Source of the DNA: Desulfovibrio sp.
GTDB taxonomy: Bacteria; Desulfobacterota; Desulfovibrionia; Desulfovibrionales; Desulfovibrionaceae
Length of the DNA stretch: 64,000 nucleotides
Assembly: GCF_018379785.1 (NCBI RefSeq)
Contig: NZ_JAGZUV010000011.1
Location: 17,788 to 81,787, forward strand
Direction of reading: 5' to 3'
The notes under the pieces were generated by a model, which was given only the letters and a program-made list of their open reading frames with translations, was not told the origin of the DNA and ran no database searches. Below, piece after piece: positions 1 to 64,000 of the stretch. Numbering within the stretch: position 1 is the first letter of the stretch; each line of letters opens with the position of its first letter. A program made the position numbers and the translations under genes.

Positions 1-464
1 TGGTCTGCGACGCCCTGGCCCGGGAATGCGATTTTTTCAGCATCGGCACCAACGATCTGATCCACTACCTGATGGCCATTGACCGCAACAACCGCCATGT
101 GGGCTATCTGCACGAACCCCTGCACCCGGCGGTGGTGCGCTCGCTCAAACGGGTCATCGACGCAGCCCACCGCGAGGGCATCGGCGTTTCGGTCTGCGGC
201 GAACTGGCTTCGGACCCTTGCGGCCTGGCCCTGCTGCTGGGCATGGGCGTGGATGCGGTGTCCGCCGCGCCGCGTTTTGTGCCGGGCATGAAACATATGA
301 TCCGCCAGCTCAATGCCGAAACCTGCATGGAGCTGGCCCACAGCGTTCTGATGAGCACCGACGTCATGGCCTCCAAGCGTATGGTGCGTGAAAAGCTCCA
401 CCAGTCCCTGGGACCGGAGCTGGCCTTCCACACCACAAGTCTTTCGAGCCACAGTCAGCCATGA
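1..464 (+). CDS. ptsI: phosphoenolpyruvate-protein phosphotransferase (PTS enzyme I), C-terminal part; 5' end outside window
   Basis: Frame-3 translation from window start reads ...[16 protein letters not shown]...[16 protein letters not shown], typical PEP-utilizing enzyme C-terminal TIM-barrel; ORF 72..464 is the in-window part. Confidence 0.8.
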
Positions 465-916
465 GCCAGAAAACTCCGCCTTCCACCATTGCCGTCAACA
501 AAAAGGCCCGTCATCTCTACGAACTTTCCGAATTTCTGGAGGCCGGCATCTCGCTGACCGGCCCTGAAGTCAAAAGCATCCGCGCCGGCAAGGTCAACTT
601 CATCGACAGCTATGTCGAATTCAAACGCGGCGAAGCCTGGCTGCTTTCTTTGCATGTGGCCCCCTATGCCAACGCGGGCTACGCCCCGCAGGAGCCGGAC
701 CGGCCGCGACGCCTGCTGCTGCACGCCCGCGAGATCGCCAAACTGGCGGGGCTGGTGGCCCAGAAGGGCCTGACCGTGGTGCCGGTGCGCGTCTATCTCA
801 AACGCGGCAAGGTCAAACTGGAAATCGCTCTGGGCCGGGGCAAGAAACTGCACGACCACCGCGATACGCTCAAAAGGCGCGCGGAGGAGCGGGACCTGGC
901 CCGCGAACTGGCCTAG
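461..916 (+). CDS. smpB: SsrA-binding protein SmpB
   Basis: 151 aa, N-terminus MSQK...[38 protein letters not shown] is canonical SmpB; 4-nt overlap with ptsI stop. Confidence 0.9.
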
Positions 917-952
917 GCTCAGCCCTCATTCCGCGAAAGGCCGAGGAGCGCC

Positions 953-3484
953 ATGCGCCACCCGTCCCTGCAAGCGCCGCTGCTCTGGCAAGTCTATCTC
1001 GGCTTCTGGATCGCGGGCGTGGCGGCGGCTGTCTGGCCCTGGCCCGCCCTGTGTTGCACTCTGCTGCTGGCTCTGGCGGACAAACGCCTCTGGCGCATTG
1101 CCCGATTGATCCTGGCCGCGACTCTGTTTCTGAGCGGCCTGACCGTGGCCCACCGGCAGCTTGCGCCGCCGGAGCTGCCAGCCGACGCGGCTCCCGCCTG
1201 GCTGACGGCGGATGCGGACAATGCCCCGGCGCGGATCTGCGGCCGCGTGCGGGACGTACAGGGCCTGCCGGATCAACGTCTGCGCCTGTTGCTGGAGCGG
1301 GTCCGCCCCGCCGGAAGTTCCACCGCCGCAGCCCTGCCGGGCCTTGTGGCCTGGACCTGGGAAGAGCCTCTTTTCAACCCTCTGGCCGGACAGGAAATCT
1401 GTCTGAACCGCCGTCCGCGCCCCATGCACGGCTTTGCCAACACGGGCCTGGCCGATTGGGAAATCTGGTGGGCCGCGCGGAACGTGTACTGGCGGCTCTG
1501 GAGCCAGGGCGGACGCGGCGAACCGGAAGCCTCCGGCCGGGGTACGATGGCGGCCCGTTGGCGCGAGGAACTGCGGCACGCGTTTTTAAACGCGCTCCTG
1601 CCCGAGGGACAGACAGAAAATCAGGCAAAGGATCTGACGGCGGGTGCCGGAGCCCCGGAACTGCCGCAGGGCAAGGCCGTCCTGCCGGCTCTGCTGTTCG
1701 GTGACCGCCGGTATCTGACGCAAAACACCCTGGACAATTTCGCCGCCGCCACTCTGGCGCACAGCCTGGCGCTTTCCGGCCAGCATCTGGCCGTGGCCGG
1801 GCTGCTGGGCCTGCTCTGCGTGCTGGCCGCCGTCCGCCTGCGTCCATCCCTTTATCTCCGGCAGCCGCGCGGGGTTCTGGCCGTGGCCGCGTCCTGTCCG
1901 CCCGCCCTGGCTTATCTCTGGCTGGGCAACGCTCCGGCCTCCCTGCTGCGGGCCGTGTGCATGCTTTTCATTCTGGCCTTCTGGCTGGCGCGGGGGCGGA
2001 CGCGCACCACCCTCGACGTGCTCTGCGCCGCCCTGTTCTGCATCTGCCTGGCCGCCCCGCTGAGCGTGCTGGATACGGGCCTGCAGCTCTCGGCCCTGTG
2101 CGTGGCGGTCATCGGCCTTATCCTGCCCTGGCTGCGCCGCATACTGCCGCCGTCCACGCATAAAGCCGAAGCTCCCCGGCGACGGGCCATGCATTGGCTC
2201 GGCCGCTGGCTTGCGCGCATTCTGCTGATTTCCCTGCTGATCCAGACAGCGTTGCTGCCGCTGAACCTTCTGCTGTTCGGCAATGCGGGCTTCTGGTTCC
2301 CGCTCAATGTGCTCTGGCTGCCCGTGGCCGGTCTTGTGGTGCTGCCCGGCGCGGCTCTGGGCCTGCTTCTGGCGGGTGCGGGCCTGGACGCGGCCGCGCG
2401 GCTGATTCTGGATCTGGCCGCCCTGCCCTGCCATTGGTTGATAAACGGGCTGGCAGACCTCAATGATCTGGGCCTGCTGCACAATCCCGCCCTGTTGCGG
2501 CCGCACTGGACAGCCCTGCCCGCTTTTGCCGCTCTGCTGGCGGCACTGGCCTGTCTGGCCGGGCGGGACAGAACTTCTCCCTCAGGAAAGAAGGCGGCCC
2601 GCCGTCTGTTGCTGGCAGGTCTGGCCCTGCTCTGCGTGGGGCCCTTGTTGCGCCTGGAAAGCCGCTTTTCCGGCGATACGCGGCTGGACGTGCTGGATGT
2701 GGGCCAGGGGCAGGCTCTGGCCTTGCGCGTTCCCGGCCATCTGCGCCTGCTTCTGGACGGCGGCGGCAGCGCCTCGCCCCGCTTTGACCCCGGCAAAACC
2801 CTAGTGGGGCCGGTGCTGACATACAACGACGCGCCCCGATTGGCCGCCGTCGTCAACAGCCATCCGGATCTGGACCATCTGGGCGGGCTTTTTCATCCAC
2901 TGGAAGATTTTCAGGTCCAGGCCCTGTTCCACAACGGGCGCGAAGCCGCCGGGCAGCGCGGCCCCATCTGGCGGGAACTGCGGCAAAGCCTGGCGGGCCG
3001 CGTTCTGGCGGAAGGAGACGTGCTGATTGTGGGCGATCCGGCTCTGGGTCTGCGCCTGGAGGTACTGCACCCGCCGCGCGCCGCCAACGAAGAGGAGGCC
3101 GTCGCCTGGACCGGCAACGAGGCCTCCCTGATTCTGCGCCTGACCCGTCACGGCCGGGGGCTGGCCCTGTTCACCGGCGACGCCGAGCGTCGCAGCCTGC
3201 GCCGTCTGCTGGCCTCGGGCCGGGATCTGCGCGCCCAGGTGTTGCTGGCCCCGCACCACGGTTCGGACCGCAGTTTTCTGGCCGCCTTTTACAAGGCCGT
3301 GCAACCGGAACTGGTGCTGGCTTCCTGCGGTTTTCAGAACCGTTACAACTATCCCGGCTCGCGCCTGCGGGCCTGGCTGGCACGGCACGGCATTCCCCTG
3401 CTCCACACCGGCGAATCCGGGCAGATCAGCGTCAGCTGGCCGTGGGACGGGCCGATGCGCGTACGCGCTGTCCGCCCGCATTAA
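953..3484 (+). CDS. comEC: DNA internalization competence protein ComEC/Rec2 (polytopic membrane + metallo-beta-lactamase domain)
   Basis: 843 aa, many TM helices then DVLDVGQGQALALRVPGH...HPDLDHLGG...LAPHHGS beta-lactamase-fold motifs. Confidence 0.85.
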   Translation: MRHPSLQAPLLWQVYLGFWIAGVAAAVWPWPALCCTLLLALADKRLWRIARLILAATLFLSGLTVAHRQLAPPELPADAAPAWLTADADNAPARICGRVRDVQGLPDQRLRLLLERVRPAGSSTAAALPGLVAWTWEEPLFNPLAGQEICLNRRPRPMHGFANTGLADWEIWWAARNVYWRLWSQGGRGEPEASGRGTMAARWREELRHAFLNALLPEGQTENQAKDLTAGAGAPELPQGKAVLPALLFGDRRYLTQNTLDNFAAATLAHSLALSGQHLAVAGLLGLLCVLAAVRLRPSLYLRQPRGVLAVAASCPPALAYLWLGNAPASLLRAVCMLFILAFWLARGRTRTTLDVLCAALFCICLAAPLSVLDTGLQLSALCVAVIGLILPWLRRILPPSTHKAEAPRRRAMHWLGRWLARILLISLLIQTALLPLNLLLFGNAGFWFPLNVLWLPVAGLVVLPGAALGLLLAGAGLDAAARLILDLAALPCHWLINGLADLNDLGLLHNPALLRPHWTALPAFAALLAALACLAGRDRTSPSGKKAARRLLLAGLALLCVGPLLRLESRFSGDTRLDVLDVGQGQALALRVPGHLRLLLDGGGSASPRFDPGKTLVGPVLTYNDAPRLAAVVNSHPDLDHLGGLFHPLEDFQVQALFHNGREAAGQRGPIWRELRQSLAGRVLAEGDVLIVGDPALGLRLEVLHPPRAANEEEAVAWTGNEASLILRLTRHGRGLALFTGDAERRSLRRLLASGRDLRAQVLLAPHHGSDRSFLAAFYKAVQPELVLASCGFQNRYNYPGSRLRAWLARHGIPLLHTGESGQISVSWPWDGPMRVRAVRPH

Positions 3485-3864
3485 CATGCCGTCCGCCCGC
3501 CGCCGTCCTGTGACAATTGCTCTTCTCCCCAGCGGTACAACTCCCGCAGGGCCGGAAGCAATCGCCTGCCCCGCCCGGTCAAGGCATACTCCACATGTCG
3601 GACTTTACCGCCGCACTCGCTCCGGCGCAGCAGGCCGTCCCCCTCCAGTTCCTTGAGACATTTGCTCAACATCATATGGGTGATGCCTCTCACCTCGCGA
3701 TGCAGGGCATTGAAACGCACGGCCCCGTCGGCCAGATGCCAGAGCAACGGCAATTTCCACTTGCCGCCGATGACTTCCAGAGCGCGCAGAATAGGGCACG
3801 ACACTTCATAAATATTGGCTGCGGGCAACGTTGTGTCATAGCCGGCCTTCCCGGGTTCACCCAT
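3481..3864 (-). CDS. HxlR-family winged-helix transcriptional regulator
   Basis: 127 aa with CPILRALEVIGGKWKLPLLWHL...RFNALHREVRGITHMMLSKCLKELEGDGLLRR, HxlR signature; divergent from flavoprotein gene. Confidence 0.8.
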   Translation of the reverse strand: MGEPGKAGYDTTLPAANIYEVSCPILRALEVIGGKWKLPLLWHLADGAVRFNALHREVRGITHMMLSKCLKELEGDGLLRRSECGGKVRHVEYALTGRGRRLLPALRELYRWGEEQLSQDGGGRTAC

Positions 3865-4012
3865 ATAATCCCTCTGTTTTTACTGCCTTTGCACTGTTGC
3901 CGGGCAGCGGCCGCAATCAGGTAAGAAAAAACTGCGTACTTGCTTTTTCCCGCCCGCTTCAGGATATTCAGGCATAGAAGCCCTCACAACCACAACCCGT
4001 AAGGAGAAAGAC

Positions 4013-4666
4013 ATGCGCATCTACGCCGTCAACGGCAGCCCCAGAAAAAAATGGAATACCGCCACTGTACTGCAAAGCGCCTTGGACGGCGCGGCTTCGG
4101 CGGGCGCAGAAAACGTCCGGACGGAAATGATCCACCTTTACGACTACAGTTATACGGGCTGCGTGAGCTGTTTTCAATGCAAACGCAAGGGCGGGAAGCA
4201 CTACGGCCGCTGCGCCGTGCGCGACGGCCTGACGCCGGTGCTGGAAAAATGCCGCGAGGCGGACGGGATCATTTTCGGTTCCCCCGTCTATTTTCACAAT
4301 ATCACCGGGATGATGCGCTCTTTTCTGGAACGCCTGCTGTTTCCCTGCATTGCCTATGACCGCGACTATTCCTCGCTGGCTCTCAAAAAACCGGCAACGG
4401 CATTCATCTACACCATGAATGTAACGCGCGAGGTCATGCTGGAGCAGCACTACCCGGAAAAGCTGCGGAGCACGGAATTCTTTATTGAACGAAGTTTCTC
4501 CAGGCCCGGCGTGCTCTATGTCAACGACACCTATCAGTTCAGCGACTACAGCAAGTATGTGGTGGAATGCTTTTCCGAACAGGACAAGGCGCGCCGACGG
4601 GAAACGCAGTTTCCCCTGGACTGCCGAAAGGCTTTTGAGCTGGGCCGTGATCTGGCGCGGGCTTGA
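4013..4666 (+). CDS. flavodoxin-like NAD(P)H-dependent FMN reductase family protein with Cys-rich insert
   Basis: 217 aa, MRIYAVNGSPRKKWNTA...CVSCFQCKRKGGKHYGRCAVRDGL...IIFGSPVYFHNITG; typical HxlR-regulated oxidoreductase partner. Confidence 0.7.
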   Translation: MRIYAVNGSPRKKWNTATVLQSALDGAASAGAENVRTEMIHLYDYSYTGCVSCFQCKRKGGKHYGRCAVRDGLTPVLEKCREADGIIFGSPVYFHNITGMMRSFLERLLFPCIAYDRDYSSLALKKPATAFIYTMNVTREVMLEQHYPEKLRSTEFFIERSFSRPGVLYVNDTYQFSDYSKYVVECFSEQDKARRRETQFPLDCRKAFELGRDLARA

Positions 4667-4671
4667 CCGGA

Positions 4672-5529
4672 CTACTTCTGGCAGTGCGGACAGCAGACCG
4701 TGGCCCGGCCCGCCACGCGGATTTTTTGCAGCGGGCGGCCGCAACGGACGCAGGCCGCGCCGCCCCGGCCGTAGACCGCGAAACTGTTCTGAAACGCGCC
4801 CACGTCGCCGTTGGCGTCGCGGTAATCGCGGATGGAGCTGCCGCACTGGGCGATGGAACGGCGCAACACGTCCTTGAGGGCCGCCAGCAGGGAACGGCTC
4901 TGAGCCGGGCTGAGGCTGGAAGCCTTGCGGCGCGGATCCAGACCCGCCTGAAAGAGGGACTCGTCGGCGTAGATATTGCCGATGCCGGCAATGACCTTCT
5001 GGTCCAGCAACACGGCCTTGAGCGCCGCTCCCCGGCCTCGCAGCAGGGCCGCGAACTCCCGCTCGCCGATTTCCAGCGGCTCGGGCCCCAGCTCCCGCCA
5101 GAAATCCCAGGCCTGCAAAATCTCCGGCGTGGCGGCCAGCACCAAGCCGAAAGCCCGCGTGTCGTCGAAAAAGAGGCGGCGGCGACCGCCGCCGGGAGCG
5201 CGCAGATCAAAGATACAACGGGTATGGGGGCCGGGCGGCGTGCCCGGCGCGTAGGCCATCAGGCGGCCTGTCATGCGCAAATGCACGGCCAGCAGGTCCG
5301 GGACGGTCTCTTCCGGAGTGGGTCCGCCCTCCGGCGGGGCCAGATGCACCAGCAGCAGTTTGCCCCTGCGGCCCACGTCCGCGATACGGCGGCCCGCCAA
5401 AGAGGCCGGAGGAAGGCTCAGGGGATGCAGGCTGCCGGGCCGCAGAACTTCCGCCTTCTCAATCAGGCATTCCCGCACCTGGGGGCGCAGGGTGCGGGCT
5501 ACTGTTTCCACTTCGGGCAGTTCAGGCAC
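4672..5529 (-). CDS. mutM: formamidopyrimidine-DNA glycosylase
   Basis: 285 aa, starts MPELPEVETVARTL and ends with zinc finger ...RATVCCPHCQK. Confidence 0.9.
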   Translation of the reverse strand: MPELPEVETVARTLRPQVRECLIEKAEVLRPGSLHPLSLPPASLAGRRIADVGRRGKLLLVHLAPPEGGPTPEETVPDLLAVHLRMTGRLMAYAPGTPPGPHTRCIFDLRAPGGGRRRLFFDDTRAFGLVLAATPEILQAWDFWRELGPEPLEIGEREFAALLRGRGAALKAVLLDQKVIAGIGNIYADESLFQAGLDPRRKASSLSPAQSRSLLAALKDVLRRSIAQCGSSIRDYRDANGDVGAFQNSFAVYGRGGAACVRCGRPLQKIRVAGRATVCCPHCQK

Positions 5530-5689
5530 TTGGCATCCATCTTTTTGTTGCCGGCTTTGTTAAGCGTCGCGGCGCGCCTTGGTCACGTAGGCGGCTACGC
5601 TCCACTGCGGCGCGCCGCTTGCTTGCCTTGCCGGCAAACAAAAACCTGGATGCCAAGGAAAAACAACGCAAAAAATCAGCAACAGTTTT

Positions 5690-6211
5690 TCAGCTAAGAT
5701 AAATTTCCAACAAACCCTCGGGCGGATCAATGGTCACGGTACGGGCGTCCAGGTCAAAACCGACAATGAAACAGGGCTGGGCCGGAAAAAGAATTTCCCG
5801 GTCCTGGTCCGTGACGACAACCCAGATTTCCTGGTCCGCCGGATATTCCACGTGGTCGAGGCGGCCCAGGCGGCGGCCGCCGGGCAAGAGAACCTCGCAG
5901 CCCAGCAGATCTTCCAGGTAGGCCTCATCCTCGTCCGGCGGAGGCAGGCTGTCGCGCGACATCAGAATTTTCTGTCCGCGCAGGGCCTCGGCCGCCGTGC
6001 GGTCCGTCACGCCTTCCAGAAGAAGCAGAGGACGGCCCTTGTGCTCACGGCGGGACAGGACCCGGACGCGCCGGGGCGGCTCATCTCCAGCCTGAAGCCA
6101 GAGCGGCGCGTCCAAAAGCAAGGGGGAGTCCGCATGCCAGTCGATGCAGATCTCCCCTTTAATACCGTGGGGCCGCGCCAGCGTGCCCATATGAATCAAC
6201 ATATCCGCCAT
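5690..6211 (-). CDS. rimM: 16S rRNA processing protein RimM
   Basis: 173 aa, ...GTLARPHGIKGEICIDWHADSP..., conserved position downstream of rpsP/KH gene. Confidence 0.85.
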   Translation of the reverse strand: MADMLIHMGTLARPHGIKGEICIDWHADSPLLLDAPLWLQAGDEPPRRVRVLSRREHKGRPLLLLEGVTDRTAAEALRGQKILMSRDSLPPPDEDEAYLEDLLGCEVLLPGGRRLGRLDHVEYPADQEIWVVVTDQDREILFPAQPCFIVGFDLDARTVTIDPPEGLLEIYLS

Positions 6212-6222
6212 GGAAGCCGAAG

Positions 6223-6453
6223 CTACTCCAGAATTTCCAGAACCGTGCGCTTCTTCGACTTGGTGGATGCCGCGCTCAAAATAGTGCGCATGGCACGGGC
6301 CGTGCGCCCCTGCTTGCCGATGACCTTGCCCAGGTCTTCCTTGGAAACCTTGAGCTCCAGCACCGACGTCTGTTCGCCTTCCACTTCGCTGACCTGCACT
6401 TCTTCGGGATGATCCACCAGAGACTTGGCAATATATTCGATCAGAGCCTTCAT
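6223..6453 (-). CDS. KH-domain RNA-binding protein (UPF0109 family)
   Basis: 76 aa, ...[23 protein letters not shown]...; conserved rpsP-KH-rimM neighbourhood. Confidence 0.85.
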
Positions 6454-6867
6454 CGCGTACCTCCCAAAGATATCTTGCTGCCTACGGGCAGCGCGGGCAA
6501 GGATTAAATAACGCGCAACCTTCGGAGTAACCGGCAGCTATCCGTCCGCATTCCGCCGGACAGCGACATTCACTCGGGCCCGGACCTGAATCCGCCGGTT
6601 TTCCCGCGCCGTGATCGCCCGCTGACGGGAAAAGCGCATATGCCGCGGGCACGCGCCGTCACCGGCCGGGCCGCACTGTCCTCCGGGTTGGTTCCGCAAC
6701 AGCCTGACGCTTGCGGCAGACGGCTCTCCGCCTTTTCACAAGGTCTTACTCGGGCAGTTCAATTTTTTCAAAGCTGAACTGCCCGCAGGAAGTTGCGGGC
6801 AAATCCTTGCCGCGAGATGCTCCCCGACGGGTTCCATCCGCCGCAAGCAAGCATCGCAAGCGAAGAT

Positions 6868-7107
6868 TTAGGACAGATGCGCCTTGATCAGCGCACGCAC
6901 GGTATCCGTGGGTTCGGCGCCGCGCGCGAGCCATTCCTTGATTTTATCCGCGTCAAGCTTCACTTCCGCCGGATTGGTCATGGGATTGTAGTAGCCCAGC
7001 AATTGCAGCGGACGCCCGTCACGACGGGTCTCGTCATTGGCGGCCACCACCCGGTAGAAGGGGTGCTTTTTGCTGCCGAGACGGGTCAATTTCAACTTTA
7101 CAGCCAT
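6868..7107 (-). CDS. rpsP: 30S ribosomal protein S16
   Basis: [42 protein letters not shown]...; true start is internal ATG at 7107 of ORF 6868..7158. Confidence 0.9.
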
Positions 7108-7340
7108 GAGTCCAACTCCCTTTGTTTTTATGTTAGCGTCGCGCCCGTAAAAGGGCAAGAGGGAAACGCGATTTCCAGGGCCGCTTAAGGCCCTGCCAGG
7201 ATTGCTTAATGAGGATTTTTATTTTTTGCCGAGGAAGGCCGACGCCGGACGGAACTCAGTGCGCCAGGACATACCTTAAGTTTCGCACGGGGTGAGCCTG
7301 ATGCGGGCAAAAGGCAAAAAAAACATTAAGCGACGTTCCC

Positions 7341-8849
7341 TTATTTCTTTTTGCGCTTCTGGCGCTCTTTCTTTTTCCGCTTCTTGGCAGCGGCGGATTT
7401 CGCCCCTCCGGGCCGTCCGCCCGGCAGCGCCATGCCGTCCATTCCACCCATGCCCGGAAATCCGCCCATACCAGGCACGCCCATGCCGGGGGGCATCATG
7501 CCCGGCGGCATTTTGGGCATGGCCGGACGGCCTCCCTTGGCGCCCTTGCCGCCCATCATGCCCTTCATCATCTGGCGCATCTGCTCAAACTGGCGCACCA
7601 TCTGATTGACCTGGGCCACGGTCACGCCCGCGCCCTTGGCGATGCGCGCCCGACGGCTGCCGTTGAGGATATCCGGATTGCGGCGTTCCTGCATGGTCAT
7701 GGAATTGATGATGGCCTCGGTGCGCGCCATTTCCTTTTCCGGCACCGCGCCGTTGGCCTCGGCCAGTTTTTCGCGCAGGCCGCCCAGGCCCGGAATCATT
7801 TTCAGAATGCTGTCCAGCGAACCCAATTTCTTGATGCGGCGCATCTGGGTACGAAAATCTTCTAGGTCGAAGCTGGCCTTCTGCATCTTGCGGGCCAGGG
7901 CCTCGGCCTCTTCGGCGTCAATGGTGGACTGGGCCTTTTCCACCAGGGTGAGCACGTCGCCCATGCCCAGAATGCGCCCGGCGATACGGTCGGGGTGGAA
8001 GACCTCCATCTCCGACAGTTTTTCGCCCACGCCCACGAATTTCACGGGCGCGCCGGTCACCGAACGGATGGACAGGGCCGCGCCGCCGCGCGCGTCGCCG
8101 TCCATCTTGGTCAGCACAACGCCGGTCAGGCCCAGGCGCTCATTGAAAGCCTCGGCCACGGTCACGGCGTCCTGGCCGGTCATGGCATCGGCCACGAACA
8201 AAATTTCCTGCGGCCGCACCGCCGCCTTGATGGCCGAAAGCTCTTCCATCAGGGGTTCGTCCACGTGCAGACGGCCCGCCGTGTCCAGCAGCAGCACGGT
8301 GGCCTGCTCTTCACGGGCCTGAACCAGAGCCGCCGTGGCGATGTCCACGGGCTTCATCTCCGTGGTGGAGGGGAAGCAGGGCATGTCGAGCTGCTTGGCC
8401 AGCACCGTGAGCTGGTCGATGGCCGCCGGGCGGTAGACGTCCGCCGGGACCAGATAGGGCCGCATTTTCTGCCTGCGCAGCAGATTGGCTATCTTGCCCG
8501 CCGAGGTGGTCTTGCCCGAGCCCTGAAGGCCCACCAGCATGATCACCGCCGGTTCGCGGCCCTGCAGGTTGAGCCCCGTGGTTTCGCCGCCCAGCAGAGA
8601 AACCAGTTCGTCATTGACGATTTTAACCACCTGCTGGGCCGGGCTTACGCCTTTGAGCGTTTCCTGCCCCAGGCACTTTTCGCGCACGCTTTCCACAAAG
8701 TCTTTGACGACCTTGAAGTTGACGTCCGCTTCCAGGAGCGCCAGCCGCACTTCGCGCAGACCGGCCTGCACGTTTTCCTCGGTGAGCTGGCCGCGCCCGC
8801 CGAAAGAGCGGAATACGCCGGAAAGTCTGTCGGAAAGGCTCTCGAACAT
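7341..8849 (-). CDS. ffh: signal recognition particle protein Ffh
   Basis: MFESLSDRLSGVFRS... NG domain GLQGSGKTT, Met-rich M domain and basic tail; start at internal ATG 8849 of ORF 7341..8897. Confidence 0.9.
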   Translation of the reverse strand: MFESLSDRLSGVFRSFGGRGQLTEENVQAGLREVRLALLEADVNFKVVKDFVESVREKCLGQETLKGVSPAQQVVKIVNDELVSLLGGETTGLNLQGREPAVIMLVGLQGSGKTTSAGKIANLLRRQKMRPYLVPADVYRPAAIDQLTVLAKQLDMPCFPSTTEMKPVDIATAALVQAREEQATVLLLDTAGRLHVDEPLMEELSAIKAAVRPQEILFVADAMTGQDAVTVAEAFNERLGLTGVVLTKMDGDARGGAALSIRSVTGAPVKFVGVGEKLSEMEVFHPDRIAGRILGMGDVLTLVEKAQSTIDAEEAEALARKMQKASFDLEDFRTQMRRIKKLGSLDSILKMIPGLGGLREKLAEANGAVPEKEMARTEAIINSMTMQERRNPDILNGSRRARIAKGAGVTVAQVNQMVRQFEQMRQMMKGMMGGKGAKGGRPAMPKMPPGMMPPGMGVPGMGGFPGMGGMDGMALPGGRPGGAKSAAAKKRKKKERQKRKKK

Positions 8850-9077
8850 GAAGACCCCGCATCCGCCGCCGTGCCCGGTAGAGGACGGCAGCCACAAAGC
8901 GTCTGTTTTCGCGCCGCGACACGCGGGCGAAGTGGAGATTCATAGGCTGTTTGCGGCGCGTCGTCAAGTCAGGGGGCGTAACGTTGACAGCCTCCGGGGC
9001 GACGTCTTAGGTTTCAGACAAATCCATATGCAGTTCCGCCCCCCAACGCTTGCACCCGTCCGGTGCCCGGAGACAAT

Positions 9078-9422
9078 ATGAACAAGGTAAAAATCACGGT
9101 TCTGAAAACCACCTTTGACGCGGAGCTTGCCGCCCGATACGGGGCGGAAGGCCTGGACGCCTGCCCCATGCACAGGGAAGGCCAGGTCTTTTACGCCGAC
9201 TATGCCAAGCCGGAAGGTTTCTGCGACGAAGCCTGGAAAGCCGTCTATCAGTATGCCTTCGCTTTGGCCCACGGCGCGGGCGAGGGCGTCTTTTATTACG
9301 GCGACTGGATCAGAACGCCGGGCGTGGCCATCTGCAGCTGCAACGACGGCCTGCGCCCCGTCATCTTCAAGCTGGAAGCCACGGATGAAGCTTCGACCAT
9401 TGAGTACACGCCGGTGCGGTAA
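9078..9422 (+). CDS. TIGR04076-family small Cys-containing protein
   Basis: MNKVKITVLKTTFDAELAARYG...CPMHREGQVFY...PEGFCDEAW...CNDGLRPVIFKLEA; GGAGA RBS 8 nt upstream of ATG 9078. Confidence 0.65.
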   Translation: MNKVKITVLKTTFDAELAARYGAEGLDACPMHREGQVFYADYAKPEGFCDEAWKAVYQYAFALAHGAGEGVFYYGDWIRTPGVAICSCNDGLRPVIFKLEATDEASTIEYTPVR

Positions 9423-9544
9423 GGCTCGCCAACAGCGCTGAAGCGGCAAAAACCCCGCGCGCGTCCAAGAGGAAGGAACCAGACGGGCGCGGGCGGGGCC
9501 GCCGGCTCAAAGGGACCACCCCTCTGATGGGATGCCGGCTGCCG

Positions 9545-9578
9545 GGGAGGGGCCACACGCCCCTCCCCGAATTTTTTG
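9545..9578 (+). terminator. rho-independent terminator (GGGGAGGGG..CCCCTCCCC + T-run)
   Basis: Stem ggggagggg/cccctcccc followed by gaatttttt, downstream of the 9078..9422 gene. Confidence 0.6.
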
Positions 9579-9601
9579 TCCGTTGCCGGACGAAACGAGG
9601 C

Positions 9602-11161
9602 TTAGAAGCTGTACGCGAAGATCACCTGGGCTTTCCACATATCCTGCTTCTGGAAGGAGGATGCGCGGCTGCCGGCCTTTTTCCAGGTGTCGTTATCCAT
9701 GAAGTTGGCGATGTAGCCCAGTTCCAGATTGACGTCGAAGTTTTCGTACATCTGGTAGGAGTTGACCAGATTGAACTCCAGCAGGCCGTCATTGGTAGTC
9801 AGGTAGGGCGTCGAGGCGCTGTCGTCCCAGGTGGAAGTCCAGGCGTAGGCATTGCCCATGTACTTAACCATGGAAGTGGAGTTGGTGCCGCCCCAGTAGG
9901 CCACGCGGAAAGTGTGCTTGAGGTCATCCACAAAGCTCATATCGCGAATTTGCGCGCCGATGCCCCAAGTACCCGCATAATCGACGCCGAGGTCCTGCAT
10001 CATCCAGCCGTAGTTGCCGTCGCCCATAAAGGAGGTGAAGTTGCCCATGGGTACCAGGGAAGGCATGCGCTCGGAGCCGTTCTTGACGTTGCCGTCGTCG
10101 CCCGAACCGTACCAGCCGAAGATGCCGGGAACGCCCCAATCCATCTTGTATTCCACCAGGGCTTTGGCCAGCCAGCCCTGACGCTCAGTGCTGCCGCGCT
10201 TCAGATTGGTGACGTCATGCGCTCCCTTGTAGGCGTTGTAACGGCCCATGGCTTCCACATAGCCGTAATTGATGTCCACTTCGATGTTCAACGGATCCCA
10301 AGCCGTGACGGCGAATGGCAGCCCGGCCCAGAACATGGAACCGTAAGCCTTGCTGGTAGAGGAGCGACTATAGTCATTATCATCACGCATGAGCTTGCCA
10401 TACGGCATCAGGCTGTTGGTCAAATTGCCGTCACTGGTGGACCAATAAGGACTGTCGCCATTTTTCTTATAGTTATCTAGAGAATTTTGCCCCCGCATGC
10501 CGTACATGGCCCAGGGGGTGATCTCAAAGCCGTCCAGCTTCACGGGCACCATCAGAGCGAAAAGGTCGATATTGTCCAGATAGTTCTGCTCGTAGTGCCC
10601 GCTGTTGTGCAGATCACGTCCGCCAAAGTTGTCGTTGGCCGGACGCGCCCACAGGACGGTGAGTCCCACGTTTTCATTGAACTGGTAGGAGGCGGTGACG
10701 GCTGCGGCGTCGGTGTCCATAACGGCGGACCCGCCCGCCACATTGGGCAGGGTCACGCCCTGAATGCCCATGCGGAACTTCAGGTCGGTCTGGGGTACGA
10801 CCCAGTCGATATAGGCGCGCCTGACCTTGATCTGATTGGTCCCGTCAGCGCCCAGCGCGCCGCCGCTCTTTTCTTTGCCCCAGGTCTGGGTGCCGATTTC
10901 AAAGTAAACCGTGCCGGACAGGGCTTCGGAAGCCACGGCGTCCAACTGCAAACGCAGACGCTGGTTGGCCGCGAATTTGTCGTTGCTGTTGAACTTCTCC
11001 TTTTCCTGACCAACCTTGTGGGTCTTGCTGATCGGATTGGTGTCGCCCACGCCGAAGCCCATCAGCCACTGCCCCTTGGCCTTGAAGTCGATGGCCGACG
11101 CGCCCGTAGCCGCGCCCAGCAGCATGCCCGCTGTCAACAGCAATGTCAGAACCTTTTTCAT
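9602..11161 (-). CDS. outer-membrane porin (Desulfovibrio-type homotrimeric beta-barrel porin)
   Basis: 519 aa, signal peptide MKKVLTLLLTAGMLLGAATGASA, aromatic-rich alternating beta-strand pattern, C-terminal ...VIFAYSF. Confidence 0.75.
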   Translation of the reverse strand: MKKVLTLLLTAGMLLGAATGASAIDFKAKGQWLMGFGVGDTNPISKTHKVGQEKEKFNSNDKFAANQRLRLQLDAVASEALSGTVYFEIGTQTWGKEKSGGALGADGTNQIKVRRAYIDWVVPQTDLKFRMGIQGVTLPNVAGGSAVMDTDAAAVTASYQFNENVGLTVLWARPANDNFGGRDLHNSGHYEQNYLDNIDLFALMVPVKLDGFEITPWAMYGMRGQNSLDNYKKNGDSPYWSTSDGNLTNSLMPYGKLMRDDNDYSRSSTSKAYGSMFWAGLPFAVTAWDPLNIEVDINYGYVEAMGRYNAYKGAHDVTNLKRGSTERQGWLAKALVEYKMDWGVPGIFGWYGSGDDGNVKNGSERMPSLVPMGNFTSFMGDGNYGWMMQDLGVDYAGTWGIGAQIRDMSFVDDLKHTFRVAYWGGTNSTSMVKYMGNAYAWTSTWDDSASTPYLTTNDGLLEFNLVNSYQMYENFDVNLELGYIANFMDNDTWKKAGSRASSFQKQDMWKAQVIFAYSF

Positions 11162-11366
11162 CTTCCGCCTTCCTTTCTGTTACAATTACCGGGATAGCCC
11201 GGAGATTCTCCGCGCCCCATGCGCGGGAGAAAAATTTTGCCTTGCCTTCCGGCGCGCCGGTACGCCGCCGAAAAACGCAAAAAGCCCGAAAACGCGCCGC
11301 ACAGGACGCGTTTTCGGGCCAAATATCGTGCCGGCCGCCGCAGCGGCTGGAACTTATGCTAATTAT

Positions 11367-11403
<37 letters not shown>

Positions 11404-11645
11404 GGACAGGCGAAAGAACGGGCATCAGATGCAAGAGCGGCACGGCTCAAGGCGCCGGACGCGGCGTGCAGGCAGATGCTGCGGGAGGAAAAAGGCTGCC
11501 ACATAGCTATGCTCATGAATGTATCCATTTTTCTGTAAAAATTTTTATACCCGACCTCGACAAAAGGCAAGAAAAAATTCAGCCCGCCGGTTGGACAGCC
11601 GGGCGCGGGCCACCCCGACCGTTCAGGCCTGAAGTTCGGCCCTCA

Positions 11646-11674
11646 TTGACAGAGCTTTCGCAAGCGGATAAGAT
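11646..11674 (+). promoter_or_regulatory. candidate sigma70 promoter for guaB (TTGACA-17-TAAGAT)
   Basis: ttgaca at 11646, 17-bp spacer, taagat at 11669, ~45 bp upstream of guaB ATG. Confidence 0.5.
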
Positions 11675-11721
11675 GATTTGCTAAAGTTTATGCAATTATT
11701 TTAGCCCATTACGAGGAAGTC

Positions 11722-13179
11722 ATGTTCACCAATCGCGGCAAGGCGCTGACCTTTGACGACATTCTGCTGATTCCCGGCTATTCCGAAGTAACCCCCGACG
11801 CCGTTGACATCACTACCTGGCTCACGCCCTCCATCCCCCTGCGCATCCCCCTGCTCTCCGCCGCCATGGACACCGTGACGGAATCGGCCATGGCAATTTC
11901 CATGGCCCGCATGGGCGGCATCGGTATCGTCCACAAGAATATGCCCGTGGATCGCCAGCGCCTGGAAGTGGAACGGGTGAAAAAGAGCGAAAGCGGCATG
12001 ATCCTGGACCCGGTGACCATTTCCCCGCGCAATTCCGTGCAGGAAGCCCTGGATCTGATGTCCGACTTCCGCGTTTCGGGCCTGCCGGTGGTGGACGGCG
12101 AACGCCTGGTGGGCATCCTGACCAACCGCGACGTTCGTTTTGTGGAAGACGCCCAGGCCGTGCGCGTGGCCGACGTGATGACCAGCGACAAGCTGATCAC
12201 AGTGCCCATGGGCACCTCCCTGGCCGAGGCCAAGCGCCATCTGCACGAGCACCGCATCGAAAAGCTGCTGGTGGTGGATGAAAACAAGCGCCTGCGCGGC
12301 CTCATCACCATGAAGGACATCGACAAGGTCCAGAAATATCCCAACGCCTGCAAGGACGCCAACGGCCGCCTGCGCGTGGGCGCGGCCATCGGCATCGGCA
12401 AGGATTCCGAAGCCAGGGCCGAACAACTGCTGGAGGCCGGGGCCGACGTGCTGGTGCTGGACTCGGCCCACGGCCATTCGGTCAACGTGCTCAACGCCAT
12501 CCGCCAGGTCAAGTCGAGCTTCCCCAACTGCCAGCTCATCGCGGGCAACGTGGCCACGTATGAAGGCGCGCGCGCCATTCTGGAGGCCGGGGCCGACAGC
12601 GTGAAAGTGGGCATCGGGCCCGGCTCCATCTGCACCACCCGCATCGTGGCGGGCGTGGGCGTGCCCCAGGTCACGGCGGTCACGGACGGCAGCCGCGCCG
12701 CGCGCGAAATGGACCGCTGCTGCGTGGCCGACGGCGGCATCAAGTTCTCCGGCGACATCGTCAAGGCCCTGGTGGTGGGCGCGCACTCGGTGATGATCGG
12801 TTCCCTCTTCGCCGGTACCGAGGAAAGCCCGGGCGAAACCATTCTCTATCAGGGCCGCACCTACAAAATTTATCGCGGCATGGGCTCCATCGACGCCATG
12901 AAGGAAGGCAGCTCGGACCGTTATTTCCAGGAAAAGACCAAAAAGCTGGTGCCCGAAGGCATTGTGGGCCGCGTGCCCTACCGGGGCCCGGTCATGGATG
13001 CCGTATACCAGCTCATGGGCGGCCTGCGCTCGGGCATGGGCTATGTGGGGGCCAAGACTCTGGACGACCTTTTCCAGAACACCACCTTCTGCGAGATTTC
13101 CGCCGCCGGTCTGCGCGAAAGCCATGTGCACGACGTGGTCATCACCAAGGAAGCGCCCAACTACCGCATCGAGAACTAG
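11722..13179 (+). CDS. guaB: inosine-5'-monophosphate dehydrogenase
   Basis: 485 aa, [23 protein letters not shown]..., CBS pair, catalytic [11 protein letters not shown]. Confidence 0.95.
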
Positions 13180-13201
13180 CCCGCACGGGCGAGGATGGAA
13201 C

Positions 13202-14746
13202 ATGCCGCACAGCAAAGTCATTATCATCGACTACGGCTCCCAGGTCACCCAGCTCATTGCCCGCCGCGTGCGCGAGGCCGGGGTGTATTCCGAAATCCAT
13301 TCCTGTGTGACCACCGCCGCGCAGGTGGCGGAAATGCATCCCTCGGCCCTGATTCTTTCCGGCGGGCCGGCCAGCGTGGGCGAGACCGACGCCCCGGCCA
13401 TGGACCCCGGCTTTCTGGAACTGGGCGTGCCGGTGCTGGGCATCTGCTACGGCATGCAGCTTCTGGCCCGGAACATGGGCGGGCAACTGGCCCAGTCCCT
13501 GACGCGGGAATACGGCCCGGCGGAACTGACCTTCAGCGCGCCCTGCGCGCTCTGGGACGGCCTGGACGCCCGGAGCCCTTCCAGGGTCTGGATGAGCCAC
13601 GGCGACAAGGTGCTGGCCCCGCCGCCGGGCTTCACGGTGACGGGACGCACGCCCACCCTGGACGTGGCGGCCATGGCCGACGAAAAACGCGGGATCTACG
13701 CCGTGCAGTTTCATCCCGAAGTGCACCACAGCGTGGACGGCGAGCGCATTCTGCAAAACTTCCTGTTCAAGGTGGCCCATATCACGCCGGACTGGACCAT
13801 GTCCTCCTTTGTGGAGCGCGTGGTCAAGGAAATGGCCGAGCAGGTGGGCGACAGGCATGTGGTCTGCGCCCTGTCCGGCGGCATCGACTCCACAGTGGTG
13901 GCGGCTCTGCTGCACCGGGCCATCGGCAAGCGCCTGCACTGCATTTTTGTGGACAACGGCCTGTTGCGTCTGAACGAAGGCGAGGAAGTGGTCAATTATC
14001 TGCGCGAGCACTTCGACCTCAATCTCGATTTTGTGCAGGCCCGGGAGCGCTTCCTCTCCCGCCTCAAGGGCGTGGAAGACCCGGAGAAAAAACGCAAGAT
14101 CATCGGACACACCTTTATTGAAATCTTCGACGAGGAAGCCAAAAAACTGCCCCAGGTGGACTTTCTGGCCCAGGGCACGCTGTACCCCGACGTCATTGAG
14201 TCCGTCTCGCACAAGGGCCCCAGCGCGGTGATCAAAAGCCACCACAATGTGGGCGGCCTGCCCGACACCATGAAACTCAAGCTCATCGAACCGCTGCGCG
14301 AGCTCTTCAAGGATGAAGTGCGCAAAGTGGCGGCGGAACTGGGCATGCCCGACGCCATTGTCTGGCGGCATCCCTTCCCCGGTCCGGGGCTGGCAATCCG
14401 CGTGCTGGGGGAAATCACCGAGGAACGCCTGGGCATCCTGCGCCTGGCCGACAGGATCGTGCAGGAGGAACTGCGCGAATCCGGCTGGTACCGCAAGGTC
14501 TGGCAGGGCTTCGCGGTACTGCTGCCGCTCAAGACCGTGGGCGTCATGGGCGACGGCCGCACCTACGAGCACGTCATCGCCCTGCGCGTGGTGGACAGCG
14601 TGGACGCCATGACTGCGGACTGGGCCCGCCTGCCCGCGGATCTCATCGCGCGCATGTCCGGCCGGATCATCAATGAAGTCAAGGGCGTCAACCGCGTGGT
14701 TTATGATGTTTCCTCCAAGCCGCCCAGCACTATTGAGTGGGAATAA
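13202..14746 (+). CDS. guaA: GMP synthase (glutamine-hydrolysing)
   Basis: [25 protein letters not shown]...GICYGMQ...[10 protein letters not shown]...; start chosen at ATG 13202 within longer ORF 12962..14746. Confidence 0.95.
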
Positions 14747-14755
14747 GGAGGCTCT

Positions 14756-15313
14756 ATGTTCGGCATAGGCAGCACGGAACTTCTGGTCATCCTGGTGGTG
14801 GCGCTGATTGTGCTGGGGCCCAAAAGCCTCGCCAGCATCTCGCGCACCCTGGGCAAGGCCATGGGAGAATTCCGGCGCGTTTCCACGGACTTTCAGCGCA
14901 CGCTCAATGCCGAGGTAGCGCAGGAAGAGGACGAAGAGCGCCGCAAGAAGGCGGCGGAAAAAGCCGCCAAAACAGCGGCTGAGGCTGAAGCGGCCAAGGC
15001 CGCCAGGCAGGAGCGCGCCGCATCCGGCGAAGGAACGCCGACGGAAGAAGCAGCTGCCCCGGAAACCTCCGGCACGGAAGCCGCGCGGGCTCAGGCTGAA
15101 ACGGAGGCCCCCTCTGCCGCCACGGCAGCCCCGGCTCCGGACGCATCGGGAACCGGCCCCACCATCGACGTGACGGCCGCGCCGCCGGAGCCTCCAGCGG
15201 GCAGCCCTCTGGCCGATGCCCTGGCCAGGACCAAAGCCGAAGCCGAGAGCGGAACCGCCGCGCCCCGCAGCGACAACGCCGCTCCGGCCGCTGACAACGG
15301 CGGCAAGGCATGA
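14756..15313 (+). CDS. tatB: twin-arginine translocase TatA/TatB-family protein (TatB-like, A/E-rich tail)
   Basis: MFGIGSTELLVILVVALIVLGPKSLASISRTLGKAMGEFRR... canonical TatA/B N-terminus. Confidence 0.8.
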   Translation: MFGIGSTELLVILVVALIVLGPKSLASISRTLGKAMGEFRRVSTDFQRTLNAEVAQEEDEERRKKAAEKAAKTAAEAEAAKAARQERAASGEGTPTEEAAAPETSGTEAARAQAETEAPSAATAAPAPDASGTGPTIDVTAAPPEPPAGSPLADALARTKAEAESGTAAPRSDNAAPAADNGGKA

Positions 15314-16584
15314 GCGGCCCGGAAGACAAGCTGCGGGCCCCGGAAGCCGTAGCGGAAAGCGACGCTCCCGCTGTTCCCGTGGACGCTGCCGCCGCGGCTG
15401 ACAGCTCCGCCGGACCTGAAAGCGTCACGGCGGCCGTAAGTCCGTCTGAACACGCGGAACAGCCCGGCCCGGAGGACGGAACGGGCCCTGCGGATTTCGC
15501 GGATTTTGAGAGTTCCACGTTTTCAGGGCCCGAATGGCAACCCGACGCGCCCGCCACCGGAGTAAATGCGCATACGGGCGACGCTGACGCGCCGTCTCCG
15601 GACGTGGCCGCCCAACTGGCGGCCGAGCTGGCCCACACGGCGGAGCCCAATGCCGCCGCTGCCGACGGCATGAACGGCGCGCCGCCGCTGCCGCCTTCCC
15701 CTCCCACGGACACGCCCGCCGGGTCCCCCGCTGGACCGCCCGCGCCCAGGACGGACGGCAGCCCGGCCCCGGCGGAAGACGAAGAGGGCGAGGAAGCCGC
15801 GGGCAAGCCCATGAGCCTCATGGACCATCTGGGCGAGTTGCGTGTGCGCCTGGTGCGCTGCTGCATTGCCGTGGGCCTGGGCTTTCTGGCCTGCTGGGCC
15901 GTGGTGGACCCCATTTTCAACGCCTTGGTGGATCCGCTGCTGGCCGTTCTGCCCAAAGGTTCACACGCCATCTACACCACCTTGCCCGAAGGCTTTTTCA
16001 CCCGCATGTACATCGCCTTCGTGGCCGGTGTCTTCGTATCCAGCCCAGTCATTTTCTATCAGGTCTGGTCTTTTATCGCTCCCGGCCTGTATGAAGAGGA
16101 AAAACGCTACATCATCCCGGTGGCCGTGCTTTCGGCCCTGTTTTTCATGGCCGGCGGCGCGTTCTGTTATTTCGTGGTCTTTCCCTATGCCTTCAGCTTT
16201 TTTGTGAGCTTCGCCACGGAAAGCATCGTGGCCATGCCCAAGGTCAGCGATTACCTGGGCTTTGTGCTCAAACTGATTCTGGCCTTCGGCCTGATCTTTG
16301 AAATGCCGCTGTTCGCCTTTTTCCTCGCGCGCATGGGCCTGATTACCGCGACCATGATGCGCAAGGCCCGGCGTTACGCCATCCTGGCCATCTTCGTGGT
16401 GGCCGCCATTCTGACCCCGCCGGACGTGGTTTCGCAGCTCCTGATGGCCTGCCCCATGCTGGTGCTCTATGAACTGAGTATTCTGGTGGCAGCCACGTTC
16501 GGACGCAAAAAGGCAAAATCCGAGTCCGAAGAAAACGCCGGAGCCCAGGCCGAAAGCGATGAAAAAAACGCGGAGGAAGCATGA
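15310..16584 (+). CDS. tatC: twin-arginine translocase subunit TatC (start ambiguous: ORF start 15310 gives a 167-aa Ala/Pro/Asp-rich N-terminal extension; conserved TatC begins near ATG 15811)
   Basis: From [29 protein letters not shown]... 6-TM TatC core; upstream part low-complexity. Confidence 0.75.
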
Positions 16585-17180
16585 GCGCGCACGTCCCGCG
16601 TGAAGCCGCGCAAGAGCGGCACAGCGCGGAAACCCGCATCAGCCTGCGCCTGAATCTGGACGGCGAGGGCAAGACCCGGATCCAAACCGGTTTCGGCCTG
16701 CTGGACCACATGCTGACCCTGGCCATGTTCTGGGCGGGCATGGACTTGCAGCTCTCCTGCCAGGGAGATCTGAATGTGGACGCCCACCACAGCGTGGAAG
16801 ACGTGGGCCTGACCTTGGGGCGCGCCCTGCTGCAAGCCTTGGGCGACAGGGCGGGCATCGCCCGCGTGGGCTACGGCCGCGTGCCCATGGACGAGGCGCT
16901 CAGCGAGGTGACGGTGGATCTTTCCGGCCGCCCCTGGCTGGAGTGGCGCGGCGACGAGCTGCTGCCGCCGGTTATGGCCGGAGAGGAAAAAGATCTCTGG
17001 CGTGAATTTTACAAAGCTCTGGCGAGCAGCGCCCGCTGCAATCTGCACATTGCCTTTTTATACGGCAAAAACGGCCACCACCTGCTGGAATCGGCCGCCA
17101 AAGGCCTGGGCCTGGCCCTGCGCCAGGCCGTGCAGCGCCAGGGCACAACCATCAGAAGCACCAAGGGAGGCCTTGATTAA
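16581..17180 (+). CDS. hisB: imidazoleglycerol-phosphate dehydratase
   Basis: 199 aa, ...[59 protein letters not shown]... Confidence 0.9.
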
Positions 17181-17836
17181 TGCGTACTCGCCTGCATATA
17201 TCGTTATTGATTCTGTTTTGCCTGATCCTGGCCGTTTCCTGCGCCAGGCGGCCGCGCAGCACGGCCGAGGTGCCGCGCCCCATTTCCTCCACCTACAAAA
17301 TCTCCGTGGCGCCCTTTACCCAGCCCACCAACGCCAGCCAGCTTATTGTGGGACGCATCCCTGAAGAACAGGGCCGTATTCCCGCCGACATGCTGCCGGC
17401 TCTGGACATGAAACTGCGCGAAGTGCTGATCACAGGCACCAAGCGCCAGTATACCTTTATTGCCCGCCAGAATCTGCCGCCGGATCTGACCACGTTTCAC
17501 AGTTCCGAGCAGCCCCAGGCCCTGCCCCTCTGGGTGGCTTACGGTAAAAAGCAGGGCGCGCAGTTGCTGCTGATCCCCCAGGTGCTGGACTGGCACCAGC
17601 GCGAGGGTTCCAAGGCGGGCGTCACCGAGTCGGCCCACGTGCGCGTGGAGTTCTTTTTGCTCAAGGTGGACGACGGCACGCTGATGAACCGCTCCATCTT
17701 TGAGGAAAAACAGGTGGGCCTGACGGAAAACCTGCTCACCGTGGGCTCCTTCTTCAAACGCCGCGGCACCTGGGTCACGGCCGAGGATCTCACCGTGGAC
17801 GGCATGCGCAAAGCGGTCAAGGATCTGGGCTTATGA
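17180..17836 (+). CDS. hypothetical lipoprotein (signal peptide + lipobox LAVSC)
   Basis: 218 aa, [25 protein letters not shown]...; embedded between hisB and hisA. Confidence 0.6.
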
Positions 17837-18576
17837 TCATTTTCCCGGCGGTGGACATTCAGAACGGCAAAGCCGTGCGCCTCAAACAGGGCCGCGCCCA
17901 GGATTCCACGGTTTTCGCCGAGGATCCGGTGGAGGCGGCCCGCACCTGGCAGGCGCGCGGCGCGCGCTGGCTGCATGTGGTGGACCTGGACGGCGCGTTT
18001 GACGGCGCGGCCCAGAGCCGGGCCATTGTGCAACGCATCTGCCGGGAGCTCAGCATTCCCGTGCAACTGGGCGGCGGCATCCGCGACGAGGCCACGGCCC
18101 GCGCTTATCTGGAGGCCGGGGTGACCCGCCTGATCATCGGCACCCTGGCCTTGGAACAGCCCGAACTGTTCGCCCGCCTCTGCCGCGCCTTTCCCGGCCG
18201 AATCGGCGTCTCGCTGGACGCCGAGGCCGGGCGCCTCAAGAGCCGGGGCTGGGTGGCGGAGACCGGCCTGACGGTGGACGACGTGTTGCCCCGGCTTCAG
18301 GACGACGGCGCGGCCTTCATCATTTATACGGACATTGAGCGCGACGGCATGCAGAGCGGCGTCAATCTGCCCGCTCTGAGCCATCTGGCCCATGCTGCCC
18401 GCGTGCCGGTCATTGCCGCCGGCGGCGTCGCCACGCTGGAAGACGTGCAAAAACTTTATCCTTTGAGCCGCGACAGCCGGTTGGCCGGTGCCGTCAGCGG
18501 GCGCGCCCTGTACGCGGGCACGCTGGAGCTGGAAGAAGCCAACGCCTGGATCGACGCCCGGGAGGCGACGGCTTAA
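17833..18576 (+). CDS. hisA: 1-(5-phosphoribosyl)-5-[(5-phosphoribosylamino)methylideneamino]imidazole-4-carboxamide isomerase
   Basis: 247 aa, [20 protein letters not shown]...[10 protein letters not shown]... Confidence 0.9.
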
Positions 18577-18588
18577 GCCCGAAGAGTT

Positions 18589-19353
18589 ATGCGCATCTTC
18601 TTTCTGCTCCTACAGGCATTTATTCTGATGACCCTGGGAGCGGCCCTATCCTCCCTGCTCGGCGAATTCGCCCTGCACATCGGCGGCGCGACGTCTCAGG
18701 CCCTGATTCTTTTATGCCTGCTGGCCGACGGAGGCGTGCTGTTCAGCGGTCCCTTTGTCGCGTTGGCGGCGGCCATGTTCATTTTTCTGCTGCTCTCGGG
18801 CTACCGCATGCTGCGCTGGGCGCGCTGGTTCGGCGTTGTCCTTAACCTCGGCCTGATCTGGCTCGGCCTGCGTTGGAATTTCGCGCCGCTTCTGATCGTC
18901 TATTTCGCCTGCAACGGCCTTATGCTGGCGCTGGTGCCCAAGCGTCCGGACATGGCCCTCACCCTGCGCTGGGGAAGTCTGCTCCACGACGGCCTCTGGG
19001 GCCTTCTGGTTCTGCTCTGTCTGTTGACGGACCCGCCGGGAGCCGCGCCGCTCGCTCTGGCCTGCGTGCTGCCGCTTGTTTTCCTGTTCCGGGCCAATCA
19101 GAAAGCCGCGCAGCGTCTGACCGCCGACGGCGTTTTCCGTCCGGCTCTGAAAACCTTTGCCGTCACCGCTCTGATCACTCTGGCGCTTGCCCTTCTGGTG
19201 CCTTTGCTCGCCCCCTTCGCGGGCTTGAGCTGCCTCTTTTTGCTGTTCTGCCTGGAGATGCGCTATCTTTTCCCCGGCACGCCGCCTCTTCCCGGCAGCC
19301 GACAGGCGTTTCTGGTCCGCCTGCTGGGACGCATGCCCGCCGCGGCGGCCTGA
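18589..19353 (+). CDS. hypothetical polytopic membrane protein
   Basis: 254 aa, 6-7 hydrophobic segments, no recognisable motif. Confidence 0.45.
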   Translation: MRIFFLLLQAFILMTLGAALSSLLGEFALHIGGATSQALILLCLLADGGVLFSGPFVALAAAMFIFLLLSGYRMLRWARWFGVVLNLGLIWLGLRWNFAPLLIVYFACNGLMLALVPKRPDMALTLRWGSLLHDGLWGLLVLLCLLTDPPGAAPLALACVLPLVFLFRANQKAAQRLTADGVFRPALKTFAVTALITLALALLVPLLAPFAGLSCLFLLFCLEMRYLFPGTPPLPGSRQAFLVRLLGRMPAAAA

Positions 19354-19410
19354 GCGTCGGTAAAATCCGCGGGGCAACGGGCCAGGCAAACAGTCTGCCC
19401 GGCCAAGCTA

Positions 19411-19521
19411 GGGCAGACGCATCTAATTCGGTAACTATTTGAAATTATTAATATATAATAAAATATATTTGTTGTTCGTAGCAAATAATTTCAAATAGTT
19501 AGATGCTACGTGCGTCTGCCC
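19411..19521. mobile_element. MITE-like element: ~111 bp, imperfect terminal inverted repeats (GGGCAGACGCATCTAA / TTAGATGC..GCGTCTGCCC), AT-rich core, flanked by 8-bp direct repeat GGCCAAGC
   Basis: Left arm 19411.. gggcagacgcatctaattcggtaactatttgaaattatt, right arm ..aataatttcaaatagttagatgctacgtgcgtctgccc 19521; flanking cccGGCCAAGCt / gccGGCCAAGCc. Confidence 0.6.
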
Positions 19522-19737
19522 TGCCGGCCAAGCCCCACCGCCTTGCCAAAGTCCCGGCCCACGCTTATGATCTGTACATGTGCGCCATTCATCTTCCCAT
19601 CCGCCGTCTGTTCTGCGGCTTCCCTGAAGAGCGCTACTGGCGCTCCCTGCTCTAAACCCGCATCTTCCGTCCTCCGGCTGAAAAGGCCGCTGTCACGCGG
19701 CCTCTGTCACATCCGTTTTTTTTGCGGGGAATTTTAT

Positions 19738-20181
19738 ATGCTGACCACCAAACCGTTTCACTGGTATTGCCTGCTGGGAGCCATTGCTCTGGAAGTGGGC
19801 GGCACCACCGTCATGAAGCTGGCCCAAGGCTGGACCTTCGCCCATGCCGCCCTGCTGGGCCTGCTTCTCATGTGGCTGGCCATCGGCCTTTCCTATTATC
19901 TGTTGGCGCTTTCCACCACCGGCCTGCCCGTGGGCGTGGCCTTCGCTTTCTGGGAAGGCCTGGGCCTGACCCTGATCACTCTTTCCAGCGTGCTGATCCT
20001 GAACGAGGCGCTGACCTTCAAACGCGTTCTGGGCCTGATCTGCGTGCTGGCCGGGGCTCTGCTGGTGCACCACGGCACGGGCCACGGCGAAAGCCGGAAG
20101 CCGCGCCCGCGCGACGCCAAGGGCGGCTCTTCCCCCGGCGCAGAAAGCACGGACGCCGCGCCGGGCGCGGGGAGGCCGTGA
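19738..20181 (+). CDS. small multidrug resistance (SMR) family transporter subunit, with charged C-terminal tail
   Basis: MLTTKPFHWYCLLGAIALEVGGTTVMKLAQGW... 4-TM SMR pattern with conserved Glu in TM1; start at ATG 19738 inside ORF 19510..20181. Confidence 0.75.
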   Translation: MLTTKPFHWYCLLGAIALEVGGTTVMKLAQGWTFAHAALLGLLLMWLAIGLSYYLLALSTTGLPVGVAFAFWEGLGLTLITLSSVLILNEALTFKRVLGLICVLAGALLVHHGTGHGESRKPRPRDAKGGSSPGAESTDAAPGAGRP

Positions 20182-20519
20182 TGCACGCCCTTGCCGCCTT
20201 CTTCAATCTTTCCGTGCTGCTGGTCATCCTGGCCGCTGTTCTGGATATTCTGGCCAACCTGCTGCTGGCGCGCTCCCAGGGATTCCACCGCCGCTGGATA
20301 GGTTTCACGGCCCTGGCTCTGGTGGGTCTGGCTTTTTACTGCCTCTCCCTGGCGGTCAAAAACATGGATCTGGCCGTGGCCTACGCCATGTGGGGCAGCT
20401 TCGGCATTCTGGGCACCTCGCTGGGCGGCTGGCTTTTCTTCAATCAGCGCCTCAAGCCCTGCGCCTTCGCCGGTATGGGCCTGCTTATCGCGGGCATGCT
20501 GCTGTTGCATCTGGGGTAA
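20181..20519 (+). CDS. SMR family transporter subunit (paired with upstream gene; heterodimeric SMR)
   Basis: MHALAAFFNLSVLLVILAAVLDILANLLLARSQGF... 4 TM; ATG overlaps upstream stop (gTGATG). Confidence 0.7.
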   Translation: MHALAAFFNLSVLLVILAAVLDILANLLLARSQGFHRRWIGFTALALVGLAFYCLSLAVKNMDLAVAYAMWGSFGILGTSLGGWLFFNQRLKPCAFAGMGLLIAGMLLLHLG

Positions 20520-20552
20520 ACAGCCCGCAGAATTTCAGACAAGGAGGGACCA

Positions 20553-21808
20553 TGCTCAGCATGCCGGAGCATATGGGCCTGATGATGACCTTCGGGGAAT
20601 ATGAGCCCAGACACGGCTTTGCGATCTGGTGTCTCGGCTTTGCCCTGCTGCTTTATCTGAGCCGGCGGCGAAAAACGCTTTTGCTGACTTTTTTCGGCGC
20701 CTGCGGCATTATTCTGCTTGTGCTCCTTTTGGGCATTGTTGGTGGCGGCGTTATTCTTTTTGACTTTGAGACAAGCCTGGGCAGAGCGGCTTGCTTCACG
20801 GCAATTTTCTTTTTGAGCGTATGGGCCTTCGGCAGAGCTTGGGCGCAAGAAAGCAAAACTCCTCCCGGCGACAGCCTGCCCTTGTGGGGGAAAACACTTC
20901 TCCTGCTTTCGGCCCTAGGCTGTTTCGTGTGGGGGGCAGGCATCTATGCCGCCGGAGATGTCCCCCTGGCAAATGCCTGTTACAATGCCGTTATCGCCAA
21001 CGATATGAAACAACTGCGCCAATGTCTTGCCCTGCGTGCCGCCATCAGGCGGCACCCGGACTACAAGGGGGACCACAGCGTCAGGGCTTTCATGCCGGAT
21101 ACCTATGCCGCTTTTCATGAAATTGTGGCCGAAGACCAGGAACTGACGCCCCTGCGTCTGGAAATGCTGCTTCTTTTGCTGCCGGAATTTACCACTTCCT
21201 TTCATGAGGGACATTTGCACCGTTTTTTCAGCCTGCCACCGTCGCCCTTGCGCCAACGTCTCCTTGCCGCCATTCTTGAACAGAATTCAATGATCACAAG
21301 AGTGTCGCTGCAAGAATACGACAATCTCGTGGCCCGGGGAGACAAAGCCGCGCTTGCTCTCCTGCTGAAGCACGACTGGAAACACAAATATTCAGATCAG
21401 GCGCATCCGTTCAACCTCTTGCAAAATACCCGCCCCTCTCCCCTGCGCACGGAAATTTTGCAAAATATTCTGCGCCGGGAAAGAGATGCCTATCTCAAGC
21501 CTGCGCGTCTGGCTTTTTTCGAAATGGAGAGCATGGATGCGGAAACATTCTGTATGCTGCGCAGAGATAGAGACACAGCGGCCCTGAGCACGCCCGAAGT
21601 AACAGCCTGGCTGCAACGCTACAAGGAAGTGCTGGCCGCTTCAGCTCTGGAGGAACTGCTCAGAGGGGCCCCGACGCCGGAGTGGGAGGATGAGCTGACA
21701 ACACGCCTGCCCGCTCTTACGGACGAGGAACAACGAAAGGTTCATGACAGAAAGGAATTGTACAGGGATACAGCGCGATTTGGGCTGGATTATTGCGCCC
21801 GGCCATGA
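20553..21808 (+). CDS. hypothetical protein, N-terminal 4-TM region + cytoplasmic domain
   Basis: AAGGAGGG RBS then ATG 20553; locally lower GC; no recognisable family. Confidence 0.45.
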
Positions 21809-21842
21809 CCCGTCATGAGCGCCATGCTCCGGTAGTTTCACG

Positions 21843-21890
21843 AAAAAGCGCCCCTGATCACTGAGGATCAGGGGCGCTTCGTATTTTTTC
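21843..21890. terminator. bidirectional rho-independent terminator between hypothetical gene and lon
   Basis: aaaaaGCGCCCCTGATCactgagGATCAGGGGCGCttcgtatttttt; A-run before and T-run after a 12-bp stem. Confidence 0.75.
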
Positions 21891-21905
21891 TCTTGCCTTG
21901 CGGCC

Positions 21906-24350
<2,445 letters not shown>

Positions 24351-24550
24351 AATCTCTCTCCCCGAAAGGCGTCAGCGGGCCGGGCCTCTTGGCCGCGGCC
24401 CGCGAAAGCCCGTTGCAACATATTCTCTTGAAATGCACAGCATTGCAAAGTTAAACCGCTCCGCAAAGATTTGTCTGCAAATCCTTGCCACGAAATGCGA
24501 GCAGGCGGGTTTGGCCGCCGTAAACGAGCATTTCAAGTCTTAAAAACGCG

Positions 24551-25840
24551 TTAGGATGCCTTGTCCGCGGACAAACGCTCTTCTTCACTCACGGCCTCGC
24601 CGCCGTCCCCATAAAGCAGCACCGGCTCCTTGCCCTTTTCGATCACCGCCCGGTTGATCAGGCATTCCTTGACGTTGGGCATGGACGGCAGCTTGAACAT
24701 GATGTCCAGCATGATCTTTTCCATGACGTTGCGCAGGCCGCGCGCGCCGGTTTTGCGCTCAATGGCCCTGGCCGCAATGGCCTTGAGGGCATTGGGCGTG
24801 AAACGCAGGGTCACATGGTCCAGCTCGAAGAGCTTCTGGTACTGGCGCACCAGGGCGTTCCTGGGCTCGGTGAGAATGCGCACCAGATCCGGCTCGTCCA
24901 GTTCGTCCACGTGGGTGATGATGGGAATGCGGCCCACGAATTCAGGAATCAGGCCGAACTGGACCAGATCCTGCGGATGGATTTTTTCCAGCAGTTCGGC
25001 CAGGGGCGTCTCCTTGCTGCTGCGCACCTTGGCGCCGAAGCCCATGGAACCGCCGCTCATGCGCGATTCCACAATCTTGTCCAGACCCACAAAAGCCCCG
25101 CCCACAATGAACAGGATATTGCCCGTGTTCATGCGGATGAATTCCTGTTGCGGGTGCTTGCGCCCGCCCTTGGGCGGAATGTTGGCCTCGGTGCCTTCAA
25201 TGATCTTCAACAGGGCCTGCTGCACGCCTTCACCGGACACGTCGCGGGTGATGGAGGGGCCGTCGCCCTTGCGCGAAATCTTGTCGATTTCGTCAATGTA
25301 GATGATGCCCTTACCGGCGGCCTCCAGGTCGTAATCCGCATTCTGGAGCAGCTGGACCAGGATGTTTTCCACATCCTCGCCCACATAGCCGGCCTCGGTC
25401 AGGGTGGTGGCGTCGGCAATGGCGAAAGGCACGCGCAGCACCTTGGCAAGGGTCTTGGCCAGCAGGGTTTTACCGCTGCCCGAGGGTCCCACCAGCAGGA
25501 TGTTGCTTTTTTCCAGCTCCACGTCGTGGCCCAGGGCGTCGGCATAGAACACGCGCTTGTAGTGGTTGTGCACGGCCACGGAAAGAATTTTCTTGGCCTC
25601 GTGCTGCCCGATGACGTATTCGTCCAGCCGGTCCTTGATTTCCTGGGGTGAAAGCAGGCGTTCGCCGCTGTCCGGGCTTTCCAGCTGGTCGCGGGCGATG
25701 ATCTCGTTGCAGGCCTTGACGCAGTTGTCGCAGATGCTTGCGCCGTCCTGCACGATGAGGTTGCGCACCTCCAGCTCGCTGCGGCCGCAGAAAGAGCAGC
25801 GCAACGGCTCGTTGACCGTGTTTTTTGTGGTATTGCCCAT
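24551..25840 (-). CDS. clpX: ATP-dependent Clp protease ATP-binding subunit ClpX
   Basis: 429 aa, N-terminal Zn-binding CSFCGRS...CDNC, Walker A GPSGSGKT. Confidence 0.95.
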
Positions 25841-25843
25841 GGC

Positions 25844-26452
25844 TTATTCGCTCTTTTCCTGCGCCATCTCTCGGCGTGAGGCCAGCACGCGGTCGATGAT
25901 GCCGAGTTCCTTGGCTTCTTCAGGGGTCAAAAAGTTGTCGCGCTCCGTGGCCTTGACCACGTCCTCATAGGGCCGCTTGGTGTTCTCCGCCAGCATGCGG
26001 TTGAGCCGCTCCTTGAGGCGGAGCACCTCACGGGCGTGGATTTCGATATCCGTGGCCTGGCCCTGAAAACCGCCCGAAGGCTGGTGGATCATGATCTGAC
26101 TGTTGGGGAGTGCAAAACGCATGCCCGGCTCACCGGCGGCCAGCAGAAAAGCCCCCATGCTCGCCGCCCGGCCCATGCAGACCGTGGTGACCGGCGAGGT
26201 GATGTAGCGCATGGTGTCGTAGATGGCCAGACCGGCCGTCACCGACCCGCCGGGGGAATTGATGTACAGGTTGATTTCCTTTTCCGGATCCTGGGACTCC
26301 AGGAAAAGAAGCTGGGCGCAGATCAGCGACGCCACGGCGTCGTTGACCTCCGAGCCCAGAAGCACAATACGGTCCTTGAGCAACCGGGAATAAATATCAT
26401 AGGCCCGCTCGGAGCGGCCTGTGGTTTCAATGACCATGGGAACTAAAGACAT
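25844..26452 (-). CDS. clpP: ATP-dependent Clp protease proteolytic subunit ClpP
   Basis: 202 aa, ...[29 protein letters not shown]...catalytic [11 protein letters not shown]. Confidence 0.95.
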
Positions 26453-26663
26453 ATATCCGCCTCACGGTTTCCGGCCCGCCGCAGGCGCGGGCCGTGAAAA
26501 CTGTAAAAGGCTGCTGACCATGTCAACAGCCCCGAAAACCGGAAGCGGGTCGCGGTTTCGCCGCGCCGCAGCGACCGATTTTCGTGCCTCTCCGCGCGGC
26601 GGCGCACGTCCGCCGCGCGGTGTTTGTCATCACGCGGAAGGCGGCCCTCAGGCCGCCTTTTCC

Positions 26664-28028
26664 TTACTTCGTTTCTTCCTTGGATTCGGCGGGGGCCTCC
26701 GCCGGAGCCTCGGCGTCGCCGTCTCCGGTCCGGGGCTCCTTGGGCTCCACTTCCGTCACCTTGGCCTTGGCGTAGATCCGGTCCATGGCCTTGTCGGCCA
26801 ACAGACGGTCACGCAGCACAAAGATCAGGCCGGAACGCTCATAGCTCTCGCGCAGAGCCTTGAAGTCCTCGCCGCTGCGCAGGCTTTCCTGATAAATATG
26901 GGTATTGACTTCCTGGTCTGAAACCTCCAGGCCCTCTTTTTTGGCGATGGAGAGCAGCAGCACCTGGATGCGCGCCAGTTCCTCGGCCTGCGGCAGCATT
27001 TCCTTGCGCAGTTCCTCGGGGCTCTTGCCCAGAGATTCCAGGCCCTTGCCCTGGCGTTCCAGGCGGGCCTTGAGGTCCGTCAGCAAGGTGCGCATCTGGA
27101 TGTCCAGCAGGCTTTCGGGCAGGGGAAAATCCACCATCTTCAGCAGCCGGTCCAGCATGGTTTTCTGGGTCGCGCTCTTGTTCAGATTTTCGCGGCTCTG
27201 GGTATAACTGCGGGTGATGGTTTCCTTGAGCTTGTCCACATTGTCCAGGCCCAGGCTTTTGGCCAGGTCGTCATTGAGCTCGGGCAGCTTGCGTTCCTTG
27301 ACCGCATGCACCTTGACCTTCATGGTCACGGTCTTGCCGGCCAGGTCCTTGGCGATGAAGTCGTCGGGGAAACGGATTTCGCCCTCGCCTTCCTGGCCGT
27401 AGGGGATGGTTTTGACCAGAGCCTCGAAATCCTCAAGGGCCTGGTGCTCGCCCAGAGCCAGGTCAAAATTCTCGGCCTTGACGCCCTCCAGGGGCTGGCC
27501 GTTCTCGTAAGCGGCGAAGTCAATGCTGGCGACCTGACCGTCCACGGCCGGACCCGCGCCGTCCACCGGCACAAGCTGGGCGCGGTCGCGCCGGATGCGC
27601 TCAATGACATCCGCCACTTCCTGCTCCTTGACCTCCACCTTTTCCTGCTCCACTTCCATGCCCTCGTAGGGGGGCAGATCAAACGTGGGCAGCACTTCAA
27701 ATTCAATGCTGTAGGCATAGCCCTTGCCCCGCTCCAGGGCCTCCGCGCCGTCCACATTAATGCCGGACAGGGGCTGCACATCCAGGTTCTGCATGACCTC
27801 GTTGATATGCACGTTGATCAGATCCTGGCGGGCCTCTTCGTAAATCTTGTCGCGGAAGCGCTGCTCAATGACCGAGGCGGGCACCTTGCCCTTGCGGAAA
27901 CCGTCCAGCTGCACGGAAGTTTTATACAGGGCCACGGCGCCCATGATGGCCGCTTCCACTTCCTGCGGTTCCGTGGTGATCACGATCTTTTTCTTGACCG
28001 GCGAAAGATCTTCAGCGCTGTATTCCAC
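26664..28028 (-). CDS. tig: trigger factor (start reassigned to GTG 28028 with AGGAG RBS; ORF 26664..28196 is over-extended)
   Basis: [24 protein letters not shown]... canonical trigger-factor N-terminus; acidic C-terminal tail. Confidence 0.9.
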
Positions 28029-28379
28029 GTGGGGCTCCTTTCTGGTAATGGGGATGTTGGCGCGGGAATCGAGGCTTGAACCCACAGGCTTGCGGCGCCG
28101 GATCCAAACCGCCATTATTAAAATAACATACTGTAATTCTTCATCACCAGCCGTACGCCCGGAAACAGGAACGCCTGGCGCGTTCCGAAACCGCAACCCG
28201 CAACTGGCGGCAATCGCTCTTGATACCGTAACTTACGCCAAGATTCAAGACTTCGATAAGCATCCGCCGCCGTATCGTCAAGAGAAGTTCCGCTGCGGCG
28301 GCGCTTGCTCTGGCGGCGGGAGCCGACGCCCGCGCGGCGTCCACGTTAAAATTTGGATACAATTTCAAAGATCCTCCGT

Positions 28380-28562
28380 CTAGGCTCAGCCCTCATTAAA
28401 ACGCCGTCCGCGAAAAACTGAATTTTTTCGGGCAGCAAGGCGCAAAGGAGAAACCGGGCGAAGCTGTATTAAATATACCGCGAGGTCAATTTCTTTTTTG
28501 CAACGCAGCTGCACGGAAAAGGCGGCTTTGCAGCAGGCACTTTTAATGAGGACTGAGCCTAG
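28380..28562. repeat. 183-bp segment bounded by 22-bp inverted repeats CTAGGCTCAGCCCTCATTAAAA / TTTTAATGAGGACTGAGCCTAG; same 18-bp terminus also at 913..930
   Basis: Direct reading; 21/22 complementarity; the CTAG of each copy supplies/abuts the stop codon of smpB (914..916) and of the GT2 gene (28559..28561). Confidence 0.65.
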
Positions 28563-29476
28563 AATCTGCGGATGGAGCGGGAGACATCCAGGCGGGATGC
28601 AATACGCCGCAGAATGCGCGTGACTCCTTCCTCGCGCGCCGCCAACGCCATACGCGCATTCAGGCGCAAGGCGGCGGGCAGCAGCAGAAAGGCCAGCGCG
28701 CCCCATTGCCTTCGCCGGGCCAGTTCGCGAGCGAACAGACGGCGGAAGCCGCGCCCCATGCGGCGGAATTCCTCAAGGTAGCTGAAGAGTTCCACCTTGT
28801 GGTGCCAGCTTTTGGGGTGCAACCGCCAGCGGGTGAGTTTTTCCGGCACAAAAGCAAAGGGCGCGAGCGCGGCGAGCTGGGCCCAGACCCACCAGTCCAG
28901 CCAGCGCGGCACGGGCGTTTGCAGGGAGACGCGGCACAGCAGGCCGGTTCTGGCCATGGCGCAGGAAAAGGTGGGAATTTTGTTTTCCAGCAGAAAGGGG
29001 CGCACATCACAGTGCGCCGGGGCAAGCCGGGCATGCCAGCGCATGACGCGCGGCACATAGCCCTCAAACCAAGCGGTATCGGCTCCTGGCATGACAAAGG
29101 GCGCAATGTCGTTGCAGACCACGCCCGCGCCGTTCTTTTCCGCCGTTACCAGGCGTCGTTCCAGACAAAGAGGATGCCAGAGGTCGTCGGCCTCCAGAAA
29201 GGCCGTCCAACGGCCCCTTGCCTCGGCCAGGGCCAGAGCCAGGGCGGCGGGCAGGCCGTGATTCCTGCCGTCCGCATGGGTCAGCACGCGCACTCTGGAG
29301 TCGCGGGCGGCAAAGCTCCGGGCCACGGCCAAGGATTGATCCGTGGAGCCGTCCTCCACCAGCAGCAGCTCGAAATCCGCCATGCTCTGGCCCAGCGCGC
29401 CGCGCAGCGCTCCCGGCAGATAGCGGGCGTAGTTGTAGCTGGGCATGATGACCGTGACAGCGGGTGCGGGAAGCAT
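28559..29476 (-). CDS. family-2 glycosyltransferase (copy 1 of an inverted duplicated pair)
   Basis: MLPAPAVTVIMPSYNYARYLPGALRGALGQSMADFELLLVEDGSTDQS... GT2 DxD-type N-terminus; ~90% nt identity to 54036..54950. Confidence 0.85.
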   Translation of the reverse strand: MLPAPAVTVIMPSYNYARYLPGALRGALGQSMADFELLLVEDGSTDQSLAVARSFAARDSRVRVLTHADGRNHGLPAALALALAEARGRWTAFLEADDLWHPLCLERRLVTAEKNGAGVVCNDIAPFVMPGADTAWFEGYVPRVMRWHARLAPAHCDVRPFLLENKIPTFSCAMARTGLLCRVSLQTPVPRWLDWWVWAQLAALAPFAFVPEKLTRWRLHPKSWHHKVELFSYLEEFRRMGRGFRRLFARELARRRQWGALAFLLLPAALRLNARMALAAREEGVTRILRRIASRLDVSRSIRRF

Positions 29477-29512
29477 GGACCACCTCCGGAAAGGGATGGC
29501 GAACCGGGAACT

Positions 29513-30259
29513 TCAGGCTTTGCGGGCGCCGACGCGCGCCGGATTTGGTGCCGGACAAGACGGATCGTCCAGCAGGGCTTGCAGATGCCGCATGCTCCGC
29601 CAGTGGGCAAAGAGTATTTCCAGCAGGCCGTTTCGGGCCCAGCGGGACAGAGTGGCGTCGGGCAGGGCCATGACCTTGTCCCGTCCCGCCACACGCAGGC
29701 CGCTCACAGCGCGTTCTTTTCCGTCGGCGCGGATAGTGACGCTCTGCTCCGCCAGCACGCCGCTCAACCCCAGTTCGGCCAGGGCCTGTTCGTTGTCCCT
29801 GTGGCGCTGATGCTGGTTGCCCAGCGTGGCTGTGATGCGCCGCAAAAATTCCGAGGGTTCGCCGTCCTCGCCATAGAGCGGCAGGCCGTCCTTCCGGCGG
29901 AAGTGCGGGGCATCCTCGTCCACGGCCAGAACAACTCCCGGCAATTTCTCCTGTTCGGGGGAAGGCGCGGCAATCAGCGAAAAAGGATGGTTAGCCGCGT
30001 ACAGAGGCAGATAAGGAGCGGTCCAGCGGCCCCGGGCGTCCACGAATATATTTTTTCCGCCCAGGCCCAGCAGGGCATAGGGAATGGCTGACCCCGCGGC
30101 AGGAAAGGCTATGGCGAAGCAGCGGGACGCCTCCACGGCTTCAAAGCTCAGAAGGGGTATGCTGTTCATGGCCGAGGTGAAGGAATAGTCCTCCAGGGTG
30201 CCGAAGGTCAGGGCCGCATGCCTGGTCTTGCTGAGAGGAACGATGCGCGGCTGGGACAT
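29513..30259 (-). CDS. SapC-family protein (start at ATG 30259 within ORF 29513..30397)
   Basis: MSQPRIVPLSKTRHAALTFGTLEDYSFTSAMNSIPLLSFEAVEASRCFAIAF... matches the SapC pattern found next to type I secreted S-layer genes. Confidence 0.6.
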   Translation of the reverse strand: MSQPRIVPLSKTRHAALTFGTLEDYSFTSAMNSIPLLSFEAVEASRCFAIAFPAAGSAIPYALLGLGGKNIFVDARGRWTAPYLPLYAANHPFSLIAAPSPEQEKLPGVVLAVDEDAPHFRRKDGLPLYGEDGEPSEFLRRITATLGNQHQRHRDNEQALAELGLSGVLAEQSVTIRADGKERAVSGLRVAGRDKVMALPDATLSRWARNGLLEILFAHWRSMRHLQALLDDPSCPAPNPARVGARKA

Positions 30260-30417
30260 GGAATCTCCTGCGAGCAGCGAAAGTGCCGTTTTTGAGGACG
30301 CAAGGAATGAAAAAGAGCTGCCGCCCCGCCTGGCACAGCGACGACGGCAGCCCCGCTGTCGCGGCCGGGCTCCCGCCCAGCAGGGCGGGAGCGGCACGCG
30401 ACCTTCGAGTTGAAGGA

Positions 30418-33400
30418 TTAGGCGGCGATGATATCGCCGAGGGCGATGGAATTGTCCTCGCCGGTGCTGAGGGTGCCGAGCAGATTTACAGTGTCGCCGG
30501 CGTCAATCGTGCCGTCGGCCGAGGTGACCGAGAACACCCAGTAATTGCCGTCATCTGCGGCGGCGTCGGCGTTCTGGACAACCACGATGTTCTTGCCGGC
30601 GGTGAGGCCTGTAATGCCGTCAATACCGTAATGGGCATTCGTGGCGTCAATGACCTTGGCGGTGTCGAGCACTTTGCCGTCCAGTCCAAGGCCGGTGGCG
30701 TCGATTTTGTCGATGCCGGTCTGGAAGCCCAGGACGGTGTCGTCGTCGAACGCGCCGTTCACCACCAGGGTGTCGAAAGCGGTGTGGGACGAATTCACGT
30801 TCAGGGCGATGACGTCGTCGCCGGCAGTCAGATCAACAGTGTTCATGCTGGTGGTGCCGAGATCGGTACCGGCGACGTCAGCGGGAGTGCCCTTCACGAG
30901 GACGGTGTCGTCGCTGATATCTCCGCCCGCGGTGGCGCCGGTGATGGTGAAGGTATAGGTCCCGTCCGCGTTCTTCGCCCCGGCAACCGTCAGGCCGGTG
31001 TGGTCAGCCACCAATTCGGTCTGCATGGCGGTGGCCATGGCAGTTTCGTCGGCACCGCGCTCGAAAGTATAGGCTTTGCCGTTGTAAACGACCGTATAGT
31101 CGTCGGTAGCGGCTCCGGCACCAAAGTCCAGAGCAGCGGTGAGCGCCTGAACTTCAGGAGTGCCGCCAGTCCCCTGGGTCTGGATATCCAGCGCGCTGTC
31201 GACAGCCTCCACGCCGTTGACGGCCAGGTCGGAATCATTATTGCCGTTGGCATAAACGCCGTTAGCGCCGATCGTCACATTCGTGCCGGCGAAGTCCACA
31301 CTCAGATCAGTGGCAGCAAATGCACCGTCAACCAGGGATTCCACCAGCAGGGAGTGCCCCATGCCGTCCTTGGCCACCAGCAGAGCGCCCAAGGTCGGAT
31401 CCTCATTGATTGCCGCGATGATGGCGTGATTGACGTCATCCACGCTGATGCCTTTCTGGCCAGCGGCCACATCCAGCGTCACCTCGGAGGTGATGCCGTT
31501 GAATGTCACCGTAACGGTCACGGTGCCGGCAGTGGCCGAGGTGATTTCAAGGCCCACGGCATTAGTGGCCACGACTTCGTTCTGCAGGGGCTGCGCGCCG
31601 TCGGGACCGGCCTTTATGAAGGTTTCGGCCGTATTGTTGGCGCCGAACACGAAGACCGCATTCTGGTCGTGGGCGTTCTGCCCCACATAGACCTTGTCGT
31701 CGCCCACGCCGTCATTCACTTTCACCGCGCCGTTGCCCCAGAACCACACTTCGTCATTGCCCGCGCCCAGGTCGATGGACACATTGTTCAGGGCGATCTG
31801 GTTCAGTAGACGGCTGCCGGTAAGATTCTCAAAGGAGAAGTTCACCAGGTCGTTGCCGGCGTTGGTCTGGATGTCCAGCTTGAAGTCGCGGTCGGCGGCG
31901 ATGCCGGCGTTGACCTTCATGTTCAGGGTGTCGTCGTTTGTACCCAGATAGTAGCGGAAATCGCCGCTGGGAGCGTAGTTGCTGTACATGGTGTTCAGGC
32001 CGTCCACATCCGCCATATACTTGTCCAACGCTGTATCCGTGAGCTGCGCACCGATGTTCACCTTGCCGTTCATCTCGCTGGCATCGAAGACCTTGACGTT
32101 GGTCAGACCGTCGGTGCTCAGCAAGCGGGGCACGTTCATCCAGTGGGCGAGTTCCGCGTCGGTGGCGGGATTGACGCCCGTGTTGCCCAGAGCTTCAACA
32201 TCAAGCGGCGTGCCGATGAAAAGATTGCCGTCGTCGCCGGCGCCGTTCACCGCGCCGTTCTTCACCGTGACCAGACGCAGGGTGTCGTTGGTGGAGGACA
32301 GGCTGGACAGCCACGACCCCTTGTCCACGACCACGTCGAAGCGCTCCACGCCGCCGCGGCCCGCATTGGAGCCAATGACCAGATGGCCCGCTTCGCTGCC
32401 TAAGATGGAATCATCGGGCAGGCAGGGGCTGGCGTCATCCCACTGCACGCGGCCCACGTTGTCCAGCTCCACATTGGTCTGGATCAGGGGGCAGGTCGTC
32501 TGCGCGTCGTCGCTGAACGTGGCCGAAGTGGAGTTGGTCGGCGGAAGGCCGTTGGAGGCGATCCAGTTGCCGCCTTCCAGGGCCCCCTGATCGGAGGAGA
32601 TCACGATCTTGTTGCCCTGGACGGTTTCGCCTTTGTGATCGCCGATGCCCACCACGGCCGTGAACACATCGCCCTTGGTGACGGTCAGGCCCAGGCCGGA
32701 CAGTTCGGAATCGGCATCAATGGCGGCCTGCATCTGGGCGACCAGTTCGTCATAGGAGGGGGAATCGTCGGTGGTATGGTTGTACGCGCCGAAGTTCAGC
32801 GTGTACTCCTTGCCGTTGAGCGAGAACTTGAAGCCAGTGTATGGGTTGTCATACAGAGGATCAGCATGGCCGCCGTCAACCACGGGCAAAGCGCCCACCG
32901 TGTCGATGAGCTGCGCATACAGCGTGCCCGTGGTCTGGCTGTCCTCGCGCGCGAGGTGTTGCGCATCAAAGTAAACCGAGAAATCCACGCCGCCGGGATC
33001 AGTATTGGAGAAGCGGACCGTGGTTTCCGTGGATTTGTGGCGCACGTCCTCAACACTAAGGGAGCTGCGGCTGTTGTCCGAACCGAGGGTCAGCATCTGG
33101 CCATCGGCCAGGTGCACATTTTCGGCGTCGAAGTAGGCGTTGGTCAGATTGCCGCCCGTGCCGCCGGTAGCCTGCTGAACGTGGAAGAGAATGGTTTCCA
33201 CATTTTGGATTTCAGGCGAAATGACGTCGTCCGTCCTGCCGCTCTCGATGTCGGCATACAGGGTGTCGTGGCCGGCCTGGCCGTCAATGTAGTCACGGTC
33301 GTCAAGGGTTCCGACTTTGGCGTTGATATAGTCGTTGCCCGCAGTGCCCTGAATTTCGTCGTCGCCGGTGGTGAGCTGATAGGTGTTGCCGAGGGTGGCG

Positions 33401-33939
33401 GCGTTCACGGAGAGGCCCTCGGCCTTGCCGTACATTTCATAATGCTGGATGGGGTCAAGCCCGGCGTCCTGGAAGTCCTTCACCAGCATTTCCATGGTGT
33501 AGGCAGGGTCGCCCTTCTGCATCTCGGCCAACTTGGCATTCATGTACGCGGCAGTGTCAAAGCTCTGTGAAGGATTGTGGAAAACCCCCTTGGAGGCAAA
33601 GCTTTCGGCCCAGTACTGGTGGAAGTGCTCATACGGGCTCATGCCCGCCTGGTTCATGGCCACAAGCATGGAATTGGCATTCTGGCCGGTGATGTTGGTC
33701 CGTTCGTAGTAGTCCGCAGCCTTGTTGTACAGGTATTCGGAGCTGTCGAACCAGGAGCTGGCGCTCACGCCTTCAGCATTGCCGTAGTCCAGAAAATGCC
33801 TGTACAGGCCTTCCGCGTCCGTTGAATAGCCGGCGGCATCGAAAGCGGCTTTCAACTGCAGACTATCCCAACCTTCGCCCATCATCTGGAGCTTATTATT
33901 GAAATAGACATCTTTCTCAAACCAAGAAGGTACAGCCAT
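30418..33939 (-). CDS. giant secreted surface protein, paralog 1 (putative S-layer/array protein; T1SS substrate candidate)
   Basis: 1173 aa from MAVPSWFEKDVYFNNK...; three ~55-aa N-terminal repeats (WF..Y..NK..AG.S.YEHF..YG..EG), long Gly/Asp/Thr-rich beta-repeat body, no N-terminal signal peptide, C-terminus ...GFQTGIDKIDATGLGLDG... resembling T1SS C-terminal target domains; GGAGG RBS. Confidence 0.7.
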   Translation of the reverse strand: MAVPSWFEKDVYFNNKLQMMGEGWDSLQLKAAFDAAGYSTDAEGLYRHFLDYGNAEGVSASSWFDSSEYLYNKAADYYERTNITGQNANSMLVAMNQAGMSPYEHFHQYWAESFASKGVFHNPSQSFDTAAYMNAKLAEMQKGDPAYTMEMLVKDFQDAGLDPIQHYEMYGKAEGLSVNAATLGNTYQLTTGDDEIQGTAGNDYINAKVGTLDDRDYIDGQAGHDTLYADIESGRTDDVISPEIQNVETILFHVQQATGGTGGNLTNAYFDAENVHLADGQMLTLGSDNSRSSLSVEDVRHKSTETTVRFSNTDPGGVDFSVYFDAQHLAREDSQTTGTLYAQLIDTVGALPVVDGGHADPLYDNPYTGFKFSLNGKEYTLNFGAYNHTTDDSPSYDELVAQMQAAIDADSELSGLGLTVTKGDVFTAVVGIGDHKGETVQGNKIVISSDQGALEGGNWIASNGLPPTNSTSATFSDDAQTTCPLIQTNVELDNVGRVQWDDASPCLPDDSILGSEAGHLVIGSNAGRGGVERFDVVVDKGSWLSSLSSTNDTLRLVTVKNGAVNGAGDDGNLFIGTPLDVEALGNTGVNPATDAELAHWMNVPRLLSTDGLTNVKVFDASEMNGKVNIGAQLTDTALDKYMADVDGLNTMYSNYAPSGDFRYYLGTNDDTLNMKVNAGIAADRDFKLDIQTNAGNDLVNFSFENLTGSRLLNQIALNNVSIDLGAGNDEVWFWGNGAVKVNDGVGDDKVYVGQNAHDQNAVFVFGANNTAETFIKAGPDGAQPLQNEVVATNAVGLEITSATAGTVTVTVTFNGITSEVTLDVAAGQKGISVDDVNHAIIAAINEDPTLGALLVAKDGMGHSLLVESLVDGAFAATDLSVDFAGTNVTIGANGVYANGNNDSDLAVNGVEAVDSALDIQTQGTGGTPEVQALTAALDFGAGAATDDYTVVYNGKAYTFERGADETAMATAMQTELVADHTGLTVAGAKNADGTYTFTITGATAGGDISDDTVLVKGTPADVAGTDLGTTSMNTVDLTAGDDVIALNVNSSHTAFDTLVVNGAFDDDTVLGFQTGIDKIDATGLGLDGKVLDTAKVIDATNAHYGIDGITGLTAGKNIVVVQNADAAADDGNYWVFSVTSADGTIDAGDTVNLLGTLSTGEDNSIALGDIIAA

Positions 33940-34045
33940 GGATTCCTCCAAAATAAAGTTTTACTGTTTGCACCAGTTGCTGACGTGCTCCATAAAAAGA
34001 GGTCCCTTCACGCACCCTTCTCCACGCCTTCCAATCACGTGAAAA

Positions 34046-34075
34046 TGTAACAATAGGGTACACCCTATTGTTACA
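34046..34075. other. 30-bp palindromic candidate recombinase crossover site A (TGTAACAATAGGG-TACA-CCCTATTGTTACA)
   Basis: 13-bp perfect inverted arms around an asymmetric 4-bp centre; 108 bp upstream of giant paralog 1 start and ~200 bp upstream of the serine recombinase gene. Confidence 0.55.
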
Positions 34076-34279
34076 AAATTAGGAATTCTATTTTATAATC
34101 AAATTATATACTATTTTTTCATTTTTTATGAAAAAACAAATAGAGTTAAAAGAAATTATACATAATACAAAAGATGAGATATACAAATGAAAAAGACAGC
34201 CTACTTCACATTGCATATCAAATGAGATGACAGAGCATCTCGTTATATCCTCATGGAATAACGCATGCAGGAGAAAACT

Positions 34280-34924
34280 ATGGATATAGGCTACATCAGG
34301 GTCAGCTCATATGATCAACATACAGACAGACAACTGGATGGAGTCCATCTTGAAAAGATATATACGGATATGATCAGCGGCAAAGACACGAACAGACCTG
34401 AGTTGCAGAAGTGCCTTACGGCGTTGCAGCGTGGTGATACACTACATGTCCACAGCATCGACAGATTGACGAGAAATTTGCAGGATCTGCTTCTGCTGCT
34501 TTCGGAAATGGCCGAAAGGGGCGTCACAGTGCGGTTTCACAAAGAAAAACTGACTTTTTCAAGCGACAGCTCACCCTTTCAAAAACTGCACCTACAGATT
34601 ATCGGCGCTGTGGCTGAATTCGAACGGGCTTTCATCCGTGAGCGCCAGCGGGAAGGCATTGCCATTGCCAAGGCGAAGGGTAAATATAAAGGGCGCAAGC
34701 GTGCGCTTTCAGCGGAGCAACTGGAAGAAATTTCCCGGCGCATTGCAAGAGAGTCCGTGAGCCGCATCGCGGAGGAATATGGGGTGTCCCGCCAGACCAT
34801 CTACAGGTCGCTGCGCCAGAACGAGGAAGGCGGCATGCGCTCCGTCCGGGATTCCCGGAAAGGCTGTACGGGCCTGCGCCATGAAGCCCCGTGGCATGAT
34901 CGGGAGCGACGAACCCATACCTGA
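34280..34924 (+). CDS. serine recombinase (resolvase/DNA-invertase family)
   Basis: MDIGYIRVSSYDQHTDRQLD...GDTLHVHSIDRLTRNLQDLL... catalytic Ser motif and C-terminal HTH (GVSRQTIYR); AGGAG RBS; gene GC clearly lower than surroundings. Confidence 0.85.
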   Translation: MDIGYIRVSSYDQHTDRQLDGVHLEKIYTDMISGKDTNRPELQKCLTALQRGDTLHVHSIDRLTRNLQDLLLLLSEMAERGVTVRFHKEKLTFSSDSSPFQKLHLQIIGAVAEFERAFIRERQREGIAIAKAKGKYKGRKRALSAEQLEEISRRIARESVSRIAEEYGVSRQTIYRSLRQNEEGGMRSVRDSRKGCTGLRHEAPWHDRERRTHT

Positions 34925-35313
34925 ACGGGATGAGGAATCAGCCTTAAAGAAAAAGTTGACAAATTCATACCGGAGGGTTATTGCTGGGACGTCTTTGAGC
35001 GGTGTCTCATAGAGGTGTACCCCATTAAAACTCGATAAGGCGTTTTGGCGTTCACCTCGGCGGCCGCATTTTTTCTTATTGCTGCCGGATTCCCGTAAAA
35101 GACATTCTCCGGGCGTTTGCATGACGCCGGGCGCTTCCCGGTTCAATACACGAGCATGAGCACGAAAGTCCGGCATGAGTCCTTCTGTCGGACAGGGCAT
35201 TCGCAATGAATGCCGCATGGAATTGATAAATAAGTAGGAAACGAAAGTTTTCTAGTCTGTTGAGGCCGAATCTGGAAAGATTTCGGCCACTAAGTGTTTG
35301 TGTAATTTCCCTC

Positions 35314-35342
35314 TGGACAAAGCCTGCCCCTGAAATTATAGT
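35314..35342 (+). promoter_or_regulatory. candidate sigma70 promoter for the T1SS operon (TGGACA-17-TATAGT)
   Basis: tggaca 35314, 17-bp spacer, tatagt 35337; ~125 bp upstream of ABC gene start. Confidence 0.45.
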
Positions 35343-35466
35343 CTGCGCCGTATTGAACCCCCAACGGCGTCACCGCTCGTTTCGCCGCGCCCGTCGGCCA
35401 TGGAAAGGCATTCTCTCCTTCCGTGCTTCTTTTCCTGTGCCCGGCGGCTAAGGAAAGTGCCTCTTC

Positions 35467-37242
35467 ATGCAAGATTTTCTGCGCTCGTGCCGGTATTTCT
35501 TCGGATATGCCTTCTTCTTCAGCATGTTCGTCAATATTCTGCAGCTGACATTTTCCATCTACATGCTGCAGGTTTATGACAAAGTGCTGACCAGCTACAA
35601 TCTTTCGACACTGACGGTCATCACCATCGCCGCCGTCATCGCGCTGGTGGTCATGGCTTTGCTGGAGTGGATCCGTTCGCGCCTGCTGGTACGGGCCGGC
35701 ATTGAGTTCGACCACATGCTCAGCCGCGACGTGCTGAAGCTGAATCTGCAAAACGCGGGAGCGCCTGCCGGCAAACCTGCCGAGCAGAACGGCAATTTGC
35801 GCGACGTGCAGAGCCTGCGCAATTTTCTGGGCGGCAACGCGGTATTCGCGTTTTTCGACGTGCCCTGGATGCCCATCTATTTCGCCCTGATTTTCATCCT
35901 GCATCCTTCCCTGGGCATGGTGGCTGTGGGAGGCGGCCTGCTGGTCCTGATTCTGGGCGTCCTCACCGAGCGGCTGACCCGCAAGCGTCTGGAAGCGGCA
36001 AGCCATCTCAATGCCCATTCCTTCAATCTTACCGGCGCGGCCATGCGCAACGCCAGCATCGTGCGCTCCATGGGCATGATCGGCAATGTCACGGCGCGCT
36101 GGGGCAAGGTCAACGACCTGATCATCCGACTCCAGACGCGGGCCAGCCGCAGCGCGGGCCTGATCCACGCGGTCAGCAAATCCCTGCGGGTCGGCCTGCA
36201 AGTGCTGATCTACGCCGTGGGCGCGTATCTGACGGTCATGCACGAATCCACGGCCGGGGTCATGATCGCCGCGTCCATCGTCATGGGCCGCGCGCTCGCG
36301 CCCATTGATCAGGCCATGGGCAGCTACAAGCAGTCCCTGGAAGCCCGGGGAGCCTATGGCCGCCTGAAGACCCTGCTCGACGCCCCGCGCCCCCTCCCGG
36401 CCATGGACCTGCCGGAACCGCAGGGCGAGCTGACCGCCGAAAATCTCTATTTCGCCGCCGGGGGACGGCCCATCCTCAAGGGGATATCCTTCCGCATGCC
36501 CGCCGGGCAGTCCCTGGCCATTATCGGCCCCAGCGCTGCGGGCAAGTCCACCCTCTGCAAACTGCTGTTGAACATCTGGGAGCCCACCAGCGGCAAAGTG
36601 CGCATCGACCGCGCGGATATGGCTTCCTGGGATTCGGAAAAGCTCGGCCCTTTTCTCGGCTATCTGCCGCAGGATGTGGAACTGTTTTCCGGCAGCGTGG
36701 CGGAAAATATCGCCCGGCTCGGCGAGGTGGATTCCGCCAGGGTCATCAAGGCGGCCCGGATGGCGGGCGTGCATGAAATGATTCTGGCCCTGCCCAAAGG
36801 CTACGACACCCAGATTGGCGACCAGGGCGCGGCCCTTTCCGGCGGACAGCGCCAGCGCATCGGTCTGGCGCGCGCCCTGTACGGCGATCCGCGCGTCATC
36901 GTGCTGGACGAGCCCAACTCCAATCTGGACGAAGAGGGCGAGGCCTCGCTGGCGCAGGCCGTGCTGCATCTCAAGCAACAGCACACCACTCTGATTCTGG
37001 TAACCCACAAGCCCAATATCCTTTCCATTGTGGACAACATCATGATGGTGCAGGACGGGCAGATCGCCCTGTGCGGGGCGCGCCAGGAAGTGCTGGCCAA
37101 GCTGGCGGAGCTCCAGAAACAGCAGCGCGAGGAAGCGGCCAGAGCCAGACTGTTGCGGGAGGCGCTGGAAAGGCGCAAGGCCGTCTCGCCGGAAAATCCC
37201 GATGAACCGCAAAGCGGCGACGGGGAGCCTGAACATGCGTAA
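35467..37242 (+). CDS. type I secretion system ABC transporter (permease/ATPase, HlyB/PrtD family, no C39 peptidase domain)
   Basis: 591 aa, 6 TM then Walker A GPSAAGKST, signature LSGGQRQRIGLARAL, Walker B VIVLDEPNSNLD. Confidence 0.9.
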   Translation: MQDFLRSCRYFFGYAFFFSMFVNILQLTFSIYMLQVYDKVLTSYNLSTLTVITIAAVIALVVMALLEWIRSRLLVRAGIEFDHMLSRDVLKLNLQNAGAPAGKPAEQNGNLRDVQSLRNFLGGNAVFAFFDVPWMPIYFALIFILHPSLGMVAVGGGLLVLILGVLTERLTRKRLEAASHLNAHSFNLTGAAMRNASIVRSMGMIGNVTARWGKVNDLIIRLQTRASRSAGLIHAVSKSLRVGLQVLIYAVGAYLTVMHESTAGVMIAASIVMGRALAPIDQAMGSYKQSLEARGAYGRLKTLLDAPRPLPAMDLPEPQGELTAENLYFAAGGRPILKGISFRMPAGQSLAIIGPSAAGKSTLCKLLLNIWEPTSGKVRIDRADMASWDSEKLGPFLGYLPQDVELFSGSVAENIARLGEVDSARVIKAARMAGVHEMILALPKGYDTQIGDQGAALSGGQRQRIGLARALYGDPRVIVLDEPNSNLDEEGEASLAQAVLHLKQQHTTLILVTHKPNILSIVDNIMMVQDGQIALCGARQEVLAKLAELQKQQREEAARARLLREALERRKAVSPENPDEPQSGDGEPEHA

Positions 37243-38620
37243 GCAACTGAGCAGGGCCCTGGCCGTCATTGAAACCAGCGTCATCAAGCCCATCGTCAGC
37301 GCCGCGGAAAAACGCCAGGCCGCCAAGGGCGAAAATGTGGAAGACCCCCGCCGCATCATCCGCCAGGGACTTCTGGTGGTGGGTCTTTTCTTCGGGGCGC
37401 TGGGAATCTGGTCGGTTTTCGGCCACATCAGCGGGGCCGTGGTGGCGCCGGGCAAAATCAAGATCGAAACGGAACGCAAAACCGTACAGCATCTTGAAGG
37501 CGGCATTGTGGACGCCATTCTGGTGCGCGAAGGCGAGGAAGTGGCGGCGGGCCAGCCTCTCATCCTGTTGGAATCGGTGCAGATCGACGCCAGCGCCAGC
37601 ATGCTGCAAAAGCAGCTTGTGGCCCAGCTGGCCGCCGGAATCCGGTTGGCCGCCGAAAAGGATCTCAAAGAGGAACTGCACTGGCCCGACGATCTGCGCC
37701 GCATGGCCGAAGAGCGCCACAGCCTCGATGTGCTGGACAACGAGGCCAAAATTTTCGCCGCCCGGCGGGAGGCTCTCAACGCGCAGGTTTCCCTGCTGAA
37801 TACCCAGCTTGCACAGCTGGACGCCCAGGTGGCCGGTTTTGACGATCAGGTCAAGGCCGAGCAGGCCATTATCGGCACGCTTAATGAAGAACTGCGCGCC
37901 AAGCGGCAGCTCTACAATGAGCGCTATCTGGAAAAATCGCAGATTCTGGAGCTGGAACGCACCCTGGCCAGCCATCAGGGCAACCGGGGACGCCTCAAAC
38001 AGTCCATCGCCGAGGCCAAACAGCGGGCCGCCGAGCTGCATCTGCGCATCGAAGACGTGAAAGTGCGCTTTGTGGAAGAAGCCACCAGCTCCCTCGGCAA
38101 GCTTGAAAACGACATCATCCAGACCCGCGAGCGCCTCCGCCCGCTCAAAGACGCAAAAAGGCGCCTGCAGATCGTGGCTCCGGTGGGCGGGCGCGTGGTG
38201 GATCTCAAGGTGCATTCCAAGGGCGGAGTCGTGCGTCCGGGCGAGCCGCTCATGGACATCGTGCCCCACGACAATCCCCTGATTGTGGAAACCCATGTGC
38301 CGGTCAACAAGATCACGGAAGTCCACATCGGACAGGATGCCCTGGTGCAGCTCGACGCCTTTGACACGCGCCTTACCCCGCACATGCCCGCCAAAGTCAC
38401 CTACATCTCGGCTGACCGTCTGGAAGAGCGCACCGGCGCGGGCGTGATGCCCTATTACCTTTGTTATGTGGAAATCGATCCCAGAGCCCTGAAAGACGCC
38501 AAGCTCTATCTTTCGCCGGGCATGCCCGCCACGGTTTTCATCACCACCCAACAGCGCACGGTCCTTTATTATATGATGGAGCCGCTGCTCAAAAACTGGG
38601 ACAGAGCGTTGAGGGAGTGA
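37235..38620 (+). CDS. type I secretion membrane fusion protein (HlyD family)
   Basis: MRKQLSRALAVIE..., single N-terminal TM, long coiled-coil, C-terminal beta domain; start overlaps ABC stop. Confidence 0.85.
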   Translation: MRKQLSRALAVIETSVIKPIVSAAEKRQAAKGENVEDPRRIIRQGLLVVGLFFGALGIWSVFGHISGAVVAPGKIKIETERKTVQHLEGGIVDAILVREGEEVAAGQPLILLESVQIDASASMLQKQLVAQLAAGIRLAAEKDLKEELHWPDDLRRMAEERHSLDVLDNEAKIFAARREALNAQVSLLNTQLAQLDAQVAGFDDQVKAEQAIIGTLNEELRAKRQLYNERYLEKSQILELERTLASHQGNRGRLKQSIAEAKQRAAELHLRIEDVKVRFVEEATSSLGKLENDIIQTRERLRPLKDAKRRLQIVAPVGGRVVDLKVHSKGGVVRPGEPLMDIVPHDNPLIVETHVPVNKITEVHIGQDALVQLDAFDTRLTPHMPAKVTYISADRLEERTGAGVMPYYLCYVEIDPRALKDAKLYLSPGMPATVFITTQQRTVLYYMMEPLLKNWDRALRE

Positions 38621-38622
38621 GC

Positions 38623-39558
38623 ATGCGCCGGATTCTTGCAGTTTTCCTCCTGTGGGCGGCAACGGTTATTCCCCAGACCTCACAGGCCGCCGTTGCCGCC
38701 CTTTCCGGCCATGCCCCGTTGCGGGCGGCCAGCCTGTATACGGGCGGGGAGCACGCCGGCGGCGGGGAACAGCGGGTGGAACTCTATCTGCTGGACGGCA
38801 ACTTTTTCGTCCTGCGCCAGATTGCCGCGCCCAGAGGCAAAAAAGCCGTTACGCGGGACATGACCGGCTTCTGGCGGCAGGTGGACGACGGATTTCCGCA
38901 CAGCCTGGCGCTGAAAAAATCCCCGTTCCGCAAGCCGTCCTTCAGCGTCATGGGCAGGCTGGATCGTATTGCGGGCCGCGCGGCACTGACCGACAGCGCC
39001 ACGGGGCGGGTGTTCGCGCCCGCTGAAGGCGAGGCGCTGGCGGCTCTGCCCGGGAAGGATTCCCTCTTTGTGGATGCGGTGATCCTGCCCGCAAAAAACG
39101 GCTGTGCCGTCCAGCGCATCCGGAGTTTTTCCACCCGTTTTCCGTCACAGGCCGGGTCCGCCCCGACAGACGGGGACTTTGCCGCCAGAGTGGCGGGCGA
39201 AGTCTGGCTTCTACCTTCCCTGCCGGGTCTGCCCGCCGCCTCCTGCGTTTTCAGCGAGCGGGGCAAAGGGCAGGGCGCACTGGAAGTGACCGGGCCGGGC
39301 CTGCGGCTGACGGCGGACTATGTCCTGCGCGGGCCGGGCCTGACCTTCTCCGTCAGGAAGGAGGACGCCCGCATGCTGGAAGCCTGCGGGGCGGAGGTTC
39401 TGCCGCGCATGCTGGCCTCCGTGCGTTCATGGTCGCTGGAAGGCGGGGCGCTGACGCTCACCTCCGCCGACGGACAGAGCTTTCTGCTGGAAAAAGCCGC
39501 GCCGGATCGCCGGGCCGGAAGCGGACGCGCCGCCGCGCCCAAAGGATATAAGAGATGA
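38623..39558 (+). CDS. hypothetical secreted/periplasmic protein encoded inside the T1SS operon
   Basis: 311 aa, signal peptide MRRILAVFLLWAATVIPQTSQAA; translationally coupled to MFP (3-nt gap) and TolC (4-nt overlap). Confidence 0.6.
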   Translation: MRRILAVFLLWAATVIPQTSQAAVAALSGHAPLRAASLYTGGEHAGGGEQRVELYLLDGNFFVLRQIAAPRGKKAVTRDMTGFWRQVDDGFPHSLALKKSPFRKPSFSVMGRLDRIAGRAALTDSATGRVFAPAEGEALAALPGKDSLFVDAVILPAKNGCAVQRIRSFSTRFPSQAGSAPTDGDFAARVAGEVWLLPSLPGLPAASCVFSERGKGQGALEVTGPGLRLTADYVLRGPGLTFSVRKEDARMLEACGAEVLPRMLASVRSWSLEGGALTLTSADGQSFLLEKAAPDRRAGSGRAAAPKGYKR

Positions 39559-40892
39559 ACACAGGTTGCCGTCTTTTTTGGTTCCGTCTTCTTCTGCTGC
39601 TCTGCCTCGCGCTGCCGCTCCGGGAACCGGATGCTCCGCGCGCCGCGGAAATCTTCACCATGGAGCAGGCCGTGGCCCGTGCCATGCAGGCCAATCCCGG
39701 CGTGGAGGCGAAAATGCTGCTGCTGGAACAGGCCCGGCTGAACGTGGGCGTGGCCCAGAGTTATTTCTGGCCGCGCGTTTCCCTGGTGGGCACCAGCAGC
39801 CGCGTCCAGAACTACGAGGAAGTGCAGACCTACAACAGCGACAACCTCACCAGCGACAACTGGTCCAAAGGTCTGCGGGCCTCGCTGTCCCTGTTCGCCG
39901 GTTTCGCCCATCTGAACAATCTGCAGAAATCCCGCATCGCGGTGGAGGTGGAAAAAGCCCGCCACCGGCAGGCCCGTCTGGAACTGGGCAGCAATGTGCA
40001 GCTTCAGTTTCTGCAACTGCTCAAATGCCGCGAGGATCTCAAAAGCGCGGAAGAAGCCGTGGCCCGCATTGAAACCCAGCTCAAGGCCGCAGAGGCCTTC
40101 GTCAAAGTGGGCATGGCCCCCTATGTCAATGTGCTCCAGAACCGAACCGAGCTTTCCAGCGCCCGGCAGCAGGTCATCCGCGTCAACAACGACATCCGCA
40201 ACGCGGAAGTGCAGCTCAACAGATATCTGGGATTTTCTCCGGACCGCCCCGTGCGCTATGCCGGCAATCTCAAAAATTTCTCCAGCACCGTCGGATACAC
40301 GGAAGAGGAAGCCGTCGCAGCGGCCATACGGCAGCGGCCTGACCTGACCATGGCCCGGAAGTCGGTGGAGGTGGCCTACAAGGACATGCACATCGCCATG
40401 GGACAGTACCTGCCCCGCGTGGACGCCACCTACGACAATATGAGCTCCAGCAAGGAATACGACGACAAACGCTATCAGGGCTACACCCGCAACTACTGGG
40501 CTGCAGGGCTGAATTTCTCCTGGGAAATCTTTTCCGGCGGCGAAACAACCTTTTCCACCCTGGCTGACCGCAAAAAGGCCCAATCCCTGCAAAAAGACTA
40601 CGAAGACGCCATGTCCGGCGCGCGCGCCGACGTGATCCGCTCACTGCTGGACATCAAGGCCGCCAGGGAACTTATCGCTGCCTCCCGCCAAGGCATGGAC
40701 GCAGCCCGCGAAAGCTACGCCATGGCCAACAAACGCTACATGACCAATACCGGCACCATCACCGAACTGCTGGACGCCCAGCTCAAGCTGACCCAGGCCG
40801 AAAACGACGCCAGCCGCGCCCTGACCGAATACCACAGCGCGCGTGTCCGCTTCTTTTACCATATCGGGCGCGAGAACCCAGGACTGAGGTAA
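39555..40892 (+). CDS. TolC-family outer-membrane efflux protein (T1SS outer membrane component)
   Basis: 445 aa, signal peptide, two-repeat TolC architecture (..SYFWPRVSLVGTSS.. / ..QYLPRVDATYD..). Confidence 0.85.
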   Translation: MNTGCRLFWFRLLLLLCLALPLREPDAPRAAEIFTMEQAVARAMQANPGVEAKMLLLEQARLNVGVAQSYFWPRVSLVGTSSRVQNYEEVQTYNSDNLTSDNWSKGLRASLSLFAGFAHLNNLQKSRIAVEVEKARHRQARLELGSNVQLQFLQLLKCREDLKSAEEAVARIETQLKAAEAFVKVGMAPYVNVLQNRTELSSARQQVIRVNNDIRNAEVQLNRYLGFSPDRPVRYAGNLKNFSSTVGYTEEEAVAAAIRQRPDLTMARKSVEVAYKDMHIAMGQYLPRVDATYDNMSSSKEYDDKRYQGYTRNYWAAGLNFSWEIFSGGETTFSTLADRKKAQSLQKDYEDAMSGARADVIRSLLDIKAARELIAASRQGMDAARESYAMANKRYMTNTGTITELLDAQLKLTQAENDASRALTEYHSARVRFFYHIGRENPGLR

Positions 40893-40902
40893 GGGGCGAC
40901 AT

Positions 40903-43407
40903 ATGGCAAAAAAGCTGCTGCGTAAAAAATTGCGGAATGCCTTTGCCTACCGCGAGGATCACCATGCGCAACTGGCTCGCTTTCTCCAGCGCGGGCATCT
41001 GCCGGCGCGTCTGGCCAACTTCGCTTTCAATGCGATCTGCAAGACGGTCCGGCAATTCCGCCACGTCATCCGGTGGCTGGAAAAAGTCGGGGGGAAGTGT
41101 CCTGCAAAACCCCGCGCGGCCACCTGCGCCCTCATCGCGGAAATGGGCATCCCGCAGTGCGTACATTACCGCGTGACCGGGCGGGTCGCGCAGTTGCGCC
41201 GCCTGGGCTGGAATCCAGTCGTGCGCGACTGGCGCGATCAAAAAGGTGCCAGAGAGGCCCTGCAACTGGCGGACTGCGCACTCTTCTACCGTATCCCCAT
41301 GGCGGAACACGGTCCCGATCTTTATGCCGAAGCCAGACGTCTTGGTCTTCCCATCCTCTACGATATTGACGATCTCATTTTCCACAAGGCGGAGTTGTCC
41401 GCGCATATCTCCCGCCTGCGCCTGCGGGACGAACACGCCGCCGCCATGCTGAACGCCGCGGACGCCTATCTTCGGGCCATGGAAGCCTCCGACGCTCTGC
41501 TGGTGAGCACGCCCGCGTTGGGCGCATACGCCGCCGCCACGGGACGTCCCCATTTCGTGGTGCATAACGCGGTGTCGGATGATCTGGTCCATCTGACGCA
41601 GACGCTTCCCGCAAAAAAAGCAGGCAATGAGATTGTGCGCGTCTTTTACGGCAGCGGTTCCGACACGCACGACGCGGATTTCGGCCTCATTGCCGAAGCC
41701 CTGTGCCAGGCCATGCAAAAGGATTCGCGGCTGCATCTGTATATCCACGGGCATCTTGAACTGCCCGCCGAGCTGTTCTGTCTTGCCGGACGCGTCCACA
41801 GAGTTCCCTTTCTTGACAAGGCATTCTATTTCCGACTCTGTGCCGACTATGATATGGCGCTGGCGCCGTTGCTGCGAGACGCCTTCAACGACGCCAAAAG
41901 TAACATCAAATACCAGGAAGCCTCGTTGTTCGGCATTCCGTCCATCGTCTCTCCGGCGGCCGAATTCACGGATGCAGTCACCGAGGGCTGGGACGGCTTC
42001 ATCGCCCGCACACCGGAAGAATGGCGGGATAAAATCCTTCTGCTGGCGGCTTGTCCGGCGTTACGCGAACAGATGGGGCAAAAAGCCCGACAAAACGTGC
42101 TGGCCCGCTATGTCAGCGCTGTTGTGGCCCACAACGACCTGCTGCCGGCGCTTCCGCCCATGGCTTCCCCGCACCGGGAACGCGTTCTGCTCGTCAGCGT
42201 CATGTTCGGCCGCCGCAGCATGGGCGGAGCGGCCCTGCTCGTGATGGAAACGGCGCTGGAATTACAACAGCACGGTTTTGAAATATGGGTTTTCAGCACG
42301 GAGTATGCCAGCGACGCGCCGCATGGCGCTCTTGTGCGCCGTGACTGGCGGGGAATCAAGGTATTCTCCGTCAACTTCATGCCGGGTGAGATCGGGCAGG
42401 AAACCCGGTCCGAGGCGCTTTTCCGCGACGTCCTGCGGACAGCCCAGCCCGGCCTGGTACATTTTCATTGCATCGAAGGTCTGGGGACCGGGCTGCCGCA
42501 GGAGTGCATCCGGCAATCCATCCCCTATGCGATCACCATGCATGACGCATGGTGGGTTTGCCCCCGCCAGTTCATGCTGACCCCCGCAGGGGACTATTGC
42601 GGACAAAGCGTGGTTGATCCGCAAATCTGCCATATCCGTTGCGGGCTGGAGCAGGAAGAACTCTGGCGGCGCGCGGTCCACATGCGGGAAGCCGTGGCCG
42701 GAGCCCAGGCCGTTTTCACCCCCTCCGATTTCTACACCTCCTTCATAAGCCGCAACTTCCCCCGCCACTGCGCTGTACTGACCAATCGCAACGGCATAAA
42801 CCGGCCGAAATCGCACCGTCCCGCCAGGATGCCGGGCCCGTTACGCCTGGGCTATCTCGGCGGCAAGGCGCGCTGGAAGGGATATTTTTTCCTGGCGGAG
42901 GCCCTGCGCGGGATCGCGCGCGACGACTACGAAGTTCTGCTGGTAGATCTGGGCACCGTCTTCGGCACGGGCGATATGACCGGGGACGAGGACAGGGCGC
43001 TGTGGAAGGGTCTGCATGCGAGCATCCTGCCCTTCGTGCGGCACGAGGATATCGATTCCCTGTACTGGCAGATGGATGTGCTGCTTTTTCCCTCCTTGTG
43101 GAATGAGAGTTTCGGCCTGGCCGTCCGCGAGGCCATCGCGCGCGGCGTCTTTGTGCTGTCTTCCGACTGCGGCGGCCCGGGCGAGGCCATCGTGCACGGT
43201 GAAAACGGCCTGCTGTTTCCCAAGGGCGACTTGGCGGCGTTCAGAAACCGGCTGCACTACGTTCTCGACGAGCAGGAAACATTCAAAAACTACCGCGCGT
43301 CCGACACCGGGGATCTACGTTCCCTCGAGTCCCAGGCGGAAGAGCTGGCCGACGCATACAGGCGAATATTACAGGTCCGGACGTATTTTCGTCCAACAGG
43401 GATTTGA
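40903..43407 (+). CDS. large two-domain glycosyltransferase (C-terminal GT4/GT1-type domain)
   Basis: 834 aa; C-terminal ...LLFPSLWNESFGLAVREAIARGVFVLSSDCGGPGEAIVHGENGLLF... is the E-x7-E retaining GT4 motif. Confidence 0.75.
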   Translation: MAKKLLRKKLRNAFAYREDHHAQLARFLQRGHLPARLANFAFNAICKTVRQFRHVIRWLEKVGGKCPAKPRAATCALIAEMGIPQCVHYRVTGRVAQLRRLGWNPVVRDWRDQKGAREALQLADCALFYRIPMAEHGPDLYAEARRLGLPILYDIDDLIFHKAELSAHISRLRLRDEHAAAMLNAADAYLRAMEASDALLVSTPALGAYAAATGRPHFVVHNAVSDDLVHLTQTLPAKKAGNEIVRVFYGSGSDTHDADFGLIAEALCQAMQKDSRLHLYIHGHLELPAELFCLAGRVHRVPFLDKAFYFRLCADYDMALAPLLRDAFNDAKSNIKYQEASLFGIPSIVSPAAEFTDAVTEGWDGFIARTPEEWRDKILLLAACPALREQMGQKARQNVLARYVSAVVAHNDLLPALPPMASPHRERVLLVSVMFGRRSMGGAALLVMETALELQQHGFEIWVFSTEYASDAPHGALVRRDWRGIKVFSVNFMPGEIGQETRSEALFRDVLRTAQPGLVHFHCIEGLGTGLPQECIRQSIPYAITMHDAWWVCPRQFMLTPAGDYCGQSVVDPQICHIRCGLEQEELWRRAVHMREAVAGAQAVFTPSDFYTSFISRNFPRHCAVLTNRNGINRPKSHRPARMPGPLRLGYLGGKARWKGYFFLAEALRGIARDDYEVLLVDLGTVFGTGDMTGDEDRALWKGLHASILPFVRHEDIDSLYWQMDVLLFPSLWNESFGLAVREAIARGVFVLSSDCGGPGEAIVHGENGLLFPKGDLAAFRNRLHYVLDEQETFKNYRASDTGDLRSLESQAEELADAYRRILQVRTYFRPTGI

Positions 43408-43420
43408 GGCAAACAAAATC

Positions 43421-46399
43421 ATGTTTCACAGATATCTTGCCGCTGCCCTGCTTTTGCCCGCCTCGTTCGCGGTTCACGGTTCCCTGCGGGTCTGGCTGAA
43501 GACCATCCGGATGGGGAAACACGCATTCTTTTCCCAGGTGATAAAAAAGGGATCCGCGCAGATCAGCCGCCCGGACTCCTTCGCGCGCGCCCTGCTGGTC
43601 TATTATCCCATGAAGACGGGCATGGAGATCCTGCACGCCGGCAGCCTGCTGCCCGTGTTGAAAAAGGCCTGGCGGATCACACGACTGCGGCTTGCGGGCA
43701 GCGTGGCAACGCGCCCGGACCCGTTGGATACCTGGAGCGACAGACGGCCGCCCTTTGTGCCGCCAGAGCACATTTTGGCGATGATCCGCGACCCCGACGT
43801 CAAAACCGTCAGCTTTGACGTCTTTGATACCTTGCTGCTGCGCCCCGCGCTGCAGCCCAAGGACATCTTCCATCTGCTGGCCCGAAAAGTGGACGCCGCC
43901 CACGGCGTGGACTTTATCAAACTGCGTTGGAATGCCGAAGCGGAACTGGGAAAAGCCAACGCCGACATCCATCATATCTACGCCCACATAGTCCGGCGGC
44001 ATAAGCTGGACCCCGCCACGGCGGAAGCACTGCTGGCGGAGGAAATCCATTGCGAGACAACGCTGCTCTCTCCCAGGCCGGACGTCGAAGACCTGTATCG
44101 GGAGGCCGTGCGCCTTGGGAAACGAGTCATAGCCGTTTCAGACATGTACCTGCCCGGAACCGTTCTGGACGATATTCTGAAAAAGAAAGGCTGCGGGATG
44201 GACGCTGTGTATGTTTCCTGCGACCATGATGCGCGCAAAAGCGACGGCGCGCTGTATGATGTCGTCCTGAGCAGTGAGAAAACCCTTCCTTCGGAAATTC
44301 TGCATGTGGGCGACAACTACCAATCCGATTACGTCCAGGCCGTTCAGAAGAACATCAGCGCGGTCTGGCTTCCTTCCATTCAAACGTTGTGCTTCTCCAA
44401 CGAGGCGGTCCGCGAGGCTCTTTTCGGCAAAGCCGTGCGCCGGGAACCTCTCTGGAGCATTTTTCTGGGTCTCAGCCTGAACAGGCTTTACGGCGGAGGT
44501 TGCCGAACTCCCGAGCATATTGCGGAGTTGAAGGACATTCGGCAGTTTGCGGAGCTGACGCTCGCCCCTCTGGTCACGGCCTTCGGCCTTTTTCTTGCCA
44601 CGGCCAGGGACATTCAGCAGGCCTACAAATCCATCCACTTCGCTTCCCGTGACGGCTGGCTGCCCCACAAGGTGTACACCTTGGTCCGGGATTGTCTGGG
44701 AGGCGTGCCGGGCGTCTACTTTCATGCGGGCCGCCGCGCTTACTACCCTTTTCTGCACGACACCTTTTTTGACTTCGCGGCCTCGCTGAGTCAGGCCGCC
44801 AACATGGAAACATATACTCTGCAGGATTTCCTGGAGGCCTGGTTCAAGGATGAGGACCTGCTCGACCGCCTGGGGAAAGGTCTTTCCCCGGCGGAAGCGG
44901 CTCTGCCTTTCTTCCTCCGCAAGGTCGAATGCCTGCGAATCCTGCGGCGTTTTGAAAAAGAGATCGCGGACTGCATGTGCGCAAAGCGGACCAGAGCGCA
45001 GGCTTATTATGACAGAGTTTTCGACTCGTCGGAAAAGCGGCATCTGGTGTTTGACCTGGGATACTCCGGCAGTATCGGCAAAGCTCTTGCCGCTGTCACG
45101 GGAAAACCGGTGGACAAAATATATTTCTGGGAAGAACCGGAAAACAGGGCGCTCGACCGGACATCCGGCTCAACGACGCGTCTTTTCATGAAAGACGGAG
45201 CCTATGTTCCCTATCACCTGGTGCTGGAGGAACTCTTCTCACCTTGTGAAGGCGGTGTCACCGGCTTTGACGCCCAGGGAAATCCCGTGCTTGAAAGCCT
45301 GACCGGCAGTCATGCGCATGAAGAGGATCTGGCCGCCGCGCACGCGGCCTGCCTTGAATACGCCGAACAATTTTGCGCGATACTGGGAGAATACGCCCAA
45401 TATGCCGTGCCGCACGCCCCCGGAGCGGCCATGGACGTTTTCCGAGCCCTGCTGAACGACGCTCCCTTCTGCAACGCGGGCGTGTTCAAAAACATCGTTT
45501 TTCCGGACCCGGTCTACAGAAGAAGCGCCAATTCCCTGGAAAAGAAACTGGAAATCCATCTGCCCTGCCCGACGGTTTTCTCGGGCACCGGCTTCAACAA
45601 TCCGCGCAAGACCTTCGTCAGCCGCTCCCGCCCGCGCGGCGGCTGCCGGATCGGCATGCATCTGCATCTGTACCATGCGGGCGTGGCGCATGAGATCATA
45701 CGTTATCTGCAGGACTTCCCCGCGCCTTTCGACCTCCATATCACCATTACGGACGCGTCGTTCGCGGCCACCGCGCGAAACCTGTTCAGCCGGGCTTTCC
45801 TTCCCCTGGTCCGGGAAGTGCGCGTGCTCACTGTGCCCAACCGCGGCAGGGACGTGGCTCCTTGGGTGCTGGGCATGCGTCCGTACCAGGCAGGGTATGA
45901 TCTCTTTTGCCATATCCACAGCAAGGAATCGGCGCATATCGGTTTCGGGGACGAGTGGCGGGCCTATCTCTTCGACAATCTGATCAGATCCGACAGCGTT
46001 GCGGAAATCATCAGCAGTTTCGAGAACGATCCGGGCCTGGGCTGCCTCTTTCCGGCCATTCATCCCAAGGTGCGGCAGGTCATGACCGGCGTAGGAGCTC
46101 CGCTGTACGGTTCCGAACATGAGTATGCCGTCATTTGCGACATGCTGCGCAGAATGAAGCTGGGCGGGGAAATCTGCCGGTCAGAGCTTTTTTTCTCCGT
46201 GGGCACCATGCTCTGGTATCGTCCGCATGCCCTCCGGCAGCTCTTCGCCTGCGAACTGCACCTTGAAGAGTTCGCGGCCGAACCCATAGGCGTGGGCGGA
46301 ACCCTGGCCCACGCCCTGGAACGCCTGCCCGCCCTGATTGCTGTGCGCAACGGCTATACAGCCCAAAGTCTGACCCGCCATGCCGCGTTTCCGGCATAG
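43421..46399 (+). CDS. HAD-like hydrolase domain fused to rhamnan-synthesis-protein-F (RgpF)-like glycosyltransferase domain
   Basis: 992 aa from MFHRYLAAALLLPASFA...; HAD motif VSFDVFDTLLLR; C-terminal LHLYHAGVAHEI...FDLHITITD...YDLFCHIHSKES resembles RgpF family; start chosen inside ORF 43016..46399. Confidence 0.6.
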   Translation: MFHRYLAAALLLPASFAVHGSLRVWLKTIRMGKHAFFSQVIKKGSAQISRPDSFARALLVYYPMKTGMEILHAGSLLPVLKKAWRITRLRLAGSVATRPDPLDTWSDRRPPFVPPEHILAMIRDPDVKTVSFDVFDTLLLRPALQPKDIFHLLARKVDAAHGVDFIKLRWNAEAELGKANADIHHIYAHIVRRHKLDPATAEALLAEEIHCETTLLSPRPDVEDLYREAVRLGKRVIAVSDMYLPGTVLDDILKKKGCGMDAVYVSCDHDARKSDGALYDVVLSSEKTLPSEILHVGDNYQSDYVQAVQKNISAVWLPSIQTLCFSNEAVREALFGKAVRREPLWSIFLGLSLNRLYGGGCRTPEHIAELKDIRQFAELTLAPLVTAFGLFLATARDIQQAYKSIHFASRDGWLPHKVYTLVRDCLGGVPGVYFHAGRRAYYPFLHDTFFDFAASLSQAANMETYTLQDFLEAWFKDEDLLDRLGKGLSPAEAALPFFLRKVECLRILRRFEKEIADCMCAKRTRAQAYYDRVFDSSEKRHLVFDLGYSGSIGKALAAVTGKPVDKIYFWEEPENRALDRTSGSTTRLFMKDGAYVPYHLVLEELFSPCEGGVTGFDAQGNPVLESLTGSHAHEEDLAAAHAACLEYAEQFCAILGEYAQYAVPHAPGAAMDVFRALLNDAPFCNAGVFKNIVFPDPVYRRSANSLEKKLEIHLPCPTVFSGTGFNNPRKTFVSRSRPRGGCRIGMHLHLYHAGVAHEIIRYLQDFPAPFDLHITITDASFAATARNLFSRAFLPLVREVRVLTVPNRGRDVAPWVLGMRPYQAGYDLFCHIHSKESAHIGFGDEWRAYLFDNLIRSDSVAEIISSFENDPGLGCLFPAIHPKVRQVMTGVGAPLYGSEHEYAVICDMLRRMKLGGEICRSELFFSVGTMLWYRPHALRQLFACELHLEEFAAEPIGVGGTLAHALERLPALIAVRNGYTAQSLTRHAAFPA

Positions 46400-46456
46400 G
46401 CCGGAAACGCGGCATGGCACAACGGCCAGGCGGATAAAAATCTGGAGAGTACCCCC

Positions 46457-47278
46457 TTGTTCCGACTTCTCGACATCCTTGCCGCACCACGCCTGCTGTG
46501 GTGTCACAAAAGCTTATTCCGGCAACTGCTTGTCAGAAACATCAGCACCCGCTATCGCGGCTCAGTACTGGGGCTGATCTGGAGTTTCGCCTATCCTCTG
46601 ATGATGCTGGCGGTCTACACCTTTGTTTTCGGCATCATCTTCAAGGCGCGCTGGGGCGTTGAAACGCTGGACGAAAACAGGGCAGCCTTTCCTCTGATCA
46701 TGTTCTGCGGCCTTGCAGTGTTCAATCTCTTTTCCGAAAGCGTCAATGCCAGCGGCAGTCTTATTGTGAATAATGTCAGCTTCGTCAAAAAGGTCATCTT
46801 TCCTCTGGAGCTGTTGCCCATATGCACAGTGGCCACAGCATTTTTCTTCGGCGCTGCCTGGTTCAGCCTGCTTCTACTGGGAGCCTGCATTTTTCTGCAA
46901 TCCCTGTCATGGACGATGCTGCTTCTCCCTCTGACCCTTGTGCCTCTGCTGCTGTTCACCACAGGGGCGGTATTCGTCATCGCGGCCTTTGGAGCGTATC
47001 TGCGGGATGTGCCCCAGCTTGTGGGCGTGGCGACGCAGATTCTCTTTTTCATGACGCCCATTTTTTACCCGGTTTCTCTGGTACCCGAGCGCCTGCGCTG
47101 GCTGCTGAATCTGAACCCTTTGACGCCCGTGGTGGAGGAAACCCGCAAGCTCTTTCTCTACGGGCAGGAGCCCGACTATATGGTCTGTTTGTGGCTGTTT
47201 CTCTTTTCTCTAGCGGTATTCCAGACCGGCTTTGTCTGTTTCAGCAAAATGAAGAAAGGATTCGCGGATGTGCTCTGA
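46457..47278 (+). CDS. wzm: ABC-2 type polysaccharide exporter permease (Wzm/KpsM-like)
   Basis: 273 aa, ...FRQLLVRNISTRYRGSVLGLIWSFAYPLMML... 6 TM. Confidence 0.85.
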   Translation: MFRLLDILAAPRLLWCHKSLFRQLLVRNISTRYRGSVLGLIWSFAYPLMMLAVYTFVFGIIFKARWGVETLDENRAAFPLIMFCGLAVFNLFSESVNASGSLIVNNVSFVKKVIFPLELLPICTVATAFFFGAAWFSLLLLGACIFLQSLSWTMLLLPLTLVPLLLFTTGAVFVIAAFGAYLRDVPQLVGVATQILFFMTPIFYPVSLVPERLRWLLNLNPLTPVVEETRKLFLYGQEPDYMVCLWLFLFSLAVFQTGFVCFSKMKKGFADVL

Positions 47279-48635
47279 TGCCGAAGCCGTCATTCGCGTG
47301 AGCGACATTGCCAAATTCTTCGAGATATACTCCAAGCCGTCGTATCGTCTCTGGCAGATGATATTCCGGGGCAGACGGCGTTTTTATGAGCCGTTCTGGG
47401 CGCTGCGGGACATTTCCTTCACTGTGGGGCGCGGAGAGTGCGTGGGAGTTATCGGCCGCAACGGCGCGGGCAAAAGCACGCTGCTCCAGATCATTACCGG
47501 CACGCTCGCCGCTTCATCGGGATGCGTCGACGTGAAAGGCCGTGTGGCCGCCCTCCTGGAACTGGGCAGCGGCTTCAACCCCGAATTCACGGGCCGCGAG
47601 AACGTCTACCTCAATGCCTCCATCCTCGGCCTGACGCGGGAAGAAACAGACTCCCGCTACGACGACATCGTGGCCTTTGCGGACATCGGCGACTTCATCG
47701 ACCAGCCGGTCAAAAGCTACTCCAGCGGCATGGTGGTGCGCCTGGCCTTTGCCGTGGTGGCCCATGTGGACGCTGACGTGCTGATCATCGACGAGGCCCT
47801 GTCTGTAGGCGATGCCTTTTTCACGCAGAAATGCATGCGCTTCCTGCGCCGCTTCATTGCCGAGCGCACCGCGCTTTTCGTCAGCCATGACACTGCCGCC
47901 GTAAACAGCCTGTGCAACAGGGCCATCCTCATGGAACACGGGCGGATAAAGCAGATGGGCAGACCCAAGGACGTGACGGAAACCTATCTGAAAGATATGT
48001 ATGAAGCGCACCAAGGCTCCAGTGCCCCCGTCGTCGAAACATCAGGGGCGACTCCGGCGGAGAAAGACGCGGAGGACAGGGCGCGCGCCTTCACGCCCGA
48101 GGATTTCCGCGACATGCGCGCGGACCTCATCAATGCCAGCAACTTGCGCAATGACATTCAGGTCTTCGTCTTCAACGAACGCAGCGCCGACTTTGGCAAA
48201 AAGGGCGTCACCATCACCGGAGCCGCCCTCCTGGACGGCAGGGGACGCCCACTGAACTGGGTGGTCGGCGGCGAACCCGTGTCTCTGCAAATCACCGTGC
48301 GGGCACACAAGGACATCTTCAGCCCCATTATCGGTTTTTTTCTCAAAAATCGTCTCGGGCAACATATCTTCGGGGACAATACCTTTCTGGCCTACCGGGA
48401 AAAACCCGTGTTGCTGCGCCGGGGGCAAAGCGCTCGTGCGCTTTTTTCCTTCGTCATGCCCATCCTCGAAACCGGAGACTACAGCTTTTCCATTGCCGTG
48501 GCAGAAGGCACGCAAGTAGAACATATCCAGCATGACTGGAAGCACGACGCCCTGGTTCTGAAATCGGTCACCACCAGTTGTCATACGGGCATGGTGGGCA
48601 TCCCCATGCAGTGCATCAGCCTCAACGTCATCTAG
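47268..48635 (+). CDS. wzt: polysaccharide ABC transporter ATP-binding protein (Wzt-like) with C-terminal carbohydrate-binding extension
   Basis: 455 aa, Walker A GRNGAGKST, signature YSSGMVVRLAFA, ~190-aa C-terminal extra domain. Confidence 0.85.
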   Translation: MCSDAEAVIRVSDIAKFFEIYSKPSYRLWQMIFRGRRRFYEPFWALRDISFTVGRGECVGVIGRNGAGKSTLLQIITGTLAASSGCVDVKGRVAALLELGSGFNPEFTGRENVYLNASILGLTREETDSRYDDIVAFADIGDFIDQPVKSYSSGMVVRLAFAVVAHVDADVLIIDEALSVGDAFFTQKCMRFLRRFIAERTALFVSHDTAAVNSLCNRAILMEHGRIKQMGRPKDVTETYLKDMYEAHQGSSAPVVETSGATPAEKDAEDRARAFTPEDFRDMRADLINASNLRNDIQVFVFNERSADFGKKGVTITGAALLDGRGRPLNWVVGGEPVSLQITVRAHKDIFSPIIGFFLKNRLGQHIFGDNTFLAYREKPVLLRRGQSARALFSFVMPILETGDYSFSIAVAEGTQVEHIQHDWKHDALVLKSVTTSCHTGMVGIPMQCISLNVI

Positions 48636-48643
48636 GAGCCGTC

Positions 48644-49516
48644 ATGGAGTTCACAGGAGAACGTTTTGTCCCCCAATGCCAGGGAGAAATTGCGGCCGAA
48701 CACTACCATCGCTATTTTTTCGCTTCGGGTTTCGTCTCCGGCAAGCGCGTCCTGGATATCGCCTCCGGTGAAGGCTACGGTACGCATATTCTGGCGCAAT
48801 CCGCCGCGCACGTCACCGGCGTGGACATTTCCCCGGAAGCCGTGGCCAACGCCACCCAAAAATACGCCGGAGACAGGATCGCCTTCCTTCAGGGCAGCGC
48901 GGCCGTCATTCCCCTGCCCGACGACGCCGTGGACGTGGTAGTCAGTTTTGAAACGCTGGAGCACCTGTGCGAGCAGGAAGCTATGCTCAGCGAAATCAGA
49001 CGTGTTTTACGGCAGGACGGCCTGCTGATCATCTCCACGCCCAACAAGAATCTGTACAGGCGCGACAATGATCGCTTCCATGTCAGGGAGTTGTTCCGGA
49101 AGGAATTCGTTGACCTGCTCAAAAACCGCTTCGCCCATGTTTCCCTGTTGGGGCAGAAGGTCATGTACGGTTCACTGCTGAGCGGCACGGACGGCGAGAC
49201 CTTACTGCTCCGCCAACGGGAAGAAGACGGCGCTGTGGAGCGTATGCCTTTTACGGAACAGGCCAGATATTTCATAGCCCTTGCCGCTAACGGACCGCTG
49301 CCGCCCACTCAGAGTTCGTTTTTCGACTACCCTCTGGAAAAAAGCGATCTGACGGCGCAACTCGCAGAACTGCAAGAACGCCATAACGCGGCGCAAGCGC
49401 GCCTTGAGGCCGTGGAAGCGGCATACACCGCCGTCCTTGCCTCGCGCTCGTGGCGCGCCACGGCGCCGCTGCGTCGCCTGCGGCATCTTCTCAAGGGGAA
49501 ACGGAGCAAAAGCTGA
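48644..49516 (+). CDS. class I SAM-dependent methyltransferase with C-terminal coiled-coil
   Basis: MEFTGERFVP...VLDIASGEGYGTHIL...GVDIS... motif I; AGGAG RBS; C-terminal heptad-like ...LTAQLAELQERHNAAQARLEAVEAAY... Confidence 0.75.
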   Translation: MEFTGERFVPQCQGEIAAEHYHRYFFASGFVSGKRVLDIASGEGYGTHILAQSAAHVTGVDISPEAVANATQKYAGDRIAFLQGSAAVIPLPDDAVDVVVSFETLEHLCEQEAMLSEIRRVLRQDGLLIISTPNKNLYRRDNDRFHVRELFRKEFVDLLKNRFAHVSLLGQKVMYGSLLSGTDGETLLLRQREEDGAVERMPFTEQARYFIALAANGPLPPTQSSFFDYPLEKSDLTAQLAELQERHNAAQARLEAVEAAYTAVLASRSWRATAPLRRLRHLLKGKRSKS

Positions 49517-49555
49517 ATCTGAAACGCCCCGGTGGGGACAATGAGGAGAACATGC

Positions 49556-50110
49556 ATGGAAGTGGAACGCACCGCCATTGACGGCGTCATCATCATAAAA
49601 CCGGACGTGCACGGCGACGCACGCGGCTTTTTTGTGGAAACCTGGCAGCGGGACCGCTATGCCGACATGGGCATTGCCATGCCTTTTGTGCAGGACAATC
49701 ATTCCCGTTCCTCGCGAGGCATTTTGCGGGGCATGCACTTTCAGCGCAAACACCCGCAGGGCAAGCTCGTCCACGTTTCCCTGGGCGCGATCTTTGACGT
49801 GGTGGTAGACATCCGCCCCCATTCGCCCACCTTCGGGCAGTGGACCGGCGTGACACTGGACGCGGGACAGCAGCATCAGCTCTGGCTTCCCCCGGGCATG
49901 GCGCACGGTTTTCTCGCCTTGAGCGACACCGTGCATCTGCACTACAAATGCACGGATTTTTACCACCCCCAGGATGAAGGCTCTCTCCGGTGGGATGATC
50001 CCGACATCGGTATCGCCTGGCCATGCACCGCGCCCATGCTTTCCGTCAAGGACGCCGCCGCACCCTTCTGGCGCGAGGTACGGCAATCCCTTCCGGCGCG
50101 GACGCGCTGA
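49556..50110 (+). CDS. rfbC: dTDP-4-dehydrorhamnose 3,5-epimerase
   Basis: MEVERTAIDGVIIIKPDVHGDARGFFVETWQ...GMHFQ... canonical RmlC. Confidence 0.9.
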   Translation: MEVERTAIDGVIIIKPDVHGDARGFFVETWQRDRYADMGIAMPFVQDNHSRSSRGILRGMHFQRKHPQGKLVHVSLGAIFDVVVDIRPHSPTFGQWTGVTLDAGQQHQLWLPPGMAHGFLALSDTVHLHYKCTDFYHPQDEGSLRWDDPDIGIAWPCTAPMLSVKDAAAPFWREVRQSLPARTR

Positions 50111-50350
50111 ACAGTTTCCTGACGGCGTTCCGCCCGGAGCGCCGTCGCCAGGGCGGTTTACTCTTTGAACGGTAAACGGCCCTGAAGAAACCCTGGATTA
50201 CCCGCACATATTGGGGCCCTGACCCTCAAGCCCTCAAGGGGCTGTCTTCAAGACATCTCTGTTTCCTCCCGCCACACAGCATCTCATCTGCCGCCGCCAG
50301 TTGAACCGCTTTCTCCACATCATTTCCTTCCTGTCGTCGCTACCGAACGC

Positions 50351-50380
50351 CTCACCAATAAAGTGTACCCTATTGTTACA
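50351..50380. other. candidate recombinase crossover site B (..GTGTACCCTATTGTTACA), inverted relative to site A
   Basis: 50363..50388 gtgtaccctattgttacatttttacg matches the reverse strand of site A (gtgtaccctattgttacattttcacg) at 25/26 positions; 139 bp upstream of giant paralog 2 start. Confidence 0.55.
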
Positions 50381-50518
50381 TTTTTACGGACATCTTGTGT
50401 GTGGCTGAAGCTAAGGAAGGCTGGGCTTCAGGCTGAGCACCATGCGATTATCTGTCTAGGATTATTGTAAAAATGAGAAGTTAGGCTTCTCGACTTTTAA
50501 CTCTCTGGAGGAAAACAC

Positions 50519-53500
50519 ATGGCTGTTGAAATTCCTACTTGGTTTGAGGAAAAAAATTATCTCAATAATAAAGCGGTGCAGTTGAACGCCACCAAGTTCA
50601 ACGACAAAACCGATTGGACTGCGGATTCGGCGTTGGCCGCCATTGAAGCCGCGGGCATGAGCGCCTACGAGCATTTCGTCGCCTACGGCAATGTCGAAAA
50701 CATCAGCCCCAATCCCATGTTCAACGTGGCGGAATACCTCGCGGCCAAGGCGGCACAGCTCAACAGCGACCCTGACGAGCCAAAATCCGACTGGACCGAG
50801 GCCGACGTACTGGCGGCATTCAACGACGCCGGTCTGACTGCTTGGGATCATTACACACAATACGGCATGTATGAAGGGATCAACCCCTCCAATCAATTTG
50901 ACGCCAGCGCCTACTTCACAGCCAAGCTGGCGCAGCTTCAGGCTGCCGAGCCGGATAAGGGCTGGACAGAAGAATCCATGCTGGACGCCTTTAAGGAAGC
51001 GGGTCTCAACCCCTTGGAACATTATGCCCAGTACGGCAAGGATGAAGGCCTTTCCGTTCCCCCGGTGCCGTCCGACGAACGGGTCGTCACGGATTTTGAT
51101 CCCTACACTCCTTCCAATCCGGGCGAAACTTTCACCCTGACCACCGGCACCGACCACATTACGGGCACGGCCAACGACGACGTGGTCAACGGCGTGGCCT
51201 CCTCCCTGACCGCCGACCGCACCCTGAACAGCGAAGACGTCATCGACGGCGCGGAAGGCAACGACACTCTGAATGTGGCCATGCAGGGCAATTTCTCCGG
51301 CTTCACCACCGGCTCCATGACCAACGTGGAAAAAGTGGTGCTGACCAACGAAGGCAACATCGCCCGCAGCTTCTCGGCCAAGGGCATTGACGGTGTGAAT
51401 ACCTGGACCCTGAACGACACGGGCGCGGCCGTCAACCTTACCGACCTTTCCGCCGCGGGCGCCACCGTCAATGTGCAGGGTCTCAAGGCGGGCCCGACCA
51501 GCATCGGTTTTACTGCTGACGCCGTAAAGGGCGACAACGACTCGCTGACCCTGGGCCTCAACAATGTGGGCACCGCCAAAGACGGCGACACAGCCGCCAA
51601 GCATGTGGCCATTACCGCCAACGGCATTGAAAATCTGGCCGTGAAGGCCACGGACGACAACTATGTGGATCTGAGCGCCGCCGCTTCTAAAACCGTAACC
51701 GTCTCCGGCTCCGGCAATCTGGATGTCAACAATGTAGCGGCGGGTATGACCAGCTTCGACACTTCGGCCCTCAGCGGCAATGTGACGGCTGATCTGCACG
51801 CAGCCACCGGGCTGGCGATCGTCAAGGGAGGTTCCGGCGACGACACCATTACGGTAACCAACCTTGCCGCCAACGCCGTTATTGAAGGCGGAGCCGGCAA
51901 TGACAGCCTGATCCTGCAAGGCGTCACCAGTACTCTGCAACCCACCATGTCCGGTTTTGAGAATATTACGGCTGATGGCGGCACGCTCACCCTTTCCGGC
52001 AAAAACATGTCCGATTTCAATTCTCTGACCGTGAAGAATGGTGCGCAGGTGACTTTGGCCAATATGGACGCCTCTGCCTTTACCGTCACCGCGTCGGGTT
52101 CTACGGCTGGTTCCGTTTTGTTGAGCGACGCCACCGCGCTTACCTACAATACGGTAAGCAGCAAGACCGACAAAACCTCGGACAGCATCAGCACCACAGT
52201 GACCGCCTCCAAGGCCACCTCGGCCACGGTCAACGTGGGCGAATACACCGAGGTGAACGGGACGCTGAACTTTGGCGCGGCTGTGGATGTGGCCGTGAAT
52301 GTGGCCAGCGGTCTGGGCAGCGACGGCAAGACCGAAATGACCTCTTTTGGCGGTACCCTGACCGCGAACAAAGCCCAGAGTTTTACCGTTAATGCGGAAG
52401 GTCTGCTGGAGGTTTCCACCTTCAATGTGGACGCGGCCAGTTCCGTGCTGGTGGATGCCGCCCAGGGCAGCACGGGCGTGGTAAAAATTCAGGCGAGCAA
52501 GGCCACTGACGTGAGCATTACCGCCGGCTCGGCTATGGCTATCACCGGCAGCTCTTTCTCCAGCGCCCAGAACGTGACCCTGGCCGCGAACAAAGGGCAT
52601 CTCTCCGGCGGCGTGGCACTGGACGCCGTCAACCAGCTCACCCTTTCCGGCGCGGATGCGGCCTCGCAGATGACGCTGGGTGTTCTGGGCTCTTCCACAC
52701 AGGAATACGGCATCACAGTGGACGCCAGCGGCCTGAAAGGCGGGTTGGTACTGGGTAATACTGACGCCGGAACCGGTGATGTGGCCTTGAATCTCGTCGA
52801 CGTGACGGGTGCCGCCGTTGTCGGTACGGTGGACGGCAACAATGTGACCATCCACGCCGCCCAGCTCGGCACGACCACTCTGGGCGCCATTACCGCTACC
52901 GGAGATGTGAACATTGACGCCATGGGCGTGTTGGGCGGCAATGCGGCAGCCGCTGCCTTTACAGCAGGCGCTATTGTTGCCGACAAGGCCATCACGGTGA
53001 ACTTCGACGGCAGCAGCGATATGGCCTTCGGCGCGCTGACTGCCGACACCGTGAACCTGGACGCATCCGGCTATCTGGGTGCCATCACTAACAGCAACGG
53101 CGCCGTCGTTGATGCAGCCATCGGCATGATTACGGCGGATACGGTCGTCATCAAGGGTTCAGAGATCGGCGCGAACACCTTTGGTTCCGCAGCCAATACG
53201 GACAACTTCATAACGGCCGATACCCTTACCTACACCGGCGGCCTGGATGTGGATACGGTATACCTTACCGGCAAGTCCGGCCCGGATATGAATGTGCGCC
53301 TCGACACCGGCGCGGGCAATGACATTGCGAGCCTTACCGCCATTAGCTCCACGACCAAAATCACGGTCACCGGCGATATGGGCGGCGACAACGGCGACGC
53401 GATTAAGGTGGACGGCTCTGCTTCCACCAACGAGATCAACATCAATCTCAGCGGCCTGACCGGTTACAGCACGAGCGACCTCTCCGCAAAAGCTGCCGGC

Positions 53501-53923
53501 AGTGCTTTGGTTGGTGGATCTGGTGTAGACTCTCTGACTGTGGGTGGTGCAACTGCTGCTATCACTAAGGGCGTATTGGAATATAGCATGACCGGCGGTG
53601 CCGGAATTGATACGTTCAACGTAGTTGCGGCTGTTACCACTGGGATTAATCATGTTACGATTACCGACTATGAAAGCGGCATCGACATTCTGAAAGGATT
53701 TTCCGGTGAGGATAGCTATAGCAATGCTAATGACGCCGCTGCTGCCCTGCAAACCTTCTTGGGTGGTACGATTTCAGCAAGCGACATTCAGTACACGGTA
53801 GGTAACGAAGCAATTGTTTATAATGGCAATACCTATCTGCTGAGTGTCGATACGGCGGCTGATGTGACAAGCATAGTCGAACTTCACGGAGTTCAAGACC
53901 TGGATGCGTCGATTAGCGCTTAA
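50519..53923 (+). CDS. giant secreted surface protein, paralog 2 (putative S-layer/array protein; T1SS substrate candidate)
   Basis: 1134 aa, MAVEIPTWFEEKNYLNNK...; same triple N-terminal repeat module as paralog 1, Gly/Thr/Asp-rich body, no signal peptide, C-terminal ...DYESGIDILKGF... T1SS-like target domain; GGAGG RBS. Confidence 0.7.
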   Translation: MAVEIPTWFEEKNYLNNKAVQLNATKFNDKTDWTADSALAAIEAAGMSAYEHFVAYGNVENISPNPMFNVAEYLAAKAAQLNSDPDEPKSDWTEADVLAAFNDAGLTAWDHYTQYGMYEGINPSNQFDASAYFTAKLAQLQAAEPDKGWTEESMLDAFKEAGLNPLEHYAQYGKDEGLSVPPVPSDERVVTDFDPYTPSNPGETFTLTTGTDHITGTANDDVVNGVASSLTADRTLNSEDVIDGAEGNDTLNVAMQGNFSGFTTGSMTNVEKVVLTNEGNIARSFSAKGIDGVNTWTLNDTGAAVNLTDLSAAGATVNVQGLKAGPTSIGFTADAVKGDNDSLTLGLNNVGTAKDGDTAAKHVAITANGIENLAVKATDDNYVDLSAAASKTVTVSGSGNLDVNNVAAGMTSFDTSALSGNVTADLHAATGLAIVKGGSGDDTITVTNLAANAVIEGGAGNDSLILQGVTSTLQPTMSGFENITADGGTLTLSGKNMSDFNSLTVKNGAQVTLANMDASAFTVTASGSTAGSVLLSDATALTYNTVSSKTDKTSDSISTTVTASKATSATVNVGEYTEVNGTLNFGAAVDVAVNVASGLGSDGKTEMTSFGGTLTANKAQSFTVNAEGLLEVSTFNVDAASSVLVDAAQGSTGVVKIQASKATDVSITAGSAMAITGSSFSSAQNVTLAANKGHLSGGVALDAVNQLTLSGADAASQMTLGVLGSSTQEYGITVDASGLKGGLVLGNTDAGTGDVALNLVDVTGAAVVGTVDGNNVTIHAAQLGTTTLGAITATGDVNIDAMGVLGGNAAAAAFTAGAIVADKAITVNFDGSSDMAFGALTADTVNLDASGYLGAITNSNGAVVDAAIGMITADTVVIKGSEIGANTFGSAANTDNFITADTLTYTGGLDVDTVYLTGKSGPDMNVRLDTGAGNDIASLTAISSTTKITVTGDMGGDNGDAIKVDGSASTNEININLSGLTGYSTSDLSAKAAGSALVGGSGVDSLTVGGATAAITKGVLEYSMTGGAGIDTFNVVAAVTTGINHVTITDYESGIDILKGFSGEDSYSNANDAAAALQTFLGGTISASDIQYTVGNEAIVYNGNTYLLSVDTAADVTSIVELHGVQDLDASISA

Positions 53924-53951
53924 GCTTCTTTAAATTCAACTCCTAACGCAA

Positions 53952-53986
53952 GGCCCCGCCCCCCATCGGGGGCGGGGCCTCTTTTT
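53952..53986 (+). terminator. rho-independent terminator downstream of giant paralog 2
   Basis: GGCCCCGCCCCccatcGGGGGCGGGGCCtcttttt. Confidence 0.8.
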
Positions 53987-54035
53987 CCGCACTCCGCATC
54001 CGCCGTCACGCGGCGTCCCTTCCGGGAGATCCGTC

Positions 54036-54950
54036 ATGTCCGCTCCCGTTGTTACGGTCATAGTGCCCAGCTACAACTACGCCCGCTACTTGCCGGGCGC
54101 GCTGCGCGGCGTGCTGGGCCAGAGCATGGCGGATTTCGAGCTGCTGCTGGTGGAAGACGGTTCCACGGATCAATCCCCGGCCGTGGCCCGGAGCTTTGCC
54201 GCGCGCGACTCCAGAGTGCGCCTGCTGACCCATGCGGACGGCAGAAATCACGGCCTGCCCGCCGCCCTGGCTCTGGCGCTGGCAGAAGCAAGGGGCCGCT
54301 GGACGGCCTTTCTGGAGGCCGACGACCTCTGGCATCCCCTGTGTCTGGAACGCCGTCTGGAAACAGCGGAAAAAAACAACGCGGGCGTGGTCTGCAACGA
54401 CATTGCGCCCTTTGCCATGCCCGGCGCCGATATGGCCTGGTTTGAGGGCTATGTGCCGCGCGTCATGCGCTGGCATGCCCGGCTTGCCCCGGCGCACTGC
54501 GATGTGCGCCCCTTTCTGCTGGAAAACAAAATTCCCACCTTTTCCTGCGCCATGGCCAGAACCGGCCTGCTGTGCCACGTCTCCCTGCAAACGCCCGTGC
54601 CGCGCTGGCTGGACTGGTGGGTCTGGGCCCAGCTCGCCGCGCTCGCGCCCTTTGCCTTTGTGCCGGAAAAACTCACCCGCTGGCGGTTGCACCCCAAAAG
54701 CTGGCACCACAAGGTGGAACTCTTCAGCTACCTTGAGGAGTTCCGGCGCATGGGGCGCGGCTTCCGCCACCTGTTCGCCAGCGATCTGGCCCGCCGCGGG
54801 CAATGGGGCGCGCTGACCTTTCTGCTGCTGCCCGCCACAATACGCCTGGCCGCGCGTCTGGCATTGACGGCACGTGAGGACGGGCTTGTGCGCGCCTTGC
54901 AGCGTATTTCCGGGCGGCTGGACGTCTCCCGTTCCATCCGTAAACTCTGA
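54036..54950 (+). CDS. family-2 glycosyltransferase (copy 2 of inverted duplicated pair)
   Basis: MSAPVVTVIVPSYNYARYLPGALRGVLGQSMADFELLLVEDGSTDQS...; ~95% aa identity with 28559..29476. Confidence 0.85.
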   Translation: MSAPVVTVIVPSYNYARYLPGALRGVLGQSMADFELLLVEDGSTDQSPAVARSFAARDSRVRLLTHADGRNHGLPAALALALAEARGRWTAFLEADDLWHPLCLERRLETAEKNNAGVVCNDIAPFAMPGADMAWFEGYVPRVMRWHARLAPAHCDVRPFLLENKIPTFSCAMARTGLLCHVSLQTPVPRWLDWWVWAQLAALAPFAFVPEKLTRWRLHPKSWHHKVELFSYLEEFRRMGRGFRHLFASDLARRGQWGALTFLLLPATIRLAARLALTAREDGLVRALQRISGRLDVSRSIRKL

Positions 54951-55012
54951 AAAATTTTGCGCCGGGTCTGCCGCCGGAGTGCTTCTGGCTGTCTTGCCCG
55001 CAGTGTGGACAG

Positions 55013-55405
55013 ATGAAGAACCCATCCTCCAAATGCCTGCTGGAATCCGCCCTGGACATCCTGCGCGCGGCCGCCTCGGGCAAGCCCTTCGCCAATCAGG
55101 CGCAGCTGGCCCGCGCCACAGGAGAATCCGAAGCCAATATTTCCCGTTGGCTCAACGGACCTGCCACGCCGAACCTGCGCAAACTGGAGTCCGTCTTGTC
55201 CTCCCTGGGCATGCCTTTTGTTCTGCCCGACGCAAGAAGCGGCCATCGGAGACATGCGCCCTGCCGCCGGACCAGCGGAAAATCCGGACAAGCACACGTC
55301 CACCCCTGTTCCGGAAAAAGAATACGCAGGCAAGGGCTCTCAGGCCCTGGCGTGGCAACGCTGATACGATTGGTGATCGTGGTGATACAAAAAGACAAAA
55401 AATAG
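55013..55405 (+). CDS. small helix-turn-helix (Cro/XRE-like) protein, hypothetical
   Basis: 130 aa, ...KPFANQAQLARATGESEANISRWLNG... HTH-like segment; weak support. Confidence 0.35.
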   Translation: MKNPSSKCLLESALDILRAAASGKPFANQAQLARATGESEANISRWLNGPATPNLRKLESVLSSLGMPFVLPDARSGHRRHAPCRRTSGKSGQAHVHPCSGKRIRRQGLSGPGVATLIRLVIVVIQKDKK

Positions 55406-55683
55406 GGCGGCAGTGCCCACATTACCCTCTCTCACTTACCAATACGGCGCAAGCCCTCCGCACATGGGACTGTACCCGGAAACCTGAATTCCGCACTCCC
55501 GGCCATCGCGCAAGCCATGATGAAGCAACACAAAACAGGCTTCGCCGTGAAACTCGTTCAAAAAAGCCGCACCCGGCAGCGAACAGACAGCAACCCGAAA
55601 AGTAAAAGCCCCTCATGCAACCAAGGAAACAGGAGCATGCGGGGTTTTATGAACGGCTTGTGTATCAAGCGGGTATGGCTTCT

Positions 55684-55766
55684 GGTGCGAGAGGGGGGAT
55701 TTGAACCCCCATACCTAGGGTGCTGGATTCTAAGTCCAGTGCGTCTACCAGTTCCGCCACTCTCGC
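55684..55766 (-). tRNA. tRNA-Leu (anticodon TAG)
   Basis: Reverse complement GCGAGAGTGGCGGAACTGGTAGACGCACTGGACTTAGAATCCAG...GGGGGTTCAAATCCCCCCTCTCGCACCA: 7-bp acceptor stem, long variable arm, anticodon loop CTTAGAA, encoded CCA. Confidence 0.85.
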
Positions 55767-56182
55767 AAAGATATTTTTATATCTCATTTGCGGGCGAGCC
55801 GCAAGCTGCGCTATCTGCCTTGTCAAGGCAGCCGCATCCAAAAAGCCTTTATTCCCCAATAGATCGCGGAACAAACAAAAAGTGGCGAAGCCACCTTTGC
55901 TCCGGCGGAGCAAAGGGCAGGCGGATGGCTGGTGCCGGGAGAATCCCGGAAAATAAGATTTTTGCGTGCTGGCAAGGAAAATGGCGCTTTTTGCGCGGAA
56001 ACCGACCGGAAGGCGGCCCAAAGGGCCGTGCCCGTTGGCGAGCAAAGCGAGCCTTACGGGCATCGAGAGCAGAGCTGTACTCACGTACATGAGCAGCAAA
56101 CAGCGTCGGCTGGCGCAGCCAGCACACAACAGGCTGTTTTGACGGATCATCACGGCAAATAAGAAGCCTGCAAAGACTGAAA

Positions 56183-56199
56183 TGAGATGCGTCTGCCCT
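56183..56199. repeat. solo copy of the MITE-like terminal repeat (AGATGCGTCTGCCCT)
   Basis: Matches the terminus of the 19411..19521 element; lies ~60 bp downstream of selD stop. Confidence 0.45.
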
Positions 56200-56255
56200 G
56201 TCTGCCTCGTGGAAAGCAAAGTCTGCACGCCGTGACGCGCGCCGCCCCAATTCCC

Positions 56256-57314
56256 TCAGCGCAACAGCAAGGCCTTGCCGTCGGTCCTCGGTGGAAGCAC
56301 TTCGCCCACCTCCCGGGCCAGGTCGCCACCGCTCTCCAGCATGTCCCGCACCGGGCCCAGCAAGTCCGGAGGCACGGCCAGCAGCAAACCGCCTGAAGTC
56401 TGGGCGTCAAAAGTCACGCTCTCAAGAGCCTCATCCACGCCCGGCTCCACCAGGGTGGAACAGGCCCAGTGCTTGCGGTTCAGATGGCTGCCCGCCGGAA
56501 TCAGTCCGTCACGCGCGTATTCCAGCACACGGGGCAAAAGGGGCAGAGCCGCCGTATCCAGAGCCACACAGGCATTTGAGGCCAGGGCCATTTCCAGGGC
56601 ATGGCCGCCCAGGCCGAAACCGGTGATATCCGTGGCGGCGGGCAGATGGAACGCACGGATGACCGCGCCGCCCACCTTGTTCAGTCGTCCGCAGCAGCGG
56701 ATCAGTTCGGCCTCGCTTTCCGCCGCGCCCTCCCAGCGGGCCTTGACCGCCGTGGCAAGAATGCCGGTGCCCAGCGCCTTGGTCAGCAGGAGGCACTGTC
56801 CCGGCCTGAGCCCGTCGTTCACCGCAATATGCGCCGGATCGATAATGCCCGTCACGGCCAGACCATATTTCAATTCGTCGTCCTGCACGGTATGGCCGCC
56901 GGCCAGCACGGCTCCGGCCTCCAGCAGGGCGTCCTGGCCGCCGCGCAAAATGTTGGTCAGAGCTTGCTCGGGATCATCTTCCGCCAACGCTTGGGGAAAA
57001 CAGGCCACGTTCATGGCGCACCAGGGTTCGCCCCCAAGAGCGTAGACATCGGACAAAGCATTGGCCGCCGCGATGCGGCCAAAGGCGAACGCGTCATTGA
57101 CGATGGGCGCGAGGATGTCCACGGTCTGCACCAGGGCCTTGCCCGGCGGCACGGAGAGCACCACGGCGTCCTCATTGCGAGCGCGGCCAGCCAGCACTCT
57201 GGCTTCCAATTCGGGGGGAGTTACGGGCGCAAGGCCGCGCAAAAGCCGCTCCAGGGCCCCTGGAGCCAACTTGGCCGCTCAGCCTGGGGCGCGGGCTTTT
57301 TCCAACAGTTTCAT
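56256..57314 (-). CDS. selD: selenophosphate synthetase (selenide, water dikinase), selenocysteine-containing: in-frame TGA at 57279..57281
   Basis: ORF track starts at TTG 57269, but reading upstream in frame gives MKLLEKARAPG-U-AAKLAPGALERLL..., aligning with the SelD motif GAG(C/U)GCK..P..LE.IL; body ...FGRIAAANALSDVYALGG...TDITGFGLGGHALEMA is canonical SelD; stable hairpin GCUCCAGGggcCCUGGAGC begins ~13 nt after the TGA (SECIS-like). Confidence 0.75.
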
Positions 57315-57590
57315 CTTCAAATTTCCGTTAGAGCATTTCACAATGAACAATCAGCCACGTTCACTCCAAGGATGCGGCTTGTTCAAGCTACGGGAAATTT
57401 TACACTCTGCCAAGAAGGAGGCTGCAACACCGCTTTCCCGGTCCGCACGCCCTGCCCCCCCGAGCGGCCGGTCCCGCACGCCGCGCGCCTACAGCGCAAC
57501 CCATGAAAACAGGCAAAAAGCCCTGCCTGAAAGAGCATAAAAAAGGGAGTCCGAAGACTCCCCTTTTGCAAAAGCTGCTGTGCTTGCGCG

Positions 57591-58103
57591 CTATTCGGCG
57601 GCGCCTGCTTCCTGCGCGGTCCCTTCCTCAGCCTTAGGCTTGCGGGTGCGCTTGGGTTTGGCGGCCGCATCCCCGGCCGGAGTGGCGTCAGCGGCTTTGA
57701 CCGCCTTCTTGTCCTTGCCCGCCTTGGCGTCCGCAACCGGCTCGGCCGCACGGGACAACTCGATAACAGCCATGGGGGCATTGTCGCCCTTACGCGGCAT
57801 GGCCAGTTTGAGCACGCGGGTGTAGCCGCCCGGCACGCCGGCAAACAGCGGGCCGATTTCATCAAAAAGACGCTTGACCAGGGCGTGGTCGTTGAGCACC
57901 CGGTAGGCCAGACGGCGAGAGTGCAGATCGTTGCGCTTGGCCAGCGTGATCAGGGGTTCCACCACCCGGCGCAATTCCTTAGCCTTCATCTCCGTGGTGC
58001 GGATTTTGCCGTGGATCAGAAGCGCCTTGGCGAGATTGTGCAACAGGGCCTTACGGTGCGCGGGCGTGCGCGAGAGTTTCCTGCCGGAATTGCTATGCCT
58101 CAT
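57591..58103 (-). CDS. rplQ: 50S ribosomal protein L17 (with Ala/Lys-rich C-terminal extension)
   Basis: [56 protein letters not shown]... Confidence 0.9.
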
Positions 58104-59136
58104 TTTGCTGCTTCCTTTTCCATTCCTGATATTTCTTGTCGAAGCCGTCGACCTTCATACCAAAGTCAAGGCCCATGTCCAGAAGAACACTTTTGATTTC
58201 GTCCAGCGACTTGCGTCCGAAATTCTTGGTTTTGAGCATCTCGCCTTCGGAGCGCTGCACCAGTTCGCCCACCAGAGCGATATTGGCACTACGCAGGCAG
58301 TTGGTGGCGCGCACGGAGAGCTCAAGATCGTCAATGCTCTTGAACAGATGCTCGTTCACCTCGCCGCCGTCACTGCTGCCCAGACGCATATCGCCGGAAA
58401 CGCGCTCATCAAAATTGATAAAGACCGAAATCTGGTCCTTGATGATCTTGGCGCTGTAGGCAATGGCATCCTCTGGCGTGAGCGAGCCGTCGGTCCAGAC
58501 TTCCAGCAGCAGGCGGTCATAGTTGGTCATCTGGCCCACGCGGGCCTGTTCGACCGTATACGCCACCTTGCGCACCGGAGAAAAACTGGAATCCAGCTTG
58601 ATCAGACCGATTTCCTCGGACAGACCTTCGTGCATGTCGGCGGGCACATAGCCCTTGCCCATACGCGCTTCCAGCTCCATTTCCAGCACGACATCCTCGG
58701 TGAGGGTGGCGATGTGCAACTCGGGGTTGAGCACCTCCACATGCTGGTTGGTCTGGATCTGGGCGGCCGTCACCGGGCCCTTCCGGTCCACGCGCAGAAC
58801 CAGGCGCTGGGGCTCGTCCGAGTCCAGGCGCAGACGGACCTGCTTGAGATTCAGGATGACGTCGGTAACGTCCTCCAGCACGCCGTGGATGGTGGTAAAC
58901 TCATGCTGCACGCCGGTGATTTTCACCGAGACAAAGGCCGCCCCTTGCAGGGAGGCCAGAAGGACGCGCCGCATGGCGTTGCCGATGGTGGTGCCGTAGC
59001 CCCGCTCCAAAGGCTCGCAAATAAACTTGCCGTGCGTGCCGCTGGCCGTCTCTTCCTCACGCAAAATCTGGTCGGGCTTCACGAGCTCCGACCAGTTGCG
59101 CGCATTGATAAGGCGTTCGCCTTGTTTAATAAGCAT
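58093..59136 (-). CDS. rpoA: DNA-directed RNA polymerase subunit alpha
   Basis: 347 aa, ...[25 protein letters not shown]...; C-terminal domain ...[21 protein letters not shown]... Confidence 0.95.
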
Positions 59137-59147
59137 GCGCCCCCCGC

Positions 59148-59774
59148 TTATTTCGAGTAAAGTTCGACAATCAACTGCTCGTTGACGGGGAACTGAATAT
59201 CATCGCGCTGCGGCAGGGCTTTCACGGTGCCCTTGAAAGCGGCACCGTCGGCTTCAAGCCAACCGGGGCAGCCGCGACGGGCGATCACTTCCTGGGCTTC
59301 GGCCAGAACGGGAATTTTACGATTCTTTTCGGGCACTTCCACAGAGTCCCCCACCTTCACTTGCAGGGAAGGAATGGTGACCTTGTGGCCGTTCAGGGCA
59401 AAGATGCCGTGACGCACCAGCTGGCGGGCCTGGTTGCGGGAGTTGGCAAAACCCAGACGGTACACCACGTTGTCCAGACGGCGCTCCAGAATAACCAGCA
59501 GGTTGGTGCCGGTGACGCCCTTCTGCATTTCGGCTTTTTCAAAGTAGCCGTGGAACTGGCGCTCCAGCACGCCGTAGGCGCGACGGGTCTTTTGCTTCTC
59601 CCGCAGCTGCACCGCGTATTCGCTGACCTTCTTCCGCGCGCGGCCATGCTGGCCGGGAGCGTAGGGACGGCGATCATAAGCGCACTTGTCGGTGAAGCAA
59701 CGATCACCTTTCAGGAACAGCTTGCAGCCCTCGCGGCGGCAGATGCGGCATTTGGCTTCAGTATATTTGGCCAT
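59148..59774 (-). CDS. rpsD: 30S ribosomal protein S4
   Basis: [26 protein letters not shown]... Confidence 0.95.
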
Positions 59775-59820
59775 GAATGAGTCCTCTTCGTTTGTACGGC
59801 GCTGCCCCGGCAGCGCGAAA

Positions 59821-60210
59821 CTAGACGCGGCGGCGCTTGGGCGGCCGGCAGCCGTTGTGCGGGATGGGCGTCACGTCACGAATGAAAGCCACCCGGAAAC
59901 CCACGGCGGCAATGGCGCGCATGGCGGCCTCACGACCGGAGCCGGGCCCCTTCACATAGACGCCCACGGTACGCATGCCGTTGTCCTGCGCCTTGCGGGC
60001 GGCGGTTTCAGCGGCCACCTGGGCGGCAAAGGGCGTGGACTTGCGCGAACCCTTGAAGCCGCTCTGGCCGGAAGAGGCCCAAGAGACAGCGTTGCCGCGC
60101 GTATCCGTAAAGGTGATGATGGTATTGTTGAACGAAGCCTGGATATGGGCAATGCCCACCGGGACGTTCTTCTTTTCCTTTTTCTTGACCGCTTTCTTGG
60201 GTCTGGCCAT
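59821..60210 (-). CDS. rpsK: 30S ribosomal protein S11
   Basis: [36 protein letters not shown]... Confidence 0.95.
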
Positions 60211-60253
60211 GACTATCCCTCAATCTGGCTAAAAAACGAGTAAATGAGCGCGC

Positions 60254-60622
60254 CTACTTTTTCTTGCCCACAGCGCCGCGGCGCGGTCCCTTGCGGGTGC
60301 GCGCGTTGGTGTGGGTGCGCTGGCCGTGCACGGGCAGGCCGCGACGATGACGCAGACCCCGGTAACAACCGATATCCATAAGCCGCTTGATATTGCTTGA
60401 AACTTCCCGGCGCAGATCGCCTTCCACCTTGAAGTTTTGTTCGAGCTCCTTGCGGATCTCGTTCACTTCGTCAGCTGAGAGGTCGTCAATGCTACGCTCC
60501 CAGTTGACGCCGGTGGAATCAAGGATCTTCAGGGCCGTCGTGCGGCCGATGCCGTAAATGTAGGTAAGCGCAATGTCCACCCGTTTGCCGCGCGGCAAAT
60601 CAACACCTGCTATTCTCGCCAC
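60254..60622 (-). CDS. rpsM: 30S ribosomal protein S13
   Basis: [26 protein letters not shown]... Confidence 0.95.
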
Positions 60623-60637
60623 AATATGTCTCCTGCC

Positions 60638-60751
60638 CTAGCCCTGGCGCTGCTTGTGCCGGGGGTTTTCGCAGATAACTCGAAGCACTCCCTTGCGCCG
60701 GATCACTTTGCACTTGGGGCATATTTTCTTGACGGAAGGTCTGACTTTCAT
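60638..60751 (-). CDS. rpmJ: 50S ribosomal protein L36 (not in ORF track; 37 aa)
   Basis: Manual translation of reverse strand: [45 protein letters not shown]. Confidence 0.9.
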
Positions 60752-60857
60752 CGCATGTCTCCACTGATAGCCGTTTGGCCGTTGTGACGGCCCGTCCTGA
60801 CGGCCCCGGCTATTTCGGGGCAGGAACAGGCATCTTTATCTATCTTTGCCTATTCTG

Positions 60858-61652
60858 TCAACCATCAATTGTGTGCCGGTTCAGGCCGCGATCCGAAACA
60901 CTCAGGATTCTCGGCCCTTCCGGGGTGATCGCCACGCTGTGCTCAAAATGCGCGGCCCATTGGCCGTCCCGGGTCACAGCGGTCCATTTGTCCTCCAGGA
61001 TGTCCACTTCATAGCTCCCGACCGTGACCATGGGCTCAATGGCAATGACCATGCCGTTCTGCAGGGTCAGCCCATGCATGCCGGGCCTGAAGTTGGGCAC
61101 CTCCGGCTTTTCGTGCATCTTCGCACCCACGCCGTGGCCCACGAAACGACGCACCACATTGAAACCGGCGGCCTCCACATAGTCCTGCACGGCGGCGCCG
61201 ATGTCATAGACGTCGTTACCCGCCCGCGCTTTCTCAATGCCCACGTAGAGGCTTTCCTCGGTCACCCGCATCAGCCTGCGGGCCTCGTCGCTCACCTGCC
61301 CCACAGGGTAGGTACGGGCGGCGTCGCCCACAAAGCCCTCGAAGACCACTCCCATGTCGATGCTGACGATGTCCCCCTCCTGTAGCAGCCGCGCGGAGGG
61401 AAAGCCGTGCACCACCTGCTCGTTGACCGAGCAGCAGACGGCAAAGGGATAACCGCAGTAACCGAGAAAAGCCGGTTTCACCTTGTAGTCGGCGCACATG
61501 TCGCGCGCCAGTTCTTCCAGGCGCATGGTGGGAAGATCGGGCGCCACCATATCGCCCACGGCGTCAAGAATATTGGCGACCATGCGGTTGGCTTCACGCA
61601 GACAACCCACTTCCCGCTCATTTTTAATGAATGCGCCGTGATATTTTTTCAT
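60858..61652 (-). CDS. map: type I methionine aminopeptidase
   Basis: 264 aa, ...GYCGYPFAVCCSVNEQVVHGFP...metal-binding D/H/E residues in conserved context. Confidence 0.9.
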   Translation of the reverse strand: MKKYHGAFIKNEREVGCLREANRMVANILDAVGDMVAPDLPTMRLEELARDMCADYKVKPAFLGYCGYPFAVCCSVNEQVVHGFPSARLLQEGDIVSIDMGVVFEGFVGDAARTYPVGQVSDEARRLMRVTEESLYVGIEKARAGNDVYDIGAAVQDYVEAAGFNVVRRFVGHGVGAKMHEKPEVPNFRPGMHGLTLQNGMVIAIEPMVTVGSYEVDILEDKWTAVTRDGQWAAHFEHSVAITPEGPRILSVSDRGLNRHTIDG

Positions 61653-61667
61653 GCTCCACGCCCCGCG

Positions 61668-63035
61668 CTATGCTTTTCCGCCCTTGCGCGCCTTCTGCAT
61701 CAAGCCCTGGTACTGGCTTGAAATCATGTGCGATTCAACCTGATTCATAAAGTCCATGGCCACGCCCACCAGAATCAGCAAACTGGTGCCGCCGAAGTAG
61801 AACGGCACGTTGAAATTGCTGATCAGCAACATGGGCAACAGGCAGACAAGGGAAATATACACCGCGCCCGAAAGCGTCAGCCGCGAGAGCACGGTGTCAA
61901 TGTATTCCTGCGTCTTTTCGCCCGGACGGATGCCCGGAATGAAGCCGCCGGCCTTCTTCAGGTTCTCGGACATGTCTTTGGGATCAAAGATGATGGCCGT
62001 GTAGAAATAGCAGAAGAAGAACATCAGGGCCACGTAAATGATATTATACAGAATGCCGTGGGGCGAAAAGAGCTCCGCCGCCCGCTTCACATACTCGTTG
62101 GTCGAAAACTGGCCGATGGTGGCCGGGAAAAGCAGCAACGAGGAAGCGAAAATGGGCGGAATGACGCCCGCCGTGTTCAGGCGCAAAGGCAGATGCGAGT
62201 TCTGCCCGCCGAACATCTTGCGGCCCACCTGGCGCTTGGCGTAACTGATGGGAATTCGCCGCTGAGCCCGCTCCACAAAGACGATGCAGACCGTCACGGC
62301 GGCCATGAACACCACAATGACCACGGCCATGAAAATGCTCATGTCGCCGGCCTGAATCAGGGCCACGGACTGGATGATGCCGCGCGGAATCCCCACCACA
62401 ATGCCGCAGAAGATGATCAGCGAAATACCGTTGCCGATGCCTCGTTCGGTGATCTGTTCGCCCAGCCACATGACCAGCACCGAACCCGCGGTAAAGGTCA
62501 TCATTGTCACCAGCCGGAAATGCCAACCGGGATTGAGCACAATGGGCGAACCGGCGGGGCTGGTCATATTTTCCAGGCCCACGGCGATGCCCAGGCCCTG
62601 CACCAGTGTGATCAGCACCGTGAGGTAACGGGTATACTGGGTGATTTTGCGGCGACCCGCCTGCCCTTCTTCCTTTGCCATGCGCTTGATGTCCGGGCTG
62701 ACCACCTGCAAAAGCTGCATGATGATGGACGCCGAGATGTACGGCATGACGCCCAGCGCAAATACGGAAACATTGCGCAGGCCGCCGCCCGAGAACATGT
62801 CGAAGAGGCTGAACAGGGTGCCGGACATGCTTTCAAAGAAAGAAGCCAGGGCCGCGGCGTCCACGCCGGGCACCGGCACATGCACGCCGATCCGGTAGCA
62901 GCACAAAATCAGGAAGGTCCAGCCCAGGCGCTTGGCCAGGGCGGGCTGGCCCGCCATGTTGTTTGCCGATCCTACTGCCATGAAAGACTCGTTGCGTTTG
63001 CGCGCCCAAGGGCGCCGTATGCGCGTAAACGTCAT
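61668..63035 (-). CDS. secY: preprotein translocase subunit SecY
   Basis: 455 aa, 10-TM SecY pattern, ...GVMPYISASIIMQLL... Confidence 0.95.
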   Translation of the reverse strand: MTFTRIRRPWARKRNESFMAVGSANNMAGQPALAKRLGWTFLILCCYRIGVHVPVPGVDAAALASFFESMSGTLFSLFDMFSGGGLRNVSVFALGVMPYISASIIMQLLQVVSPDIKRMAKEEGQAGRRKITQYTRYLTVLITLVQGLGIAVGLENMTSPAGSPIVLNPGWHFRLVTMMTFTAGSVLVMWLGEQITERGIGNGISLIIFCGIVVGIPRGIIQSVALIQAGDMSIFMAVVIVVFMAAVTVCIVFVERAQRRIPISYAKRQVGRKMFGGQNSHLPLRLNTAGVIPPIFASSLLLFPATIGQFSTNEYVKRAAELFSPHGILYNIIYVALMFFFCYFYTAIIFDPKDMSENLKKAGGFIPGIRPGEKTQEYIDTVLSRLTLSGAVYISLVCLLPMLLISNFNVPFYFGGTSLLILVGVAMDFMNQVESHMISSQYQGLMQKARKGGKA

Positions 63036-63101
63036 AGCCCGCCGCGCGCGGCGGGCTATGACGCCGCAATATTCCGTTCCGGCCGCGAGAGCGGCCGGAA
63101 A

Positions 63102-63566
63102 TTATTCGGCCGCGGGAGCCGCTTCCAGCTCGCTGACTTCACCGCCGGCCTGACGGATCTTCTCCGCCGCGGCCTGACTGAACTTGTGGGCTTCCACCTT
63201 GAGGGCGGATTTCACTTCACCGCGCGAAAGAATTTTCACCGGCGCGCCCAAGCGGGCAAGACCACGGGCATAGATGTCATCCAGGGTGATGCTGTCCTTG
63301 CCCTCAAAGGCCTGGGTCAGCGCATCCAGGTTGATCACGTCGTACGTCACTTTAAAGGGCGCGTTCTTGAAGCCGTGCTTCGGCAGACGACGCTGCAGGG
63401 GCATCTGGCCGCCTTCAAAGCCGGGGCGCACGCCGCCGCCGGCACGGGCGTTCTGGCCTTTGTGGCCCTTGCCCGCCGTGCCGCCCAGACCGGAGCCACC
63501 GCCCCGGCCCACCCGGCGGCGGGTCTTGCGCTCTTCCGGAAAGGGAAAGAGATTGTGCAGTTGCAT
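63102..63566 (-). CDS. rplO: 50S ribosomal protein L15
   Basis: MQLHNLFPFPEERKTRRRVGRGGGSGLGGTAGKGHKGQNARAGGG... Confidence 0.95.
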   Translation of the reverse strand: MQLHNLFPFPEERKTRRRVGRGGGSGLGGTAGKGHKGQNARAGGGVRPGFEGGQMPLQRRLPKHGFKNAPFKVTYDVINLDALTQAFEGKDSITLDDIYARGLARLGAPVKILSRGEVKSALKVEAHKFSQAAAEKIRQAGGEVSELEAAPAAE

Positions 63567-63587
63567 AATATACTCCTCGCGCGGCCG

Positions 63588-63764
63588 TTAGTCCACGACG
63601 GCCACAAGGTGCGAAACTTTGGCAATGATGCCCCGGATGGCCGGGGTGTCCTTGAACGTCTTGACCATCTCGCGACGCTTGAGGCCAAGGGAGTCCAGCA
63701 TTCTGCGCTGGGCCGGCGTGGTGCCGATGCGCGAGCGCACGAGTTTGACCTTGATTTCCGTCAT
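63588..63764 (-). CDS. rpmD: 50S ribosomal protein L30 (not in ORF track; 58 aa)
   Basis: Manual reverse-strand translation: MTEIKVKLVRSRIGTTPAQRRMLDSLGLKRREMVKTFKDTPAIRGIIAKVSHLVAVVD*. Confidence 0.85.
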   Translation of the reverse strand: MTEIKVKLVRSRIGTTPAQRRMLDSLGLKRREMVKTFKDTPAIRGIIAKVSHLVAVVD

Positions 63765-63766
63765 GG

Positions 63767-64000
63767 CTACTTCCTCGGGGCTTCCAGCTTTTTGCCGCGC
63801 AGGGCCGACACATCCTCGGCGCTGCGCAGGGAAACAAGACCCTGTATGGTGGCGCGAAGCACGTTATGCGGATTGTTGGTGCCGATGGCCTTGGCCAGCA
63901 CGTCGCGCACGCCCACGGCCTCCATCACGGCGCGCACAGCGCCGCCCGCGATGATGCCGGTACCTTCGGAGGCGGGCTTGAGCATGACGCGGCCCGCACC
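63767..64000 (-). CDS. rpsE: 30S ribosomal protein S5, C-terminal part (5' end beyond window)
   Basis: ...[41 protein letters not shown]...; runs to window edge. Confidence 0.85.

Follow-up and report, generated by a model that had tools for sequence, protein, structure and literature searches.

A strain-variable MITE with ISAs1-type ends upstream of paired SMR genes in a human-gut Desulfovibrio, and its probably non-random, promoter-proximal site

Features of the locus

The window analyzed here is the whole stretch of 64,000 nucleotides, from an uncultured human-gut Desulfovibrio sp. In it, paired SMR genes are the nearest operon downstream of a 115-bp palindromic element, MITE-1, while a second element, MITE-2, lies close to a tRNA-Leu gene (Table 1). 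The initial annotation had proposed a MITE-like insertion with a target-site duplication ~220 bp upstream of the SMR start; the distance is roughly that (214 bp to the start codon at 19738), and the insertion was borne out both by empty sites in strains of the same species and by copies at other loci, two lines of evidence which that annotation had suggested looking for. The terminal inverted repeats and the AT-rich palindromic core in GC-rich surroundings that it described were also found in the sequence. A flanking direct repeat is present too, but the 8 nt originally reported (GGCCAAGC) are too short, the exact repeat being the 10 nt CCGGCCAAGC.

The boundaries of MITE-1 were set by alignment with 10 other copies, by the empty sites and by Logan contigs stopping at 19439; comparison with the other copies places the true ends at 19409 and 19523 (T/CAGGG...CCCTG). 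The first base is T in the window copy and C in every other copy (left end TAGGG versus CAGGG), and the right end, CAGGGCAGACGCA, begins with CAGGG. GC content is ~30% over the 115 bp, with a trough of 0.29 across 19400-19499 between flanks of 0.60-0.72. MITE-1 has no transposase coding capacity, since every ORF located there extends beyond it.

At the tips, 12-13 nt of the terminal inverted repeats match perfectly, and the repeats extend imperfectly to ~40 nt in all. The outer repeat (AGGGCAGACGCA / TGCGTCTGCCCT, 19410-19421 and 19511-19522) is complementary at 12/12 positions and the inner one (TAACTATTTGAAATTATT) at 18/18, while the canonical right repeat is interrupted by 7 nt in all the 115-bp copies. 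Either this interruption or the first-base T could weaken transposase binding to MITE-1. Folded as a single strand, MITE-1 forms a long hairpin, with -47 kcal/mol (z -9.7) for the RNA and -28.6 kcal/mol (z -9.0) for the DNA.

Table 1. Coordinates, within the window, of the two MITEs and of neighboring features.
Feature	Position	Strand	Remarks
MITE-1 target-site duplication, left copy CCGGCCAAGC	19399..19408	.	Single copy in empty-site strains
MITE-1, 115 bp, AT-rich core, non-coding, non-autonomous, ISAs1-type	19409..19523	.	Multi-copy alignment, empty sites, Logan contig ends
MITE-1 target-site duplication, right copy CCGGCCAAGC	19524..19533	.	Exact 10-bp repeat of left copy
MITE-1 left terminal inverted repeat TAGGGCAGACGCATCTAATT	19409..19428	+	19 nt identical to ends of full-length ISAs1-family ISs
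MITE-1 right terminal inverted repeat TTAGATGC[TACGTGC]GTCTGCCCTG	19499..19523	-	7-nt break at 19507-19513
Inner 18-nt inverted repeat, left arm	19432..19449	+	Perfect; conserved in all 115-bp copies
Inner 18-nt inverted repeat, right arm	19484..19501	+	Perfect
GTCTGCCC, 8-nt microhomology with 19514-19521 (in right repeat)	19393..19400	.	Deletion between copies equals exactly allele B
Sole promoter-like site inside MITE-1, TTGCTA-18-TATTAT	19455..19484	-	9/12, consensus match only; faces 3' end of upstream ORF
Candidate SMR-operon promoter, sigma-70-type promoter-like site TTGCCA-17-TATGAT	19543..19571	+	10/12 consensus; -35 starts 19 bp past MITE-1 end
Paired SMR genes (19738-20181, 20181-20519)	19738..20519	+	PF00893 on both products
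tRNA-Leu (tag) gene	55683..55766	-	5' end 58 nt from MITE-2 end
tRNA-Leu promoter-like site TTGCGG-17-TATAAA	55776..55804	-	19 bp from MITE-2 end; 9 nt before mature tRNA 5' end
MITE-2 target-site duplication, left copy TCTGCCTTGT	55814..55823	.	9/10 identical to right copy
MITE-2, 377 bp, ISAs1-type, same end family as MITE-1	55824..56200	.	89% identity over 376 nt to L142 element
MITE-2 target-site duplication, right copy TCTGCCTCGT	56201..56210	.	9/10 identical to left copy

Relationship to the ISAs1 family

The terminal inverted repeats of MITE-1 are those of full-length insertion sequences (IS) of the ISAs1 family, CAGGGCAGACGCATCTAATT. Ends of 19-20 nt like those of MITE-1 bound ISs of 1.25-1.76 kb at no fewer than 20 loci, and the end pairs spaced in this way enclose an ISAs1 family transposase gene. 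The transposase of one such locus, L075, matched NCBIfam model NF033564 over its full length with an E value of 1.3e-122 and 409 bits (cut-off 70), and Pfam assigned PF13808 and PF01609 to the transposase of this type of IS; a search for homologues of the L075 protein listed at least 8000 relatives, given without host information.

The 19-nt end was detected in at least 120 metagenome contigs and at least 60 genome contigs belonging to many phyla. In its 20-nt form it is common to many unrelated MITE interiors of 112-640 bp, found across Verrucomicrobiota, Kiritimatiellia, Bacteroidota, Desulfovibrionaceae and others. Duplications of 10 bp flank dozens of the short end-pairs (112-640 bp) as well as full ISs, and this length is constant at the window site, at L054, L099, L100 and L144/L152, and in 37 non-redundant family members. 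ISAs1-family elements are described as having inverted repeats of 14-22 bp beginning with CAGGG and a 10-bp direct repeat (PMC11946415); a 10-bp direct repeat is also reported for the ISAs1-family element ISArsp11 (PMC6305408).

MITE-1 is short and non-coding, carries terminal repeats within a duplication of constant length, occupies multiple loci, has an empty site and shares its ends with an IS, as is characteristic of MITEs; the CAGGG-type repeats, the 10-bp direct repeat and the cognate ISAs1-family DDE transposase are those of an ISAs1 derivative. We therefore regard MITE-1, with a probability of about 0.9, as a MITE that arose from an ISAs1-family IS by internal deletion or rebuilding, that probably lies at a non-random, promoter-proximal site and that most likely has a small local effect. 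We found no description of ISAs1-derived MITEs or of ISAs1 target choice in the literature searched.

How the element may have moved can be outlined from these features. Of the IS, MITE-1 would retain just the ends, CAGGGCAGACGCATCTAATT, on either side of an AT-rich palindromic filler and would be incapable of moving alone; an ISAs1-family DDE transposase encoded by a full-length copy would act in trans, binding both ends and either cutting out or copying the element. Joining to the target would follow at cuts offset by 10 bp, and their repair would create the CCGGCCAAGC duplication. No ISAs1 transposase gene was detected within the 64-kb window.

Copies at other loci

The same 115-bp element was found at unrelated loci, 94-98% identical to the window copy and each time within a different, clean 10-bp duplication: GGCGGCACGG at L054, GATATAGCCC at L099 and ACCAATCTGG at L100. 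A diverged variant (L144/L152) also shows a 10-bp duplication. At least eight distinct flanks were counted across metagenome contigs. This recurrence of one element with identical ends puts the features of MITE-1 far beyond chance. Moreover, contigs from three Logan assemblies made with k=31 end at 19439, exactly 30 nt (k-1) into MITE-1, which is the signature of a multicopy repeat starting at 19410. When MITE-1 was compared by blastn with plasmid and phage collections, only AT-rich chance matches were obtained, with E values of 0.09 or worse.

Duplications were unmatched in the other-locus copies L038, L040, L072 and L129 and on the left of L138; copies of this kind are probably repeat-induced misjoins. 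These contigs bear on whether the insertion at the SMR site could itself be an assembly artefact, a repeat mis-threaded into the intergenic region of a metagenome assembly: contigs running through the element are sometimes chimeric, L138, L129, L038 and L072 sharing one flank but not the other, and assemblies of the SMR site disagree on the element's central bases. Nevertheless, identical left and right junctions come from different assemblers and samples (two ENA scaffolds and one SPAdes contig, with three Logan contigs for the left junction), and the perfect 10-bp duplication fits the rule of the family, so that an artefact is hardly credible.

Strain polymorphism at the SMR site

Eight of the 10 long conspecific contigs (divergence 0.4-1.3% across 6 kb) are missing precisely the element and one copy of the repeat, retaining one copy of CCGGCCAAGC. 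Two empty alleles were distinguished, allele A in five contigs (L006, L007, L012, L013 and L014) and allele B in three (L009, L010 and L011). At least six independent assemblies (L015, L002, L003, L005, L138 and the L001/L008 scaffold) have an occupied site, and their strains diverge by up to 1.2%. MITE-1 is thus strain-variable, being carried by some strains of this uncultured human-gut Desulfovibrio sp. and missing in others. The GTDB representative of the species does not carry it, and a scan of GTDB representative genome contigs for the exact pattern GGCAGACGCAN{8,12}TAACTATTTGAA returned no match; the copy number of MITE-1 in the species may therefore be very low.

The course of events would be the entry of MITE-1 into the SMR intergenic site in one lineage of this species, with the empty allele A kept elsewhere; allele B would have arisen by near-precise loss of the element through slippage between the two 8-nt GTCTGCCC repeats. 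A duplication of 16-20 bp at MITE-1 was considered and rejected; the extra GTCTGCCC match more plausibly arose by chance or in relation to the target, and later permitted the allele-B deletion. On the 6-kb strain tree alleles A and B and the occupied state are scattered, and the tree does not give the direction of insertion versus loss; this distribution is consistent with recombination. Copies at this same site (window, L015, L138) differ more than their flanks do, window and L015 at 5/114 positions, a sign of gene conversion, of repeated insertion or of copies mixed up during assembly.

The opposite history was also weighed, in which the palindrome is ancestral intergenic DNA (for instance a hairpin serving the upstream gene as terminator or stabilizer, or an SMR operator) deleted between short repeats in the strains that lack it. 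The very stable hairpin, 56 nt past the stop codon of the upstream ORF, would suit such a role, allele B resembles a deletion product, and the scattered allele states leave the direction unreadable from phylogeny. This reading is already largely refuted by the recurrence of the 115 bp at unrelated loci with different 10-bp duplications and by ends identical to those of an ISAs1-family IS, and the species' representative genome lacks the element; we consider it very improbable. The hairpin is followed by CCGGCCAAGC and not by a T-run, and the scan for intrinsic terminators called none there, so this identity was rejected. At gathering score the only Rfam match in the window was the tRNA; with MITE-1 as query and E values up to 1, no riboswitch or sRNA appeared, the matches being miRNA hairpin models at 24-28 bits against cut-offs of 89-100, weak look-alikes that reflect the long hairpin of MITE-1. 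An integron attC-like site or an integrase att site was likewise considered for MITE-1 and rejected.

A second MITE at the tRNA-Leu gene

The initial annotation had also noted that 15 nt of the terminus (AGATGCGTCTGCCCT) recur near selD and had taken them for a solo repeat. The 15 nt do recur exactly, at 56185-56199 and not from 56183 as first given, but they belong to the intact terminus of another complete MITE, MITE-2, which is flanked by a 10-bp duplication of its own. The good repeat of MITE-2 occupies 56181-56200 and the opposite one, at 55824, is degenerate (CAAGGCAGCCGCATCC); besides L142, the element also matches L137, L078, L091, L115, L096, L063 and L201. Across the window, the terminal-repeat 15-mer with up to 3 mismatches gave 6 matches versus 2.3 expected.

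MITE-2 lies upstream of the tRNA-Leu gene in a layout matched at L058, there at a tRNA-Arg gene. Both tRNA genes start 58 nt from the end of the element, with the same -35/-10 layout, and 9 nt after the -10-like hexamer.

Placement relative to promoter-like sites across the family

The target pattern was scored on 213 non-redundant element flanks, that is, element ends. TTG occurs at flank positions 20-22 in 43 of the 213, the mean at other offsets being 4.2 (Poisson P 2.6e-28); in these 43 a TTG(AC)N hexamer thus lies exactly 19 bp outside the element, most often as TTGACA. After a further 17 nt comes TAnnnT, with enrichment of columns G41, T43, A44 and T48, and TTG-N20-TA was found 15 times at the right offset versus at most 3 at any other. 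The reverse orientation of the TTG motif showed no enrichment in the flanks. The pattern was replicated in the metagenome set (32/140) and in the genome set (10/71), and the motif rate is the same in MITEs and in full ISs.

A promoter-like motif on either flank is present in only about half of the elements: for the 37 scored on both sides it was found on both flanks in 2, on one in 16 and on none in 19, so the two flanks behave independently. Outward ORFs were found at 38/43 promoter flanks versus 117/153, a comparison to be read against GC-rich DNA full of long spurious ORFs.

The 19 bp are made up of the 10-bp duplication plus 9 bp, and the element therefore ends at about -55 of sigma-70-type promoters. 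Judged by these consensus matches, transcription of the sigma-70 type would start ~55 bp downstream of the elements. Both MITEs of the window fit the 19-bp rule, MITE-1 at the SMR operon and MITE-2 at tRNA-Leu; the insertion site of MITE-1 is thus probably not random, and its position appears to follow from a family preference for inserting just upstream of promoters.

We lean, with some reserve, towards a broader proposal: that the CAGGGCAGACGCATCTAATT-ended ISAs1 subgroup and its MITEs, in at least six phyla, are tethered to promoters, with their 10-bp cut centred ~50 bp before the transcription start. The transposase would probably read DNA that is bound by RNA polymerase or promoter-shaped, and the subgroup would represent a second, independent invention of bacterial promoter-upstream "safe-haven" targeting.

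A plainer cause of the fixed TTG distance, which we consider possible but rather doubtful, is that the transposase simply favors DNA with a TTG/CAA half-site 9 bp beyond each staggered cut and recognizes neither promoters nor RNA polymerase, promoters being hit only via that motif. In principle the signal has symmetry, with CAA at -12 on the one flank mirrored by TTG at +20 on the other; two sites, MITE-1 included (GGCAA...TTGCC), have the motif on both flanks, and the independence of the flanks would agree with such a preference. A preference for TTG only does not, however, lead one to expect the enrichment of G41, T43, A44 and T48 at exactly the 17-nt spacer, nor the excess of TTG-N20-TA at a single offset, nor two tRNA genes with the same layout. 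Direct recognition of some longer promoter-like sequence by the transposase would nonetheless be conceivable.

Probable effect on the SMR operon

The initial annotation had suggested that the element might supply a promoter to the SMR genes. Our consensus promoter scan found no outward promoter from MITE-1 toward them; the internal consensus-like promoter faces away and an intact, native promoter-like site lies just beyond the element (Table 1). The core SMR promoter would therefore stay intact and a small local effect is most likely: the DNA upstream of -55 would be replaced, and any transcript reading through from the upstream gene would gain a strong hairpin.

MITE-1 could instead have been recruited to regulate the SMR operon (as outward promoter, UP-like AT tract, nucleoid-protein site or insulator against read-through from the hisA cluster) and kept in some strains by selection. 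Its end does adjoin the candidate promoter, lying near -55; the element stands out as AT-rich against a GC-rich genome and has been retained in six samples or more, whose strains diverge by up to 1.2%. MITEs near genes are, moreover, often discussed as regulators (PMC9208149). Against this, the lone consensus promoter in MITE-1 does not face the SMR genes, the AT-rich part starts ~45 bp upstream of the -35 with GC-rich repeat and duplication in between, most strains lack the element, and a family-wide insertion preference explains its position without selection. Co-option thus seems unlikely to us, and we retain the reading of a MITE placed by that preference with little local effect.

Taken alone, MITE-1 is one more MITE, strain-variable and usable as a marker in this gut Desulfovibrio species. 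The wider value lies in a single 20-nt end common to full ISs and to many unrelated miniature elements in distant phyla, which lie upstream of promoter-like sequences by a fixed distance. If this placement holds true, it would offer a new tractable case of a transposase finding a harmless landing site, comparable with TnGBS and ISLre2 but with an unrelated enzyme; these MITEs would flag promoters in unculturable organisms, and insertions by transporter and tRNA genes, as both here, would reflect targeting and not selection for regulation.

Comparison with known systems

Compared with the ISs of the ISAs1 family (ISAs1, ISArsp11 and Frankia Francci3_2330/2941), MITE-1 has in common the repeats starting with CAGGG and the 10-bp duplication, but it is only 115 bp long, has no transposase and an unrelated AT-rich palindromic interior, and one of its repeats is broken by 7 nt. 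Like other bacterial MITEs, such as the Microcystis MaeMITEs, it is short and non-coding, with terminal repeats and target-site duplications, and it is likewise multicopy, hairpin-forming, intergenic and polymorphic in presence or absence between strains; it differs from them in parent family, repeat sequence and the 10-bp duplication. The Correia elements of Neisseria are another example of bacterial MITEs.

MITE-1 also resembles the REP/REPIN sequences mobilized by RAYT in being an intergenic imperfect palindrome of ~100 nt that folds into a long hairpin. REPINs are not known to make a target-site duplication; they share a GTAG-type motif and go together with a RAYT gene of the IS200-like kind. 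The 10-bp duplication and the ISAs1 IS ends rule out this identity for MITE-1.

Promoter-proximal targeting is already known for TnGBS, ISLre2 and ISKra4, which insert at a fixed distance of 13-17 bp (IR-genome junction) upstream of the -35 of sigma-A/sigma-70 promoters; those of these elements with symmetric repeats may have the promoter on either side (PMC3942029). For ISAs1 we found no report of such targeting, and the family is absent from the TnGBS/ISLre2 study (PMC3942029). The ISAs1-ended elements are also found at a fixed distance from promoters and on either side, but at 19 bp, a specificity read from sequence statistics. Their transposase is an IS4-like DDE_Tnp_1 enzyme of the ISAs1 type while those of TnGBS, ISLre2 and ISKra4 are Mutator-like; membership in the Mutator-like (p-MULT 3/4) promoter-targeting families was thus ruled out, the behavior only being alike.

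Guerillot et al. likened TnGBS to yeast Ty3/Ty1 (PMC3942029). Ty3 and Ty1 are eukaryotic retroelements that use an integrase and target Pol III genes, and they have no homology with the elements described here; as an analogy only, they too take up a fixed position upstream of transcription units, through contact with the transcription machinery.

Structure of the element upstream of the SMR genes

The initial annotation described a palindromic, AT-rich and repeat-flanked element upstream of the paired SMR genes and interpreted it as a MITE-like insertion with a target-site duplication. This core interpretation proved right. The description is correct as well: the repeats, the GC trough and the hairpin were all found in the sequence of MITE-1, which reads, in order, TAGGGCAGACGCATCTAATTCGG TAACTATTTGAAATTATT ...34 nt... 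AATAATTTCAAATAGTTA GATGCTACGTGCGTCTGCCCTG. GC content falls to a minimum of 0.29 against 0.60-0.72 in the surroundings, and the single-stranded element forms one long hairpin (RNA fold -47 kcal/mol, z -9.7; DNA fold -28.6 kcal/mol, z -9.0). The direct repeat measures 10 nt and not 8 as first proposed, and the terminus does recur in the window, at 56185-56199 instead of 56183-56199. MITE-1 is a genuine MITE: its ends, duplication, empty sites, copies at other loci, cognate transposase family and statistical target pattern were all observed.

Features of MITE-1, MITE-2 and related elements (window positions unless a contig is named)
Feature	Position	Description
MITE-1	19409-19523	115 bp
Outer inverted repeat	19410-19421 / 19511-19522	perfect, 12 nt; repeat finder
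Inner inverted repeat	19432-19449 / 19484-19501	perfect, 18 nt; repeat finder
Direct repeat	19399-19408 / 19524-19533	CCGGCCAAGC, exact, 10 nt; repeat finder
Short repeat	19393-19400 / 19514-19521	GTCTGCCC
SMR promoter-like site	19543-19571	TTGCCA-17-TATGAT
Predicted SMR leader	19578-19737 (+)	~160 nt
ORF after SMR pair	20552-21808 (+)	418 aa
MITE-2	55824-56200	377 bp
MITE-2 selD-side end		CAGGGCAGACGCATCTCATTTC, the repeat of the initial annotation
MITE-2 opposite end		CAAGGCAGCCGCATCC, degenerate
MITE-2 flanking duplication		TCTGCCTTGT / TCTGCCTCGT, 9/10 match
MITE-2 deletion	55973-56207	~234 bp
115-bp copy	L054	10-bp duplication GGCGGCACGG
115-bp copy	L099	10-bp duplication GATATAGCCC
115-bp copy	L100	10-bp duplication ACCAATCTGG
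Diverged 114-bp variant	L144; L152 (Candidatus Bilophila faecipullorum)	10-bp duplication CCGCCCTGCA/G
134-bp MITE copies, Desulfovibrio sp. Im510_bin59	L149, L150, L154, L185, L191, L204	
tRNA-Leu adjoining MITE-2		TTGCGG-17-TATAAA-9-tRNA
tRNA-Arg	L058	TTGACA-17-TACAAG-9-tRNA

Empty and occupied alleles

Comparison contigs were found by exact match of neighboring proteins; they are long, come from many human-gut metagenomes and belong to the same species, an uncultured Desulfovibrio sp. (MBS6828994.1). Eight of ten conspecific contigs have an intergenic region shorter by 117-125 bp, the empty site that the initial annotation had proposed to look for. Allele A (five contigs) reads ...CAGTCTGC CCGGCCAAGC CCCACC..., lacking MITE-1 and one repeat copy, and allele B (three contigs) reads ...CAGTCTGC CCTG CCGGCCAAGC...; the site is occupied in the window's own scaffold, L015, three Logan contigs and L138. 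Allele B shares an identical 20-nt stretch with the right junction of the occupied site, and a deletion between the two copies of GTCTGCCC would leave exactly this allele. It probably reflects a near-precise loss of MITE-1; if it were unrelated to the element, its four extra bases would equal the element's last four by chance only. The three allele states are scattered across the 6-kb strain tree. Slippage between the duplication copies would produce allele A, and slippage between the GTCTGCCC repeats allele B, both routes being aided by the hairpin.

The three assemblies of the occupied site (window, L015 5672-5786 and L138 5480-5594) carry three different element centers in nearly identical flanks, each center resembling copies from elsewhere more closely than it does the other two; gene conversion, repeated insertion at a hot spot or assembly mixing could account for this.

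Further copies and the parent insertion sequence

Three Logan assemblies (k=31) stop exactly 30 nt inside MITE-1, at 19439, as a unitig does when the sequence from 19410 onward is also present elsewhere. A metagenome scan found the 19-nt terminus in at least 120 contigs and, among the matches listed, the 115-bp element at unrelated loci, 94-98% identical to the window copy and with 10-bp duplications of their own; judged from sequence, the element is multicopy and mobile. Some contigs share one flank and not the other (L038/L072, L129/L099, L138/window), which we attribute to repeat-induced misjoins or to recombination among the copies. In the human-gut contig L054, two inverted copies (475-589 and 1275-1314) surround a 686-bp low-GC segment with an ORF, a composite-transposon-like layout at low coverage (1.9x). 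The 115-bp MITE (97-99% identical among L099, L100 and L054) occurs in flanks of 43-50% GC and also in Desulfovibrio-like flanks of 61-63% GC, which suggests more than one host genus.

Inverted pairs of the terminus, whose full repeat is CAGGGCAGACGCATCTAATT, lie 1717-1725 bp apart in L041, L075, L067, L139 and L134, other pairs being spaced 1.25-1.76 kb. The gene between the L075 termini matches the whole NCBIfam model NF033564 "ISAs1 family transposase" (E 1.3e-122) as well as Pfam DDE_Tnp_1_assoc and DDE_Tnp_1, and at least 20 retrieved loci encode such a transposase, 46-100% identical to that of L075, between identical ends. The family is defined by inverted repeats of 14-22 bp starting with CAGGG and a 10-bp direct repeat (PMC11946415); its member ISArsp11 has the repeat CAGGGCTGATGC... 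and a 10-bp direct repeat (PMC6305408). MITE-1 has both the repeats and the 10-bp duplication, and on these sequence features its parent is an ISAs1-family IS. No transposase gene was found within the 64-kb window; MITE-1 would be mobilized in trans by an ISAs1 DDE transposase making target cuts staggered by 10 bp. The 1.72-kb ISs carry a second, divergent ORF of 105 aa adjoining the transposase gene (L075 1421-1738 (+)), with no Pfam match, for which the 1.25-1.3-kb relatives seem to have no room.

Identical ends also bound many short elements (112-640 bp) whose interiors are unrelated, mostly with clean 10-bp duplications, in Verrucomicrobiota, Kiritimatiellia, Bacteroidota, Acidobacteria, Desulfovibrio and others. 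In a termite-gut Desulfovibrio MAG (Im510_bin59), another MITE, GC-rich and 134 bp long, has these 20-nt ends and is present in at least six copies; most of the contigs that carry it break ~115 nt inside the element (k=119 assembly). Our literature search found no published description of ISAs1-derived MITEs.

The second element near selD

The terminus near selD, at first considered solo, is instead one end of a second complete, duplication-flanked MITE (MITE-2, between selD and tRNA-Leu). When this spacer was compared with the retrieved loci by BLAST, MITE-2 matched a 378-bp element of L142 at 89% identity across 376 nt, along with eight further relatives. Four conspecific strains (L016, L017, L019 and L024) carry a deletion in MITE-2 that takes out the good terminal repeat together with some of the duplication. 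On the selD side, ~30 nt also differ strongly between the deleted and undeleted allele classes. Directly after tRNA-Leu, L019 has a phage-type integrase island (7795-8838 onward), where other strains have HTH and glycosyltransferase genes.

Expected effect on the SMR operon

MITE-1 had been proposed to contribute promoter or regulatory sequence, and we found no evidence of a promoter contribution. No consensus promoter in MITE-1 points to the SMR genes; its sole promoter-like site by consensus match, TTGCTA-18-TATTAT, faces away from them. The SMR promoter-like -35 and -10, with the 19 bp upstream of them, are untouched. Because the candidate core promoter is intact, no promoter in MITE-1 faces the operon and the hairpin has no T-run after it, little effect on SMR expression is expected.

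The predicted leader is near-invariant among strains and has a fold z-score of -2.4; its end, directly before the start codon, is formed by a GC hairpin (GGCCGC...GCGGCC) and a T8 run. Paired SMR genes are often under guanidine riboswitch control; the leader matched no Rfam family at E up to 1 and could be an undescribed attenuator or riboswitch. The ORF directly after the SMR pair has no Pfam match. The window, L008 and L012 have it, whereas the remaining eight strains lack it and are ~1.1 kb shorter there; its distribution is independent of MITE-1.

Insertion upstream of promoter-like sites

Target sites were reconstructed for 37 non-redundant elements that have 10-bp duplications and were then aligned; CAA/TTG stood exactly 9 nt outside the duplication in 20/74 half-sites, against ~1.7 at other offsets. 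Read outward, the flanks are promoter-like (TTGACA-17-TAAACT, TTGACG-17-TAGACT, TTGCTA-17-TAATCT, TTGCCA-17-TATGAT). Among 213 non-redundant element ends, TTG occupies flank positions 20-22 in 43, with 17 more one base closer (other offsets: mean 4.2, maximum 11; Poisson P 2.6e-28), the commonest hexamers being TTGACA (11) and TTGACG (5). Enrichment is also seen in columns 41 (G), 43 (T), 44 (A) and 48 (T), which read TGnTAnnnT beyond a spacer of 17 nt; TTG-N20-TA was counted 15 times at the TTG offset and at most 3 times elsewhere, and the reverse orientation showed no enrichment in the 213 flanks. The TTG signal was seen separately in the metagenome (32/140) and genome (10/71) sets, and equally in MITEs (20/107) and full ISs (6/31). 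Two tRNA genes start 58 nt from an element end with the same -35/-10 layout. Because of the TTG offset, the -10 columns and the tRNA layouts, the element end probably lies at about -55 of sigma-70-type promoters, the duplication spanning about -54 to -45. MITE-1 shows precisely this arrangement: beyond its right end come CCGGCCAAGC, 9 nt and then the one good promoter-like site in the interval from the upstream ORF to the SMR genes. The target may be chosen by recognition of promoter DNA or polymerase-bound DNA.

This family-wide position is the part that deserves follow-up. Our literature search found no report of promoter-upstream insertion by ISAs1, and PMC3942029, which describes TnGBS, ISLre2 and ISKra4, does not mention the family. 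Their insertions lie 13-17 bp upstream of sigma-A -35 boxes, in either orientation where their repeats are symmetric, and tethering to the RNA polymerase initiation complex was proposed (PMC3942029). These elements, whose transposases are Mutator-like and unrelated to that of ISAs1, are the published precedent for the position described here.

Follow-up and report, generated by a model that had tools for sequence, protein, structure and literature searches.

An arrangement like that of the locus reported here is known from the sap locus of Campylobacter fetus, in which the secretion genes lie on a block with a giant gene on either side, both reading outward; the homologue downstream of sapCDEF is reportedly silent. 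SapA, as well as RsaA, is anchored to LPS. In Salmonella, the H segment is built in the order site, recombinase gene, promoter, site. Type I secretion (T1SS) cargo also includes proteins of the adhesin or biofilm matrix type, for which DVU1012 and DVU1545 of D. vulgaris serve as examples. S-layer proteins need very high expression, amounting to 10–12% of cell protein (PMC3034196).

We examined a 64-kb window (the whole stretch of DNA that was analysed, 61% GC) from a human-gut Desulfovibrio. Profile searches and ORF calls confirmed, with corrections, the gene content listed for positions 28380–55766 in a preliminary description of the same DNA: a SapC-family gene, a PrtD-type ABC/HlyD/TolC T1SS, a Wzm/Wzt glycan pathway and two giant genes. 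The two giant genes lie on either side of an invertible block that includes the secretion genes, and both face away from it. This is the geometry of C. fetus sap, so that the analogy drawn in the preliminary description holds better than first supposed. Unlike in the C. fetus sap switch, crossover here is site-specific. The inversion system, with its sites S1 and S2, was missed at the first reading. On balance we hold it probable, with considerable room for doubt, that this is a T1SS/SapC/glycan locus for S-layer-like giants, combined with a site-specific inversion switch that alters giant expression.

Both ends of the locus are bounded by a 924-nt inverted repeat (I1, 90% identical), which was absent from the preliminary description. 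Its left arm (28561–29484) falls on the glycosyltransferase gene GT2a (28559..29476, − strand; PF00535, E=7.5e-26), the last gene of the giant1 cassette, and its right arm (54025–54948) on GT2b (54036..54950, + strand; PF00535, E=2.2e-27); the two products share 90% amino acid identity. In one public contig (L003), the rpoA flank is followed by a GT2b/GT2a chimera and then by SapC and giant1. Its crossover lies inside a ~155-bp near-identical stretch that exceeds its assembly k of 119, and an assembly chimera is possible for this contig. A tRNA-Leu(tag) gene (55683–55766, − strand) is indeed present beside the locus, as had been noted; the reading of the locus as a mobile island was not upheld. 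No integrase was found beside the tRNA-Leu, core genes surround the locus (lon-clpX-clpP-tig and, at the opposite end, rpoA-rplQ), the recombinase is small and Gin-like and holds the same position in at least 4 other species-level lineages, and the rearrangements seen are inversions within the locus, not excision or integration.

The SapC-family gene (29513..30259, − strand; 248 aa), downstream of giant1, gave a full-length match to PF07277, the check named beforehand (profile positions 1–220/220; E=1.3e-46; 159 bits against a cut-off of 28.9), and its NCBI name is 'SapC family protein'. It lies outside the invertible block and is present in the giant1 cassette only. The secretion set described earlier as complete was recovered as such, all on the + strand: a PrtD-type T1SS ABC transporter (35467..37242; TIGR01842, 675 bits against a cut-off of 510), in which no C39 peptidase domain was found, a HlyD-family membrane fusion protein, MFP (37235..38620; TIGR01843, 371 bits against 209), and a TolC-family outer-membrane channel (39555..40892; PF02321, E=3.5e-59). 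The score of the latter against TIGR01844 was under the cut-off. Between the MFP and TolC genes, a + strand ORF (38623..39558) encodes a protein with a signal-peptide-like N-terminus (MRRILAVFLLWAATVIPQTSQAAVA) and with zero Pfam or NCBIfam matches; its homologues in two related contigs (L023 and L026) occupy the same position between MFP and TolC and are 38–40% identical. The ABC-transporter-dependent glycan pathway spans 40903..50110 (+ strand), and Pfam matches agreed with the components named in the preliminary description, namely GT4 (40903–43407), HAD/RgpF (43421–46399), Wzm (46457–47278), Wzt with its Wzt_C domain (47268–48635), a methyltransferase (48644–49516) and RmlC (49556–50110). 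Glycan gene starts were adopted from gene calls on identical contigs, and the corrected starts of RgpF (43421), the methyltransferase (48644) and RmlC (49556) are the most likely ones. Together, the T1SS, the SapC-family protein and the O-polysaccharide-type glycan pathway would serve the giant surface proteins.

Giant1 (30418..33939, − strand; 1173 aa), an ORF with a GGAGG ribosome-binding site, and giant2 (50519..53923, + strand; 1134 aa), the alternative candidate surface protein, are as large (~1,150 aa) and as devoid of a hydrophobic N-terminus or signal peptide as had been described; they are acidic (pI 4.05 each) and nearly Cys-free (2 and 0 Cys, respectively). Their relationship as paralogs stands for the N-terminal ~280 aa, with 33% identity, and not for the remainder, which could not be aligned. 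Neither the C-terminal T1SS target domains that had been claimed nor RTX repeats were detected in either giant with Pfam, NCBIfam or PDB profiles. What was found is an acidic residue (D) followed by hydrophobic residues at the C-termini (giant1 ends ...GDIIAA), and PF00353 RTX repeats in several relatives. The N-terminal domain, which in giant1 comprises three helical repeats ahead of a variable body, gave a confident structure model (pLDDT 88). Among the best 150 of 8,559 matching cluster representatives, this domain starts at residue 1 nearly always, and the proteins bearing it range from several hundred to ~2,500 aa. Giant1 is almost invariant across strains, unlike the giant2 slot, which is allelic, with intact products of 1134, 1144, 1121, 1143, 918 and 872 aa.

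Considering the PrtD-type ABC/HlyD/TolC, SapC and Wzm/Wzt_C genes nearby, and the acidic, Cys-poor composition without a signal peptide, the giants are most likely a family of acidic, RTX-related, T1SS-secreted surface proteins acting as S-layer subunits, with their common N-terminal helical-repeat domain most likely being the surface anchor. Their features agree with those given for RTX S-layer proteins in PMC3034196. Alternatively, the giants could be T1SS cargo of another kind (RTX adhesins or proteins of a biofilm matrix, for instance), with the glycan being O-antigen or capsule, in which case the inversion would vary adhesins and not a lattice. We regard this as unlikely, though to be taken seriously, since no sequence or fold likeness of the giants to RsaA or any solved PDB protein was detectable, the database names of their relatives are only 'hypothetical' or 'Ca2+-binding RTX toxin-like', and literature searches found no account of a Desulfovibrio S-layer secreted by a T1SS. 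On the other hand, a SapC-family gene is present, profile searches found neither adhesin-type Ig/cadherin repeats nor a LapG/LapD-type retention module, and the constant N-terminal domain and variable body, adjacent to a Wzt_C-type pathway, mirror the anchoring of RsaA and SapA to LPS.

The invertible segment X (34061..50365, from S1 centre to S2 centre) comprises the recombinase module, the T1SS and the glycan genes. S1 (34046..34075, centre 34060–34061), with the giant1 leader on one side and the recombinase module on the other, is a 30-bp perfect 14-2-14 palindrome (TGTAACAATAGGGT-AC-ACCCTATTGTTACA). Its inverted partner S2 (50351..50380, centre 50365–50366; CTCACCAATAAAGT-GT-ACCCTATTGTTACA) has a perfect outer and a degenerate inner half-site. 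The sites are 16.3 kb apart, each just upstream of one giant gene, and they are inverted with a common non-palindromic centre GT, which is the arrangement that a serine recombinase needs for inversion. The core RGTGTACCC has 3 copies in the 64-kb window, all within the locus, against 0.32 expected by chance, and homology between strains with different giant alleles stops exactly at S2. The motif, in its 20-bp form, also lies 70–200 bp upstream of genes for related serine recombinases of 185–216 aa in ~40 unrelated low-GC gut contigs, and it is therefore a site of the recombinase and no operator of the host. In these unrelated bacteria, the recombinase/site family usually has a single site adjoining the gene. 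We propose S1 as the crossover site of the serine recombinase encoded at 34280..34924 (+ strand; 214 aa, within ORF 34265–34924). This is the low-GC recombinase of the preliminary description (46.8% GC in the 1-kb window around it), which proved to be a Gin/Hin-like member of the invertase/resolvase family (PF00239, E=2e-36; HTH_7, E=9e-9) with an intact catalytic motif, GYIRVSS, and with Gin invertase as its nearest solved relative (4m6f, E=1e-29). It presumably catalyses the inversion.

Junctions were sought in assembled public gut-metagenome contigs, and both reciprocal ones were found: the recombinase end joined to giant2 (L001, L197 and L199) and the rmlC end joined to giant1 (L149). L001, a 53-kb contig assembled at k=141, joins window positions 53457–50356 (reverse complement) to 34038–38891, and is a clean hybrid in which the S1 inner flank runs into the S2 outer flank, the giant2 leader and then the flank on the rpoA side. 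L149, the reciprocal product, joins 49615–50388 to 34070–30474, while in a second lineage L197 (182 kb) and L199 (1.98 Mb) carry a junction of the recombinase end to a giant2-like gene. Crossover falls within the 22-bp core over which S1 and S2 are identical, central GT included. Since reciprocal hybrid junctions with the crossover inside this core occur in independent public assemblies, the block with the recombinase, secretion and glycan genes inverts. Giant1 adjoined the recombinase end in 36 loci and a giant2-like gene in 3, so that the window orientation was present in 36/39 contigs covering this junction; at the rmlC end, a giant2-like gene was found in 10 loci, the 872-aa allele in 5, the 918-aa allele in 7 and giant1 in 1. 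The recombinant contigs may represent strains in which the other orientation is fixed, and not switching within a population.

According to the preferred reading, the recombinase would act on the inverted S1 and S2 and flip the 16.3-kb block. As both giant genes are external to the block and directed away from it, each flip would exchange their positions, placing one beside the AT-rich recombinase end and the other beside the 3′ end of the rmlC operon, and most likely this would alter the choice of the giant gene to be transcribed. We prefer a version in which a promoter in the 204-bp spacer between S1 and the recombinase gene (34076..34279) reads outward through S1. This spacer is the only strongly AT-rich DNA (26% GC, against 61% for the window), with overlapping divergent sigma70-like hexamers. 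The consensus scan predicted an outward pair towards the giant (TTCATA-18-TATAAT, 34132->34103, − strand; 10/12 match) and a second pair facing the recombinase (34070–34099, + strand). Comparable scans did not reproduce the outward match in the related L023–L025, and the consensus scan found no sense-strand sigma70 match in the giant leaders or the rmlC-S2 spacer.

A conserved block downstream of the recombinase gene (34950..35032, + strand) carries TTGACA (34956–34961) and then S3 (35003–35032, centre GT 35017–35018), a degenerate third site with a core match; the two suggest a Hin-like ~0.96-kb module with a promoter facing the T1SS operon, and the regulatory logic may thus differ from the outward-promoter version. 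The functional unit would then be the S1–S3 recombinase module with a promoter at its S3 end, which in the observed orientation drives the T1SS/glycan operon and, when flipped, the adjacent giant gene in an ON/OFF manner, while the 16-kb S1×S2 inversion would be a second, shufflon-like reaction that takes the module across to the other cassette. S1 and S3 are in inverted orientation and 956 bp apart, S3 coming directly after the recombinase gene, and the order copies that of the Salmonella H segment. The position and sequence of S3 and of the TTGACA are kept in L023, L024, L026, L197 and L198. In L024, S1 and S3 have nearly identical inner halves, and a site of its own accompanies a third cassette. 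Nevertheless, we find this rather doubtful, as the ~45 contigs examined contained no S1×S3 or S3×S2 hybrid junction, and in all of them the recombinase and ABC genes kept the same relative orientation. Moreover, S3 of this species matches only 12/18 half-site positions, and TTGACA is followed by a weak −10 element, which the consensus scan missed.

Perhaps the inversion switches expression with the opposite polarity to the preferred model, the giant at the rmlC end being co-transcribed with the 15-kb secretion/glycan operon and the one at the recombinase end being silent. The rmlC-end giant is on the strand of the operon, the hairpin after rmlC (50141–50157) is only weakly terminator-like, and the diverse intact alleles in this slot, against the near-invariant giant1, would be in line with an expressed antigen under diversifying selection. 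This is improbable, given that the gene at the end of a 16-kb operon is unlikely to reach S-layer-level expression, that the rmlC-S2 spacer has 58% GC and no promoter match, and that the C. fetus homologue 3′ of sapCDEF is said to be silent.

We give as little credence to a neutral origin, in which the module is what remains, domesticated or selfish, of a low-GC mobile element, S2 is fortuitous or a relic, and rare tolerated inversions regulate nothing, both giant genes having their own promoters. The foreign composition of the module (26–53% GC, against 61% for the window), the strong dominance of one orientation and the wide spread of the family in unrelated low-GC gut bacteria, with a usually single site resembling a resolvase res site, fit this view. 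However, the layout of giant, site, recombinase and ABC-MFP-unknown-TolC genes recurs in L023–L026 and is conserved in Mailhella-like species, the recombinase lying between giant gene and T1SS operon in at least 4 other species-level lineages. That the position is kept despite recombinase divergence to 67–78% identity argues for long retention under selection. Furthermore, every cassette allele (at least 4), as well as the third cassette of L024, retains the outer half-site at its 5′ boundary, and inversion is seen repeatedly, in two lineages.

Assembly chimeras or RecA-mediated exchange across a short repeat, as the L003 crossover might suggest, are very improbable for the S1/S2 hybrids, since the identical stretch of 22 bp is far under k=141 and marginal for RecA, a dedicated recombinase and cognate site are at hand, and four recombinant contigs from different samples and assemblers, two of them 182 kb and 1.98 Mb long, include both reciprocal products.

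The inversion is probably a switch for changing the outer coat of the cell. If this is true, it would provide antigenic or phage-receptor variation of the coat, analogous to that of C. fetus sap.

The locus (28380–55766) lies between two sets of core genes, lon-clpX-clpP-tig on its left and tRNA-Leu(TAG), an AIRS-family gene and rplQ-rpoA on its right. According to NCBI protein titles, proteins identical to those of the window belong to a human-gut Desulfovibrio sp. MAG, and the ClpP of the organism is identical to that of D. fairfieldensis. Profile searches confirmed almost the whole gene list of the preliminary description. The gene at 29513–30259 (−), which had been assigned to the SapC family, matched PF07277 along its full length (profile positions 1–220 of 220, E=1.3e-46, 159.4 bits against a gathering threshold of 28.9). 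The proposed cognate secretion set is encoded together and consists of a PrtD-type ABC exporter (TIGR01842, 675 bits against a cut-off of 510), a HlyD-family adaptor (TIGR01843, 371 bits against 209) and a TolC-family channel (PF02321, E=3.5e-59; TIGR01844 stayed under its cut-off, 130 against 225), with an unannotated protein that has a signal-peptide-like N-terminus (38623–39558) encoded between adaptor and channel. The proposed Wzm/Wzt glycan pathway was likewise recognized as an ABC-transporter-dependent O-polysaccharide pathway, with glycosyltransferases (GT4), a HAD/RgpF gene, Wzm (PF01061), Wzt with its C-terminal glycan-cap-binding domain (PF00005 and PF14524, E=8.8e-36), a methyltransferase and RmlC.

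Two giant ORFs, giant1 (30418–33939, −, 1173 aa) and giant2 (50519–53923, +, 1134 aa), point outward and away from each other, and everything between them is on the + strand. The glycosyltransferase genes at the two edges of the locus, GT2a and GT2b, are 90% identical and form a 924-nt inverted repeat around the whole of it. An Rfam search of the region matched the tRNA alone. Between tig and GT2a there is a 185-bp element (28379–28563), on which the previously noted start of the locus (28380) falls; it has 23-nt terminal inverted repeats (TCTAGGCTCAGCCCTCATTAAAA / TTTTAATGAGGACTGAGCCTAGA) and, from its sequence, looks like a MITE-type insertion. Most of it (28384–28558) is missing from a second lineage (contigs L197–L199). 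At about 38886–38891, within the gene at 38623–39558, all the other contigs compared (L001–L004, L129, L197–L200) carry ~99 extra bases, thus the window's protein has an in-frame deletion or repeat contraction of ~33 codons (311 vs 344 aa).

A gene 205 bp from the proposed site S1 encodes a 214-aa small serine recombinase with an intact catalytic motif, which has the resolvase catalytic domain with its nucleophilic Ser (PF00239, E=2e-36), a C-terminal HTH (PF02796, E=9e-9) and the motifs GYIRVSS, SIDRLTR and FERAFIRERQREGI. Among solved structures, the Gin invertase comes closest (4m6f, E=1e-29); gamma-delta resolvase was matched at E=6e-19. The recombinase is not a Mpi-type master invertase by the NCBIfam model PRK13413 (62.5 bits against a cut-off of 272). 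Self-comparison of the window revealed a 33-nt inverted repeat (I4) with one copy ~100–140 bp 5′ of each giant start codon. The first copy holds S1 (34046–34075), a perfect 14-2-14 palindrome (TGTAACAATAGGGT-AC-ACCCTATTGTTACA), and the second holds S2 (50351–50380), which has the same outer half and centre and a degenerate inner half; S1 and S2 are mutually inverted, with a common non-palindromic central dinucleotide, GT. A third copy of the core, S3 (35003–35032), directly follows the recombinase gene and is inverted relative to S1. The core RGTGTACCC is present three times in the 64-kb window, all within the locus, where 0.32 would be expected. The recombinase module is compositionally foreign, with a GC content of 26% in the spacer next to S1 and 53.5% in the recombinase gene, compared to 61% in the window.

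For the identification of rearranged loci, contigs were chosen by exactly matching encoded proteins, in addition to a scan of metagenome contigs for the site. In L001 (53 kb, k=141), the rpoA-side flank is followed by window positions 53457–50356 (giant2 in reverse complement), and these are joined to 34038–38891 (recombinase and T1SS genes) at a clean hybrid junction of the S1-inner and S2-outer flanks. The reciprocal product was found in L149, where the rmlC end (49615–50388) is joined via the site to giant1 (34070–30474). Two long contigs of the second lineage, L197 (182 kb) and L199 (1.98 Mb), of about 95% DNA identity, have a giant2-like gene at the recombinase end, beside the tig flank. 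Judged by the bases at which S1 and S2 differ, the crossover took place within a 22-bp identical core around the central GT and, since this stretch is far below the assembly k-mers, the junctions in these four contigs are not chimeras. The observations thus comprise a pair of inverted sites, an intact serine recombinase gene next to one of them and both products of recombination, and the half-sites around an asymmetric 2-bp centre and the reciprocal hybrid junctions are those of a DNA invertase.

When the junctions of all fetched loci were tallied, the recombinase end was next to giant1 in 36 loci and next to a giant2-like gene in 3, the former being the dominant orientation. The rmlC end was next to a giant2-like gene in 10 loci, to a 918-aa allele in 7, to an 872-aa allele in 5 and to giant1 in 1. 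What these assembled contigs record is repeated inversion across strains, as distinct from switching within a population. We have very little doubt that the 16.3-kb inversion is real, and its catalysis by the recombinase of the locus is quite probable. No recombinants at S3 were detected in ~45 contigs. The glycosyltransferase genes between TolC and Wzm (40903–46399 in the window) vary between strains: the window has a GT4 of 834 aa and a RgpF of 992 aa; L011 and L014 have a GT4 of 831, a GT2/GT1 of 688 and a RgpF of 983 aa; the fetched part of L001 has GT4s of 825 and 831 aa; and L002 and L199 have Glucos_trans_II, GT2 and a GT4 of ~857 aa, L197 also being among the strains compared. Judged by its gene content, this variation is serotype-like glycan diversity within the invertible block.

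Each of the two flanks was found with each of the two cassettes, which makes it probable that inversion through the GT2 repeat has also turned the locus as a whole. The clearest candidate for such an event, L003, was not accepted as proof; it crosses over within ~155 bp of near-identical sequence, which exceeds its k of 119, and the contig could be chimeric. L197 and L199 back the GT2-repeat-inverted configuration better. Contigs of 23.5–24.5 kb that both start and end in the GT2 genes were recovered from many independent assemblies, mostly Logan (L200, L203–L206, L219), indicating that assemblies break at the 924-nt inverted repeat; either more nearly identical repeat copies or mixed whole-locus orientations could be responsible. 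Other contigs, from different samples and assemblers, end near S1 (L005, L007, L178 and L220/L221), at positions spread over 34086–34165 in the AT-rich spacer, and the last two stop at the same AT-rich base. These ends could come from coverage loss in AT-rich DNA or from heterogeneity at the switch, and since coverage loss explains them equally well we did not take them as a sign of mixed orientations.

One alternative for the 33-nt inverted repeat is an operator of a host regulator. The metagenome scan found a 20-bp motif, CAATAGRGTGTACCCTATTG, in about 55 contigs unrelated to the window organism (GC 26–54%, within the contigs L103–L196) and, in ~40 of them, it lies 70–200 bp upstream of a gene for a 185–216-aa serine recombinase that is 30–45% identical to that of the window. 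An operator of the host would not accompany recombinase genes from one phylum to another; thus, we rejected the operator and assign the site to the recombinase. The motif and its small serine recombinases appear, from this co-occurrence, to form a cross-phylum recombinase/site family in many unrelated low-GC gut bacteria, with the motif nearly invariant upstream of genes that have diverged this far. A search for second sites near the recombinase homologues showed that the loci in unrelated contigs are mostly single-site, so the wider family may consist largely of resolvases and not invertases. L144 has two copies of the motif in direct orientation at a distance of about 9.6 kb, and L163 has two inverted copies separated by about 5 kb. 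The reading of recombinase and tRNA-Leu as marks of an acquired or mobile, tRNA-linked island was discarded, as there is no integrase, the flanks are core genes and the sole rearrangements seen are internal inversions.

Both giants are acidic (pI 4.05 each), with 2 and 0 cysteines in giant1 and giant2, respectively, and neither has a hydrophobic N-terminus. They had been described as paralogs with C-terminal T1SS-type target domains. Their relatedness holds for the first ~280 residues (33% identity) and is confined to that part, while the target domains found no support in the profile search, in which no Pfam, NCBIfam or PDB entry, curated C-terminal target-domain models included, matched either giant. 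RTX repeats (PF00353) were not found in either of them, only 2–4 isolated GxGxDxUx motifs, and no similarity in sequence or fold was detected to RsaA as a characterised S-layer subunit. A comparison of five cassette alleles showed a common N-terminal domain (30–36% identity), bodies that differ or are mosaic, and the same kind of ending, an acidic residue followed by hydrophobic ones. The 1144-aa allele (L011:10964–14398) is 86% identical overall to giant2 of the window (50519–53923); over the C-terminal ~340 aa it matches the 918-aa allele (L013:10954–13710) at 63% identity, compared with only 34% between giant2 and that allele in the same region. Such mosaics imply recombination between cassettes.

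AlphaFold predicted the N-terminal domain as three repeats of three helices (pLDDT 88), for which no structural neighbour was found in PDB. A profile of the domain retrieved 8,559 cluster representatives. Among the best 150 of them, the protein is matched from residue 1 onward in almost every case, the proteins range from several hundred to ~2,500 aa, and several carry canonical RTX repeats (PF00353). Source annotations of the family are only "hypothetical" or "Ca2+-binding RTX toxin-like".

RTX S-layer proteins have been described as abundant and lacking cysteine, with a conserved N-terminal part, an uncleaved C-terminal signal and anchoring to smooth LPS (PMC3034196). Taken with SapC, the PrtD-type exporter and the adjacent Wzt_C-type pathway, the properties of the giants fit this description. 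RsaA of Caulobacter crescentus is a T1SS-secreted, acidic, Cys-free protein of ~100 kDa that has GGxGxD motifs for Ca binding and is anchored by an N-terminal domain; its secretion genes are adjacent, and its lattice needs smooth LPS (PMC3034196). The giants resemble it in being acidic and nearly Cys-free with adjacent secretion genes; unlike them, RsaA is encoded by a single gene that is not known to undergo DNA inversion. From this context we slightly favour S-layer subunits as the identity of the giants, which may instead have an adhesin or matrix role.

Since the giant genes are complete and outside the block, its inversion can alter only the sequence upstream of each. We consider it fairly probable that inversion changes the expression of the giant genes. 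In the model that we prefer, a promoter in the 204-bp spacer would read outward through S1. A consensus scan detected a putative sigma70 promoter there, TTCATA-18-TATAAT (10/12), on the − strand and facing outward (34132→34103), and gave no sense-strand match in either giant leader or in the spacer between rmlC and S2. In the orientation of the window, giant1 would be ON, with SapC and GT2a, and after inversion giant2 would be ON. Cross-species support for this promoter was sought and dropped, as the same kind of scan found no outward match in L023–L025, contigs of Mailhella-like relatives. The model thus carries substantial reservations, which also include the 36-to-3 predominance of one orientation and the layout around S3 described below.

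This arrangement would follow the exact logic of Campylobacter fetus, in which a single outward promoter reportedly lies within the invertible block. Inversion in C. fetus proceeds by homologous recombination, mostly RecA-dependent, via ~600-bp conserved 5′ coding regions, and we know of no dedicated recombinase of the sap system. In contrast, the 5′ coding regions of the giants share only 33% aa identity, with only short nucleotide matches of 71–79% (I2 and I3 in the self-comparison) in place of long homology, and the crossover is at a 30-bp site 100–140 bp 5′ of the start codons, with a serine recombinase gene adjacent. The block is also larger (16.3 kb vs 6.2 kb in C. fetus), it includes the Wzm/Wzt glycan pathway and the recombinase, and SapC lies outside it, unlike in C. 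fetus. Both systems have at least two large, alternative genes of the S-layer type, which are conserved in their N-terminal part and directed outward from an invertible T1SS block, as well as a SapC-family gene and adjacent LPS/glycan genes (PMC4943207). The sap-type geometry, opposed surface-protein genes flanking an invertible T1SS block, is evident here from the gene map and from the inverted contigs L001, L149, L197 and L199.

In its recombination machinery, the locus resembles the Hin, Gin, Cin and Pin systems, with a serine recombinase of ~190–215 aa with a C-terminal HTH (Gin being the closest solved relative), inverted sites composed of two half-sites around a 2-bp asymmetric centre, the recombinase gene within the invertible segment near one site, and a surface structure as the candidate target. 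Known segments of this type are 1–4 kb long; that of Hin contains a promoter, and those of Gin and Cin contain alternative 3′ gene ends. In the present locus, the flipping segment comprises 16.3 kb of genes for secretion and glycan synthesis and lies between two complete genes, and the 14-bp half-sites differ in sequence from Hin/Gin-type sites. Recombinase-linked inversion at short inverted repeats is also said to occur at the wall-protein gene cwpV of C. difficile. In the gut bacterium B. thetaiotaomicron, the surface-layer gene BT1927 lies beside a site-specific recombinase gene and short inverted repeats (PMC4611039). In BT1927 and CwpV, tyrosine recombinases flip a 150–250-bp promoter/leader element, turning one gene ON or OFF, unlike the serine recombinase, the 16-kb operon block and the two alternative genes described here. 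For Desulfovibrio and Mailhella, a literature search gave no published account of an S-layer, an inversion system or a family of T1SS cargo proteins.

Four contigs of Mailhella-like relatives (L023–L026) have the same arrangement of giant (−), site, recombinase (+) and ABC-MFP-unknown-TolC; among them, L024 is Candidatus Mailhella excrementigallinarum and L026 is Ca. M. merdavium. Their recombinases are 67–78% identical to that of the window and the site centre GGTACAC is kept; since the gene order recurs in them, the recombinase module is not a recent insertion. Within the species, the giant alleles at the rmlC end are 1134, 1144, 918 and 872 aa long and, between strains with different alleles, homology ends exactly at S2, each allele keeping the outer half-site.

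The giant leaders of the Mailhella type (L023:9468–9700(−), L024:9468–9700(−) and L024:1765–2000(−)) are ~230 nt long, GC-rich and conserved between cassettes and species, and are absent from the window's own giant leaders and from Rfam. Their predicted fold has four or five hairpins; three compensatory pairs are present in the first, and the last (UUAUCCUCCGGAGGAUAA) is predicted to sequester the Shine-Dalgarno sequence. A regulatory or stabilising 5′ UTR element is a possible role for such a leader. Its conserved fold implies that transcription starts upstream of it, possibly beyond the site.

At the end of the module away from S1, a conserved TTGACA block is followed by S3. The resulting S1-recombinase-promoter-S3 arrangement looks like the Salmonella H segment, with the putative promoter facing the T1SS operon. 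In L024, a second giant cassette (1203–2160) lies downstream of SapC on the same strand and has a site-like sequence, GGGTGTACCCTAATATGAC, ~345 bp upstream of its start, so that L024 would have at least three cassette-associated sites. A third cassette in L024, with a site of its own, hints at a multi-site, shufflon-like system. We put forward tentatively, as the less probable reading, that gut Desulfovibrionaceae have a multi-site, shufflon-like variation of the S-layer, in which a Hin-like S1–S3 promoter/recombinase module is redeployed among several giant cassettes. In the D. fairfieldensis-like species and its Mailhella relatives, site-specific inversion would then move the module to any cassette tagged by a half-site in its leader, dragging the whole secretion/glycan operon along.

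Where methods for the discovery of invertons rely on closely spaced repeats, a 16-kb inversion with 30-bp repeats may escape them; more large switches may therefore lie hidden in metagenomes. The locus also defines a recombinase/site family common to several gut phyla and a large, uncharacterised family of T1SS-cargo N-terminal domains, of 8,559 cluster representatives, for which no related structure has been solved. If true, the proposed switch would mean that the flipping-block design of C. fetus arose a second time and on an independent mechanistic basis; the multi-site system, if true, would be a site-specific convergent counterpart of the C. fetus system and, for sulfate-reducing gut bacteria, the first described mechanism of programmed coat switching. 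Human-gut Desulfovibrio, including D. fairfieldensis-like opportunists, have been linked to inflammation and bacteraemia and, to our knowledge, their surface architecture and their evasion of immunity and phages are almost unknown. A recombinase switch between giant coat proteins, with alleles that vary from strain to strain, would, if true, provide a concrete and testable mechanism of surface variation in these bacteria.

Follow-up and report, generated by a model that had tools for sequence, protein, structure and literature searches.

Two genes for family-2 glycosyltransferases (GT2s), alike and facing outward in opposite directions, close off either end of a surface-protein locus in a human-gut Desulfovibrio, the locus itself comprising a SapC gene, type I secretion genes, Wzm/Wzt polysaccharide genes and the genes of two secreted proteins of ~1150 aa. 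Such an arrangement raises the question of whether the pair serves to invert everything that lies between its members, whether each copy is tied to the large protein encoded beside it, and what keeps the two so similar. We addressed this in a stretch of 64,000 nucleotides of one contig (hereafter, the window) and in related loci from other strains and metagenomes.

An inverted pair of glycosyltransferase genes around a secretion locus

The two genes that form the repeat are as follows.

28559..29476, minus strand: GT2-L, a 305-aa family-2 glycosyltransferase, end gene of the big1-SapC-GT2 unit and left arm of the repeat (28561-29484)
54036..54950, plus strand: GT2-R, its 304-aa paralog and right arm of the repeat (54025-54948); borders the variable big2 cassette on the right and is conserved

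ORF calls place both genes where the original prediction had them, and pairwise alignment, the check it had suggested, returned the nucleotide identity of ~90% that it had estimated (827/915 nt of coding sequence, 90.4%), whereas the ~95% proposed for the proteins came down to 90% (273/304). When the whole 64-kb window was scanned, the pair was the sole long inverted repeat, with arms of 924 nt that are 90% complementary and spaced by 24,540 nt. The homology is limited to the coding sequences, ending at the stop codons and no more than ~10 nt from the start codons; an RBS-like GGAGG precedes the ATG of GT2-L. Since the pair was found again in independent assemblies, it is neither a chance match nor an assembly artefact.

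Between the arms lie the following genes and signals.

29513..30259, minus strand: SapC homolog, 248 aa as in public assemblies (Pfam SapC PF07277, E 1.3e-46, profile positions 1-220 of 220)
30418..33939, minus strand: big1, a putative type I secretion substrate of 1173 aa (range given, 1173-1177 aa)
35467..40892, plus strand: type I secretion operon (Pfam; source names 'type I secretion system permease/ATPase' and 'TolC family protein')
35467-37242, plus strand: ABC permease/ATPase (Pfam ABC_membrane and ABC_tran)
37202-38620, plus strand: HlyD/AprE-type adaptor (Pfam)
38524-39558, plus strand: conserved 344-aa gene without a Pfam or NCBIfam match
39555-40892, plus strand: TolC-type outer-membrane protein (Pfam OEP)
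40903..50110, plus strand: ABC-transporter-dependent polysaccharide genes (Pfam, gene calls)
40903-43407, plus strand: double GT4 (Pfam)
about 43421-46399, plus strand: HAD+RgpF (Pfam)
46457-47278, plus strand: Wzm (Pfam)
47268-48635, plus strand: Wzt with a Wzt_C domain (Pfam)
about 48644-49516, plus strand: methyltransferase (Pfam)
49556-50110, plus strand: RmlC (Pfam)
50519..53923, plus strand: big2, a putative type I secretion substrate of 1134 aa, encoded in a hypervariable cassette
53951-53980, plus strand: strong terminator-like hairpin between big2 and GT2-R, in the conserved right flank (13-bp G+C-rich stem followed by a T run)

The SapC gene does sit between GT2-L and the first large gene, as had been predicted. 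The symmetric, duplicated organisation proposed for the locus extends to the GT2 genes and to one N-terminal domain of the large genes, but stops short of the whole locus: big1 and big2 have only this ~250-aa domain in common, at 33% identity. Neither protein gave a sequence match in Pfam, NCBIfam or the PDB, no sequence similarity to SapA, RsaA or named families was detected, and all homologs of the N-terminal domain lack a name. The large proteins may form an S-layer or bind the polysaccharide, both being putative roles.

The two large genes also vary to different degrees. While big1 is of equal length in 10/10 strains compared, and the three related contigs that we aligned are collinear with it at 95.8-98% DNA identity, the big2 alleles of other strains encode 872, 902, 915, 918, 1134 and 1144 aa. 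These cassette alleles diverge from the window from ~50375-50381 to ~53937-54034, with homology resuming at or just before GT2-R, which would double as the conserved right homology arm for exchange of big2 cassettes between strains. The genes right after TolC differ between strains as well. No hairpin comparable to that upstream of GT2-R was found between the genes of the big1-SapC-GT2-L unit.

Probable gene conversion between the two copies

Identity between the copies is a mosaic, with 5 differences in nt 421-720 of the coding sequence and 37 in nt 781-915. The well-matched part overlaps a core of ~300 nt.

28770..29071, minus strand: homogenised core of GT2-L (nt 406-707 of the coding sequence), without fixed L/R differences and with polymorphisms common to GT2-R
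54438..54739, plus strand: the matching homogenised core in GT2-R, which pairs with 28770-29071

None of the 74 sites that are diagnostic for left or right copies falls inside this core (0/74), and the polymorphisms at positions 468, 545, 624 and 688 of the coding sequence are common to L and R copies. Synonymous divergence (dS) of the core is 0.044 between the window copies (3/70), as against 0.76 between the two copies of the SAYO lineage and 0.36-0.51 between orthologs. Leaving out the indel zone gives 0.042 (2/49) for the window copies versus 0.497 (18/50) for the SAYO copies, and over both computations the orthologs range from 0.21 to 0.51. At synonymous sites of the core, that is, the paralogs of the window are closer to each other than are orthologs between lineages. 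Over the whole gene, too, GT2-L of the window resembles its right-hand partner (90.4%) more than the left copy of SAYO (85.1%); the 3′ ends form the most divergent part between copies (dN 0.18).

A direct example of exchange is given by strain N234. Its left-slot GT2 is of the L type at both ends (diagnostic sites 4-21 and 900-918) and, with the exception of site 123, of the R type at 57-885; SapC, big1 and tig around it show no change. Since one class of R alleles (k322-type) has the L state at sites 12-21 and 123, too, the 5′ end of the tract may lie anywhere between nt 7 and 57 of the coding sequence. The R-type tract measures ~850-890 nt and differs from an R allele at 7 of 883 positions; a tract acquired from the R copy of a different strain would be indistinguishable from one transferred within the genome. 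Thus, a contiguous tract of the paralog's type stands in a gene that is otherwise of its own locus type, between unchanged flanks, a pattern typical of gene pairs in concerted evolution. Together with exact L/R runs of 76-248 nt within one genome (at most 83 nt in the window, reaching 248 nt in strain LOUY), this transfer between arms in natural strains bears out the proposal that the copies are substrates for recombination.

How old is the pair? A scaffold of the SAYO sister lineage (SAYO22 scaffold_273) carries both GT2 copies in the same layout, with 82-83% protein identity to GT2-L, and the locus is found in the J lineage, too. To judge from these sequences, at least two of the lineages examined had yet to separate when the gene was duplicated, and partial data for a third imply both copies there.

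In the reading we favour, the GT2 genes would be old paralogs that repeated homologous exchange keeps ~90% alike. The exchange would be a RecA-type recombination (the dependence on RecA being presumed) that is resolved without crossover, i.e., gene conversion, whereby one arm would take up copied tracts of the other that measure about 0.3 to 0.9 kb. We assign a probability of roughly 0.7 to this explanation as a whole, which holds old paralogs, gene conversion, no locus switch and a polysaccharide role for both enzymes, and which leaves the reason for keeping two copies to inference.

Candidate recombination sites inside the locus

The locus contains a recombinase gene and two short sites that might support an inversion of their own.

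34265..34924, plus strand: small serine recombinase, 219 aa (Resolvase PF00239, E 2e-36; HTH_7 PF02796, E 9e-9)
34046..34075, no strand assigned: S1, candidate recombination site in the interval from big1 to the recombinase gene; a perfect 14-2-14 palindrome, TGTAACAATAGGGT-AC-ACCCTATTGTTACA
50353..50380, no strand assigned: S2, CACCAATAAAGT-GT-ACCCTATTGTTACA, upstream of big2; candidate partner site, inverted relative to S1, and left boundary of the big2 cassette

We consider it a serious, if tentative, alternative, to which we give somewhat less than even odds, that the inverting unit is the 16.3-kb block between S1 and S2 rather than the 24.5 kb bounded by the GT2 genes. If so, inversion would place either big1 or big2 beside the AT-rich promoter region on the recombinase side. 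The layout resembles that of Hin/Gin/Mpi-type switches, in that the recombinase has the appropriate domains and one of two inverted candidate sites with a 2-bp centre lies beside its gene. The sites, 28-30 bp in size, match exactly over 22 nt and at 91% over 33 nt (E 7e-8), with AC versus GT as plus-strand centres. They are kept in three lineages, the outer half-site of S2 co-varying with the cassette, and the recombinase holds its position in every examined Desulfovibrio lineage that has a large secreted-protein gene. Moreover, in 41/80 metagenome loci the S1 core precedes a small serine recombinase gene by 69-195 nt, and in other taxa it coincides with a homology breakpoint, presumably a crossover point; and in a lineage with a single large gene, two inverted cores flank the recombinase just upstream of that gene. 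Two contigs break or rejoin at these sites: in L105, the RmlC side continues across the site into big1 of the same lineage, and the Logan contig L058 starts exactly at 50363, the first shared base of S2. Lastly, a promoter-like site (34132-34103), called by consensus match only, reads through S1 towards big1.

Yet the tally of orientations amounts to one recombinant junction (L105) and one break at the site, versus about 42 parental junctions (about 15 at S1 and 27 at S2), and the reciprocal junction, linking the recombinase side to big2, was seen in 0/94 site-bearing loci. L105 stops 56 nt short of the big1 stop codon and might instead reflect a copy of big1 that occupies the place of big2, or a rare misassembly across the 26 nt that are shared. 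Frequent swapping would also tend to blur the difference between a big1 of constant length in 10 strains and a variable big2, and the palindrome could be an operator. The top NCBIfam match of the recombinase, the equivalog for Mpi-type master invertases (NF009949), scored 62.4 bits, below its cutoff of 272. Nevertheless, any flipping is more likely to occur at these recombinase sites within the locus than at the GT2 arms, and the intuition behind the original prediction, a locus built to invert, may hold at S1 and S2 instead.

A likely role in surface polysaccharide synthesis

By profile and predicted structure, the pair is assigned to glycosyltransferase family 2, with a GT-A fold and a presumed inverting mechanism. 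Both copies match Pfam Glycos_transf_2 (PF00535) well above the cutoff of 23.3 bits (GT2-L, 91.5 bits, E 7.5e-26; GT2-R, 96.5 bits, E 2.2e-27), and D45, D96 and D97, i.e., the aspartate in 'EDGSTD' and the DXD in 'EADD', are invariant in 44 homologs including both copies. No NCBIfam equivalog reached its cutoff for these proteins. An AlphaFold model of GT2-R (pLDDT 93.9) shows the GT-A fold, and Foldseek matched it with a probability of 1.00 to SpsA, K4CP, RmlT, TarP and CgT, at 15-19% sequence identity. The closest structures are glycan-decorating enzymes, among them the TDP-rhamnose transferase RmlT; the top neighbour is CgT/GalT1 (5hea), an enzyme that elongates the O-glycan of a secreted adhesin.

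GT2 relatives at 53% and 49% identity head polysaccharide operons: in the P0054 lineage, the relative is the first gene, immediately 5′ of HAD-RgpF/Wzm/Wzt, and in the P0046 lineage it lies immediately 5′ of rmlB-rmlA-rmlC-rmlD...Wzm, with no large secreted-protein gene nearby in this latter, 49% case. We therefore regard the position of relatives at the front of rhamnose-polysaccharide operons as evidence against one GT2 being dedicated to each large protein. Most likely, the GT2s act on the surface polysaccharide of the locus. Both would work in the cytoplasm on this locus-encoded, rhamnose-containing polysaccharide, which would be exported by the ABC transporter, perhaps in the role of adaptor or side-chain transferase, on an acceptor that we infer, and each copy would be expressed alongside one large-protein gene.

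According to the original prediction, each GT2 might modify its adjacent giant protein; in a fuller version of this reading, the neighbouring protein would be glycosylated in the cytoplasm before type I export by a copy specialised for this partner. A GT2 gene indeed follows a large gene in all three Desulfovibrio arrangements seen (including contig L002), CgT/GalT1 works on the glycan of a glycoprotein, and the divergence of the copies at their 3′ ends would suit partner specificity. We nevertheless consider this unlikely. In N234 an R-type allele occupies the left slot beside unchanged SapC and big1, and GT2-R stays 96-100% identical while entirely different big2 alleles (872-1144 aa) are swapped next to it. 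The strong terminator between big2 and GT2-R, and the 49% relative in its rml operon away from any large-protein gene, argue in the same direction.

All spanning contigs have the order of the window

Another reading of the pair is that its ~0.9-kb arms drive a recurrent, possibly functional, RecA-mediated inversion of the whole 24.5-kb locus. In length and similarity (924 nt, 90%), the arms would qualify for homologous recombination, their exact runs of 76-248 nt are long enough, and they demonstrably recombine. Many short-read contigs stop within the arms (L001, L027-L034, L042-L045, L051-L057), as heterogeneous orientation could cause; however, the arms being a repeat fully accounts for these breaks. 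The ~40 contigs that do span a junction come from independent gut metagenomes and three lineages, and every one has the parental order of the window. The left junction, tig-GT2-SapC-big1, is seen in 10 resolvase-centred contigs and the SAYO lineage, and the right one, big2-GT2-HTH_3, in L025, L026, L029, L035 and L046-L050. Inverted junctions (tig-GT2-big2 or HTH-GT2-SapC) numbered zero among the ~40, in consensus assemblies that hide a minority orientation; inversion between the arms may occur at low frequency, below what such assemblies detect.

Would an inversion matter for expression? Because the arms are the 3′-terminal genes of two outward-facing operons, a crossover between them re-links no promoter and leaves both GT2 genes intact. 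To judge from the gene layout and the promoter and terminator calls, inversion would change neither promoter linkage nor gene form. With no promoter-gene link altered, the GT2 pair is not a switch, and we judge the proposed whole-locus inversion very improbable.

Least credible of all is that a recent duplication by itself explains the similarity, making exchange between copies unnecessary: although 90% overall identity could in principle reflect the age of a duplicate, the sister lineage has both copies, orthologs (85-92%) are more diverged than the window paralogs in the core, core divergence is tenfold below that of the flanks and below that of the same segment elsewhere, and one strain has a mosaic left copy, so that a recent duplication without exchange is already contradicted by the present data.

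Comparison with known systems

In Caulobacter crescentus, the gene of a large type I-secreted surface protein likewise lies beside genes for an ABC/MFP exporter (rsaA-rsaDE-rsaF), and RsaA is anchored through smooth lipopolysaccharide (PMC3034196). The Desulfovibrio locus differs from it in having two substrate genes, without detected similarity to RsaA, together with genes for SapC and a recombinase and two copies of the GT2 gene.

The Pfam SapC family takes its name from a protein of Campylobacter fetus, in which a promoter-bearing segment inverts by RecA-dependent recombination in the ~600-bp conserved 5′ regions of its cassettes. The C. fetus sap locus, which is hard to assemble owing to repeats, combines sapCDEF with multiple sapA/sapB S-layer cassettes (PMC4943207). 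Shared with it are a SapC homolog beside type I secretion genes (ABC, MFP, OMP) and the flanking of the secretion genes by two outward-facing large-protein genes with a related N-terminal domain. In contrast, searches of Pfam, NCBIfam and the PDB detected no SapA/SapB or RsaA similarity in big1 and big2, whose 5′ regions show no DNA identity beyond the 22-33-nt site; their N-terminal domains, at 33% protein identity, are not encoded by long conserved cassette DNA. The long repeats are here the 3′-distal GT2 genes, and the locus encodes a serine recombinase.

In Lactobacillus acidophilus, two opposed S-layer genes, slpA and slpB, swap at one expression site via a ~6-kb inversion, whereas the candidate S1-S2 segment spans 16.3 kb and holds secretion and polysaccharide genes. 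As in the Hin/Gin/Mpi-type DNA invertases (Hin: PMC3798978), a small serine recombinase with a C-terminal HTH is encoded beside one of two short inverted sites with a 2-bp centre. Different from these, the recombinase scores far under the Mpi model cutoff, and inversion is backed by a single contig.

Inversions between the tufA and tufB genes of Salmonella enterica are documented, whereas none was seen between the GT2 arms in the ~40 spanning contigs. The tuf genes are also essential, lie 762 kb from each other and reach an identity of about 99%, compared to accessory, 24.5 kb and 90% for the GT2 genes, and conversion has been measured in tuf while it is deduced from population sequences here. 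Nonetheless, tufA and tufB are inverted duplicates kept alike by RecA-dependent gene conversion and, just like the GT2 pair, are oppositely oriented paralogs of ~1 kb, carried by a single chromosome, that evolve in concert through contiguous tracts of hundreds of bases ending within the homology (PMC5485169).

Inverted glycosyltransferase genes at the ends of a secretion and polysaccharide locus

The window, from a human-gut Desulfovibrio sp., holds a single long inverted repeat, with arms (28561-29484 and 54025-54948) of 924 nt each that are 90% complementary and lie 24,540 nt apart. The arms coincide with two ORFs, GT2-L and GT2-R, whose products both match the Pfam family Glycos_transf_2 far over threshold. 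The inverted duplicates are thus where the original prediction had placed them, and the ~90% nucleotide identity it proposed agrees with our pairwise alignment of the coding sequences (827/915, 90.4%); its figure of ~95% for the proteins was an overstatement, since we measured 90% (273/304). Homology starts approximately 10 nt 5′ of the start codons and stops at the stop codons, with unrelated sequence on either side. The whole locus is situated between tig-clpP-clpX-lon and the rpoA/ribosomal-protein operon and reads, from left to right:

tig, minus strand
28559-29476, minus strand, GT2-L, 305 aa, coinciding with the left arm
SapC gene, minus strand
big1, minus strand, large putative type I secretion substrate of 1173 aa
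34046-34075, S1, candidate recombination site upstream of big1, a perfect 30-bp palindrome, TGTAACAATAGGGT-AC-ACCCTATTGTTACA
34265-34924, plus strand, conserved small serine recombinase gene, adjoining S1
35008-35030, weak third core beyond the recombinase gene, CATAGAGGT-GT-ACCCCATTAAAA
genes for a type I secretion ABC protein and an HlyD-type adaptor, plus strand
38524-39558, plus strand, conserved unknown 344-aa gene without family match
TolC gene, plus strand
genes for a double GT4, HAD-RgpF, Wzm, Wzt (with C-terminal carbohydrate-binding domain), a methyltransferase and RmlC, plus strand
50353-50380, S2, candidate recombination site upstream of big2, at the left boundary of the big2 cassette, CACCAATAAAGT-GT-ACCCTATTGTTACA
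big2, plus strand, large putative type I secretion substrate of 1134 aa
53951-53980, very strong terminator-like hairpin between big2 and GT2-R, a 13-bp G+C-rich stem plus T run
54036-54950, plus strand, GT2-R, 304 aa, coinciding with the right arm
55013-56092, genes for a 130-aa HTH_3 (XRE-like) protein and for an unknown protein of 191 aa, found 3′ of GT2-R in all strains

Source annotations for these genes are generic, such as "glycosyltransferase family 2 protein" or "beta strand repeat-containing protein". Our literature searches turned up no account of a Desulfovibrio locus in which SapC and type I secretion occur together with an O-polysaccharide pathway, a hypervariable cassette for a secreted protein and a conserved serine recombinase that has paired sites, and nothing relevant on Desulfovibrio with S-layers or type I secretion, or with invertible elements. 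The 344-aa gene keeps its position in three Desulfovibrio lineages (337-354 aa) and may encode an additional, fourth part of the secretion machinery.

The two large proteins have in common an N-terminal domain of ~250 aa alone (33% identity), every homolog of which is unnamed, and neither matches a family in Pfam, NCBIfam or PDB; phmmer searches of both against all PDB sequences returned nothing at E<=1. A likeness of big2 to RsaA, suggested by the motif LTTGTD..GTANDD, is therefore unsupported at the sequence level. Nor do big1 and big2 have conserved 5′ DNA regions in the style of C. fetus, a 22-33-nt site being all that they share.

As side observations, the glycosyltransferase content just 3′ of TolC depends on the strain (window 40903-46399; ~16700-20660 in contigs L016, L019, L020 and L023), some strains having a single double-GT4 gene, others two, and others a Glucos_trans_II gene together with a GT2 gene; the resulting polysaccharide probably differs from strain to strain as well. 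On LOUY21-1 scaffold_348 (L017/L026/L050), otherwise nearly identical to the window, the HAD-RgpF fusion (992 aa elsewhere) appears as two separate calls of 352 and 654 aa, which may reflect a frameshift or a sequencing error.

Gene conversion between the two copies

Identity between GT2-L and GT2-R is distributed as a mosaic: CDS nt 421-720 has 5 differences, nt 781-915 has 37. Across strains, 74 diagnostic sites are fixed within the L copies and within the R copies and differ between the two classes; none falls between CDS 405 and 708. Polymorphisms at CDS 468, 545, 624 and 688 occur in L and R copies alike, in different strains. The clearest example is given by strain N234 (L023). The gene in its left slot carries L-type bases at diagnostic sites 4-21 and again at 900-918, and R-type bases from 57 to 885 with site 123 as the one exception; the neighboring SapC, big1 and tig are unaltered. 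Because R alleles of the k322 class are themselves L-type at 12-21 and 123, the 5′ end of the N234 tract can be placed between CDS 7 and 57; over CDS 17-899, the N234 left copy and the k322 R allele differ at 7 positions.

That purifying selection keeps the core near-identical can be dismissed, for the synonymous sites of this segment have diverged in the sister lineage SAYO: core dS is 0.044 between the window's copies as compared to 0.76 between the SAYO copies and 0.36-0.51 between orthologs, and remains 0.042 (2/49) versus 0.497 (18/50) when the surroundings of an insertion in the SAYO R copy are left out. Given that SAYO carries both copies in the same layout, and that L orthologs of window and SAYO (85.1%) are less alike than the window's paralogs (90.4%), the duplication is old and the likeness of its copies upheld by exchange. 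Judging from these alignments, the GT2 arms do recombine, by gene conversion, which makes the pair a clean natural case of concerted evolution between inverted paralogs.

With respect to database records, the window's GT2-L allele is one residue off those available, and an exact look-up gave no match. Searching genome contigs for the species' own genome yielded only a partial contig at 86% and a 78%-identical contig of 939 bp; the latter (NZ_JBNPLS010000074.1, Desulfovibrio sp. SGI.169) consists of the GT2 gene and nothing else and is probably a collapsed repeat. A contig binned as "Bacillota bacterium" (JAEWTL010000117.1) bears a Desulfovibrio-like big2-GT2 pair and is probably mis-binned.

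Parental junctions on both sides of the locus

The repeat had also been proposed to mediate inversion of the entire locus, for which we found no evidence in contigs gathered from independent metagenome assemblies. On the left, ten resolvase-centred contigs, SAYO22 and further look-ups all read lon-clpX-clpP-tig-GT2-SapC-big1-recombinase; on the right, L025, L026, L029, L035 and L046-L050 all read RmlC-big2-GT2-HTH_3-thiL-like-rpoA. Joins of tig to big2 or of HTH_3 to SapC were absent from the collected contigs, and extra look-ups on SapC, big1 and big2 for inverted arrangements returned parental contexts only. Short-read contigs often stop within the arms, as expected of any repeat, so heterogeneity need not be invoked; the repeat accounts for assembly breaks at this place in a common gut sulfate reducer. 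The anatomy argues against a switch as well: the arms are the final genes of two outward-facing units, and a crossover would thus restore two intact GT2 genes and alter no link between promoter and gene.

A favored role in the surface polysaccharide

Both copies retain the invariant acidic motifs (D45, D96, D97), and an AlphaFold model (pLDDT 93.9) adopts the GT-A fold and has a helical extension at its C terminus. The nearest solved structures, at just 15-19% identity, are CgT/GalT1, the TDP-rhamnose transferase RmlT, TarP/TarS, SpsA and K4CP, all enzymes that add to or elongate glycans of the cell surface. A Desulfovibrio lineage whose GT2 is 53% identical has one large gene, followed by the GT2 and then directly by HAD-RgpF, Wzm and Wzt; in another lineage, where identity is 49%, the GT2 heads an rmlB-rmlA-rmlC-rmlD...Wzm operon, with no large-protein, SapC or recombinase gene nearby. 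These contexts indicate that the partner conserved family-wide is the rhamnose-polysaccharide pathway.

The original prediction had each GT2 dedicated to its adjacent giant protein. Such dedicated protein glycosylation would fit the position of each copy near a large gene, but is unlikely, since N234 bears an R-type allele in the L slot, GT2-R stays invariant beside wholly different big2 alleles, and the family contexts point elsewhere. The first two observations agree with a polysaccharide partner, and we favor a role of GT2 in the surface polysaccharide (probability roughly 0.55). In C. fetus, the lipopolysaccharide to which the S-layer protein binds is believed to be a product of glycan genes beside the sap locus (PMC4943207), and smooth lipopolysaccharide anchors RsaA in Caulobacter (PMC3034196); by analogy, the polysaccharide made here might anchor the secreted proteins. 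For annotation, one should not conclude from the repeat by itself that the locus inverts or that its glycosyltransferases are protein-specific.

A hypervariable big2 cassette

While big1 has 1173 aa in 10/10 resolvase-centred strains, big2 comes in lengths of 872, 902, 915, 918, 1134 or 1144 aa (including L025, L035 and L046-L049). Between-strain homology is lost at window ~50375-50381 and regained at ~53937-54034, just past the big2 stop, which leaves terminator and GT2-R as the cassette's conserved right flank; the left flank consists of RmlC and S2. We therefore regard big2 as a hypervariable cassette, providing serotype-like variation of a secreted surface protein. The strength of the predicted hairpin suggests a big2 gene made to be highly expressed, and a GT2-R gene that would depend on read-through or on a promoter of its own.

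Paired sites and a serine recombinase

S1 and S2 share a 22-nt exact match in inverted orientation (E 7e-8) and enclose 16.3 kb with the recombinase, secretion and polysaccharide genes, big1 and big2 facing outward. Both sites are kept in three lineages, their outer half-site co-varying with the adjoining cassette. Scanning a metagenome collection for the site core CAATARRGTGTACCCTATTG returned 94 loci (L059-L152), many of them on unrelated, mostly low-G+C gut-metagenome contigs; in 41/80 loci the core precedes a small serine recombinase gene by 69-195 nt. The recombinases encoded outside Desulfovibrio are 31-46% identical to the window's enzyme, and in one contig group of 41-43% G+C, homology between contigs begins exactly at the site. 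In the single-big-gene Desulfovibrio lineage (L037-L040), two inverted GGGT-GT/AC-ACCC cores at ~4824 and ~5627 flank the gene for a recombinase of 184 aa and lie directly upstream of the large gene, forming a Hin-like element of ~0.8 kb with the same orientation in 4/4 contigs. It is thus very probable that the palindrome serves the recombinase as its cognate recombination site. The core-site loci suggest that recombinases with this conserved site form a widespread family, which we matched to no described one.

We rejected the idea that the ~1-kb recombinase segment inverts between S1 and the third core, as this segment is collinear in all 13 contigs compared (99.4-100% in 12 contigs of the species, 93.5% in a SAYO contig). 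The third core, sought in the sister lineages and not found there, is treated as chance or a relic.

It is possible, and we propose it tentatively, that the recombinase flips the 16.3-kb block between S1 and S2. The block would take along the recombinase's own gene and the type I secretion and polysaccharide genes, and a single expression site would alternate between the constant-length big1 and one of many interchangeable big2 cassettes, the duplicated GT2, as fixed outer ends, giving either expressed unit the same glycosyltransferase. Two recombinant junctions are predicted, J1 (...CACCAATAAAGTGTACCCTATTGTTACA plus the big1 leader) and J2 (...TTTTGTAACAATAGGGTGTACCCTATTGTTACA plus the big2 leader). 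The key piece of evidence is one contig, L105 (OJQL01005812.1; nt 1-785 and 753-4349), which joins the RmlC side to big1 across the site, as expected of this inversion, both halves being 99% identical to parental contigs of its own lineage. However, it is the only recombinant junction found, against about 42 parental ones, and the reciprocal junction is absent from the 94 loci. Because L105 ends 56 nt short of the big1 stop, it fits equally well with inversion and with a copy of big1 that occupies the big2 slot; such a copy, or a rare mis-join, is possible. Another contig, L058 (Logan ERR10101914_83332), starts at window 50363, the first base common to S1 and S2 (GTGTACCC...), where an assembly graph would branch had the sample two left contexts, but a neighboring SNP in a co-resident strain could give the same break. 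Furthermore, the promoter to be moved (34132-34103) is a consensus match only, and the palindrome might instead be an operator, in which case the HTH_3 protein would be a candidate regulator.

Should the recombinase indeed swap the two large proteins, a gut organism would be varying its surface in a new way, and the cognate site used by a widespread family of recombinases would be known. The recombinase with S1/S2 and the hypervariable big2 cassette is the more interesting lead than the GT2 pair, and the surrounding locus the more useful result.

Comparison with known systems

Flipping of the block would amount to antigenic switching with the topology of C. fetus and a site-specific mechanism, by a recombinase that, with its core site AATAGGGT-GT-ACCCTATT, would belong to a family spread over many gut bacteria. 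The finding itself, a pair of inverted paralogs subject to gene conversion in a type I secretion/polysaccharide locus that resembles sap, is of a kind already known, the closest described case to the GT2 pair being tufA/tufB of Salmonella (PMC5485169).

Follow-up and report, generated by a model that had tools for sequence, protein, structure and literature searches.

Gene content of the locus

The window analysed here, a 64,000-nucleotide stretch of DNA from Desulfovibrio sp., carries two genes for acidic, S-layer-like proteins that are predicted to be secreted. P1 (30418..33939, minus strand) encodes 1173 aa starting with MAVPSWFEKDVYFNNK and corresponds to the records MBS6828977.1 / WP_291433954.1 (Desulfovibrio sp.), labelled 'hypothetical protein'. 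P2 (50519..53923, plus strand; MBS6828989.1) encodes 1134 aa starting with MAVEIPTWFEEKNYLNNK. The initial annotation had called both proteins giant and had given positions 30418-33939 for a repeat module shared by their N-termini; at about 1150 aa each they are large rather than giant, and the range does locate P1 but is that of the whole gene, the module occupying only 33397-33939. Both sequences are of low complexity overall, with a pI of 4.05, two and no cysteines, respectively, no signal peptide, and GGxGxD motifs, found in P2 at aa 437, 457, 999 and 1026. The RTX model HemolysinCabind (PF00353) did not reach the Pfam threshold: the P2 score, 14.5 bits, lies below the cut-off of 23, and P1 gave no match. 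Matches to DUF3869 and YbaB in the P1 body were weak and were judged to be due to chance.

The genes of a type 1 secretion system (T1SS; 35467..40892, plus strand) lie between P1 and P2 and encode an ABC transporter with ABC_tran and ABC_membrane domains (35467-37242), an HlyD-type membrane-fusion protein (HlyD_3; 37202-38620), a conserved ORF without a Pfam match (38461-39558, start uncertain) and a TolC-like OEP (39555-40892; OEP E 3.5e-59). They are followed on the same strand by an O-polysaccharide cluster of the ABC-transporter-dependent type (40903..50110) with genes for GT4/GT1 (40903-43407), an RgpF+HAD protein (43016-46399, start uncertain), Wzm (46457-47278), Wzt with a Wzt_C domain (47268-48635), a methyltransferase (48578-49516) and RmlC (49532-50110). 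A SapC-family gene (29513..30259, minus strand; SapC PF07277, E 1.3e-46) lies directly downstream of P1, with its start placed as in related contigs, where the gene encodes 248 aa. The outer flanks hold inverted duplicates of a GT2 glycosyltransferase gene, one at 28559..29476 (minus strand) and the other directly downstream of P2 at 54036..54950 (plus strand), which are 91% complementary over the 485 nt scanned. The adjoining ABC/HlyD/TolC set and SapC, together with the missing signal peptide, the acidic and Cys-poor composition and the GGxGxD motifs, support the earlier proposal that both proteins are T1SS substrates.

With SapC, the T1SS and the Wzm/Wzt O-polysaccharide cluster, the P1/P2 island resembles the sap island of Campylobacter fetus. 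Both organisms have several surface-protein genes (here the two copies P1 and P2) whose products are conserved at the N-terminus and diverge over the rest, and next to these a gene of the SapC family and a T1SS of three genes. LPS/glycosylation genes are adjacent as well, and in C. fetus these are thought to determine binding (PMC4943207). Unlike C. fetus, in which the N-termini are near-identical, Desulfovibrio has only two copies, with N-termini that are 34-39% identical. This neighbourhood recurs: SapC was found no more than 10 kb from P1/P2 homologues in 6 of the 7 loci examined, which come from several Proteobacteria. The homologue is accompanied by a recombinase and SapC in Mailhella, by an OEP, Wzy_C and SapC in an Alcaligenaceae locus, by SapC in L023, by SapC, ABC and HlyD in L024, and by an OEP, Wzm, Wzt_C, RgpF and SapC in L025; in L004, from Desulfovibrio sp., T1SS, SapC and O-antigen genes were all absent within 10 kb of the homologue.

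The triple-repeat module and its family

The shared N-terminal triple repeat described in the initial annotation was recovered in both paralogues, and all six of the peptides it quoted are present. The P1 module (33397..33939, minus strand; aa 1-181) consists of units at 33754-33927, 33568-33756 and 33397-33567 (aa 5-62, 62-124 and 125-181), and the P2 module (50519..51067, plus strand; aa 1-183) of units at 50537-50719, 50717-50896 and 50891-51067 (aa 7-67, 67-126 and 125-183). The three homologous units of each protein are 57-64 aa long and follow the motif WFDxxxYLxxKLAQL...WT...AFxxAGLxxxxHYxxYGxxEGxxP, in which Y, K, H, G and E are nearly invariant; residues F, Y, K, A-G, H and Y are identical in all six copies. 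We built separate profiles of units 1, 2 and 3 from 118 family members; each picked up the other units with a median score of about 60 bits, compared with at most 7.4 bits for shuffled units, and HHalign between units gave a probability of 99.8% and E-values of 1e-27 to 1e-30. The unit-to-unit similarity is far beyond chance. The P1 and P2 modules each have their own orthologues elsewhere, and they are old paralogues.

BLASTP aligned aa 3-252 of P1 with aa 5-275 of P2 only (34% identity, E 1.8e-40), the remaining two alignments, further downstream, being short and at chance level (E 6.8). The bodies had been described as different beyond the repeats; this is true of the rest of the proteins, but similarity extends some 70-90 aa past the last unit. 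The stretch concerned, aa 182-252 of P1 (33184..33396, minus strand; 'QLTTGDDEIQGTAGNDY...IDGQAGHDTLYA'), carries in both proteins the pattern 'LTTGxDxIxGTAxDD ... IDGxxGxDTL', and RsaA of Caulobacter crescentus presumably has a similar stretch, 'LTTGTDxxTGTAxxD', after its N-terminal domain.

Structure prediction of the N-terminal 180 or so residues, suggested earlier and run on the P2 module, gave a confident AlphaFold model (pLDDT 96.6, pTM 0.89) that is compact and all-helical, with three helices per unit. Searches with the module returned no match in Pfam or NCBIfam and no relative in PDB profile searches, and a Foldseek search of the model against the PDB found no match (best E 3.6). [quoted passage not shown] Weak matches to DUF3494, to TRPV3 chains and, in the profile search, to LdcB and Tudor chains were judged to be chance, as was PASTA, found in 6 of the 36 modules with the query's own match under the curated cut-off. 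The repeat is as unassignable to a named family as first reported: it belongs to a widespread family without a name or a solved structure.

An exhaustive HMMER search placed 4557 cluster representatives in this family at E<=1e-3 and 460 at E<=1e-30; a word-index search of proteins with the unit profile of 59 positions gave 2 matches only. The repeat recurs in these homologues, mostly in the same arrangement: among the best 150 relatives, the number of units is exactly three in 128, and in 137 the repeats start within aa 1-15. Some family members have 4-8 units or internal or C-terminal copies. Members are spread over Alpha-, Beta- and Gammaproteobacteria and the Desulfovibrionaceae, and the named hosts (Desulfovibrio, Mailhella, Alcaligenaceae, Pollutimonas, a Gammaproteobacteria MAG and Methylobacterium) are all LPS-bearing diderms. 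Family members have bodies that are unrelated and range from 165 to 2655 aa, although many of the shortest come from short contigs and are fragments, and HemolysinCabind (RTX) is the sole recurrent Pfam domain (13/65 members at E<=0.001). The C-termini of the best 150 share a recurring '...L.GV...' ending, which we take to resemble the C-terminus of RsaA. Between strains, P2 orthologues are 97-99% identical over aa 1-185 and 69-98% over aa 281-1000, and over the last 130 or so aa just 26-36% in 3 of 5 strains.

The module profile also strongly detected a shorter variant of about 38 aa, FDxxxYLxxNPDVxxAGxNPxxHYxxxGxxEGRxP (Methylobacterium crusticola P0235, E 1.7e-36; also P0240, P0245 and P0246). 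The proteins that carry it are small and were not noted to have T1SS features. The variant has the F, Y, A-G, H-Y, G, E-G and P positions in common with the module and likewise lacks a precomputed Pfam domain, but it carries N-P-D-V where the long unit has K-L-A-Q-L and an inserted helix, and its copy number and position vary. Because this variant occurs in small proteins of that kind, the unit may be a general-purpose module.

The serine invertase cassette and its rearrangements

A serine recombinase/invertase gene (34265..34924, plus strand; Resolvase PF00239 E 2e-36, HTH_7 PF02796 E 8.9e-09) sits in a cassette of about 0.96 kb bounded by the crossover sites S1 and S3 and is preceded by an AT-rich patch (34077-34264). 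S1 (34046..34075), about 120 nt upstream of P1, is a perfect 14+2+14 palindrome, TGTAACAATAGGGT-AC-ACCCTATTGTTACA, with the core GGGTACACC at 34056-34064. S3 (35008..35031; CATAGAGGTGTACCCCATTAAAAC; core 35014-35022) separates the recombinase gene from that of the T1SS ABC transporter, and S2 (50356..50388; CAATAAAGTGTACCCTATTGTTACATTTTTACG; core 50362-50370) lies about 147 nt upstream of P2, in inverted orientation relative to S1. A 33-nt element is common to the upstream DNA of P1 and P2, which is otherwise unrelated.

Three of the four predicted arrangements were found in public contigs, every break falling exactly at the common core. Two contigs (L001 and L018) have the arrangement Cstart|B|P2 with hybrid sites S3/S2 and S3/S1, and two others (L026 and L028) the arrangement P2|Bstart with the hybrid site S2/S1; in all four the junctions lie exactly at the GGTACAC core, and over the aligned segments the contigs are some 91-97% identical to the window. 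These contigs were assembled from different samples; what they prove is that the sites have recombined between one strain and another, not that a single population switches. The crossover core adjoins the serine recombinase, and the site-recombinase-site cassette is conserved in Mailhella. Homologous recombination between the 5' ends of the genes was rejected, the DNA homology being confined to the 33-nt site and the crossovers to a core of 7-9 nt.

The cassette is of the Hin/Gin/Cin/Min type, with a small recombinase that combines Resolvase and C-terminal HTH_7 domains and lies by short imperfect palindromic sites with an asymmetric central dinucleotide, with sites in inverted orientation and with recombinant junctions seen at the core. 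Multiple-inversion systems of the Min/p15B type have more than two sites, as does the Desulfovibrio cassette. It is unlike these systems in that the segment moved measures 16 kb and includes a secretion system and an O-polysaccharide cluster, and in that the genes exchanged are those of S-layer-like proteins, not flagellin or tail fibres. For C. fetus, Dworkin and Blaser (1996-97) reportedly found that the secretion genes lie in an invertible segment, bordered by surface-protein genes in opposite orientation. Inversion there is RecA-dependent, takes place between long conserved 5' segments and moves a single promoter, whereas Desulfovibrio has three short sites and a dedicated serine recombinase. 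Promoter predictions were weak and inconsistent: a sigma-70 scan gave candidates in the AT-rich patch at 34070-34099 (plus strand) and 34132-34103 (minus strand), scanning Mailhella gave nothing consistent, and for a sigma-54 promoter, sought by eye in the upstream regions, the spacing does not fit. A promoter may lie in such a position that inversion changes expression.

Proposed anchoring and coat switching

Our preferred reading, to which we give slightly better than an even chance, is that P1 and P2 are alternative S-layer-like coat proteins of a Desulfovibrio from the human gut, with a constant, probably LPS-binding N-terminal anchor, and that their expression is probably switched by inversion. 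Both proteins would be exported by the T1SS encoded between them, and their shared N-terminal domain, made of three helical units of about 58 aa, would act as a constant, inward-facing attachment module holding the secreted protein non-covalently on the outer membrane. Its most likely target would be the O-polysaccharide of the LPS that the neighbouring Wzm/Wzt genes produce, with one set of conserved polar and aromatic residues supplied by each unit, and the divergent acidic GGxGxD bodies would be the exposed, variable part, possibly assembling into an S-layer. The Hin-like invertase, acting at S1, S3 and S2, would reshuffle the 16-kb segment between the two genes, after which either P1 or P2 would adjoin the cassette; the coat protein made would probably be switched, the anchor and secretion machinery being reused. 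An anchoring function is suggested by the N-terminal position of the module, by its conservation between paralogues and between strains while the bodies diverge, and by the O-polysaccharide and sap-like genes found nearby in several lineages, and LPS binding by the module would fit the hosts' envelope. The P1/P2 module identity seems low for one common glycan, though the signature residues are retained. A literature search returned no report of an S-layer in gut Desulfovibrio.

Known anchors offer two comparisons. SLH units, found in Gram-positive and some other bacteria, are a non-covalent glycan anchor on a secondary cell-wall polymer, and like the units of the module they come as a set of three in tandem, each largely helical and about 55-60 aa long, at one end of a surface protein; the module differs in having no consistent Pfam match even at permissive E-values and in being hosted by LPS-bearing diderms. 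The N-terminal domains of RsaA and of C. fetus SapA anchor these T1SS S-layer proteins to LPS (PMC6978808, PMC12175726, PMC4943207), that of RsaA to the O-antigen (PMC6978808, PMC12175726). RsaA further has, in this order, an N-terminal attachment domain, an acidic body of the Ca-binding type and an uncleaved C-terminal secretion region, an arrangement that P1 and P2, with their putative attachment domain, would share; the comparison is one of analogy, not homology.

Other explanations of the module must be weighed against anchoring. That P1 and P2 resemble each other merely by chance or through their Ala/Gly-rich composition, as their low complexity might suggest, is hardly conceivable: this is refuted by the paralogue BLASTP, by the unit alignments set against the shuffled-unit control, and by the family search, the same invariant residues occurring in thousands of database relatives. 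We consider it rather unlikely that the module is a lattice or oligomerisation domain, contacting coat subunits or outer-membrane proteins instead of a glycan while attachment is achieved by other means. The model is indeed compact, helical and highly conserved, its three-fold internal repetition could form symmetric interfaces, and an identity of 34-39% fits the tuning of each module to its own lattice. However, in RsaA it is the C-terminal part that forms the lattice, the N-terminal part being the anchor (PMC12175726), bodies so unrelated in sequence and size are hard to square with one lattice domain, and the recurrent linkage to O-polysaccharide genes would be left without explanation.

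A T1SS retention plug of the LapA type, in which a fast-folding N-terminus stalls in the TolC-like channel without any glycan binding, is unlikely. T1SS substrates exit C-terminus first, and the module does stand at the extreme N-terminus of such substrates with a compact predicted fold. Lap-like retained adhesins are known in Desulfovibrio vulgaris, but the known retention modules consist of a beta-strand domain followed by a helix and a [T/A/P]AAG site at which LapG cleaves (PMC13090378), whereas the present module is all-helical, the [T/A/P]AAG motif is absent from P1 and P2, and a Pfam scan of some 45 ORFs of the window gave no LapG- or LapD-type match; a Lap-type retention module was rejected on these grounds. 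Moreover, the internal or C-terminal copies in relatives cannot act as N-terminal plugs. The frequent presence of SapC near the homologues could also point to an intracellular or secretion-related role, such as docking to SapC or the ABC transporter or service as an intramolecular chaperone, with no role at the surface. This we find quite unlikely. T1SS recognition signals are C-terminal, and to our knowledge C. fetus SapA has SapC yet a different N-terminus, unrelated to the Desulfovibrio repeat; a highly conserved module joined to strain-variable bodies is explained at least as well by a structural role at the surface.

Beyond the anchored, switchable coat, we tentatively entertain, at somewhat under an even chance, a wider reading: the triple repeat would be an unrecognised, widespread LPS/O-polysaccharide-binding fold, serving in gut Desulfovibrionaceae as the constant anchor of a programmed switch of the coat, a three-site serine-invertase shufflon that exchanges two antigenically different S-layer proteins. 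Among LPS-anchored T1SS S-layer proteins, RsaA alone has a solved structure; it was one of the first Gram-negative S-layers whose attachment to LPS was modelled structurally in full, and these are still very few (PMC12175726, a 2025 review). Because it is unnamed, has a confident fold that is unmatched and is N-terminal in most of its best-scoring relatives, the module is a testable candidate for a second, far more widespread anchoring solution, and a possible handle to annotate surface proteins now called 'hypothetical'. Very little is known of the surface biology of the gut Desulfovibrio, a pathobiont group; if a sulfate reducer common in the human gut reshuffles the genes of two alternative coat proteins at the DNA level, this would bear on immune and phage evasion. 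If the wider reading is true, the module would be the Gram-negative functional counterpart of the SLH domain for T1SS-secreted surface proteins.

The triple repeat of P1 and P2 and its family

The two large secreted S-layer-like proteins of the island are P1 (MBS6828977.1; 30418-33939, minus strand), a single ORF of 1173 aa from its ATG with the N-terminus MAVPSWFEKDVYFNNK, and P2 (MBS6828989.1; 50519-53923, plus strand), of 1134 aa with the N-terminus MAVEIPTWFEEKNYLNNK. The initial annotation held that both begin with the same triple repeat and differ beyond it, and both parts of this statement are borne out. The sole significant BLASTP alignment joins aa 3-252 of P1 to aa 5-275 of P2 (34% identity, E 1.8e-40), and further along only two short alignments are found, at chance level (E 6.8). 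Each N-terminus carries three units of 57-64 aa, at aa 5-62, 62-124 and 125-181 in P1 and at aa 7-67, 67-126 and 125-183 in P2. We built separate profiles for units 1, 2 and 3, each from 118 family members; each profile detected the other two kinds of unit with a median of ~60 bits, as against at most 7.4 bits for a shuffled-unit control, and HHalign comparison of unit with unit gave a probability of 99.8% and E values of 1e-27 to 1e-30. With these values, the P1/P2 alignment and thousands of relatives, chance similarity of the repeats is excluded. Across 354 units the conserved positions are F3 (97%), Y8 (100%), K12 (99%), G38 (93%), H44 (99%), G49 (90%) and E52 (94%). In an AlphaFold2 model of P2 aa 1-190, computed from a 36-sequence alignment (pLDDT 96.6, pTM 0.89), the module is a compact, all-helical fold with three helices per unit.

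The initial annotation could not assign the repeat to a named family, and indeed Pfam-A and NCBIfam gave no match to the module in P1 or P2, nor in a set of 36 modules searched at E<=10. Neither single-sequence nor profile searches of the full set of PDB sequences returned a match to the module. We are confident that the family is unnamed and without a solved structure. It is large, and the unit does recur in homologues. Exhaustive searching by HMMER with a unit profile of 59 positions, counted as representatives of 50% identity clusters, retrieved 4557 at E<=1e-3, 1694 at E<=1e-10 and 460 at E<=1e-30. Among the 150 best-scoring representatives, 128 have exactly three units, the first unit begins within residues 1-15 in 137, and all start with Met. 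Their bodies are mutually unrelated, the RTX nonapeptide being the sole recurrent Pfam domain (13 of 65 family members), and a recurring '...L.GV...' pattern, which we take to resemble the C-terminus of RsaA, closes their C-termini. Named hosts are Desulfovibrio, Candidatus Mailhella, Alcaligenaceae, Pollutimonas, a Gammaproteobacteria MAG and Methylobacterium; the proteins, wherever named, are called 'hypothetical protein', except that one source has P2 as 'beta strand repeat-containing protein'. The module profile also picked up a shorter unit of ~38 aa, FDxxxYLxxNPDVxxAGxNPxxHYxxxGxxEGRxP, in the proteins P0235 (E 1.7e-36), P0240, P0245 and P0246, which has no Pfam annotation either. The two units are clearly related, which makes the long one a branch of a still larger unnamed repeat superfamily. 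Short units make up some share of the 4557 representatives. One module homologue, at 50% identity, lies on a 4.3-kb contig (JAEWTL010000117.1) that one of the 60-nt window probes flanking the crossover sites also matches. This contig is part of a MAG labelled 'Bacillota bacterium', probably through mis-binning of Desulfovibrionaceae DNA.

P1 and P2 both have a pI of 4.05, abundant Ala, Gly, Thr and Asp, and almost no Cys. GGxGxD motifs are dispersed along both, neither has a signal peptide, and they are very probably substrates of a type I secretion system (T1SS). Compared with the window, the P2 orthologues of five further strains from gut metagenomes were 97-99% identical in aa 1-185, and identity dropped to 69-98% over aa 281-1000. 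Across paralogues too, the module is kept and the bodies are unrelated. A conserved module joined to a variable body is what one would expect if an inward-facing attachment domain carried an exposed part on which diversifying selection acts. The final ~130 residues of P2 (~1001-1134; 53519-53923) are 95% identical to the window in two full-length strains (L019 and L021) and only 26-36% identical in the other three (L018, L026 and L028), in which the locus is in a rearranged state. The C-terminal part or secretion region could have been exchanged in these three, or the sequences may be misaligned locally.

Gene content of the island and of related loci

The source is a human-gut Desulfovibrio sp. 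whose ClpP is identical to the D. fairfieldensis protein. The island is bordered by tig/clpPX/lon on one side and, past an AIR-synthase-related gene, by rplQ/rpoA/rpsD/secY on the other. Its order is GT2, SapC (29513-30259) and P1, all on the minus strand; crossover site S1, the serine recombinase (plus) and site S3; the T1SS ABC gene, HlyD, an ORF of no assigned family and a TolC-like OEP; GT4, RgpF/HAD, Wzm, Wzt with a Wzt_C domain, a methyltransferase and RmlC; and finally site S2, P2 (plus) and GT2 (plus). The GT2 copies (28559-29476, minus; 54036-54950, plus) form a long inverted duplication bounding the whole island; the 485 nt scanned are 91% complementary. Located between HlyD and the TolC-like gene, the ORF at 38461-39558 (plus) has no Pfam match and is conserved, being called at 342-344 aa in related Desulfovibrio contigs. 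It may add a fourth component, so far uncharacterised, to the island's T1SS. About 100 nt present in other strains near 38886-38891 are missing from the window. Outside the island, four ORFs with good codon bias and no Pfam match at E<=1e-5 (9602-11161, minus; 17180-17836, 18589-19353 and 20390-21808, plus) sit amid the housekeeping genes ffh, guaB, guaA, tatC, hisB and hisF.

Similar neighbours accompany module homologues in other lineages: recombinase and SapC in Mailhella (L002), OEP, Wzy_C and SapC in Alcaligenaceae (L005), and, on three metagenome contigs, SapC (L023), SapC, ABC and HlyD (L024), and OEP, Wzm, Wzt_C, RgpF/methyltransferase and SapC (L025). In one Desulfovibrio sp. locus (L004) none of these genes lies within 10 kb of the homologue. 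SapC is the most faithful neighbour of the module proteins (six of seven loci); residues invariant among five SapC homologues include E40, G65, N70, G77, W79, P85 and P92. In C. fetus, sapA and sapB vary together with LPS type. Like the island, the sap locus of C. fetus combines sapCDEF, several surface-protein genes and neighbouring LPS/glycosylation genes, and the latter are thought to govern Sap binding (PMC4943207).

Crossover sites and reshuffling of the 16-kb segment

The DNA upstream of P1 and that upstream of P2 share a single 33-nt element, inverted in one relative to the other, and are otherwise unrelated. Site S1 (34046-34075) forms a perfect 14+2+14 palindrome; its GGTACAC/GTGTACC core recurs with a reversed central dinucleotide in S2 (50356-50388) and S3 (35008-35031). 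S1 and S3 delimit a cassette of ~0.96 kb containing the recombinase (34265-34924; Resolvase+HTH_7) and an AT-rich patch (34077-34264), within a sharp GC trough (34001-36000; 0.51 versus ~0.61). Candidatus Mailhella has a site-recombinase-site cassette like this one, with an identical core, and its sites form the sole inverted repeat of at least 14 nt in that 1.7-kb region.

Public contigs contain three of the four arrangements possible by inversion among S1, S2 and S3. With the segments lettered A (P1 side), B (recombinase cassette), C (genes for the T1SS and the O-polysaccharide) and D (P2 side), the window reads A-B-C-D, with A|B and B|C junctions common to 18 related contigs; L001 and L018 read rc(C)-B-D, and in L026 and L028 P2 adjoins the start of B. 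The portion reshuffled is the 16-kb segment between P1 and P2, and in every arrangement the break falls inside the core, yielding hybrid sites. We regard conservative site-specific recombination at these sites as demonstrated, with little room for doubt. A further large inversion, by homologous recombination between the GT2 copies, is suggested by L026 and L028, where the tig-side flank runs directly into GT2 and P2.

In all arrangements the cassette has the beginning of the T1SS operon on one side and a coat gene, P1 or P2, on the other. We infer that switching occurs within one population and that an outward promoter borne by the cassette selects P1 or P2; the chances that inversion switches expression appear about even. 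The best candidate for a movable promoter is the AT-rich patch, with divergent sigma-70-like matches at 34070-34099 (plus) and 34132-34103 (minus). An 8-bp stem-loop with a T-rich run behind it (50474-50492) precedes the start codon of P2 by ~25 nt and is conserved in L001. It could form a structure in the 5'-UTR or serve as an attenuator of transcripts reading through from the O-polysaccharide operon.

A proposed anchoring role for the module and its alternatives

The initial annotation had proposed surface anchoring for the repeat. We lean slightly towards this function for the module, and the interpretation is, on balance, supported as far as sequence analysis allows; the LPS O-polysaccharide is a plausible but more doubtful ligand. 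According to this proposal, P1 or P2 would be exported by the island T1SS, and the N-terminal triple repeat, last to emerge, would then fold and bind the O-polysaccharide made by the adjoining genes by means of the Tyr, Lys, His and Glu that are invariant in its three units. The exposed coat would be built from the variable body, and the invertase would swap bodies while leaving anchor, secretion system and glycan unchanged.

The same module might instead be a lattice or oligomerisation domain, a possibility that fits poorly with the unrelated bodies found across the family, or a site at which SapC or the transporter docks. One could also imagine that it acts by a plug-like mechanism. Membership in the Lap-type retention modules as a family is rejected, as the P1/P2 module is helical rather than beta and the [T/A/P]AAG site is absent (PMC13090378); the window ORFs scanned gave no LapG/LapD-type Pfam matches.

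With a surface anchor as the preferred reading, the island is of a known kind, a sap/RsaA-type surface-protein system with T1SS export, and it shares its general logic with RsaA (PMC6978808, PMC12175726). What would be new is an anchor module that lacks any relative with a name or a solved structure, together with a switch that is site-specific and does not operate by homologous recombination.
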